Of a stretch of 64,000 nt of DNA, positions 1 to 64,000 are shown piece by piece; position 1 is the first letter of the stretch, and every line of letters begins with the position of its first letter. Below the pieces are notes generated by a model. It searched no databases. It worked only from the letters and a program-made list of their open reading frames with translations, and was not told where the DNA came from. The stretch is from Nannocystis bainbridge (GTDB lineage Bacteria > Myxococcota_A > Polyangia > Nannocystales > Nannocystaceae), in NCBI RefSeq assembly GCF_028368995.1, contig NZ_JAQNDL010000001.1, positions 4,416,001 through 4,480,000 of the forward strand, in the 5' to 3' direction. The translations under genes were made by a program, and so were the position numbers.

Positions 1-2884
1 GGGCGACGCGCGGGCGACCTTCGAGGTCCACCTCGTCGACTGCGCGCGCTGCCAGCAGCAGCTCCACGTGTTGATGCAGCTGCAGGTCGCGAGCGGGCCC
101 GAGGCGCCGGCCGCCGCGCCGCCGATCTCGCTGGCCGCGCGCAGACCACGGCGCTGGTGGGCCGCGGCGCCGGTGCTCGCCGCGGCCGCCGCGATCGCCC
201 TGTACCTGCGCGGGCCGGGCGGCGGGCCCGAGCTCGTGGATGTCCCCAAGGGCATGTCCGAAGGGTCAGCTTCACTCACGCTGACGCCGACGCGCGGCGT
301 CGAGGCCCGGCTCAGCTTCGGCCCGGCCGACGTCCACCGCGACTACGCCGTCACCCGCGCCGCCGGGCCGATCCAGGGTGAACCGATCCCGCTGAGCGAG
401 CTCTCGCGGCTCGAGCAGATCGGCGAGCTGCGCGGGCTCGCGGCCGCCCACGCGCTACGCGGCGAGCTCGCGCAAGCCCAGGCGGTGCTGCTGCGGCTCG
501 AGCCCTCGCCCGATCGCGACAGCGACCTCGCCGCGCTGGCGTTGATGCAGGCCCAGCCCGAGCCCGCGCTCGCGCTCGCCGACGCCGCGCTGGCGGTCGC
601 GCCGGAGCACTTGCAGGCGCGCTGGAACCGGGCCCTCGCGCTGCGCGACCTCGGCCTCTCGCGCGCCGCCGCGGACGCGCTCGAGCAGCTCGCGGCCGCC
701 GACACGCCGGCGTGGGGCGCCGAGGCACGGGCCCACGCCGCGGCGCTGCGGCGCGAGCCGGCCGCGCGCGAGCGGCTGTTCGCCGAGGTACAGGCGGCCG
801 GAGCGGCGTTGATCGATCACGGCGATCCGGTCCCCGAGGCCGCGATCCTCGGCGCGCCGTCGCTGGTGCGCCTCTACTTCTATGACGCCGTGCGCACCGC
901 CCCGACGCGCGCGCGCCTCGAGTCGTTGCTGCCGCTGGCCGAGCGGCTCGATCGGCTGGCCGGCGGGAATGTCCTTCAGGACATGCTGCAAAAGACAGCC
1001 AGGTCCGAGTTCGCCCGCCGCGGTCCGCTGGCCGAGCGCTACGCCGGGCTCGCGCTCGGTCGCGGCGGCGACGGGCCGGCGCTGGTCGCCGCGGCGCGAG
1101 CGGCCGGGCAACTCGACATCGCTCTCGGGGCGATGGTCCATGCCGGGCAAGCGCGCGCCGATCTGTCCGGCTTCACCAAGCTGGCCGAAAGTACAGGTGA
1201 CCCATGGCTGCGCATGCTGGCCGCGCAGGAGCGGGCCGGCGCGCAGCTCGACGCCGGTGATTACGCGCCCGCCGAGGCGACGCTGACCTCCGCGCAGGCG
1301 CTGTGCGGCCCCGGCCTTGGCTATCGCTGCGCGCGGCTCGAGCTGGCCCACGCCGAGCTGCTGGCGCTGATGCACCGCCTGCCCGAGGCCGCCGCTCCGC
1401 TCGAGGCCGCCGCGCGGCGGGTGACGCAGGACCAGCACTGGGGCGCCGAGACGACCTCCTTGCAGCTGCGGGCCGAGGTCGCTCGCCTGCGCGGCGCCTT
1501 CGGCCTCGCGCGGGCGATCACCGGCGAGACCCTGCTGCGCCTGCCCGAGGCCGAGGTGGCGCGCTGCCGGGCCGAGCGTCACGCGCGGGACGTGCTCGCC
1601 GGTCTTGCGATCGTCGCGCTCGACGTCGCCGGGGCGCGACGCGAGCTGCAGGCCGCGCCGGATTGCCAGCAGCCGCCGTCGCTGGCGCGGCTGTTCGTCC
1701 AGGCCGACCTGACGCGCATGAGCGGCGATGCGCGCGACGTCGAGGCCGTGCTCGTCGGTTTGCAGGCGGTGCGGGCGGGCGGCCTGATGCCCGGCGAGGC
1801 CGCGCTCGCCGATCATATCGAGGGCCGCGCGCGCATCGGCGGCGAGCCCGAGGCCGGCCGCGCCCTGCTGCGCCAGGCGATCGCCGCCGCGCGCGAGCTG
1901 CCGCGCAGCGACCCGCACGCGCTCAAGGCGGTGTCGTTCAGCTACGCCTCGCTGGTGCTCGACGCGGCCGCGCGGGGCGATCACGGCGCGGCGCTGCAAC
2001 TGCTCGCAGAAGAGGTCGGTGCGCCCGCGCCGACATCCTGCGCGCTCGGCCTCGCCGACGATCACGAGCGCAGCTACAGCGTCGCGCTCGGACCCGCCGG
2101 CCCGGCGATCGGCGCTCTCGTCACCCGCGAAGCCCCGGCCCTCGCCGACGAGGCGCGGGTGCCCGAGGCTGCGATCGCGGCGCTGCGGGCCTGCCCCGAG
2201 GTCGCGGTGTTCGCCCGCCCGCCGCTGGCCGGTCGCCCCGGCTTGCTGCCGCCCGAGATCGCCTGGTCGTACCGCGTCGGTCACCAGACTGTTAAGACAT
2301 TGCCAAAAAAGCATGTCCCATCGGACATGCGACTGGTCGTCGCCGACGCGGTCGCGCCGACCTCGCTCGGCCTGCCGCGCCTGTCCCCGTGGACAGGTGA
2401 GATCGACGCCGGCACGCGGGCGCTGACCGGCCCCGCGGCGACGCCGACGCGGGTGCTGCAGGCGCTGCCCGAGGCCGGTGAGATCGAGTTTCACGTCCAC
2501 GGTCTCGTCGACCTCGGAGTGTCGGACGCCTCCTTCCTGGCCCTGACGCCCGAGGCCGACGGCCGCCACGCATTGACGGCCGGGCAGATCCGCGGCGTCG
2601 CCCTGCCGGCGCGGCCGGTCGTGATCCTCGGGGCCTGCCACGCCGGTCAGGTCGCGCCGTACTTGCACGAGGCGTGGAGCTTGCCGAGCGCGTTCCTCGA
2701 GGCCGGCGCGCGGGTCGTCATCGCCTCGCCGGCCCCCGTCGACGACCGCGAGGCCGGCCCGTTCTTCGCCGCCGTGCGAGCGCGGATCCGCGGCGGCGCC
2801 TCGCCGGCGGTCGCCGTCCGCGACGAACGGGTCCAGCGCGGCAGCGCGGCCGACTGGGCCGCCCACGTGCTCGTCTTCGAGTAG
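1..2884 (+). CDS. zf-HC2 (ZAS anti-sigma) + TM + TPR-like + C-terminal CHAT (caspase-like) protease; 5' end outside window
   Basis: Frame is open from nt 2 and reads GDARATFEVHLVDCARC (HxxxCxxC), followed by a hydrophobic helix WWAAAPVLAAAAAIALYL, TPR-like ARWNRALALRDLGL, and CHAT catalytic motifs FHVHG and VILGACHAG, then LPSAFLEAGARVVIAS and terminal WAAHVLVF. Confidence 0.85.
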   Translation, partial: GDARATFEVHLVDCARCQQQLHVLMQLQVASGPEAPAAAPPISLAARRPRRWWAAAPVLAAAAAIALYLRGPGGGPELVDVPKGMSEGSASLTLTPTRGVEARLSFGPADVHRDYAVTRAAGPIQGEPIPLSELSRLEQIGELRGLAAAHALRGELAQAQAVLLRLEPSPDRDSDLAALALMQAQPEPALALADAALAVAPEHLQARWNRALALRDLGLSRAAADALEQLAAADTPAWGAEARAHAAALRREPAARERLFAEVQAAGAALIDHGDPVPEAAILGAPSLVRLYFYDAVRTAPTRARLESLLPLAERLDRLAGGNVLQDMLQKTARSEFARRGPLAERYAGLALGRGGDGPALVAAARAAGQLDIALGAMVHAGQARADLSGFTKLAESTGDPWLRMLAAQERAGAQLDAGDYAPAEATLTSAQALCGPGLGYRCARLELAHAELLALMHRLPEAAAPLEAAARRVTQDQHWGAETTSLQLRAEVARLRGAFGLARAITGETLLRLPEAEVARCRAERHARDVLAGLAIVALDVAGARRELQAAPDCQQPPSLARLFVQADLTRMSGDARDVEAVLVGLQAVRAGGLMPGEAALADHIEGRARIGGEPEAGRALLRQAIAAARELPRSDPHALKAVSFSYASLVLDAAARGDHGAALQLLAEEVGAPAPTSCALGLADDHERSYSVALGPAGPAIGALVTREAPALADEARVPEAAIAALRACPEVAVFARPPLAGRPGLLPPEIAWSYRVGHQTVKTLPKKHVPSDMRLVVADAVAPTSLGLPRLSPWTGEIDAGTRALTGPAATPTRVLQALPEAGEIEFHVHGLVDLGVSDASFLALTPEADGRHALTAGQIRGVALPARPVVILGACHAGQVAPYLHEAWSLPSAFLEAGARVVIASPAPVDDREAGPFFAAVRARIRGGASPAVAVRDERVQRGSAADWAAHVLVFE

Positions 2885-2937
2885 ACGGCCGGCCCGCTGC
2901 GATCCTCCTCCCGCGGAGCGGTGGTACCGTCGCCTCC

Positions 2938-3855
2938 ATGTTCGACCCAGCCGCGTGGCTGCAAGCGACCCGACCGCTGGCCCAGGTCAACCTCGTCGTC
3001 CCGCTGTGGCTCGGGCAGGCGCTGGCCTTCGCGTACGCCGGCGCGTTCTCGCTGCCGACCCTGTACGCCCTGCACATGTTCGCCGCGCTGCTGCTGCTGG
3101 TGATCGTCTTCAGCAACGACTACGCCGACCGCGACAGCGACGCCGCCAACCGCACCTACAACGAGTTCTCCGGCGGCTCGCGGGTGCTGCCCGACGGCCG
3201 TCTGCGCCCCGGCGAGCTGCGCGACGCCGCCTGGCTGGCGCTCGTCGGCCTGTCCGGACTCTCGCTCTACCTGGCCTTGTGGACAGCTCGTCCGTGGACC
3301 CCGGCGTTCGTGGCCGTCGCCGCGCTGCTGGTGTGGGCCTACAACTTCGCCCCGCTGCGCCTCTCGTACCGCGGCGGCGGCGAGGTCGTGCAGGGCCTCG
3401 GCACCGGGGTGGTGCTGCCGCTGCTCGGCTTCTACGTCCAGGCCGGCTCGCTCGCGGCGTTCCCGTGGCTCGCGCTGGCCCCGCTGTTCCTGATCGGCGT
3501 GGTCGGCAACATCCTCACCTCGCTGCCGGATGTCCCTTCGGACAGGGCCACCGACAAGCGCAGCTACGCGGTCCGCCGCGGGCAGTGGGCCGCGCGCCGT
3601 CACAGCCTCGAACTGTTGGTGATGGCCGCGCTGATGGGCGGCCTGGTCGTGCCCGGCCTCGGGATCGTCGGCGTGGCCCTGCTGGCCGCCCCCGCGCTGG
3701 CGCTGGTGGCCGCCGCCGTGCCCCTGCTCGGCAGCGCCGACGCCGAGCAGCGCGACGAGTGCCGCCGCTTCATCCTCCTCACCGCCGGCGCCGGTCACCT
3801 GCAGTGCGTGCTGTGGAGCCTCGCGCTCGTGGTGGTCGGCCTGCTGCGGGCATGA
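2938..3855 (+). CDS. UbiA/MenA-family prenyltransferase
   Basis: NDYADRDSD Asp-rich motif, FSGGSRVL, YNFAPLRLSYRGGGE, DVPSDRATDKRS; polytopic membrane protein. ATG at 2938 follows a TACCGT -10-like hexamer. Confidence 0.85.
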   Translation: MFDPAAWLQATRPLAQVNLVVPLWLGQALAFAYAGAFSLPTLYALHMFAALLLLVIVFSNDYADRDSDAANRTYNEFSGGSRVLPDGRLRPGELRDAAWLALVGLSGLSLYLALWTARPWTPAFVAVAALLVWAYNFAPLRLSYRGGGEVVQGLGTGVVLPLLGFYVQAGSLAAFPWLALAPLFLIGVVGNILTSLPDVPSDRATDKRSYAVRRGQWAARRHSLELLVMAALMGGLVVPGLGIVGVALLAAPALALVAAAVPLLGSADAEQRDECRRFILLTAGAGHLQCVLWSLALVVVGLLRA

Positions 3856-3880
3856 ACCTCGACGCGCGCGCCTTCGTTCA

Positions 3881-3960
3881 TGATATGTCTGAACAGACAT
3901 GTCCCATGGGGAATGCCGTAAAGGACATGTCGTAAAGACAATGTCCCCGAGGACATAAAC
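3881..3960. repeat. Array of six phased 14-bp palindromic units (TGTCC-N4-GGACA family)
   Basis: Junction 10-mers start at 3881 (tgatatgtct), 3895 (agacatgtcc), 3909 (gggaatgccg), 3923 (ggacatgtcg), 3937 (gacaatgtcc) and 3951 (ggacataaac). Confidence 0.85.
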
Positions 3961-4098
3961 GAAGACCGCAGCCGCGGTCGGCAGATCTGCGGCGCTCCGA
4001 CGCCCGTGCCGCGGGCCAGCAGCAGCCTCAGCGCTCGCAGCGGAGGACCGGGTCGCCCGGTGTCCGTGGATCACGCCCCGGTGACGCGTCCTCGCGCC

Positions 4099-7272
<3,174 letters not shown>

Positions 7273-7315
7273 CTTGGCAAACTCTCGCGCACGTGGGAGG
7301 GCGCGCAGGCGCGCG

Positions 7316-7741
7316 TCAGCGCAGCAGGCCGCCGATCCGGCGACTGAGGCGCGCGCGCTCGAAGTCGGCGCGCAGCGACGAGATCCCGAGCGCGTAGATC
7401 GCCCAGAACACCAGGCCGACGCCGAAGCCCGCCAGCGTCGAGCCGAGGATCGGCGCCTCGGCCTGCATCTGTCGCAGCTCGCCCGCGGCCTTCTGCCAAT
7501 TCACGGCGATGAACGCCAGCAGCACCGTCAGCGCCAGCGCCTTGAGCGCGGACAGGCCCGACAGGCGCGGGCGCGGGCCGAGGCCGCCGCGGTCGCCCTC
7601 GAGCAGTTGCATGAGCAAGCCGAGCCATGACGAAAGCATCGGCAGCACCAGCGCGCCCGCGATCCCGCCCAGCCCGGTCACGGCCAGGCGCAGGCGTTCG
7701 GTCGACATCGGGATCTCGGCCGCGAGCTCGGACGGCGCCAC
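7316..7741 (-). CDS. Small hypothetical membrane protein
   Basis: 141-aa ORF with three hydrophobic segments; TACGCT hexamer 6 nt upstream of the GTG. Confidence 0.6.
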   Translation of the reverse strand: MAPSELAAEIPMSTERLRLAVTGLGGIAGALVLPMLSSWLGLLMQLLEGDRGGLGPRPRLSGLSALKALALTVLLAFIAVNWQKAAGELRQMQAEAPILGSTLAGFGVGLVFWAIYALGISSLRADFERARLSRRIGGLLR

Positions 7742-7805
7742 GGCGTGAGCGTACCGCAGAACGTGCGCGTGCGCGCCTGCCGGGGACGCGGCTTACACTC
7801 GCCGC

Positions 7806-8750
7806 GTGGGGTCCGCGACCAAGTTTCACAGCGAGTTCCAGCGCCGCGCGCACGACGCCGTCACCGAGGTCCAGTCGACCATCTGCGCCGCCGTCGAGGC
7901 CTTCGAGCGTGAGTTCGGCGGCAGCGGGGCGTTCGTCAGCGACGCCTGGGACCGGGCCGGCGGCGGTGGCGGCCTCACGCGGGTGATCCGCGGCGACGTC
8001 ATCGAGAAGGGCGGCGTCAACACCTCGGCCGTGTTCGGCGAGCTCAACCCGCAGTTCGCCAGCCAGCTCGCCGGCACCGGCGCCAACTTCTTCGCCGCCG
8101 GCGTCTCGCTGGTGCTGCACCCGAAGAACCCGTTCGTGCCGACCGTGCACGCCAACTTCCGCTACATCGAGCAGGGCGAGCGGCGGTGGTTCGGCGGCGG
8201 CGCCGACCTGACCCCGTACTACTACTTCCCCGAGGACAAGGCGCACTTCCACGACGTCTGGCGCCGCTTCTGCGAGGCGCACCCGGGCATCGGCGACTAC
8301 CCGCGCTTTCGCGACTGGTGCGATCGTTACTTCTATTTGAAGCACCGCGGCGAGTCGCGCGGCGTCGGCGGGATCTTCTTCGACCACCTGTTCGTCGAGC
8401 CCACGCGCCCCGGCCACGACGACGACCTGCTCCGCTTCATCCGCGACGGCGGCATGCGCTTCCTCGACGCCTGGCTGCCGATCGCGCGCCGACACGCGGC
8501 CACGCCGTACGGCCCGGACGAGCGCCGCTGGCAGGAGCTCCGCCGCGGCCGCTACGTCGAGTTCAACCTCCTCTACGACCGCGGCACCGTGTTCGGCCTC
8601 AAGACCGGCGGCCGCACCGAGTCGATCCTCATGTCGCTGCCGCCGCACGTGCAGTGGGGCTACGCCGAGGAGCCCGCGCCCGGCACGCCCGAAGCCGCCC
8701 TGCTCGCCGAGCTGCGCAAGCCGGACCCGGGCGACGAGCCGAACCCCTGA
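7806..8750 (+). CDS. hemF: Oxygen-dependent coproporphyrinogen III oxidase
   Basis: EKGGVNTSAV, GVSLVLHPKNPFVPTVHANFRY, WFGGGADLTP, RGVGGIFFD, RRGRYVEFNLLYDRGTVFGL, ESILMSLPP. Confidence 0.97.
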   Translation: MGSATKFHSEFQRRAHDAVTEVQSTICAAVEAFEREFGGSGAFVSDAWDRAGGGGGLTRVIRGDVIEKGGVNTSAVFGELNPQFASQLAGTGANFFAAGVSLVLHPKNPFVPTVHANFRYIEQGERRWFGGGADLTPYYYFPEDKAHFHDVWRRFCEAHPGIGDYPRFRDWCDRYFYLKHRGESRGVGGIFFDHLFVEPTRPGHDDDLLRFIRDGGMRFLDAWLPIARRHAATPYGPDERRWQELRRGRYVEFNLLYDRGTVFGLKTGGRTESILMSLPPHVQWGYAEEPAPGTPEAALLAELRKPDPGDEPNP

Positions 8751-8987
8751 GTCGCGCAGCGACGCAGCCGCGATCGTCTGCACCACGCAGTGCGCGTGGA
8801 TCTCCAGATGCGTCGCGCCGATGCGTCGCGCCGCGCAGAGCGCAGGTGATTCTCACGGGCGCAGACGGCGACCCAGCGCCGATGCGCCGCTGATTTCGCG
8901 GTTTGACGAGCCGATGCGCGCGCTTTGGCGCTGGTCATACGAGTGGATCCACCTGCTCCATTCACGAGAGTTTGCCCTGAGCCAACC

Positions 8988-11309
8988 ATGGCGCGACAAT
9001 CCGCCGCCCCGGTGGTCTCCCCCCTCCGTTCGTCGTGGCTGGTCGTCGCTGCCCTCGTGGTGCTGGCGCGTCCGGTCGCGGCCGCACCAGCGCCTGTCCT
9101 TCGGACCATGCCCGAAGGGACAGGTCCGAAGGGACCTGTCCCGGAGGGTCCTGCGCCGCCTGCTGCCGCGCCGACTCGCCTGACGCGAGCGGCCGCCGAG
9201 CAGGCGCGCACCGTCGGGCGCACCACCGTCCGCGACACGCGGGCGCAGGACAGCCACGACACGCGGGCTGCCAGCGTCGTCACCCGACGCGACCTCGAGG
9301 AGCGGCTGCCGCGGTCGGCCCCTGACGCCCTGCGCTTCGAGCCCGGCGTCTACGTCCAGCAGACCGCGCACGGCCAGGGCTCGCCGTACGTGCGCGGCCT
9401 GACCGGCCAGCAGACGGTCATGATGTTCGACGGCATCCGCCTCAACAACAGCACCTTCCGCTACGGCCCCAACCAGTACTTCTTCACCATCGACTCGCGC
9501 ACCCTGCAGCGGCTCGAGGTCCTGCGCGGCGCCGCCTCCACCCGCTACGGCTCCGACGCGATGGGCGGCGCCCTCCTGGCCACGCCGATCGATCCGTCGC
9601 TCGAGCTCGGCAATCGCCGCGGCTGGTACGGCCACTCCAAGGCGATGTTGCGCAGCGGCACCGCCGACGGCGAGATGGGCGGGCGGGCCCAGCTCGACGT
9701 CGGCTGGAAGGGCAAGGTCGGCCTGTTCGGCGGCGTCGGTTACCGCGACGTCGGCCTGCTGCGATCGGGCGGCAAGGTGCTGTCGCCGGCCACTGGCCAG
9801 CCCGTCAAGTCGCCGCTGTTCGCCGCCGACGGCGTCACCCAGCGCGGCACCGGCTTCCGCGAGTTCACCGCCGACGCGCGCCTCGTCTATCGCGTGAATG
9901 ACAAGCACCGCCTCACGCTCGGCTACTACGATTATCGCCAATTCGACGCCCCGCGCACCGATCGCTGCCCGCCCGTGACCGCGCCGCAGAGCGAGTGCCT
10001 GTGGTACGACGAACAGTTCCGCACCCTCGTCTACGGCGCCTGGGACGTGAGCGACGGCCCGGCCGCGGCCGAGACGGTGCGCTGGACCCTCAGCTATCAG
10101 CACCAGCACGAGCGGCGCCGGTTCGACCGCGGCGCCGAGTCGACCTACCGCATCATCGGCCGCGACGAGGTCTACTCGCTCGGCACCGGCCTCAACATCG
10201 CCACCAAGCGGTTCGAGCTGGCCCGGGGCGTCGACTTCAAGGTCCACTACGGCCTCGACGCCTACTTCGACACCCTGCGCAGCCACGCCTGGAACACCTT
10301 CCTCGACGTCGGCATCACCACCCCGTCGACCTCGCAGTACGCCAGCGGCAGCCGCTACCTGACCTCCGGCTTGTGGACCGAGGCCACGCTCGGCCTGTTC
10401 GACCGCGTCGAGCTGCGCGCCGGCGGTCGCGGCTCGCTCGTGGTCGCCAACGCCCCCGGCAACCTCGACCCGAGGGTCGGCCGGCGGCCGATCGATCAGA
10501 CCTGGGGCGGCGGCGTCGGCGGCGGCGGGATCGCCGTGCGGCTCGTCGACGGCCTGCGCTGGATCACCAACCTCGACCAAGGCTTCCGCGCGCCCAACCT
10601 CGACGACCTCACCAGCCGTCAGGCCACCGGCGCCGGCCAGCAGTACGAGAACCCCAACCTGCGGCCGGAGCGGGCCCTGTCCTTGGAGACAGGTTTTCGC
10701 GTCGAGCGCCCGCGGGTGCAGCTGCAATTGTTCGCGTTCCAGTCGTGGATCGATCGCCTGATCACGCGGGTCCGGTTCGACCGCGACCAGTGCCCGCCCG
10801 ACGACAACCTCTGCGGCGCCGCGGTCTACAACGTCACCCTCGCCAACATCGCCGGCACCAGCCACATCCGCGGGCTCGACGGCGCCGTGCGGCTGCTGTT
10901 GCCGAAGGGCTTCGGCATGCGCGCGACCGCGGCCTACACCTGGGGCGACGGCCCCAACCCCGTCTCTGGCCTCGAGCCCGCGCGCGTGCCCCTGTCGCGG
11001 ATCCCCCCGCTCAACGGTACCGTCGAGATCAGCTGGCGCCACCGCCACGGCATGTTCGCCAGCTCCGCCCTGCGCTGGGCCCGGCCGCAGACGCGGCTCA
11101 CCGAGACCGACAAGAACGACCAGCGGATCCCTCAAGGAGGCTCCCCCGGGTTCGCGGTGCTCGATCTACGCGCCGGCTACCGTCTGCAGCAGCACGCCCT
11201 CGTCGTGCTCGTGCTCGAGAACGTCACCAACGCCGCCTACCGCTACCACGGCTCCAGCATCAACGGCCCTGGTCGCGGGCTCAACGTGCTCGTCGAGGTC
11301 GGCTTCTAA
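8988..11309 (+). CDS. TonB-dependent outer-membrane receptor
   Basis: Plug motifs PGVYVQQTAHGQGSPYVRGL and RLEVLRGAASTRYGSDAMGG; GFRAPNLDDL, NPNLRPE; C-terminal Phe (VEVGF). Start codon uncertain. Confidence 0.92.
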   Translation: MARQSAAPVVSPLRSSWLVVAALVVLARPVAAAPAPVLRTMPEGTGPKGPVPEGPAPPAAAPTRLTRAAAEQARTVGRTTVRDTRAQDSHDTRAASVVTRRDLEERLPRSAPDALRFEPGVYVQQTAHGQGSPYVRGLTGQQTVMMFDGIRLNNSTFRYGPNQYFFTIDSRTLQRLEVLRGAASTRYGSDAMGGALLATPIDPSLELGNRRGWYGHSKAMLRSGTADGEMGGRAQLDVGWKGKVGLFGGVGYRDVGLLRSGGKVLSPATGQPVKSPLFAADGVTQRGTGFREFTADARLVYRVNDKHRLTLGYYDYRQFDAPRTDRCPPVTAPQSECLWYDEQFRTLVYGAWDVSDGPAAAETVRWTLSYQHQHERRRFDRGAESTYRIIGRDEVYSLGTGLNIATKRFELARGVDFKVHYGLDAYFDTLRSHAWNTFLDVGITTPSTSQYASGSRYLTSGLWTEATLGLFDRVELRAGGRGSLVVANAPGNLDPRVGRRPIDQTWGGGVGGGGIAVRLVDGLRWITNLDQGFRAPNLDDLTSRQATGAGQQYENPNLRPERALSLETGFRVERPRVQLQLFAFQSWIDRLITRVRFDRDQCPPDDNLCGAAVYNVTLANIAGTSHIRGLDGAVRLLLPKGFGMRATAAYTWGDGPNPVSGLEPARVPLSRIPPLNGTVEISWRHRHGMFASSALRWARPQTRLTETDKNDQRIPQGGSPGFAVLDLRAGYRLQQHALVVLVLENVTNAAYRYHGSSINGPGRGLNVLVEVGF

Positions 11310-12281
11310 ATGGAGTACACCCACGCCATGGCCGAGCCAGCCGCCGACTCGCGCGCCTCCGCGTCGCTCGTGGCCCTGTGGGTCGCGGTGCTGCTCGGGG
11401 TGGCCGGGGTCGCGATCCTCGCCGCCGGCTTCGTCGCCCCGCTGCTGGCCGGCTCGGACGAGCCCTTCCTCGAGGGACATGTCCCGAAGAACTCGCAGCT
11501 GTATCAGCGCTCGACCCCGCGGCCGCACGGCGTGCTGCACCTGGCCGGCTCGGGCAGCAACATCCCGCTGACGCGCGCCCTCGCCGACGCCTTCGTGGTG
11601 CGCGGCCACGACGCCCACATCGTCGTGTTCGAGAGCATCGGCTCGACGGGCGGGGTGATGGCCGTCTACGACGACGTCGTCGACCTCGGGCTCATCTCGC
11701 GCCCGCTGAGCGACCGCGAGCTGCACATCGGCGTCGACGCGATCCCCTACGCCCGCGTCCCCGTGGTCGTCGCCGTCAACCTGTCCGTCCCCGACACCGC
11801 GATCTCCACCACCGAGCTCGCCGACATCTTCGCCGGTCGCAAGACCCGCTGGTCCGACGGCGCGCCGATCACCGTGCTGCAGCGCGAGCGCGGCGACTCC
11901 GGCCACGCCGCCGTCGCCGCCGCCCTGCCGGCCTTCGCCGCCGCCGACGAGGCCGCCTACCGCGAGCACCGCTGGCGCGTCATCGTCCACGACCGCGCGA
12001 TGCAGGAGGCGCTTGCGATCACCCCCGGCGCGATCGGCCTGCTCGACGTCGGCGTCATCAGCCTCCAGCGCCTGCCCCTCCGCGCGCTCGAGCTCGACGG
12101 CTACGCCCCCAGCGAGGCCAGCGTGCAATCGGGCCGCTACCCCTTCTCAAAGGACCTCGCCTTCGCCGGCCTCGAGGCCCCGACCGGCCTGGCCGCCGAG
12201 TTCATCCGCTTCGCCCGCTCCGAAGAGGGCATCGCCCTGATGAAGGCCCACGGCTACATCCCGCTGCCGGAGATCCAATGA
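11310..12281 (+). CDS. Membrane-anchored PstS-like (type 2 periplasmic binding) protein
   Basis: LAGSGSN, SIGSTGG, DLGLISRPL, IFAGRKTRW, RERGDSG, PGAIG, SGRYP; N-terminal TM helix; starts immediately after the receptor stop codon. Confidence 0.8.
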   Translation: MEYTHAMAEPAADSRASASLVALWVAVLLGVAGVAILAAGFVAPLLAGSDEPFLEGHVPKNSQLYQRSTPRPHGVLHLAGSGSNIPLTRALADAFVVRGHDAHIVVFESIGSTGGVMAVYDDVVDLGLISRPLSDRELHIGVDAIPYARVPVVVAVNLSVPDTAISTTELADIFAGRKTRWSDGAPITVLQRERGDSGHAAVAAALPAFAAADEAAYREHRWRVIVHDRAMQEALAITPGAIGLLDVGVISLQRLPLRALELDGYAPSEASVQSGRYPFSKDLAFAGLEAPTGLAAEFIRFARSEEGIALMKAHGYIPLPEIQ

Positions 12282-12301
12282 CCCTCCGCGCAGGTTCGAA
12301 G

Positions 12302-12367
12302 GGACATGTTCTCGTCGCCATGTCCGATGGGGCATGCTCTCACGGACATGTCCTTCGAAGCATGATG
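12302..12367. repeat. Array of five phased 14-bp palindromic units
   Basis: CATG cores at 12305, 12319, 12333, 12347 and 12361. Confidence 0.9.
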
Positions 12368-12386
12368 CACGACCAGCGAGGCGCGC

Positions 12387-13754
12387 ATGTCTGAGAGGCC
12401 AGCGCCCGAGGGCCACCTCCGCTCGAGCAAGGTCGGTCTGCGCCGCTATCTTTCGGCGCGCATGGTGCCGCTGGTGGTGCTCTTGCTGGTGCTGGTCTCG
12501 GCCTCGGCGCCGCTGGCCTACGCCACCCTGCAGGCTCGCGGGCTGCGCTCGCAGGCGCGGGCGACCGCCGTCCAGGCGGCCGACGCGATCGCCCGTGAGG
12601 TCCAGGAGCGGCCGGTGCTGTGGCGCTACGACGCCGGCAAGCTGCTGGCCCATCTGCGCGCCTACGTCGACAACGCGGGGGCCGCTCGCATCGAGATCGC
12701 CGATCGATCGGGAGTGCGGATCCCCCTCGACCCCGAGCCGATCGCCAGCCCCGCCGCCGCTGGTCCGCTCGCCTGGGAGGCCGCGCCGATCATCCTCAAC
12801 GACGAGGTCGTCGGCCACGCGTGGGTCGCCGTCAGCCTGGCCGAGGCCCGCAACGCCGCGCTGCTGCTGCTCGGACCGTTCGGCCTGCTCGGCGTCGGGC
12901 TCGCCGGTCTGCTCTACTTCATCCCGCTGGGCGCGATCACCCGCGCCGAGCGGCGCATCGAGCAGAGCCAGGCCGCGCTCGCCCGCTTCAACCAGACGCT
13001 CGAGCAACAGGTCGCCGAGCGCTCGTCGCAGCTCGGCGAGGCTTACGAGCAGCTGCGCCAAAAAGAGGGCCGGCTGCGCGAGCTGTCGGCCCGCGCCGTG
13101 CTGCTCCAGGAGGCCGAGCGGCGCGTCATCGCCCGCGAGCTGCACGACTCGGCCGGCCAGGCGCTCACGGCGATCCGCATCAACGTGCAGCTGATGGTCG
13201 AGCTGGCCGAGCCCGACAGCAAGACCGCCAAGATGGCCGCGCGCACCCTGACGATCGTCGACGCGACGCTCGAGGAGATCCGTCGCGCCGTCAGCATGTT
13301 GGGCCCGGCGATCCTCGACGACGTCGGCCTGGTCGCCGCGATCGAGCGGCTGTGCGACGACTTCGAGCGCGAGGACCTCGAGATCTGGCGGGAGCTCGAG
13401 GTGCCTGACGGCGGGCTGTCCGCCGCGCTCGAGAGCGTGTGCTACCGGGTGACCCAGGAGGCGCTGACGAACGCCGCGCGCCACGCCGCAGCCAGCGAGT
13501 TGCGGGTGGTCCTGAGGGTCGAGCCCGCGCACATCGTGCTGGAGGTCCGGGACAACGGCCGGGGGTTTGTCCCCGGCGAGCGCGGCGAGGGGCGTGGCGG
13601 TCGAGGGCTCGTCGGCATGCGCGAGCGCGTCGAGCTGCTCGGCGGCAACCTCCGCATCGACACCTCGACGGGAGCCGGCACTGCCATCCGCGTCGAGCTG
13701 CCGCGGCGGGCTTTGAGCGACGACGGCGACGACTCGGCCGTGGTCGTCGCGTGA
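12387..13754 (+). CDS. Sensor histidine kinase, NarX/HisKA_3 type
   Basis: Two TM helices; ERRVIARELHDSAGQ H-box, QEALTNAARHA, DNGRGF, GLVGMRERV. Confidence 0.95.
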   Translation: MSERPAPEGHLRSSKVGLRRYLSARMVPLVVLLLVLVSASAPLAYATLQARGLRSQARATAVQAADAIAREVQERPVLWRYDAGKLLAHLRAYVDNAGAARIEIADRSGVRIPLDPEPIASPAAAGPLAWEAAPIILNDEVVGHAWVAVSLAEARNAALLLLGPFGLLGVGLAGLLYFIPLGAITRAERRIEQSQAALARFNQTLEQQVAERSSQLGEAYEQLRQKEGRLRELSARAVLLQEAERRVIARELHDSAGQALTAIRINVQLMVELAEPDSKTAKMAARTLTIVDATLEEIRRAVSMLGPAILDDVGLVAAIERLCDDFEREDLEIWRELEVPDGGLSAALESVCYRVTQEALTNAARHAAASELRVVLRVEPAHIVLEVRDNGRGFVPGERGEGRGGRGLVGMRERVELLGGNLRIDTSTGAGTAIRVELPRRALSDDGDDSAVVVA

Positions 13755-13766
13755 TACATTGCGAGC

Positions 13767-14438
13767 GTGAGCACCAAGAAGACCATCCGGGTCGTCCTCG
13801 CCGAAGACCACACGATCGTGCGCGAGGGCCTGCGCGCGCTGCTCGACGTGCGTGACGACATCGAGGTCGTCGCCGAAGTCGCCGACGGTCGCGCCGCGGT
13901 CGAGGCCGTGGCCGCCCACAAGCCCGACGTCGCGATCATGGACCTCGGCATGCCGGAGCTGAACGGCGTCGACGCCACGCGAGCGATCCGCAAGGACTTC
14001 CCGGCCACCCAGGTGCTCATCCTGTCGATGCACTCCGGCGAGGAGTACGTGCGCCCGGCCATCCGCGCCGGCGCCAGCGGCTACCTGCTCAAGGGCAGCG
14101 GCCTGTCCGACCTGGTGGCCGCGATCCAGGCCGTCTCGCAGGGCGACGCCTTCTTCAGCCCTTCGATCGCCAAGATCGTGCTCCACGACTCGCGCCGCGA
14201 CGCGCGGCCCGGCGGGCGCGAGCCGCAGCCGGGTGACGCCCTCACCAATCGCGAACGCGAGATCCTCCAGCTCGTCGCCGAGGGCCGCTCCAGCCCGGAA
14301 ATTGCCCGCCAGCTCAGTCTCAGCGTGAAGACCGTCGAGGGTCACCGCGGCCGCATCATGGCCAAGCTCGACGTGCACCACGTCGCCGGCCTCGTGCGTC
14401 ACGCCATCCGCATCGGCCTCGTCTCGCCCGACGCGTAG
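13767..14438 (+). CDS. NarL/LuxR-family response regulator
   Basis: EDHTIVREGL, DVAIMDLGMP, GASGYLLK; LTNREREIL...SVKTVEGHR HTH. Confidence 0.96.
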   Translation: MSTKKTIRVVLAEDHTIVREGLRALLDVRDDIEVVAEVADGRAAVEAVAAHKPDVAIMDLGMPELNGVDATRAIRKDFPATQVLILSMHSGEEYVRPAIRAGASGYLLKGSGLSDLVAAIQAVSQGDAFFSPSIAKIVLHDSRRDARPGGREPQPGDALTNREREILQLVAEGRSSPEIARQLSLSVKTVEGHRGRIMAKLDVHHVAGLVRHAIRIGLVSPDA

Positions 14439-14591
14439 ACCTTCGGGCAGGGTCTGGACCGCTCCTCAGGGCGCCTCGAACGCGGTTTCGCGCCGAGTGG
14501 ATCCCCTCGAATTTTCGCAGCGTGGAACTGCTGTGGTGTGGCGAAAAACGAGGTGGATAATTGCTCGTGAATCCACCGCGAGTTTTTCCCC

Positions 14592-15902
14592 ATGCGAAAT
14601 TTAGCCCTTTGCACCGCCCTGATGGCGCTGACGGCCTGTCCGGCCGACGACCCGAACACCACCGATTCGCCGACCAGCGACCCGACGACCGACGGGACCG
14701 CGTCCACGGACGGGACCGCGACGACCGACGGGACCGACGCGACCTCGACGACCGACGAGCCGACCTCGACGACCGACACGCCGACCTCGACGACCGACGA
14801 GCCGACCAGCACGACCGATCCGGGCACCACCACCGAGAGCGCCTGCGACGGCCTCGACATCCCGGCGATCGACGAGTCGGGTTGTGAGCCGCTCGCCACC
14901 GACTACCAGCCGCGCACCAACAATTCGGCCGACGACGAGTGGCCCGCGTGCGTGTCCGACACGGGCCCGTACACCCTCGTCGACAACCCGCCGAGCACCA
15001 TCGCCCGCATCGTCGCCTACGAGAACATCGCCGACCTGCTGTGGCGCAAGGCCGACCCGACGCCCGCCGACTTCACCGCCGCGCGCAGCGAGTACGTGCT
15101 GCCCGAGGGCCTCGAGTCGCGGCTCGTCCGCCGCGAGGACCTGCACTTCCCGCCGATCCCCGAGGCCGAGTGGGACCCGCAGGTCGACGCCGACAAGCAG
15201 TGCACCGTCGAGGCGCTGGCCACCAAGTACGCCGAGCGCTGCGTCGGCCCGGCGGCGATGAAGCCGCTGGTCGACGAGGCGTTCGCCGCCGGTCAGGCCG
15301 GCGAGGGCGACGCCAAGATCCACGCGGCGCGGATCCACGGCGGCCTGCTCTGGTTCCTCTACCTCTCCGTGTACAAGGAGGCCAACACCTGCGCCACGGT
15401 CGCGCCGAAGGACTGCGACTCGGCCTGGGCCTACTACACCGGCGGCGAGGCGATCGACGCCCCGATCGGCATGGCCGCCGAGGTCGACGCGATCAGCGGC
15501 AACGCCCACGAGCGGATCCACGACGGCATCCTGGCCACCCGCTGCTGGCGTGACATCGCCCAGGACGGCGGCATGTACCCGCTGCTCGAGACCCTGCCCG
15601 ACGACCAGCAGGAGCTGTTCGCGCAGGGCTGGGAGCAGCTCGACCAGGGCCTCCACCGCGGCTACGCGGTGATCGTCCGCGACCACATGCAGCAGTACGT
15701 CGACGCCTCCTGCAGCAGCGCCGACACCCAGGCCCACTGGGCGTTCCTGCAGGTCGCCGGCCCCGTGCTCAACCGCGAGGCCCAGGATCGCAACCCCGCC
15801 GAGGCCGGCAAGCTGGCCGCGCTGTGGACCACCGACGCCCCGGGCCCCGACGAGGTCACCGACGCGATCTTCGCCCTCGACGCGATCTTCCCCTGCCCGT
15901 AA
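14592..15902 (+). CDS. Lipoprotein with Thr/Asp-rich linker and Cys-containing globular domain
   Basis: Lipobox LTAC, repeats (TDGT)n and (PTSTTDE)n, strong GC3 codon bias; function unknown. Confidence 0.8.
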   Translation: MRNLALCTALMALTACPADDPNTTDSPTSDPTTDGTASTDGTATTDGTDATSTTDEPTSTTDTPTSTTDEPTSTTDPGTTTESACDGLDIPAIDESGCEPLATDYQPRTNNSADDEWPACVSDTGPYTLVDNPPSTIARIVAYENIADLLWRKADPTPADFTAARSEYVLPEGLESRLVRREDLHFPPIPEAEWDPQVDADKQCTVEALATKYAERCVGPAAMKPLVDEAFAAGQAGEGDAKIHAARIHGGLLWFLYLSVYKEANTCATVAPKDCDSAWAYYTGGEAIDAPIGMAAEVDAISGNAHERIHDGILATRCWRDIAQDGGMYPLLETLPDDQQELFAQGWEQLDQGLHRGYAVIVRDHMQQYVDASCSSADTQAHWAFLQVAGPVLNREAQDRNPAEAGKLAALWTTDAPGPDEVTDAIFALDAIFPCP

Positions 15903-15954
15903 GGGCATGCTCCGAAGGGCATGCTCTGAAGGGCATGTCCTTCAAGACATATGA
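15903..15954. repeat. Array of four phased 14-bp units directly after the stop codon
   Basis: gggcatgctc-cgaa-gggcatgctc-tgaa-gggcatgtcc-ttca-agacatatga; a further pair lies at 16042-16065. Confidence 0.9.
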
Positions 15955-16108
15955 TGAGGGCCGAGCGCCGCGCGCTCGGCCCTCTCTTCGCGAGCTGGCT
16001 CTGTCCTCGAGACTCAGCGCGCGATCAGCCTCGGCACGCGATGACATGTCCGAAGAGACATCCGAGCGGCCTCTCCGGCGCGAGCGAACGTCACGCCATC
16101 CGGAACGA

Positions 16109-16146
16109 GAGAAGGGGCCGAGCTTCGCGCTCGGCCCCTTCTTCTC
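16109..16146. terminator. Intrinsic terminator-like hairpin downstream of tRNA-Val; a related hairpin lies at about 15956-15986
   Basis: gaaggggccgagc-ttcgc-gctcggccccttc flanked by purine/pyrimidine tracts. Confidence 0.6.
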
Positions 16147-16152
16147 TTCTCA

Positions 16153-16224
16153 TAGGCGGAACAGGGTTCGAACCTGCGACCCGCGCCTTGTAAGGGCGCC
16201 GCTCTACCGCTGAGCTATCCGCCT
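16153..16224 (-). tRNA. tRNA-Val (TAC), CCA not encoded
   Basis: Reverse complement AGGCGGATAGCTCAGCGGTAGAGCGGCGCCCTTACAAGGCGCGGGTCGCAGGTTCGAACCCTGTTCCGCCTA folds as a cloverleaf with anticodon loop CTTACAA and T-loop GTTCGAA. Confidence 0.96.
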
Positions 16225-16237
16225 GGGCGCGAGGAAG

Positions 16238-16759
16238 CTAGCACAGCGGGGGCCCGCCGTGCGCGAGGATCGTGCGGGCCTCCGGGGCGAGCGCGGCCAG
16301 CAGCTCGGCCGCCGTGGCGCCGCCGCGCGGGCGCAGGTCCGGGCGCAGCGCCGCCAGCGGGGCGAGCACGAAGTCGCGACGGGCCAGCTCGGGGTGGGGC
16401 AGCACGAGCCGCTCGCTGTCGACCTGCAGCGAGCGACCGTCCTCGGTCATGACCAGCAGGTCGAGGTCGAGGGTGCGCGCCTCCCAGCGCTCGCGTCGGG
16501 TCCGCCCGTGCCGCGCCTCGAGCGCGAGCAGCCCGGTCAGCAGCTCCGCGGGCGCGAGCGTGGTCCGCAGCTCGACCACCGCGTTGAGGAACGGGTGAAG
16601 CGACGGTCCCAGCGGCCGGGTCTCGAACACCGGCGAGCAACGGAGCAGCTCGGTCCCGGCGATCACCCCGGCACGCAACGCTTCAGCCGCGCCGCGCAGC
16701 GTATCGAGCCGCTCGCCGAGGTTGCTGCCGAGGCCGACGTACGCGAGCGCCGAAGTCAT
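16238..16759 (-). CDS. folK: 2-amino-4-hydroxy-6-hydroxymethyldihydropteridine diphosphokinase
   Basis: AYVGLGSNLG, FLNAVV, RWEARTLDLDLL, LPHPELARRDFVLAPL. Confidence 0.95.
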   Translation of the reverse strand: MTSALAYVGLGSNLGERLDTLRGAAEALRAGVIAGTELLRCSPVFETRPLGPSLHPFLNAVVELRTTLAPAELLTGLLALEARHGRTRRERWEARTLDLDLLVMTEDGRSLQVDSERLVLPHPELARRDFVLAPLAALRPDLRPRGGATAAELLAALAPEARTILAHGGPPLC

Positions 16760-16802
16760 GGCTCGCTCGCTCGCGCCGAAGCGACGCGTGGACAGATCTT
16801 CG

Positions 16803-17633
16803 TCATCGCGGCCCCGAATGCGCCGTGCCCGTGTGCGGCGCGTCCGTCGTGTGCGCGTACGGGGTCACCAGGGTGATCGGCAGCGCCCCCGCGAACCCGA
16901 CCCGCAGCGTCGCCGCCAGCGCGCGTGGAGAGCGATCTGTCTCCGGGGACAGCTCACTCGTCTGGTCCTCGGCCGGCAGCGAGAAGCGGACCCGACCCTC
17001 GGCGTCGGCGTTGCTGGCGAGCACGCGCTCGCCGAGCACCAGCTCGACCGCGCGGCCGCTGGCCGGCCCGCTCGGCGGATCGCACGGCTTCACCGGACCC
17101 TCGCGCAGCGCCACCGCGTCGCTCACCCGCACCCGGTCGCGCGCCCGCACGCTGTCGACGATCCCCGCCGTCAACAGCCCCACGCCCACGCCGGTGAACA
17201 CCCCGCCGATGCGCAGCCCCGTCTTCGGATCGCGGATGTACTGCATGCGCTCGGCGTCGTACGAGGGCTCGGCCGCGAACAGCTCCGGCCGCGCGAACGC
17301 CAGCGCCGCCGCCCCGAGCGCCAGCGCGGCCAGCCCGTACTCGAAGTAGATCATCGCGTCCGGCTTGCGGACGATCCGCTCCTCCTGCCGCGCCGCCAGG
17401 TGCGCCACCGTCCGGCACGACCGCAGCTCGCGGAGCTCGACCTCGAGGGTGCTCCCGCGCTGCGACCAGCGGGCCTCGACCGCCACCGCGACCACCCGCT
17501 CCTCGCTCAAGAGCGGCTGCGCGTCGGGGCGAACGATCGTGCGGAGCTCGGTCTCCGAGGTGATCTGCGAGCAGGCCGCGGCGAACGCCGCGACGAGGCC
17601 CAGAGCCGCCGAGGAAGGTCGGACCTCGCGCAC
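16803..17633 (-). CDS. Hypothetical lipoprotein with internal TM hairpin
   Basis: Lipobox FAAAC; two hydrophobic helices; in a run with cyaY and folK. Confidence 0.7.
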   Translation of the reverse strand: MREVRPSSAALGLVAAFAAACSQITSETELRTIVRPDAQPLLSEERVVAVAVEARWSQRGSTLEVELRELRSCRTVAHLAARQEERIVRKPDAMIYFEYGLAALALGAAALAFARPELFAAEPSYDAERMQYIRDPKTGLRIGGVFTGVGVGLLTAGIVDSVRARDRVRVSDAVALREGPVKPCDPPSGPASGRAVELVLGERVLASNADAEGRVRFSLPAEDQTSELSPETDRSPRALAATLRVGFAGALPITLVTPYAHTTDAPHTGTAHSGPR

Positions 17634-17645
17634 GCGGTCACCTGG

Positions 17646-17966
17646 TCAAAGGGACACCTCGGTCCCGAGCTTCTTGCTGACCACCCGCGCGACGGTCGTC
17701 ATCAACTCGTCGTCGGTCTTGCGGGCGATCCACTTGTTTTGCTCGGGCACGAAATCGAAGTGCCACGCGGTGGTGCCGGCGGCCATCCAGATCTGCCCGG
17801 CCGCGCTGTGGGCGTTGATGACGAAGCGCCCGCCGTCCTTGAACGAGAGCGTGAGCACGTCGCCGGCGAGCTGGACGTCGAGCTCCTCGAGCTCGAGCCC
17901 GCCGAGGTGCGCGTCGATGTGTTCGAGCGCCTTCGCCGACAGCTTGAAGAAGTCCTTCTGCTCCAT
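17646..17966 (-). CDS. cyaY: Iron donor protein CyaY (frataxin)
   Basis: GDVLTLSFKDGGRFVINAH...QIWMA...WHFDF frataxin signature. Confidence 0.9.
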   Translation of the reverse strand: MEQKDFFKLSAKALEHIDAHLGGLELEELDVQLAGDVLTLSFKDGGRFVINAHSAAGQIWMAAGTTAWHFDFVPEQNKWIARKTDDELMTTVARVVSKKLGTEVSL

Positions 17967-18000
17967 GGCCCACGAGGGTTACGCGATCGTGCAGAGTCGG

Positions 18001-18333
18001 TCAATTCGCCGGTGTGGGGGCCGGAGGGGGCGATTTGGCGTCTGCCGCGTCTGGCGGCTTCGCGGGCGCTTCGGCCTTGCCGGCCGGCCCGCGGGCGCCC
18101 GGGTCGAGGCCCATCTGCCGCGCCTGGTCCTCGGAGATCTCGACGACCTCGACCGACTTGCCGTCGGGCAGCGTGAAGGTGTGCTTGGGCCCGTCGAGCA
18201 CCGGAGCGGCGTTCTGCTCGGCCTGCTCGGCCTGCTCCTCCTTGTACTTCTGACACGCCATGTAGCCGAAGTAGGCGAGCAGCGGGACGTAGATGCAGAG
18301 CCGGATCAGGACGCCTTTGGATGGCAGCTTCAT
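18001..18333 (-). CDS. Small single-TM hypothetical protein
   Basis: MKLPSKGVLIRLCIYVPLLAYFGY..., Pro/Ala-rich tail; typical codon usage. Confidence 0.65.
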   Translation of the reverse strand: MKLPSKGVLIRLCIYVPLLAYFGYMACQKYKEEQAEQAEQNAAPVLDGPKHTFTLPDGKSVEVVEISEDQARQMGLDPGARGPAGKAEAPAKPPDAADAKSPPPAPTPAN

Positions 18334-18341
18334 GGGGTGTC

Positions 18342-19109
18342 TCAAGGGTCGGACGTGAACTTGAGGTCGCGCCAGGTCGCGACCTGCGCGCGGCTGTCGG
18401 CGTGGAGGCGGGAGTCGCCGCTGACGGGCTCGAGCGCGCCGGTGGCCACCCGCGACAGGCGGAGCGTCGCGCTGCACGGCTCGGGCCGGGTCAGGCCGGT
18501 CTTGAGCTGCCCGGGGGCCACCTGCGCCGCGCCCTCGTCCGGTAGCTCGAGCACGATCGGCGCGGCCAGGCAGGTCACGCCGTCGATCGCGTCGTCGATG
18601 CGGGCGAGGATCGTCGCGCCGGCCCGCGCCGGGGTCCAGGCGACCTCGAACGCCTGCGCGCGCGGCAGCTTGGCGCCGGCCGTGGGCGCGGTGATCTCGA
18701 ACGCCGGCGCCTCGACCGAGATGGAATAGATCGCCTCGTCGTCGTCGTCGTCGCGCAGGCGCAGCTCGTGCTTCACGGTCTCGCCGCCCTTGGCCCGGTC
18801 GACGGTCTCGGTCTTGTACACGTACGAGCCGCTGGGCTTGCGCACGCGCGTGGCCGTGACGCCGTCGACCGCGATCGAGCTGCGCTTGCACAGCGCCAGC
18901 GCCAGCCCGGCGTCGTCGTCGAGCCGGCGAATCTCGATCTCCGTGCGCGCCAGCTTGCCGTTGTGGTCGATGTACGCGGTGACCAGCAGGCCGTCTTCGG
19001 CGAGCCCGGCGCACGAGGCGTCGGTGCCCTCGCAGGCCGGCAGCCACGCGCACGCCACCAGCGCCAGCAGGCGGCAGGACGACGCGCGGCGGAGGCGTGC
19101 GACCATCAC
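18342..19109 (-). CDS. Hypothetical lipoprotein
   Basis: Signal peptide with LPAC lipobox; beta-rich mature part. Confidence 0.7.
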   Translation of the reverse strand: MMVARLRRASSCRLLALVACAWLPACEGTDASCAGLAEDGLLVTAYIDHNGKLARTEIEIRRLDDDAGLALALCKRSSIAVDGVTATRVRKPSGSYVYKTETVDRAKGGETVKHELRLRDDDDDEAIYSISVEAPAFEITAPTAGAKLPRAQAFEVAWTPARAGATILARIDDAIDGVTCLAAPIVLELPDEGAAQVAPGQLKTGLTRPEPCSATLRLSRVATGALEPVSGDSRLHADSRAQVATWRDLKFTSDP

Positions 19110-19121
19110 CGGCAGGATAGC

Positions 19122-19145
19122 AAAAAAAACCCGAGCGGCGTCGGG
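19122..19145 (-). terminator. Intrinsic terminator after hemJ
   Basis: Minus strand reads cccga-cgccgc-tcggg followed by T8. Confidence 0.65.
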
Positions 19146-19176
19146 AGGGGCGCAAACGGCCGGGGCGCGCGGAGCT

Positions 19177-19617
19177 TCAGCCGCCGAGGTGGGGCTTCAC
19201 CACGACCATGATCACGATGAGCAGCAGCGGGACGAGCGGCACCTCGTTGAGCAGCCGACATTGCCGCGAGGTCAGGTTGCAGCGCCCGGCTGCGAGGTCC
19301 TTGCGGACCTTGCCGCAGTAGAGGTGATAGCCGACGAGCAGCAGCAGCCCGAGCAGCTTGGCGTGGAACCACCCCTGGGCCATGTAGAAGCCCGGCATCT
19401 GCACGAACAGGGCGACGCCGAAGGTGGCGGTGAAGATCATCGCCGGCCAGCAGATCCCGCGGTACAGCCGCCGCTCCATGATCGCCAGCAGCTGCGTGAT
19501 CTCGGGCTTGTCGCGGTTCTCGACGTGATAGACGTAGAGCCGGAAGATGTAGAAGAGCCCGGCGAACCACGCGACGAAGCCGATGATGTGGAACGCCTTG
19601 AGCCAGAGGTAGAGCAC
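19177..19617 (-). CDS. hemJ: Protoporphyrinogen IX oxidase HemJ
   Basis: YLWLKAFHII...WFAGLFYIFRLYVYH, MERRLY, WFHAKL, RLLNEVP, VVKP. Confidence 0.95.
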   Translation of the reverse strand: MLYLWLKAFHIIGFVAWFAGLFYIFRLYVYHVENRDKPEITQLLAIMERRLYRGICWPAMIFTATFGVALFVQMPGFYMAQGWFHAKLLGLLLLVGYHLYCGKVRKDLAAGRCNLTSRQCRLLNEVPLVPLLLIVIMVVVKPHLGG

Positions 19618-19650
19618 GGCCCAGTTCTACCTCTTCGCCGCGCCGCGGGC

Positions 19651-20427
19651 TCAGGTGCCCGGGGTGTGACCGAACATGTGGATGTGGAGCCGCTCGCCGA
19701 GGCGAAACCCGCGCTCGATGCAGATCGGCATGAGCGCGCGATAGGCCGCGGGCAGGGCCTCGCGGTCGGTGCACTCGGGCATGAGCAGTACGCGGCCGCG
19801 CTGGTCGTCGGGCACCGCGAGCTCGCGCAGCAGGGCCTCGATCTCGGCGACGTCGGCGGCGCTCTCGCCGGCGCGCACGACGAACTTGAGCTGCCACGGG
19901 AAGCTCGCCATCAGCCGCGCCAGCGCCGGCAGGTGGAGCCGCGTGCGCTCGTGCCGCTCGGCCTGCGCCGGGTCGCGGGCCCACGGCGTGCTGTGACGCA
20001 GCTTCGGGCTCAGCGACACCAGGTCACAGGCGAGGCCCTCGAGCCACACGGTCCCGGCGGTCTCGACGGTGACGTGATGCCCGGCCGCCCGCAGCTGCCG
20101 ACTGAGCGCGGCGACCCCGGCGTACAGCAGCGGCTCGCCGCCGGTGAGCACGACGTGGCGCGGGCCGGCGGCGCAGAAGCCGAGCAGCTCGGTCAGCTCG
20201 GCGCGGCGGCTGGACGGCGCCCAGGACGTGCCGGGCGAGTCGCACCACGCGCAGCGGAGGTTGCAGCCGGACACGCGGACGAACGAGCTCGGGACGCCGA
20301 CGAGCGTGCCCTCACCCTGCAACGAGATGAAGCGCTCGTGGATCGGCAGCCAGGTCGGCGGCGCGGCCGAGAGCGACGGCGGGGCCGAATTCCGGGCGCT
20401 GCCAGGCGGGTCGAAGGCGGCGGTCAT
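19651..20427 (-). CDS. queE: 7-carboxy-7-deazaguanine synthase (radical SAM)
   Basis: [47 protein letters not shown]. Confidence 0.92.
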
Positions 20428-20491
20428 GCGCGCGTCGTCGCTGTACCGCACTTGCGAACCCCGGGCCAGGAATTCTACGCTCGCGTCTGCC

Positions 20492-21883
20492 ATGCAGACC
20501 CCGCGGACCAAGATCGTCGACGTGCTCCAGCTCGAGCCCCCGCGCGCCGGTGTGCGCGTCAAGGGCTGGGCGCGCACCGTCCGGGACAGCAAACAGGTCG
20601 TGTTCGTCGAGCTCCACGACGGCTCGTGCTTCGCCAGCCTGCAGGTGGTCGTCAACCCCGAGCTCGCCAACTACGAGCAGCTGCGCAAGCTGACGACCGG
20701 CAGCGCGGTCGAGATCGTCGGCGAGGTCATCGCCTCTCCCGCGGCTGGCCAGCGCGTCGAGCTCAAGGCCACCGAGGTGATCGTCGTCGGCCTGGCCGAC
20801 TCGAGCTTCCCGCTGCAGAAGAAGCGCCACGGCTTCGAGTTCTTGCGCGAGATCTCCCACCTGCGTGCCCGCACCAACACCTTCGGCGCCGTCTTCCGCG
20901 TCCGCAGCGCCCTCGCCCAGGCCGTCCACGAGTTCTTCCAGCAGCGCGGGTTCGTGTACGTGCACACGCCGATCATCACCGGCTCCGACGCCGAGGGCGC
21001 CGGCGAGATGTTCCGCGTCACCACGCTCGACGTGAACAGCCCGCCGCGCACGCCCGAGGGCGCGGTCGACTACCACGAGGATTTCTTCGCTCGCCCGTCG
21101 TTCCTCACGGTGTCCGGCCAGCTCAACGGCGAGACCTTCGCCATGGGCCTGTCGGACATCTACACGTTCGGCCCGACCTTCCGCGCCGAGAACTCGAACA
21201 CCAGCCGGCACGCCGCCGAGTTCTGGATGATCGAGCCGGAGATGGCGTGGTGCGACCTCGACGACGACGCGACGCTGGCGGAGGCGTTCGTCAAGCACCT
21301 CATGCGCACGGCGCTCGACCGCTGCGCCGACGACCTCGCGTTCTTCAACAAGCAGATCGATCCGGGCCTGGTCGCGCGCCTGCAGCACGTGCTCGACTCG
21401 AGCTTCGAGCGCATGCCGTACACCGAGGCGGTCCGCCGGCTGGAGGCCTCGGGCCAGAAGTTCGAGTTCCCGGTCCACTGGGGCGCCAACCTGCAGGCGG
21501 AGCACGAGCGCTACCTGACCGAGACGCTGGTCGGTCGCCCGGTCTTCGTCACCGACTACCCGACCGAGATCAAGGCGTTCTACATGCGCCGCAACGACGA
21601 CGGCAAAACGGTCGCGGCGATGGACCTGCTGGTGCCGAAGATCGGCGAGCTGATCGGCGGCTCACAGCGCGAGGAGCGGCTCGACGTGCTGCTGGACGCA
21701 ATCCGCAAGTCGGGCCTGCACGCGGAGCACTACAGCTGGTACCTCGACACCCGCCGCTTCGGCACGGCGCCGCACGCCGGCTTCGGCCTCGGCTTCGAGC
21801 GCCTCGTCATGTACGTGACGGGGATGGAGAACATCCGCGACGTCATCCCCTTCCCGCGGACGCCGCGGAACTGCGATTTCTAG
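20492..21883 (+). CDS. asnS: Asparagine--tRNA ligase
   Basis: [74 protein letters not shown]. Confidence 0.98.
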
Positions 21884-22187
21884 AGCCATTGGGCGTGTGG
21901 GCCCAGGTATCACGCGTTGCGCGAGGCGCGCACGGTCCCAAAACGCATAAAAAAACCCAAGGAAATTGAGCAATTTGGCTGCAGCAGTCGGAAATCTCTG
22001 GCGACCCTCTGGCGCAAACGCTAGCCTTGTGTTCGTGGGCACAGGGGGCCTTGGGATGCAGGTAAACAGGGGCACAGACCGTGGGGACAGGGTTGAAGTT
22101 TTACCCGGCACCTGCGTCCAAAATAGTGCCGGCCTGATGCCGGGCTCTCGCACGCAACCTTGGATTGCCTGAGGAAGGTTTATTCCT

Positions 22188-22643
22188 ATGTATCTCCGGA
22201 GAAACAAAGTCCGTTGTGGTGAGTCGCGCAGGACCTACCTGTCCATCGCGCACAATGTCTGGTGGTCCGGCGAGGGGAACAAGAAGGCGCAGAGCCGTCC
22301 CATCGTCGTGGCGAGCTTCGGAGTCGAAGACCAGGTCGATGTCGATCTGGCCCGCGACCTGGTCGCAGCGGTCGAACGCTGCGCCCCGAAGTTCCAGATC
22401 CGCCGAGGCGAGGGCAAAGAAGCGACGATGCGGATCGCCCAGGAGATCCGCAAAATCGAGCCGTTCCTCAAGGTGCTCGCCAGCCGCAAGCTGGGCCTCG
22501 CCCAGCACCTGCCGCCGCACCCGGAGCGCATGGTGATCCTCGAGGCGCTGATCCGCGACAAGCTCAGCGACCCGGCCGACACCACGATCGCCGCCCGCGA
22601 AGAGGCGATCCTGTCGAGCCTCAAGACTCACCTCTCCGCGTAA
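22188..22643 (+). CDS. Hypothetical protein resembling the N-terminal domain of IS1634-family transposases, with no DDE domain
   Basis: MYLRR...YLSIAHNVW...PIVVASFG-EDQVD pattern; GAGGAAGG Shine-Dalgarno; 151 aa with normal codon bias. Confidence 0.7.
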   Translation: MYLRRNKVRCGESRRTYLSIAHNVWWSGEGNKKAQSRPIVVASFGVEDQVDVDLARDLVAAVERCAPKFQIRRGEGKEATMRIAQEIRKIEPFLKVLASRKLGLAQHLPPHPERMVILEALIRDKLSDPADTTIAAREEAILSSLKTHLSA

Positions 22644-22984
22644 ACCCCGACGCCGCCAAGGCATCGCTCCTCCCTCCGGGAGGCGGTGCCGTTTGTCGCC
22701 GGTAAAATTCCTCAGCTATCCACACGCGGCACCGATCCCCACCCCCGGGACCGGTGCCGTCGTCGCGACTGGAGATCGCTTCAAAGGCGATCTCCGAGGC
22801 CTTTCAACGACGGATGCGAAGCGATCTCCGCGGTGCATCGCGGGCGCGCCAGAGGCCCGAACAGTCGCGCGAGCGTGCCCGCGAAGAGGCCGCTCTCGCG
22901 CGAGCACGAGCATGGATGAGGCGATCTCTGTCGGAGAAAGTCGAGTGGCGCGAGCGATACGAGCCGCTCGAGCGAGAGCGATAC

Positions 22985-23262
22985 GAGCCGCGCAAGCGAG
23001 CTGTGCTCACGTGAAGAACGACCGCGCGAGCCGATGCTCCCGTCGGCCCCAGTGCGAACGTCGGCGCTCCGCTCGAGACGAGCCGCGCAAGCGAGCTGTG
23101 CTCGCGTGAAGAACGACCGCGCGAGCCGACGCTCCCGTCGGCCCAGTGCGAACGTCGGCGCTCAGCTCGAGACGAGCCGCGCAAGCGAGCTGTACCGCGT
23201 GACGAACGACCGCAAGCCGACGCTCCGTCGGCTCACGGGCGAACGTCGGCGCTCAGCTCTTG
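22985..23262. repeat. Three tandem copies of a 94-95-bp unit with an internal hairpin
   Basis: Copies begin gagccgcgcaagcgagctgt at 22985, 23080 and 23174; each contains gccgaY-gctcc(c)-gtcggc. Confidence 0.9.
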
Positions 23263-24488
23263 AGCAGCGAGAGCAGCAGCTCCGCCGGCAGAGGCGCGTC
23301 GGGGCGGCGGGACACGAACACGTTGGTGCTGCCGAGGCGCAGCAGCGTGCCGATGCCGAGGCGTGGGGCCAGGACCTCGAGGGCCTTCACCTTCGTGCCG
23401 CCGAGATCGATCTCGCGGGCGCGCTCCTCGAACTTGGGGCGGTTCAGCGGCTGGGCGTCGACGAACACCTCGCTGAAGAACTCGACCTTGACGGCGAAAT
23501 CGATCGCGCGACCGGTGAGGGTCTCCAGCAGCGCGCTCGGCAGACCGTCGGGCAGCGAGCTCTCGATCACCGGCACGATGTAGTTGCTGAGCAGCGAAGC
23601 CTCGGACAGCTCGACCGGGACCAGGACCACGAGGCCGCGCTCGTCCTCGACGTAGCGCAGCGACTTGGCGGCGTTCTCGCTGCGGGCCTGCATCTCCTGC
23701 AGCTCGGCGGCTCGCTCGCTGGCGCGGCGCTTGGTGTCGTCAGCCGCGGTGACCTGCGGCGCCTTGGCCGGAGCCTTGGCCGACTGGTTCGGGGGGCTCG
23801 CGGAGCTCGTGGCACTCACGGGGCTCGAACCACCCGCGGCGCTCGGCGGCGGGGCCGAGAAGCCCTGCGTGAGCCCGCCTCCGCGCGACGGCGGGGGCGG
23901 CGGAGGCGGCTCCTCGCCCATGTCGTCGAGCTCCTCGTCGCCGGCTTCGCCCGGCGGCTGGCCGACCAGCGCCATCAGCAGGTTTTGGTCGTTGCCGGTC
24001 GGCTCCATCAGCGACAGCTCGATGCGGGGACCGCCGGCGAAGCCGTTGGCCAGGTCGTCGACGGTGATCCGCAGCTGATCGACCAGGCGCGTGACCGGCC
24101 AGTGCTGACCCGACGTGTCGCGGTCGCTGTCGTCGGCCGCCAGCGCCTGGCCGCGCTGAGCGACGAGGAAGCCTTCGCGGCGGTTGGGGCCGGAGCGCAC
24201 GTAGTAGACGAAGCACTGCCGCGGCACCGCCTGGCTGGCGGCCAGCGCGATGTCCGGGTTGGTGCGCCAGAACTCGGCGGGGTCCTCGCCGACCACGTTG
24301 CCGTGGATCCGCGCCAGCGCCAGCGGCGACGTCGGGTGCCGGGAGATCTCGAGCGTCGCGTCGAGGATGTTGCGGACCTTGCCGAGCAGCAGCTCGGCGA
24401 TCACGGCCGCAAGCACCGTCGGTCGGAACATGTCGAGCGGGAAGATCAGCCCGCCGTGGCTCGTGGGCGCGGTGGAGAGGGTGTCCAT
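23253..24488 (-). CDS. Hypothetical two-domain protein with Pro/Ser/Ala linker
   Basis: 411-aa ORF with globular N- and C-terminal parts and strong GC3 bias; TATCCT upstream. Confidence 0.8.
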   Translation of the reverse strand: MDTLSTAPTSHGGLIFPLDMFRPTVLAAVIAELLLGKVRNILDATLEISRHPTSPLALARIHGNVVGEDPAEFWRTNPDIALAASQAVPRQCFVYYVRSGPNRREGFLVAQRGQALAADDSDRDTSGQHWPVTRLVDQLRITVDDLANGFAGGPRIELSLMEPTGNDQNLLMALVGQPPGEAGDEELDDMGEEPPPPPPPSRGGGLTQGFSAPPPSAAGGSSPVSATSSASPPNQSAKAPAKAPQVTAADDTKRRASERAAELQEMQARSENAAKSLRYVEDERGLVVLVPVELSEASLLSNYIVPVIESSLPDGLPSALLETLTGRAIDFAVKVEFFSEVFVDAQPLNRPKFEERAREIDLGGTKVKALEVLAPRLGIGTLLRLGSTNVFVSRRPDAPLPAELLLSLLKS

Positions 24489-24506
24489 ACGGGTGGCCGG
24501 AGGATA

Positions 24507-25238
24507 TTAGCCCGGGCCGAGTACAGCCAGCGAGAAGTGCCACTGGCCCGCGGCGAGGTTGGTGGGGAAGCGGCCGACCACGACCTCCGCGCCGGTGGCG
24601 GTCGGGCAGCGATGGAAGTCCGCGAGAGCGTTGTCTGCGCGGCCGGCGTTGGCCCACGGCTCGCGGCAGATGCCCCGCAGGCGTTGCAAGATCTGTCGGA
24701 CCAGCTCGCCGCTGTCCTGATCCGTCAGCTCGCGGGCGACCAGGCCGATGGTGCTGTCGCGACCGAGCTCGAGCTCGAACTCGTGGCCCAGCGCCGCGAA
24801 CGGGGACTTCGGGGCGCAGCGCACGGCCTCGGGCGGCGGGTCCTCCGACAGCGCCTCCGGCACCTCGGCGCACAGCTGCTTGGCCAGCCGCGGCAGCGAG
24901 ACCGTGGTCGAGCCGCCGGCCAGCATCTCGCTGGAGTCGGTGGTGAACTGCGCGAGCGCCTGCCAGTTGTCGCGCACCCCCGTGCCGCGGGGGGTACCCC
25001 GGCCGCCGCTGCTGCCGCCCGAGCCTTTGCTCGCGCCGCCCTGACCGCTGACCGCCTTGTCCCACGCGGCGCGTGACTTCTCGGTCGCGCCCGTGCACGC
25101 GCTGCACGCGAGGACGAGGGCGAGGAGGGGACGCACGCTGCGGACGTAGCACCGGCGGCAGTGAGGGTCTAGCGCCGTCGCACGCCGCCGTCGTGGCGCC
25201 GGCGGGAGCGGGGGTCTCGCCGGCGCCACGACGGGCAT
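24507..25238 (-). CDS. Hypothetical lipoprotein (true start probably near VRPLLALVLAC)
   Basis: Signal/lipobox-like LALVLACSAC, Gly/Ser linker, Cys-containing domain. Confidence 0.65.
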   Translation of the reverse strand: MPVVAPARPPLPPAPRRRRATALDPHCRRCYVRSVRPLLALVLACSACTGATEKSRAAWDKAVSGQGGASKGSGGSSGGRGTPRGTGVRDNWQALAQFTTDSSEMLAGGSTTVSLPRLAKQLCAEVPEALSEDPPPEAVRCAPKSPFAALGHEFELELGRDSTIGLVARELTDQDSGELVRQILQRLRGICREPWANAGRADNALADFHRCPTATGAEVVVGRFPTNLAAGQWHFSLAVLGPG

Positions 25239-25301
25239 GGCCGGGGTTCAGCGCAGCCGACTTGCGGGGTTTAGTGCTGGCCTCCGACCGACCTGGGGGG
25301 T

Positions 25302-26618
25302 CTAGCGCCGCCGCACGCCGCCGACGAACACGCGATCGATCGCGGCCGCGGTGCCCGACAGCCACAGGGCGTCGTGGGCCTGGTCGTCCGGCAGGTCGGC
25401 GAGGTGGGGGTGGTCCAGGTCCGCCGCGCAGGCGTCGAACGGGCTGCCCGCCACCAGGCGGCCGAGCTCGGGGCGGCCGAGGGCGCGAGCGCCTCCCACG
25501 GTGGCGATGTCGAGGAGGGTGCGCGCGACGGGGTCGGGGCCGGCGAGGCAGAGGCGCGCCTGCGCGCGCAGGCGCTCGTGCATCTCGAGCAGGCGGGCCT
25601 CCTGGACGAGATCGATCACGGCGTTGCTGTCGCTGCCGAGGGCCAGGCCGGTGCCGTGCTGGCGGTGCCGCGGAGCCGGGATGATGCCGTCGCCGAGGTC
25701 GGCCTCGGTGGTCGGGCAGGCGCAGACGTTGTGACCGGCGAGCAGGTCGTGGTCGCGGTCCTCGAGGTGGATCGCGTGCACGGCGGTGAAGCTGCCGGGG
25801 CGCGCGAGGCAGCCGGCGTCGGCGAACACTTCGGTGGGGGTGCGGCCGTGCTCGGCGCGGCTCTCGTCGTTCTCGCGCGGCTGCTCGGAGACGTGGGCGT
25901 GCACGACGAGGCCGTGCGCGCGGGCGTAGGCGGCCAGCTCGGTCAGCGCGGTCAACGGGACGGCGCGCACGCTGTGCGGCGCGAGGCCGACCGCGTGGCC
26001 TTCGCTGCGCAAGATGTCGACGCGGGCGAGGTAGCGGTCGACGCTGCCGTCGCAGAAGCGGCGCTGCTCGGGCAGCGCCGGGCGGCCCTCGCCGGCGCGC
26101 GCGTAGTAGACCTCGAGCAGGACGACGCGGATCCCCACCTCGGCGGCGGCGCGCAAGACCTGGCGCGACAGCTCGTTGGCGTCGGCGTAGGGCGTGCCGT
26201 CGGGCGCGTGGTGGAGGTAGTGGAACTCGCCGACGCAGGTGATCCCGGCGCGCAGCATCTCGGCGTAGCAGCGGCGGGTGACGGCGTAGACCTCGTCAGG
26301 GCCGAGGCTGCTGGCGACGCGGTACATGGCCTCGCGCCAGCTCCAGAAGCTCGAAGGATCGCCGTCGCCGCGCCGGTGGGTGCCGCCGCGGATCGCCCGC
26401 TGGAAGGCGTGACTGTGAGCGTTGACGAGGCCGGGGTAGAGGAGCCGACGCCCGAGGTCGTGGACGATCGCGGGCGCGTCGGCGGGCCGGCCGGCCGCGG
26501 TGCGGACGATGACGCCGCGACCGTCGACCTCGACGTACGGCCGCTCGACCCACGCGTCGCCGAGGAGCCCCCAGGCCGCGAGGTAGCCGACGCGATCGTC
26601 ATGTGTTGCTTCGGTCAT
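25302..26618 (-). CDS. hutF: Formimidoylglutamate deiminase (amidohydrolase)
   Basis: PGLVNAHSHAFQRA, FWSWREAMY, GEFHYLHH, APHSVRAV, HVSEQPRE, CPTTEADLGDG, LGSDS. Confidence 0.93.
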   Translation of the reverse strand: MTEATHDDRVGYLAAWGLLGDAWVERPYVEVDGRGVIVRTAAGRPADAPAIVHDLGRRLLYPGLVNAHSHAFQRAIRGGTHRRGDGDPSSFWSWREAMYRVASSLGPDEVYAVTRRCYAEMLRAGITCVGEFHYLHHAPDGTPYADANELSRQVLRAAAEVGIRVVLLEVYYARAGEGRPALPEQRRFCDGSVDRYLARVDILRSEGHAVGLAPHSVRAVPLTALTELAAYARAHGLVVHAHVSEQPRENDESRAEHGRTPTEVFADAGCLARPGSFTAVHAIHLEDRDHDLLAGHNVCACPTTEADLGDGIIPAPRHRQHGTGLALGSDSNAVIDLVQEARLLEMHERLRAQARLCLAGPDPVARTLLDIATVGGARALGRPELGRLVAGSPFDACAADLDHPHLADLPDDQAHDALWLSGTAAAIDRVFVGGVRRR

Positions 26619-26644
26619 CTCTTAAAAATCGAAGCTGTACTTTG

Positions 26645-26703
26645 GGACATGTCCGAAGAGCCATCGGTTTGCTGCTTCTTCGGACATGTTCGATCGGCCA
26701 GGC
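26645..26703. repeat. Two pairs of 14-bp palindromic units
   Basis: ggacatgtcc-gaag-agccatc (cores 26648/26662) and ggacatgttc-gatc-ggccagg (cores 26685/26699). Confidence 0.7.
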
Positions 26704-26709
26704 ACCGCG

Positions 26710-28866
26710 TCACTTGGCCTTCGCGGGGGGCGCCGCTGCGGGGGTCGCGGGCGCGGCGGCTTCGGCGGGCGGGGCGGCGAAGTAGAGCTTGCGCTCCGGG
26801 TAGTCGATCGTGAGGCGGCCGCGGCCGACGAAGTCGAGGCCGAGCATGCCGTCGATGCGGAACTGGTCGCTGCTCTCGCTCTGCTCGAAGTAGCCGTAGG
26901 CGCCGCGGAGGCCGAGGACCTTGAAGGCGTTGCCGACGGTGAACTCGGTCACGTCGACGAGGGCGGCCTCGTTGCGGCGCAGCGGCGGGGCGCCGATGCC
27001 GGCGCGGGCGAACGCCTTGGTGGTGGCGGTGACGGCGACCCCCTGCATGCCGGTGTTGACGAGGAACAGGCCCTCGGCGCCGTTCATGGCCGCGAGCACG
27101 TACAGGAAGTGGGTCTCGTGGAGGTAGAACGGGACGCCGCTGCCGGTGCGGTAGCTCGCCAGGGCGCTCTTGCACTTGGCGATCGGGTTGACGAGCACGA
27201 GCTTGTTGGCGGGCAGGTCGAAGTTGACCTGGAACAGCTCGAGCACGCGGGAGCCGAGCACGGCCTGCGGCGCCGCGCCGGCGCCTCCGGTCATCTGCTC
27301 GAGCACCTGGTGCGGGAAGATGTCGACGGGGATGCCCGAGATCGTGGCGTTGCCGGCCGTGATCGCGTCGAGCTGACCGTGACCGATCTCCGCCCCGCCC
27401 TCGCCGCCGAGCCGCGACTTCGAGCGGACCGGGATCTTCAGCTTGGCCGCGACCTCGCCGTCGAGGATCACGTCGGCCGCGCCGGTGTCGACCAGCGCGC
27501 GCACCTTCTCCTCGCCGATCTGGATGTCGACGAAGGTGACGGTGCCCTCGGTGGCGATCGGCAGCTCGGCGGTGCAGCCGTTGCCCTTGAAGCTGACCTG
27601 CAGCGGCTTGCCGGCGAAGTTGCGGTAACGGCCGGCGAGCTGGGCGTTGGCGTCGCCGAGGTGGTCGAGCGCCTCGGCGACGGCCGGGAAGTCGCGCTGG
27701 TGGCTGGCGATCCAGGCCCGCTGGGCGTGGACGAGGACGTCGCGCACGCCGGCCTTGCCGGCGCGGTCGAGGATCGGCAGGGCATCCTTGTAGCGGCCCT
27801 GCAGCACGCGCGCGCGGGCGAGGATCCACAGCGCCTCGGCCTCCTTGGGCTGGAGCTTGAGGGCGACCTGGGCGGCGTCGGCGGCCTCTTCGAAGTGCGA
27901 GGCGGCCCACAGCGCGCGAGCGAGGGCGACCTGGGCCTCGGCGTTCTTCGGCTCGGCGGCGGCGGCCTCGCGGGCCTTGGCCAGGGCGACGAGCTTCTCG
28001 TCCTTGGCCTTCTCCGGCGGCGGGACCTTGGGGACCTGGAACACCTCGGGCTTGATCGGGGCGTGGTCGATCCGCTGGGTCACGAACACGACCTCCTGGG
28101 TGCGGTCGCCGAACTTGTTGACGAGGCGGATCTTGTGGGCGACGAGGACGCCGTCGATCGGGCGGTAGTCGTCGTAGATGATCTGCTGGCTGATCGGCGG
28201 CTCGGCCTTGTCGTCCTCGAGCAGCTCCTCGGCGAGCAGGCCGGTCTTGCGGTCGTACCACTGGGTCTTCGGCGGCACGAGGTCGCCCTTGCTCGACCAG
28301 CGCACGCCGTCGAGGACCCGCGCATTGCCGTCGAAGTCCTTGTCGCGCGGCTTCTCGAGCGCGAGCTCGATGCCCCGCTTTTCGAAGTCGAAGTACCAGT
28401 GCAGCGCGGCGTCCTCGCGGGTGATGACCGACTCGTCCTCGTCCTCGAGCACGAGGAAGCCGCGGCGGAACTGCCAGCCGGTCTTGCCGTCGTAGCCCTC
28501 TTCTTCGATCTGCTTGTCGATGACGGTGCGCCGGTAGAGCCGCTGGTCGGTCGTCGACTGCAAGGTGAAGGTGCCGACGGTCTCGGTGGCCCGGCAGTTC
28601 TCGTCCTTGTCGGTGCAGCCGGTCTCCGGCAAGAAGGTCATGCGCGCCTCGACGGTGCGCTGGGCGATCTTGCGCAGGGCCTCCTCGCCGCCGAGCGCGG
28701 CGACGAAGCGGTCGACGACCGCCTTGGCCTCGGCCGGGTTGCCGTCCTTGCCACCGGGCGCGTCGAGGTCGCCGACCGGCACTTTGAGGCAGCCGGGGAC
28801 GGCAGCGGCGACGAGCGCGAGGGCGAGGCTGGCGCTCAGGCGGAGACGGCGAGGTGCGAGGGACAT
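26710..28866 (-). CDS. Lipoprotein with TPR repeats and tandem retropepsin-like aspartic protease domains
   Basis: Lipobox VPGC; TPRs (PKNAEAQVALARAL); ALVDTGA...VLGSRVL and FLVNTGM...DGMLGLDF. Confidence 0.85.
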   Translation of the reverse strand: MSLAPRRLRLSASLALALVAAAVPGCLKVPVGDLDAPGGKDGNPAEAKAVVDRFVAALGGEEALRKIAQRTVEARMTFLPETGCTDKDENCRATETVGTFTLQSTTDQRLYRRTVIDKQIEEEGYDGKTGWQFRRGFLVLEDEDESVITREDAALHWYFDFEKRGIELALEKPRDKDFDGNARVLDGVRWSSKGDLVPPKTQWYDRKTGLLAEELLEDDKAEPPISQQIIYDDYRPIDGVLVAHKIRLVNKFGDRTQEVVFVTQRIDHAPIKPEVFQVPKVPPPEKAKDEKLVALAKAREAAAAEPKNAEAQVALARALWAASHFEEAADAAQVALKLQPKEAEALWILARARVLQGRYKDALPILDRAGKAGVRDVLVHAQRAWIASHQRDFPAVAEALDHLGDANAQLAGRYRNFAGKPLQVSFKGNGCTAELPIATEGTVTFVDIQIGEEKVRALVDTGAADVILDGEVAAKLKIPVRSKSRLGGEGGAEIGHGQLDAITAGNATISGIPVDIFPHQVLEQMTGGAGAAPQAVLGSRVLELFQVNFDLPANKLVLVNPIAKCKSALASYRTGSGVPFYLHETHFLYVLAAMNGAEGLFLVNTGMQGVAVTATTKAFARAGIGAPPLRRNEAALVDVTEFTVGNAFKVLGLRGAYGYFEQSESSDQFRIDGMLGLDFVGRGRLTIDYPERKLYFAAPPAEAAAPATPAAAPPAKAK

Positions 28867-28939
28867 GGGCCGGGAGAGTGCCCGAGCGCGCCCCTGGGCT
28901 CAAGTCGGCGGGCGCGCCGGGCGTGGTAAGCTGCCCGCG

Positions 28940-29842
28940 GTGCGGCGCGGCAAACCGATCCGGGCTGCGGCGTGGGGCGCCGCGGCGGCGCTCTTCGTGG
29001 CCGCGGGCTGCGCGGGACTCGGCGGCCGCAGCCGCGAACCAGGGCGCAACGAGGTCGACCCACGCGTGATGGCGGTCGTGACGGCCCGGACGTCGGAGCC
29101 GTGCCGCGCGGCGCTGACGACCGCCCTGGCCGCCGGCGAACAGGTCACCGGCACGTGCGCCGTGATGCAGACCCGGGCGGCCCAGGAGGCGCTGGCGGCC
29201 ACGCGCCAGCGGTCGTTCGGGATCGTCGATCGCGCGACGGTCCGGCTGGCGAGCATGACGCTGGTGCTGTCGCAGGCCCACCTGTGCCGGCGCTGGCCGC
29301 TGCGCACGCCGGGGCAGGGATCGCTCGACGTCGGCGGGGCGCGGCTCGCCGGCTGCAACGTGCGCCGCTACGTCGGGCCGGTCGCGGTCGCGGTGGCCGC
29401 GGCCGACGGGTCGGTGGTGCAAGTGATGACGGTCCGCTCCGACGAGGACGGGCAGGCCGAGGTGTCGTTCGCCGAGGTCGATGCGCTGCTGCGGGCGCGC
29501 GGTCGCGGGGGCCTCGGTTCGTTCGCGGAGCTGCAGGTCGGGCGTGAGGCCTGGGCGGCGCGCGTCGAGCTGCCCGCGCTGCGGACCCAGCTGGCCGAGT
29601 GGCACGCGGCGTGGGTCGGGCTCGGACGCGGGTCGCCGGGGCTGTTCGCCGCGCTCCACCCGGAGGACGAGGCGGCCTCGGGGATGCGCACGCGAGCGCT
29701 CGAGGCGTCGCTGAAGCGCCAGGCCGAGGACGCGGCGGCGGTCGAACGCGGCGAGCTTTCGGCGCGGCGGTTCCTCGAGCGACACGTGTGGTCGCCGTAC
29801 CGCTCGCTGGTCGAGCAGAAGGACGGCCGATCGTCACCATGA
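28940..29842 (+). CDS. Hypothetical lipoprotein
   Basis: GTG 7 nt after TAAGCT; signal peptide ending AAGC; ATGA overlap with the next gene. Confidence 0.65.
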   Translation: MRRGKPIRAAAWGAAAALFVAAGCAGLGGRSREPGRNEVDPRVMAVVTARTSEPCRAALTTALAAGEQVTGTCAVMQTRAAQEALAATRQRSFGIVDRATVRLASMTLVLSQAHLCRRWPLRTPGQGSLDVGGARLAGCNVRRYVGPVAVAVAAADGSVVQVMTVRSDEDGQAEVSFAEVDALLRARGRGGLGSFAELQVGREAWAARVELPALRTQLAEWHAAWVGLGRGSPGLFAALHPEDEAASGMRTRALEASLKRQAEDAAAVERGELSARRFLERHVWSPYRSLVEQKDGRSSP

Positions 29843-30375
29843 CGCCGCGGTCGCAGCGCCTGCGCGTGCACCTGCGGATCGTCGACGGCGACGTCGCGCC
29901 GGTGGTGGCCCGCTATCGCGACCACATCCAGTGCCGGCCAGGCTGCGGGGAGTGCTGCCGCCAGAGCTTCGCGGTGTCGGAGGTCGAGGGCGAGCTGCTG
30001 CGCGAGGGGCTGGCAGCGGCAGAGCCGGCGACCCGGGCGGCGATCGTGGCCCTCGCCCGCGCGTACGCGCCAGGGACGGCGTGCCCGGCGCTGGGGAGCG
30101 ACGAACGCTGCCTGCTCTACGCCCACCGGCCGCGGATCTGCCGCAAGTACGGGATCCCGCTGTGGCACCCGGAGCGCCCGCACGAGCTGAAGACGTGCCG
30201 CCTCAACTTCCGCGGGGTGGCCGACCTCGACGCGGACCTGATCGTCGAACCCCAGGCCGGCTGGGCCGCCGACTGGATCGCGCTGCGCGAGGAGCTGGGG
30301 CTCGGACGGCAGGACAACCGCAGCATCGCGGCGTGGCTGGCCGAGGCTCCGAATCTGTCCGAAGAGACATCTTGA
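29839..30375 (+). CDS. YkgJ-family Cys-cluster (zinc/iron-chelating) protein
   Basis: CRPGCGECC, CPAL...CLLYAHRPRICRKYG. Confidence 0.88.
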   Translation: MTPRSQRLRVHLRIVDGDVAPVVARYRDHIQCRPGCGECCRQSFAVSEVEGELLREGLAAAEPATRAAIVALARAYAPGTACPALGSDERCLLYAHRPRICRKYGIPLWHPERPHELKTCRLNFRGVADLDADLIVEPQAGWAADWIALREELGLGRQDNRSIAAWLAEAPNLSEETS

Positions 30376-30532
30376 AGAGAGCGCCTCGGGGCGGGGAGCA
30401 TGCTGCGGGAGCATGCCCGCAAGAACATGCAGGGCACGTCACGGAGCATGCCCGATAGGGCATGTCGTGGAGAGCATGCCCGATGGAACATGTAGCGAAG
30501 GGCATGTCCGATGCGACATGCCCTTCGGGTCA
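30356..30532. repeat. Longest array of 14-bp palindromic units
   Basis: CATG cores at 30447, 30461, 30475, 30489, 30503 and 30517 (exact 14-bp period), plus 30399, 30412, 30426 and tgtcc-gaag-agaca at 30356. Confidence 0.92.
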
Positions 30533-31480
30533 GTGACCGGAGCCCGGGTCCGGAGCGGGCGCCGCCGGGGCGGGCGCCGCGGGGGACGGGGCGGCCTTGG
30601 CGGGCGCGGGCGTTGCCGGGGCCGCCTTGGTGGGCGCGGGCGCGGGCGGGCCGGGGTTCGTCGGGCCGCCGACCGGCGCCGGCGCGAGGGAGCCGGTCGG
30701 GTTGGGCTGGCGGATGCCCGGGGGCGGGTCGCGGCGCTCGATCTGCAGCGGGATCGAGTCGTTGCCGGAGCTCATGAACGGGCCCACCGGGGCCGTGCCG
30801 CGCTTGACCTGCGGGGTCATCGGCGGCGGCATCGGGCCCTTGCGCGCGGCGGTGCCACCAGTCGCGCGGGTCGGCTGCAGGCCGACGTAGTCGATCTTGG
30901 CGCTGCCGTCCTCGTAGACGAACTTGAAGGCGAGCACGTCGAGGCCATCCTTGCTGAGGTAGGCGCACCACATCGGCTCGGCGCCGTTGCGGACGTAGAT
31001 CTGCGCGGCCGGCGGGACCACCGGCGGGCAGAAGAAGGCCTCCTTGCGGGCGAAGCGGCTGGCGGCGTCGCGGAAGGTGTCGAAGAACTCGCGGCCGCCG
31101 TCGGCGAACACCGGGCGGGCGTCGAACTCGCGGCGGTCGGGGATGCCCCAGCGCGCGTGCTCGGTGAACACGGCGCGCAGGCCGGCGAGGTCGTCCTTGG
31201 CGGCGAGGGTCAGCAGCGCGACGGCGATCCGCTTGGCCTGGAAGGGCAATTGCCAGGTGGCGATCTCGGCGGCGGACGCGACGTCGCGGTCCTCGTACTC
31301 GTGCAGCAGGCTCTCGGGCACCCCCTCGGCGCTGCCGGCCGGCAACGGGCGGGCGGCGGCCGGCACGGGGGCGGGCGGGCTCTCCCGCGGTACTTTGCCG
31401 GCGTGGTGCGGCGTGGTGCAGGCGACCACGAGGCCGGCCAGGACGACGGTACCGAGGCAATTCAGAGGAGCGCGAAGCAT
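30530..31480 (-). CDS. Hypothetical lipoprotein with Pro/Ala-rich tail
   Basis: Lipobox VVAC; globular middle region. Confidence 0.75.
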   Translation of the reverse strand: MLRAPLNCLGTVVLAGLVVACTTPHHAGKVPRESPPAPVPAAARPLPAGSAEGVPESLLHEYEDRDVASAAEIATWQLPFQAKRIAVALLTLAAKDDLAGLRAVFTEHARWGIPDRREFDARPVFADGGREFFDTFRDAASRFARKEAFFCPPVVPPAAQIYVRNGAEPMWCAYLSKDGLDVLAFKFVYEDGSAKIDYVGLQPTRATGGTAARKGPMPPPMTPQVKRGTAPVGPFMSSGNDSIPLQIERRDPPPGIRQPNPTGSLAPAPVGGPTNPGPPAPAPTKAAPATPAPAKAAPSPAAPAPAAPAPDPGSGH

Positions 31481-57343: not shown

Positions 57344-59170
57344 GTGATCACCGCCCAGAATCACTACAAGAGCAACCTGCGCGACATCTTCTTCAATCTG
57401 TTCGAGGTCCTGAAGATCCAGGAGGGGGCCCTCGGCAAGGGGGTCTATTCGAGCATGGATGAAGAGACGGTCCGCTCGACGCTCGAGGGCTACGAGGAGT
57501 TCTGTCAGAAGGAATTGGCGCCGTCGTGGGCGCTGTCGGATCGGGTCCCGCTCGAGCTCGACAAGGAGACCGGCAACGTCACGCTGCCGCCGCCGGTGGC
57601 GCGAGCGATCCGCACGACGCTCGAGCAAGGCTGGCCGCTGCTCAACCTGCCCGAGCACCTCGGAGGCAGCGGCGCGCCGCACTCGGTGGCGTGGAGCGCG
57701 TTCGAGCTGACGGCCGGCGCCAACGCGGCGGTGGCGTTCTATCTGCTCGGGCCGCTCATCGCCCATATCATCGACCGCCTCGGCACCGAGGAGCAGCGCC
57801 GGCGCTTCGCCAAGCCGATGATCGACGGCCAGTGGGGCGGCTCGATGGTGCTGACGGAGCCCGACGCGGGCTCGGACGTCGGCGCGAGCCGGACCCGGGC
57901 GCGCCAGGTCGAGGGCGGGGTGTGGGAGATCGATGGCGTCAAGCGCTTCATCACCAACGGGGACTTCGACGCGGCCGACAATATCGTGCACCTGGTGCTG
58001 GCGCGCCCCGAAGGCGCGGGCCCGGGGACGAAGGGGCTGTCGATGTTCATCGTGCCCAAGTTCTGGGTGAACGAGGACGGCAGCCTCGGCGAGCGCAACG
58101 GGGTCTACTGCACCAACATCGAGCACAAGATGGGGATCAAGGCCTCGGCGACCTGCGAGATGACGTTCGGCGAGCGTCACCCGGCCCGCGGCTTCCTGGT
58201 CGGCGAGGTCCACGACGGCATCCGCCAGATGTTCCACGTCATCGAGCACGCGCGCATGGCCGTCGGCGCCAAGTCGATGGCGACGCTGTCGACGGCGTAC
58301 CTCAACGCGCTCGAGTACGCGAAGATCCGCGTGCAGGGCTCGGACCTGCTGCGCGCGACCGACAAGACGGCGCCGCGCGTGCGGATCATCGAGCACCCCG
58401 ACGTGCGCCGGATGCTGATGCTGCAGAAGTCGTTCGCCGAGGGCATGCGCGCGCTGACGCTGTTCACGGCGTCGGTGCAGGACCAGATCGAGCTGACGGG
58501 CGGCCACGGGGCGGCGGCCAGCGACGACCTCGACAAGCTGAACGACCTGCTGCTGCCGCTGGTGAAGGGCTACTGCTCGGAGAAGGTGTACGAGCTGCTG
58601 GCGGTGTCGCTGCAGACGTACGGCGGCTCGGGCTACTGCCAGGACTACCCGATCGAGCAGTACATCCGCGACCAGAAGATCGACTCGCTGTACGAGGGCA
58701 CGACGCACATCCAGGCGCTCGACCTGTTCTTCCGCAAGATCGTGCGCGACGGCGGGTCGACGCTGCGCAGCCTGATGGGCCGCATCGAGGCGACGCTCGC
58801 CGAGGTCGATGCGAAGGGGCCGCTGGGGGTCGAGCACGCGGCGATGTCGCGGGCGCTGGCCGACCTGCAAGGCATCTACATGACGATGCCGGCGAAGCTG
58901 CAGGAGTCGCTGTACCACGTCGGCTTCCAGGGCAACCGGATCCTGTTCGCCACCGCCGAGGTGGTGATCGGCTGGCTGCTGCTGCGCCAGGGCGCGGTGG
59001 CGGCCGAGCGGCGCGAGACGGCGACCGACAAGGACCGCGACTTCTATCAGGGCAAGCTGGCGGCGGTCCGGTTCTACGCCCGCAACGTGCTGCCGGGCGT
59101 CACGCTGACGCGCAAGTTGATCGAGCAGGGCACGCTCGAGCTGATCGAGGTGCCCGAGGCGGCGTTCTGA
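57344..59170 (+). CDS. Acyl-CoA dehydrogenase (FadE5-like)
   Basis: HYKSNLRD, MVLTEPDAGSDVG, GVKRFITNG, EHKMGIKAS, QTYGGSGY, YEGTTHIQALD. Confidence 0.95.
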   Translation: MITAQNHYKSNLRDIFFNLFEVLKIQEGALGKGVYSSMDEETVRSTLEGYEEFCQKELAPSWALSDRVPLELDKETGNVTLPPPVARAIRTTLEQGWPLLNLPEHLGGSGAPHSVAWSAFELTAGANAAVAFYLLGPLIAHIIDRLGTEEQRRRFAKPMIDGQWGGSMVLTEPDAGSDVGASRTRARQVEGGVWEIDGVKRFITNGDFDAADNIVHLVLARPEGAGPGTKGLSMFIVPKFWVNEDGSLGERNGVYCTNIEHKMGIKASATCEMTFGERHPARGFLVGEVHDGIRQMFHVIEHARMAVGAKSMATLSTAYLNALEYAKIRVQGSDLLRATDKTAPRVRIIEHPDVRRMLMLQKSFAEGMRALTLFTASVQDQIELTGGHGAAASDDLDKLNDLLLPLVKGYCSEKVYELLAVSLQTYGGSGYCQDYPIEQYIRDQKIDSLYEGTTHIQALDLFFRKIVRDGGSTLRSLMGRIEATLAEVDAKGPLGVEHAAMSRALADLQGIYMTMPAKLQESLYHVGFQGNRILFATAEVVIGWLLLRQGAVAAERRETATDKDRDFYQGKLAAVRFYARNVLPGVTLTRKLIEQGTLELIEVPEAAF

Positions 59171-59367
59171 GCCGTCGCTCAGACGAGGCGGCCGCGCACG
59201 GCGGCCGCGCACGGACCGGCCTCTGCGGGGCGACGCAGGGCCGGTCTTTCTCGTGTCCGCGGCCCCGCGACCGCAGGTCGCAGCGGGGGCGCTCACGATC
59301 GCCGCTCGCCCGCCGGCTCGCGGAGGGACGCGCGCGTGCGGAGGAAATTGCTACTCTCCGCGCGACC

Positions 59368-60120
59368 ATGACTCACCGCGCTTCGCTCGTCCTCTCGCTC
59401 CTCGTGTTCGCCTGTCAAAATCCCGCGGGGCCGCCGGCGGCCAAGACGGGGCCGGAGGTCAAGGCGACCGAGCCGCCGGCGAAGAGCGACCCGCACGCGG
59501 TGAACCCCCACGCCGCCGATCCGCACGCGGGCAACCCCCACGCGGCCGGGCCGCACGGGGCGGAGCCGGCGGCGGAGACGTCGCGGCCGGCGCGTGAGCC
59601 GGTCAATCCGCACGAGGTGACGCCGAGCGGCAAGACGCGCGAAGAGGTGGTGCCCGGGCTCAACTACAAGGTGCCGGAGGAGTGGACGCGCAAGCCGGGC
59701 TCGTCGGCGATGCGCCTGGCCGAGTTCGTGCTGCCGGGGCCGGGCGGCGACGCGGAGCTGGCGGTGTACCGCTTCGCCGGCGGTGGCGGCGACGCGAAGT
59801 CGAACGTGCACCGCTGGCGCACGCAGTTCGCCAAGTCGGACGGGTCGCCGCTCGGCGACAGCGACGGCGAGGTGCAGGAGGTGACCCGCGAGGCGCTGAA
59901 GCTGACGCTGGTCGACCTGAAGGGGACGTACATCGCCCAGGTGACGCCGGGGGCGTCGGAGCGCTACGCCGACCCGAACTACCGCATGCTGGCGGTGATC
60001 GTCGAGGGCGCGGGCGACCCGTACTTCTTCAAGGCGGTCGGGCCGGAGACGACGCTGAACGTGTGGAAGCCGACCTTCACGTCGTTCGCCGACGCGATCG
60101 AGGTCATCACGGCGAAGTGA
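59368..60120 (+). CDS. Hypothetical lipoprotein with (DPHA)n His-rich linker
   Basis: VFAC lipobox; DPHAVNPHAADPHAGNPHA; MRLAEF...GGD..SNV.RW..QF...YFFKAVGP. Confidence 0.8.
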   Translation: MTHRASLVLSLLVFACQNPAGPPAAKTGPEVKATEPPAKSDPHAVNPHAADPHAGNPHAAGPHGAEPAAETSRPAREPVNPHEVTPSGKTREEVVPGLNYKVPEEWTRKPGSSAMRLAEFVLPGPGGDAELAVYRFAGGGGDAKSNVHRWRTQFAKSDGSPLGDSDGEVQEVTREALKLTLVDLKGTYIAQVTPGASERYADPNYRMLAVIVEGAGDPYFFKAVGPETTLNVWKPTFTSFADAIEVITAK

Positions 60121-60122
60121 GC

Positions 60123-60174
60123 TGTCCTTCGGGACAGGAGATCATGAGGACATGTCGTGAAGGACATGTCCTCG
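60123..60174. repeat. 14-bp palindromic units at a convergent junction
   Basis: tgtcc-ttcg-ggaca at 60123; CATG cores at 60151 and 60165. Confidence 0.85.
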
Positions 60175-60184
60175 GGTGCAGGCT

Positions 60185-60781
60185 TCAGGCCTGGGCCCAC
60201 AGGGCGGTGAAGGCGGCGACCTCGGCGTCGAGCAGGATGTCGAGGTCGGGGCCGTCGTGCATGCAGAGCAGGCGCTTGCGGCGGACGTCGAGGACGGCGA
60301 TCGCGGCGTCGCGCGGGGTCTGCTCGCCGAGGACGCGGGCCATCAGTCGGGCGGCGATGTCCGAGAGGGTGTGCGGCAGCGGGTCCTCTTTGAAGTAGAG
60401 CTTGATGACGTGCGGGCGCCCTTCGATCTCGAGGCCGAGCTCGGGGTTGACGCTGATCGGGAGGCCCTGAAGGCTGCCGATCTGCCAGCCGGGCTCGAAC
60501 CACTCGATGCGCCGCTGACCCCACCAGCCGAGATACGCCTCGGCGATGTTGTCGAAGCGACCGCCAGCGTTGGCCCGGGTGAGGTGGTCACGCAGCTCCC
60601 ACTTGGTGGTGGAGGCGGCGTGGGTGCGGATGATGGCCTCGCGCACGGGCCGGTAGAGGTCGCCGGTGGCGGTGTAGGGGCCGCGGTGCTTGATGTCGCG
60701 CACCTTGGCCAGCTTGCCGGTCATGCTGGGCCGGCCGACGAAATCGACGAAGTCGGTCAACGAGATGCGAGTCGAGTCCAT
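60185..60781 (-). CDS. Hypothetical cytoplasmic protein
   Basis: 198 aa, GAGGGAG Shine-Dalgarno, globular composition. Confidence 0.8.
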   Translation of the reverse strand: MDSTRISLTDFVDFVGRPSMTGKLAKVRDIKHRGPYTATGDLYRPVREAIIRTHAASTTKWELRDHLTRANAGGRFDNIAEAYLGWWGQRRIEWFEPGWQIGSLQGLPISVNPELGLEIEGRPHVIKLYFKEDPLPHTLSDIAARLMARVLGEQTPRDAAIAVLDVRRKRLLCMHDGPDLDILLDAEVAAFTALWAQA

Positions 60782-61263
60782 ACGCTCCCTCAGTCGAAGA
60801 AGAACGTAGGCGATGGCTTTGATCCGCTGCGGATCAAGCCTGCGAGGCCGTGGAACGGCGAATTCAGGGCGTCTGCGCGATCACCCGGGCGCTGATCCGG
60901 ATCAGATCAGGGGGCCGTGAATAGCGCGGCCCAAAAAATGCGCGGTGAACGGTGAGCGCGGCGAAGGTGCGAAGGCGACGACGCGGGCAGGCGAGCGGCC
61001 GCGAGGCCCGTCCTACCGAGGTCGCGGCGGCGCATCCTCTTCAGCGGTCGTAGAGGTGGCTGCGAGCGAGCGGCGCGCCGAGGAGTCGCCCTCGGGCGCG
61101 AGGCAGGTCGCCGGCGTTGCTGTCATCCTCGCGGGGCGGCGGTCGCTGACGCCGTCGCGTGGGTGCTGGCTTGGCTGTCATCCGCGAGGCGCGTGGCATG
61201 CGAGGTCGTCGATTCGACGTCCTCAAGCGCTACCGGTGCGAGGTAGCGATGCGCTCGAGGGGC

Positions 61264-61704
61264 TCAGGCGCAGCGGGCACACTGGCCCTTGATGAGGATC
61301 TCGGAGATGTTGCCGACGACCGACTTGTTCGAGCCCGGGGCGGGGGTGAGCTTGACGCGCACGGTCGAGAGGCAGGTGACCTCGCCGCACTGGGTGCAGA
61401 CGAAGTGCGGGTGCTCGGGGTGATGGGCCTCGCGGGCGCGCAGCTCGAAGCGCCAGACGTTGTCGCCGAGGTTGATGCGGTTGAGCAGGCCGGCGCGGGT
61501 GAGGTCGATGAGGTTGCGGTAGAGGGTGGCGGCGTCGAAGCCGTGGTGGGCGAGGGCCTCGACGAGCTCGCCGTGGCTGGAGGGGGTGCCGGTGCCGTGG
61601 AGGTGCTCGAGGACGGCGATCCGGGGGCCGGTGACGCGGAGGCCGGCCTCGCGAATGGCGTCGCGCAGGAGGTCGAGCGAGGCGCGGGCTTTGGGGCGCG
61701 GCAT
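61264..61704 (-). CDS. Fur-family transcriptional regulator
   Basis: GLRVTGPRIAVL, ATLYRNL, HHPEHPHFVCTQCG, GQCARC. Confidence 0.93.
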   Translation of the reverse strand: MPRPKARASLDLLRDAIREAGLRVTGPRIAVLEHLHGTGTPSSHGELVEALAHHGFDAATLYRNLIDLTRAGLLNRINLGDNVWRFELRAREAHHPEHPHFVCTQCGEVTCLSTVRVKLTPAPGSNKSVVGNISEILIKGQCARCA

Positions 61705-61809
61705 GCTGCAAGAGGATAGCACCGGCGGCCCAACCGCAGCAGCAGCCCGGGGCGGGCTCACGCGGGCCGGCCGCAGCGGAGGTCGTGGCTGTGGTATGCG
61801 GGGCTCGCC

Positions 61810-62376
61810 ATGACGATCAAGTCTGACCGCTGGATCCGCCAGATGTCGCAGGAGCACCGGATGATCGAGCCGTTCGAGCCGTACCAGGTGCGCGAGACGG
61901 ACGGTCGGCGGGTGGTGTCGTTCGGCACTTCGAGCTACGGCTACGATGTCCGCTGCGCGCCCGAGTTCAAGATCTTCACGAACATCAACTCGGCGGTGGT
62001 CGACCCGAAGGACTTCCAGCGGAACAGCTTCGTCGACTTCACGGGCGACATGTGCATCATCCCGCCCAACTCGTTCGCGCTGGCCCGCACGGTCGAGTAC
62101 TTCCGGATCCCCCGCGACGTGCTCGTGATCTGCCTCGGCAAGTCGACGTACGCGCGCTGCGGGATCATCGTCAACGTGACGCCGCTCGAGCCCGAGTGGG
62201 AGGGCCACGTGACGCTCGAGTTCTCCAACACGACGCCGCTGCCGGCCCGGATCTACGCCCACGAAGGGGTGGCGCAGATGCTGTTCTTCCAGTCCGACGA
62301 GGCGTGCGAGACGTCGTATGCGGATCGCGGCGGGAAGTATCAGGGCCAGCGCGGGGTGACGCTGCCGCAGGCGTGA
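61810..62376 (+). CDS. dcd: dCTP deaminase
   Basis: [52 protein letters not shown]. Confidence 0.97.
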
Positions 62377-62385
62377 AGGGCCGGC

Positions 62386-62784
62386 TCAGACGGGCGTCTT
62401 CGGGCTCGACGGCGCGACGGGAGCGCTCGGGGCCTCGCTCGGGGACGTCGGCGGGCGGTTCGAGGTGGTGCCGGGCGAGGCGGGTTTGCCCATGAGGCAA
62501 CCACCGCCCGCGAGGGCGCCGAACGCGAGCGCGGCGGCGGTGGCGAGGCGCGGCAGGAGGCCGACCCGGTCCTTGAAGACGATGTCGCCCCGGGCGTCGT
62601 GGACGTAGCGAACGCAGGGCTGGTCGCCGGCGGCGAGCAAGGCCTCGGCCTCTCCCTCGCTCATGGTCGAGAGGTCGGTGACATCCTTGCGGCACAGGCG
62701 ACAGAACCGCGCGCGGCCGTCACCGTCCATCCGCTCCCAATCCGCGCTGCAGGGTTCGACGATCCGGAGGCTGTCGCTTCGCAT
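62386..62784 (-). CDS. Small Cys-rich protein with C-terminal hydrophobic helix
   Basis: PCSADWERM...RFCRLCRKDVTDLSTMS...CVRY, then AAALAFGALAGGGCLMG. Confidence 0.75.
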   Translation of the reverse strand: MRSDSLRIVEPCSADWERMDGDGRARFCRLCRKDVTDLSTMSEGEAEALLAAGDQPCVRYVHDARGDIVFKDRVGLLPRLATAAALAFGALAGGGCLMGKPASPGTTSNRPPTSPSEAPSAPVAPSSPKTPV

Positions 62785-62927
62785 GCAGGGGCCGAACGCG
62801 CGCGACGTGGGTCCGCTTTCAGGCCGGTGAGTGCGCGGAGTCCTGGTGGCGTCCCGGCCGAGGCTCGTTGCCGCGCTCACGGGCGCAGGCCGCATCCGAA
62901 GATGGGGGCGAACCGCGGCTCGGGTGA

Positions 62928-63086
62928 AGACATGTCTTCGAGGACATGCCACGTGCGCGACCCGGCGGAAGGATGGGACGCGGCCCATGGCTCGCGTGAC
63001 GACAGGTCTTCGAGGGCGTCTTCGTTGCGGGCGCAAGCCGCCACGAATAGATGTGTCTTTGAGGGCATGTCCTGAGGGACATGCCG
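62928..63086. repeat. Two clusters of 14-bp palindromic units
   Basis: Cores at 62931 and 62945, and at 63052, 63066 and 63080. Confidence 0.85.
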
Positions 63087-63093
63087 TTCGCGG

Positions 63094-64000
63094 TCAGCGG
63101 ACGCTGAAGCGGGTCGACTCGAGGCGGACGGCCTGGCGGGGGTCGGCGGGGCGGGCGAGGACCTCGTGGTCGCCCGGTTCGGCGGCGATCTTCAGCTTGT
63201 AGGGCCAGTCGCTGCGGCCGACCTCGTGGCCGTCGACGAGGAAGGCGAGCGGGCCGAAATCGACGCCGCTGCCGTCGAGCTCGGCGCGGACCTCGATGGT
63301 CTGGGCGGCGCGGCGCTGGTCGAGGGCGAACACGGTGCCGGGGGCCGGGGCGACGACGCGCAGGGTCGGGATCGCGGCCGGGCGGTCGTCGCAGCCGGGC
63401 ACGCGGGCGCGCGGGAGCCAGGGGCGGCCGAACAGGTCAGGGGTGTCGCCGCCGGCTGTCCTGAAGGACAGCCACTCGTCGTAGGCGGCCGGGAACACCA
63501 CGGCGGTGACGGAAGCCTTCGCATCGCAGCGCAGGCCGGCGGGGGCGCTGCGGTCGGGGCGGACGTGGACGTGGTAACCGCAGCTGTCCTCGGGGACATG
63601 TCCTCGGGAGAACTTGCGGTGGACGCGTTCGTCGCAGGCGGGGCCGACGGGGGCGCCGGACAGCGCGCAGACCTCCACGTCGACCAGCAGCTCGGGCTCC
63701 CACAGCGGCCGGCGCTGCGGGACGTCGGCCATGGCGCGGCGCATGACGTCGGCGAACAGCGGGCCGGCCCCGGAGGCGCCGGTGAGGCGAGCGGTCGGGG
63801 AGCCGTCGGCGTTGCCGAGCCAGACGGCGACGGTGCGCTCGCGGGTGTAGCCGACGGTCCAGGTGTCGCGGTAGCCGGACGAGGTGCCGGTCTTGACGGC
63901 GACGGGGTAGGCCAGCGCGAACGGGCCGCGGCCGTGGAGGCCACGCACGCGCGCGAGCGGGTCGGAGAGCGCCTCGGTGACGACGGCGGCGACCTCGGGC
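63094..64000 (-). CDS. pbpC: Penicillin-binding protein 1C-like, C-terminal part (truncated by window edge)
   Basis: VAVKTGTSSGYRDTWTVG, VWLGNADG, TGASGAGPL, VCALSG, C-terminal Ig-like domain (FLVDG...PGDHEV). Confidence 0.8.
   Translation of the reverse strand, partial: PEVAAVVTEALSDPLARVRGLHGRGPFALAYPVAVKTGTSSGYRDTWTVGYTRERTVAVWLGNADGSPTARLTGASGAGPLFADVMRRAMADVPQRRPLWEPELLVDVEVCALSGAPVGPACDERVHRKFSRGHVPEDSCGYHVHVRPDRSAPAGLRCDAKASVTAVVFPAAYDEWLSFRTAGGDTPDLFGRPWLPRARVPGCDDRPAAIPTLRVVAPAPGTVFALDQRRAAQTIEVRAELDGSGVDFGPLAFLVDGHEVGRSDWPYKLKIAAEPGDHEVLARPADPRQAVRLESTRFSVR

What the first reader, a model, noticed from the sequence alone, without database searches (positions are those of the whole stretch)
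241..63612. Chromosome-wide 14-bp palindrome code, TGTCC-N4-GGACA, chained with an exact 14-bp period
Seen: degenerate copies of TGTCC-N4-GGACA are joined head-to-tail so that junctions read RRRCATGYYY. Arrays with exact 14-bp spacing: 3881-3960 (6 units); cores 12305/19/33/47/61; 15906/20/34/48; 30447/61/75/89/503/517; 33669/83/97/711; 60151/65; 62931/45; 63052/66/80. Further clusters lie at 16042, 26645, 50886 and 55893-56202. Neighbouring units differ in sequence, especially the N4 spacer, while the phase and CA|TG are kept. That argues against recent slippage duplication and for selection on spacing. By my count 6 of 10 convergent gene junctions carry an array, and I saw none in the rRNA genes. 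Inference: binding sites for an abundant dimeric protein that loads cooperatively, since 14 bp is about 1.33 turns and successive dimers would wind about 120 degrees around the helix. This would be a nucleoid-organising, roadblock or segregation system analogous in role to matS/MatP, SBS/SlmA, NBS/Noc or ram/RacA, but it matches no consensus I recognise. A REP-like element that acts as ssDNA/RNA hairpins is the alternative.
Basis: partly seen in the sequence, partly recalled or inferred. Interest (0 to 1): 0.9.

Follow-up and report, generated by a model that had tools for sequence, protein, structure and literature searches.

The report
Genome-wide 14-bp palindrome lattice in Nannocystis
A 14-base palindromic DNA word occurs about ten thousand times in this myxobacterial genome, tiled in exact register just after genes and scattered inside genes, and it looks like the docking site of an unknown DNA-binding protein rather than an ordinary repeat.

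Summary
TGTCC-N4-GGACA occurs 1987 times in the 11.05-Mb genome, against 3 for the reversed control word. CATG-to-CATG distances peak at 14, 28, 42, 56 and 70 bp. A weight matrix finds 10,088 units against 632 in a shuffle.

- **Position.** Arrays of 3 or more units are almost all intergenic. They sit just after stop codons, mostly between convergent genes, and avoid divergent (promoter) spacers.
About 37% of units lie inside real genes. That is 1009 exact copies against 30-35 after codon shuffling. Their synonymous positions evolve slower than background.
- **Sequence, not pairing.** The two half-sites vary independently, with no base-pair covariation.
- **Relatives and known families.** No RAYT transposase, Vsr or ComP receptor accompanies the word, and Rfam has no match. 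It is enriched in 23 of 23 genomes of three sister genera and 0 of 50 others in the family.

Best reading: a clade-specific word read as duplex DNA by a symmetric protein that can tile every 14 bp. The protein and its function remain unknown. A REP-like hairpin role and a HIP1/DUS-like drive remain live rivals.

The parts
3886..3955 (.). Array of 5 in-phase 14-bp units (3 score 11 bits or more: 3886, 3914, 3942) in the convergent spacer 3856-4098
   Evidence: The orthologous spacer in 4 other genomes of the genus also holds units, but of different sequence and number.
12321..12362 (.). 3-unit array 40 nt after the stop of gene 11310-12281, in a tandem spacer; a further single unit at 12388-12401
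   Evidence: Orthologous spacers hold 2, 5 and 11 units.
15894..15949 (.). 4-unit array that starts inside the last codons of gene 14622-15902. The TAA stop lies in the loop of the first unit. A terminator-like GC hairpin with a T-rich tail follows at about 15958-15990.
16047..16060 (.). Single unit in the same convergent spacer, next to the tRNA gene at 16153-16224
26636..26700 (.). Two 2-unit arrays (26636-26663, 26673-26700) in a 91-bp tandem spacer
30414..30532 (.). Single unit at 30414, then 6 in-phase units at 30449-30532 (5 score 11 bits or more), in the convergent spacer 30376-30529
   Evidence: RNA fold z = -6.05 (+ strand) and -6.43 (- strand). Orthologous spacers hold 2, 4 and 2 units.
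33657..33712 (.). 4-unit array that fills the 69-bp convergent spacer 33655-33723
50886..50913 (.). 2-unit array in a divergent spacer (the rare class), with the unit count kept in 3 other genomes (2, 2, 2)
55893..56202 (.). Cluster of 6 units embedded in a 68-70-bp composite tandem repeat, in a convergent spacer
60123..60166 (.). Two units (60123, 60153) in the 64-bp convergent spacer 60121-60184
62933..63081 (.). Single unit at 62933 and a 2-unit array at 63054-63081, in a tandem spacer
3531..3544 (.). Exact unit inside the UbiA prenyltransferase gene (2938-3855, residue 198, within Pfam domain residues 20-278). It is spelled by codons GAT GTC CCT TCG GAC AGG.
   Evidence: The same 14-mer is present in 3 of 4 usable orthologues and differs by one loop base in the fourth.
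34824..34837 (.). Exact unit inside the 872-residue gene 33724-36342 (- strand)
53406..53433 (.). 2-unit array inside the 2-oxoacid dehydrogenase E2 gene, in the linker between the lipoyl and E3-binding domains
63457..63598 (.). Two exact units (63457, 63585) inside gene 63094-65412 (- strand)
241..2395 (.). Units at 241-268, 970-997, 1182, 2314 and 2382 within the long predicted ORF that ends at 2884. This gene call is uncertain around 2290-2330.

Best explanation
The unit T-G-y-C-C-N4-G-G-r-C-A, with preferred flanks R-C-A/C and G/T-G-Y, is a clade-specific highly iterated DNA word.

INFERRED MECHANISM
- Its two half-sites are read as sequence in duplex DNA by a two-fold symmetric (dimeric) protein.
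- Each unit's preferred flanks are supplied by a neighbouring unit. Sites can therefore tile head-to-tail with zero spacer, which gives a lattice with dyad axes every 7 bp and a 14-bp period.
- Single sites are tolerated and kept inside genes, at about 0.4 per kb.
- Dense tilings accumulate where they do no harm to promoters or reading frames: just after stop codons and above all between convergent genes.
- There a protein-coated array would most plausibly act as a barrier or anchor at the end of transcription units. That could be a roadblock to read-through, a topological barrier, or a nucleoid contact point.

SHOWN: abundance, lattice, positions, independence of half-sites, conservation, phyletic range.

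For: 1. Sequence, not pairing, is constrained.
- Within-unit Watson-Crick observed/expected is 0.986, 1.049 and 1.007 at the three variable stem pairs of 3208 intergenic array units.
- In 1009 coding copies, pairs 3/12 and 0/15 do not covary (p = 0.078 and 0.54).

2. The lattice is strict.
- Half-site spacings occur only at 4, 18 (TGTCC..GGACA), 0, 14, 28 (GGACA..TGTCC) and 9, 23 (direct).
- CATG distance 14 bp has 3736 pairs against 72 at 13 bp and 262 at 15 bp.

3. Copies inside real genes.
- 1009 exact copies in coding sequence against 30-35 in 5 codon shuffles.
- They lie in Pfam-confirmed genes, are spread evenly along genes, and prefer two reading frames: 547, 382 and 80 copies in the three frames.

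4. DNA-level constraint.
- Units were defined in a third species and divergence measured between two others.
- Core third-codon positions differ at 126 of 1664 (7.6%), against 13.7% background and 27.1% (118 of 436) at loop third positions.
- 29 of 35, 34 of 40 and 34 of 39 coding units are kept in three other species.

5. Symmetry towards transcription.
- Loops and their reverse complements are about equally common.
- G.U-compatible variants number 998 on the sense strand against 849 on the antisense strand.

6. Position.
- Of 501 arrays of 3 or more units with a classed spacer, 300 are convergent, 183 tandem and 18 divergent.
- 55% of convergent spacers carry at least one unit, against 24% of tandem and 21% of divergent spacers.
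- In tandem spacers such arrays sit a median 24 nt after the stop, and 87% lie closer to the stop than to the next start.

7. Occupancy of a spacer is conserved between species: 78 both, 121 neither, 7 discordant.

8. The word is enriched in 23 of 23 genomes of three genera and 0 of 50 genomes of 14 other genera in the family. That is the pattern expected of a lineage-specific reader.
Against: - No binding protein was identified. Genes flanked by arrays form no relevant family, and promoter-proximal arrays point to no DNA-binding gene.
- Arrays can also fold into long hairpins: z = -2.2 to -6.4 in 6 folds. A hairpin role at 3' ends is therefore not excluded.
- A minority of arrays show inverted duplication around a central unit. 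Lag-2 arm complementarity is 1.09-1.33 times expectation, and loops are reverse complements in 5.3% of pairs against 1.2%.
- There is a small sense-strand excess of G.U-compatible variants, 54% of 1847.
- Array-bearing spacers are in flux: median identity 0.55 against 0.83, and length ratio 1.47 against 1.02. Selfish or slippage-prone DNA would also look like this.
- Array sizes decay steadily, with no optimum that would suggest cooperative assemblies of a set size.
- Constraint at synonymous sites is equally predicted by a molecular drive with no cellular function.
- Gene calls come from my own crude caller. The species comparisons cover 150 kb and four related genomes that are not independent.
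Confidence: 0.45

Rival explanations
1. REP/BIME-like element. The units matter as hairpins in RNA or single-stranded DNA. Tilings fold into long GC-rich stems right after stop codons. These stems stabilise or terminate transcripts in both directions at convergent genes. Copies inside genes would be by-products.
For: - Arrays sit just after stops and between convergent genes and avoid promoter spacers.
- Arrays fold far better than shuffles: z = -4.6 to -6.4 in 5 of 6 folds and -2.2 in the sixth.
- Spacer occupancy is conserved while content turns over, as recalled for REP clusters.
- Some units sit in larger composite repeats, at window 55903-56136 and in the G001 orthologue of 12282-12461.
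- There is a small sense-strand excess of G.U-compatible variants.
Against: - Stem positions do not covary. Only about 47%, 67% and 59% of array units pair at the three variable stem positions.
- 3753 of 10,088 units lie inside coding sequence, with 30-fold enrichment and synonymous-site constraint. A 3'-end hairpin role does not explain this.
- The zero-spacer 14-bp register is unnecessary for strings of hairpins.
- No Y1/RAYT transposase was found in the genome, while controls rang in 6 of 14 genomes.
- There is no master copy.
- Only 54 of 1218 arrays have a T4 run alongside.
- Where a canonical terminator is present, arrays lie before it 13 times and after it 14 times.
Confidence: 0.2
2. 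Self-propagating word without a cellular role for the arrays, as proposed for uptake sequences (USS/DUS) or HIP1. A sequence-biased process steadily enriches the word wherever it is tolerated. Candidates are preferential uptake of DNA carrying the word followed by recombination, or biased repair or gene conversion. Arrays would simply be the densest tolerated packing.
For: - Density is about 0.9 units per kb, as recalled for USS/DUS.
- The word is present in both genes and spacers, and rarer in strongly codon-biased genes: 0.67 falling to 0.13 per kb.
- Density dips in low-GC bins that look foreign.
- Copies are conserved.
- Range is clade-limited, with sister genera holding only singletons at roughly 10-fold lower density.
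- The HIP1 precedent is a hyper-abundant, conserved palindrome of unknown function (PMC5861425, abstract read).
Against: - No ComP_DUS-type receptor scored over the cut-off in 0 of 73 genomes. That search had no positive control.
- Vsr is present in only 1 of 23 word-rich genomes and not in this one, while controls rang. Vsr-type patch repair is therefore not the driver.
- Spacing is over-dispersed (CV 1.38-1.56), not even.
- The drive does not explain the 9-fold difference between convergent and divergent spacers (8.95 against 1.04 units per kb), beyond saying that promoters are intolerant.
- It does not explain why the same spacers stay occupied across species.
Confidence: 0.25
3. Simple tandem-repeat slippage (a VNTR) or a compositional or codon-usage artefact.
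For: A few arrays are recent expansions. One is the 8-unit array on contig 3 with near-identical units. Another is window 15901-15937, with period 14 and 95% matches.
Against: - 96% of adjacent units differ in the loop.
- Most units (6075 of 7674 places) are singletons.
- Enrichment survives dinucleotide, codon-position and codon shuffles.
- The same word is enriched in 23 genomes of three genera.
Confidence: 0.01

Closest known systems
REP / BIME clusters (REPINs with RAYT transposases) of enterobacteria and pseudomonads (properties recalled; one preprint on REPIN-RAYT seen only in a search listing)
   Same: Short palindromic units clustered in spacers at the 3' ends of genes and between convergent genes. 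Hairpin-capable. Spacer occupancy is conserved while content is in flux. Units are sometimes embedded in larger mosaic repeats.
   Different: - The unit is 14 bp, not 20-40 bp.
- Units abut in an exact zero-spacer register.
- 37% of units lie inside genes.
- No Y1/RAYT gene was found.
- There is no master sequence and no stem covariation.
HIP1 (GCGATCGC) of cyanobacteria (PMC5861425, outline and abstract read; PMC4390886 and PMC13756078, listing abstracts only)
   Same: A hyper-abundant palindrome (15- to 300-fold), within and between ORFs. It is conserved between genomes beyond expectation, its function is unknown, and a role in nucleoid structure has been proposed.
   Different: - HIP1 is an uninterrupted 8-mer with no phased arrays and no reported 3'-end bias.
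- It has cognate methyltransferases. Here methylation is untested and no partner is known.
DNA uptake sequences (Neisseria DUS, Pasteurellaceae USS) (recalled, no paper read)
   Same: About one copy per kb. Found in genes and in spacers, where inverted pairs sit after genes. Clade-specific 'dialects'.
   Different: - Those words are asymmetric and do not form head-to-tail arrays.
- No ComP_DUS homologue was found.
- Spacing here is clustered.
Tandem operator boxes of ribbon-helix-helix repressors (MetJ met-boxes, omega heptads) (recalled)
   Same: Short boxes tiled head-to-tail with no spacer, so that adjacent dimers can touch. The lattice here has a dyad every 7 bp, like inverted heptads.
   Different: Those are a handful of boxes at a few promoters. 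Here there are about 10,000 units genome-wide, and they avoid promoter spacers.
Chromosome-organising palindromes: matS/MatP, NBS/Noc, SBS/SlmA, ram/RacA (recalled)
   Same: 13-16-bp palindromes bound by dimeric proteins at many chromosomal places.
   Different: - Those have tens of sites confined to chromosome regions.
- Here there are thousands on every contig, with no ori or ter domain, a bias to 3' ends, and tiling.
- The consensus differs.

Membership tests
REP/REPIN-RAYT | Strictly extragenic | tested here: not met
   3753 of 10,088 units lie in predicted coding sequence. There are 1009 exact copies against 30-35 in codon shuffles. Host genes were confirmed by Pfam.
REP/REPIN-RAYT | Cognate Y1 (RAYT) transposase gene in the genome | tested here: not met
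   PF01797 gave 0 matches in the genome (90.5% complete, 5 contigs). The same search rang in 6 of 14 control genomes.
REP/REPIN-RAYT | Located after genes or between convergent genes, in clusters | tested here: met
Highly iterated palindrome (HIP1-like) | Short palindrome hyper-abundant both within and between ORFs | tested here: met
Highly iterated palindrome (HIP1-like) | Sites conserved between genomes more than their surroundings | tested here: met
   Core third-codon positions differ at 7.6% against 13.7% background. Spacer occupancy is concordant in 199 of 206 spacer-species pairs.
Highly iterated palindrome (HIP1-like) | Cognate orphan methyltransferases that recognise sub-words | not testable with these tools
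   No methylome data. CATG outside units is near composition expectation (32,287 against 28,674).
DNA uptake sequence (DUS/USS) | Dedicated uptake receptor (ComP-type minor pilin) | tested here: inconclusive
   PF16732 scored over the cut-off in 0 of 73 genomes, but the control set also rang in 0 of 14, so there was no positive control.
DNA uptake sequence (DUS/USS) | Preferential uptake of DNA that carries the word | not testable with these tools
   Needs a transformation assay.
Intrinsic (Rho-independent) terminator | GC-rich hairpin followed by a U tract | tested here: not met
   54 of 1218 arrays have a T4 run within 14 nt. By a crude rule, canonical terminators are about as common in spacers with units as in spacers without (7-17%).
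Macrodomain or occlusion sites (matS, NBS, SBS, ram) | Sites confined to a chromosome region | tested here: not met
   Every full 100-kb bin holds 13-170 units, with no localised domain.
Structured RNA family | Match to a curated covariance model, or compensatory base changes | tested here: not met
   Rfam at gathering thresholds found only rRNA and tRNA in the window. There is no covariation.

The most novel reading that the evidence does not exclude
Nannocystis and two sister genera carry a dedicated protein-DNA lattice system. An abundant symmetric DNA-binding protein nucleates on about 10,000 14-bp sites and polymerises in register on the tilings after stop codons. This would mark about half of all convergent gene junctions as protein roadblocks or topological insulators. 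It would be a genome-wide, protein-based way of ending or insulating transcription units that is not known in bacteria. The constrained single sites inside genes would serve as nucleoid contact points.
Probability: 0.2. Interest if true: 0.9.

Novelty: new variant of a known kind. Interest (0 to 1): 0.74.

Why it matters
Hyper-abundant short genomic words (REP, HIP1, DUS/USS, Chi) have each opened a piece of chromosome biology. Several remain unexplained after decades.

This word combines features that are separate in the known cases:
- REP-like arrays at gene ends;
- HIP1/DUS-like constrained copies inside genes;
- an operator-like zero-spacer lattice.

It also comes with a clean phyletic contrast: 23 word-rich genomes against 50 word-free genomes in one family. 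That contrast makes the responsible gene findable by phylogenetic profiling. The organism is cultivable, so pull-downs, ChIP-seq, Term-seq and methylome sequencing are direct tests.

If a lattice-forming protein marks transcription-unit ends, that would be a new mode of genome organisation in bacteria. If the word is a drive, it would be the first uptake- or repair-type word described in Myxococcota, as far as my searches show.

Tried and rejected
LEADS THAT LED NOWHERE OR WERE REJECTED
- **RAYT/REP system.** PF01797 is absent from the genome. Rejected as a member.
- **Vsr-type patch repair as driver.** PF03852 is absent from this genome and present in only 1 of 23 word-rich genomes. Rejected.
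- **Neisseria-type DUS receptor.** PF16732 was not found in 73 genomes, but the search had no positive control. Left open.
- **Genes flanked on both sides by arrays.** 55 genes form no relevant family. The two small clusters are Cys-rich secreted proteins and Ser/Thr kinases. Rejected as a lead.
- **Arrays close to starts of small genes, looking for an autoregulated binder.** 55 cases gave no DNA-binding candidate by eye. Dropped.
- **A repeat of about 530 bp in G013 that ends near a unit**. Not followed.
- **Ori/ter localisation.** None seen.
- **Even spacing.** Not seen; CV is 1.38-1.56.
- **Arrays as substitutes for canonical terminators.** My crude terminator rule finds terminators in 7-17% of spacers whether or not units are present. 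The order of array and terminator is 13 to 14. Uninformative.
- **Expression data.** No RNA holder was listed for the window stretch.
- **Viral contigs.** 0 matches to a two-unit pattern.
- **Literature.** Four searches found no description of this word or of Nannocystis repeats. Supplementary files were not consulted.
- **Alignment caveat.** In the alignment the G007 row was in the wrong orientation. It was ignored, so 4 of 5 orthologues were usable.

Full report
**What is there**

The window is G000:C1:4416001-4480000. The genome is 11.05 Mb in 5 contigs with 71.5% G+C. The closest named records for a window gene are Nannocystis species.

- In the window, TGTCCNNNNGGACA with up to one mismatch occurs 34 times against 1.74 expected. 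0 of 100 shuffles reached that count.
- Genome-wide there are 1987 exact copies on all five contigs, against 3 for the reversed control word.
- CATG-to-CATG distances peak sharply at 14 bp (3736), 28 (2073), 42 (1586), 56 (751) and 70 (383). The neighbours are 72 at 13 bp and 262 at 15 bp. Five control 4-mers show no such peak.
- Half-site spacings occur only at values that fit one 14-bp lattice.

**The unit**

The consensus is T-G-y-C-C-N4-G-G-r-C-A. The preferred flanks are R-C-(A/C) on the left and (T/G)-G-Y on the right. These flanks appear both in spacers and inside genes. Copies of the junction palindrome GGRCATGYCC are themselves flanked by degenerate partner half-sites. The 14-bp unit is therefore the elementary element.

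I built a weight matrix from CATG-anchored units. It finds 10,088 units at 11 bits or more, against 632 in a shuffle that preserves codon-position composition. The matrix forces the TG and CA ends. That is a limitation.

**Where the units are**

I used my own codon-log-odds gene caller, which calls 8188 genes covering 84% of the genome.

| Location | Units | Source |
|---|---|---|
| Predicted coding sequence | 3753 of 10,088 | |
| Spacers (16% of the genome) | about 6030 | |

Places by size are 6075 singletons, 1079 doublets, 326 triplets, 115, 59, 19, then none of seven units and one of eight.

Of 520 arrays with 3 or more units, 482 are intergenic. Of the 501 with a classed spacer, 300 are convergent, 183 tandem and 18 divergent. 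The genome has 1505 convergent, 5175 tandem and 1503 divergent spacers.

| Spacer class | With at least 1 unit | With at least 2 | With at least 3 | Units per kb |
|---|---|---|---|---|
| Convergent | 55% | 46% | 34% | 8.95 |
| Tandem | 24% | 14% | 9% | 3.03 |
| Divergent | 21% | 8.6% | 3.7% | 1.04 |

In tandem spacers, the 173 arrays of 3 or more units lie a median 24 nt after the upstream stop. 87% are nearer the stop than the next start. At 15894 the first unit even holds the TAA stop in its loop.

No unit lies in the rRNA operon. Units occur along all contigs, at 13-170 per full 100-kb bin. Density dips in lower-GC bins, and there is no ori- or ter-limited domain.

**Copies inside genes are real and constrained**

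- Exact TGYCCN4GGRCA occurs 1009 times inside coding sequence, against 30-35 in five within-gene codon shuffles.
- The copies are spread evenly along genes and favour two reading frames: 547, 382 and 80 copies in the three frames.
- Pfam confirms the host genes in the window. These are a UbiA prenyltransferase (unit 3531 inside the domain), a TonB-dependent receptor, a transketolase C-terminal domain, an E2 acyltransferase and an aspartokinase.
- Unit 3531 is spelled GAT GTC CCT TCG GAC AGG. These are A/T-ending or otherwise unusual codons for a genome with GC3 above 0.9. Three of four usable orthologues have the identical 14-mer, and the fourth has one loop change.

I compared 150 kb of synteny with three other genomes of the genus.
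- 29 of 35, 34 of 40 and 34 of 39 coding units are kept.
- To avoid ascertainment bias, I defined units in one species and measured divergence between two others:

| Site class | Differences | Rate |
|---|---|---|
| Core third-codon positions | 126 of 1664 | 7.6% |
| Background third-codon positions | 53,240 of 388,738 | 13.7% |
| Loop third-codon positions | 118 of 436 | 27.1% |
| Core first and second positions | 156 of 2573 | 6.1% |
| Background first and second positions | 38,919 of 778,118 | 5.0% |

The comparisons share history, so they are indicative and not independent. Coding density falls from 0.67 to 0.13 units per kb as codon bias rises.

**Sequence or hairpin?**

Evidence against a hairpin as the selected property:
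- Within units, complementarity at the variable stem positions is what independent half-sites predict. Observed/expected is 0.986, 1.049 and 1.007 in 3208 array units. Pairs 3/12 and 0/15 give p = 0.078 and 0.54 in 1009 coding copies.
- Exact-match intergenic copies show a modest excess of C-G at pair 3/12, 122 against about 73 expected.
- Relative to the direction of transcription in tandem spacers, loops and their reverse complements are about equally common.
- G.U-compatible variants show only a 54:46 sense excess, 998 against 849.
- Only 54 of 1218 arrays have a T4 run alongside.
- Where my crude rule finds a canonical terminator, the array lies before it 13 times and after it 14 times. 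483 of 511 spacers had no such terminator.

Evidence that keeps a hairpin role open:
- Arrays fold far better than shuffles, with z from -2.2 to -6.4 in six folds. This follows from their construction.
- A minority look like inverted duplications around a central unit. Lag-2 loops are reverse complements in 5.3% of pairs against 1.2%, and arm complementarity is 1.09-1.33 times expectation.

**Dynamics**

- Adjacent units have identical loops in 4.0% of 2414 pairs against 1.2% for random pairs. There are 2257 distinct 14-mers among 4013 array units. There is no master copy, and recent slippage is the exception. One such exception is the 8-unit array on contig 3.
- Between species, occupancy of a spacer is conserved: 78 pairs occupied in both, 121 in neither, 7 discordant.
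- Occupied spacers are much less alike than empty ones. Median identity is 0.55 against 0.83, and length ratio 1.47 against 1.02.
- Some units next to genes are recognisably orthologous. They carry substitutions mainly in loops. Arrays therefore predate the species splits.

**Phyletic range**

| Group | Genomes enriched | Counts | Source |
|---|---|---|---|
| g1 (the window's genus), TGTCCN4GGACATG | 11 of 11 | 14-779 per strand | |
| g2 | 5 of 5 | 15-30 per strand | |
| g4 | 7 of 7 | 10-143 per strand | |
| 14 other genera of the family | 0 of 50 | 0-2 per strand | |
| 12 other families of the class | 0 of 12 genomes | 0-7 | |

In g4 the copies I looked at are singletons in genes and spacers. 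A strict two-unit pattern is found in 5 of 5 large genomes of the genus (9-49 copies) and 0 of 5 genomes of the sister genera. The word is therefore older than the genus. The tiling is a feature of the genus.

**Known systems tested**

- Rfam: nothing but rRNA and tRNA.
- RAYT (PF01797): none, with controls positive.
- Vsr: 1 of 23 word-rich genomes and not this one, with controls positive.
- ComP_DUS: none, but with no positive control.
- Viral contigs: no two-unit match.
- Literature: four searches gave no description of this word.

The nearest published analogue I read is HIP1. It is hyper-abundant, conserved within and between ORFs, and of unknown function (PMC5861425, abstract).

**Reading**

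The constraint acts on the letters of each half-site, in a strict lattice, on both strands alike, and inside genes as well as outside. That is what recognition of duplex DNA by a symmetric protein predicts. It is not what a structured RNA or a copy-and-paste element predicts.

The positional bias says that dense tilings are kept at the ends of transcription units and kept out of promoter spacers. I therefore favour a protein-read lattice with a barrier or anchoring role at gene ends (0.45). The rivals are a functionless drive of the HIP1/USS type (0.25) and a REP-like hairpin role (0.20). The first two share the inferred protein reader. They differ in whether the arrays do anything for the cell. 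The binding protein, cooperativity and function are all inferred, not shown.

**Limits**

- Gene calls are my own.
- The matrix is anchored on TG and CA.
- The species comparison covers 150 kb in four related genomes.
- There are no expression or methylation data.

Noticed in passing
window 22979-23259: A 95-bp unit repeated 3.0 times (92% matches, TRF score 453) in the convergent spacer 22644-23252. This is one of the 4 convergent junctions without any 14-bp unit, and its orthologous spacers in three species also have none.
   Followed up: no
window 55903-56136: A 68-70-bp composite tandem repeat (2.4-2.6 copies), each copy carrying a two-unit block. It is a mosaic arrangement reminiscent of BIME or NIME clusters.
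   Followed up: partly
G001 orthologue of window 12282-12461 and of 60121-60184 (printed): Modules of about 90-100 bp are repeated 4-5 times in tandem. Each holds one or two 14-bp units plus a GC-rich segment. The spacer expands from 180 to 647 bp and from 64 to 462 bp.
   Followed up: no
window 15958-15990: A canonical-looking terminator, a GC-rich hairpin followed by TCTCTTCG, is conserved in four species. The 14-bp array lies before it in two species and after it in the other two.
   Followed up: partly
window 15894-15907: The stop codon TAA of gene 14622-15902 sits in the loop of the first array unit (TGCCC GTAA GGGCA). The same arrangement begins the spacer in the other three species.
   Followed up: no
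G000 contig C1, about 4.4-4.5 Mb (includes the window) and contig C3 about 1.5 Mb: GC skew changes sign at both places. The window therefore lies near a replication origin or terminus. Unit density shows nothing special there.
   Followed up: no
window 2290-2330: An A/T-rich stretch and a unit whose right-hand CATG could supply a start codon lie inside the long ORF that my caller extends from before the window to 2884. That ORF may be two genes.
   Followed up: no
array junctions genome-wide: At unit junctions the two neighbouring variable positions are complementary less often than expected (observed/expected 0.885, p = 1.4e-7). GGACA|TGCCC and GGGCA|TGTCC are favoured over the fully symmetric junctions.
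   Followed up: no
L040 and L044 (G013): A repeat of about 530 bp, present at least twice in G013 (98-100% identity), ends about 30 bp beyond a 14-bp unit.
   Followed up: partly
coding units, 150-kb comparison: Third-codon positions in the 4-nt loop diverge about twice as fast as background third positions (27.1% against 13.7%). This may reflect the A/T-rich states there or real hypermutability of the loop.
   Followed up: no
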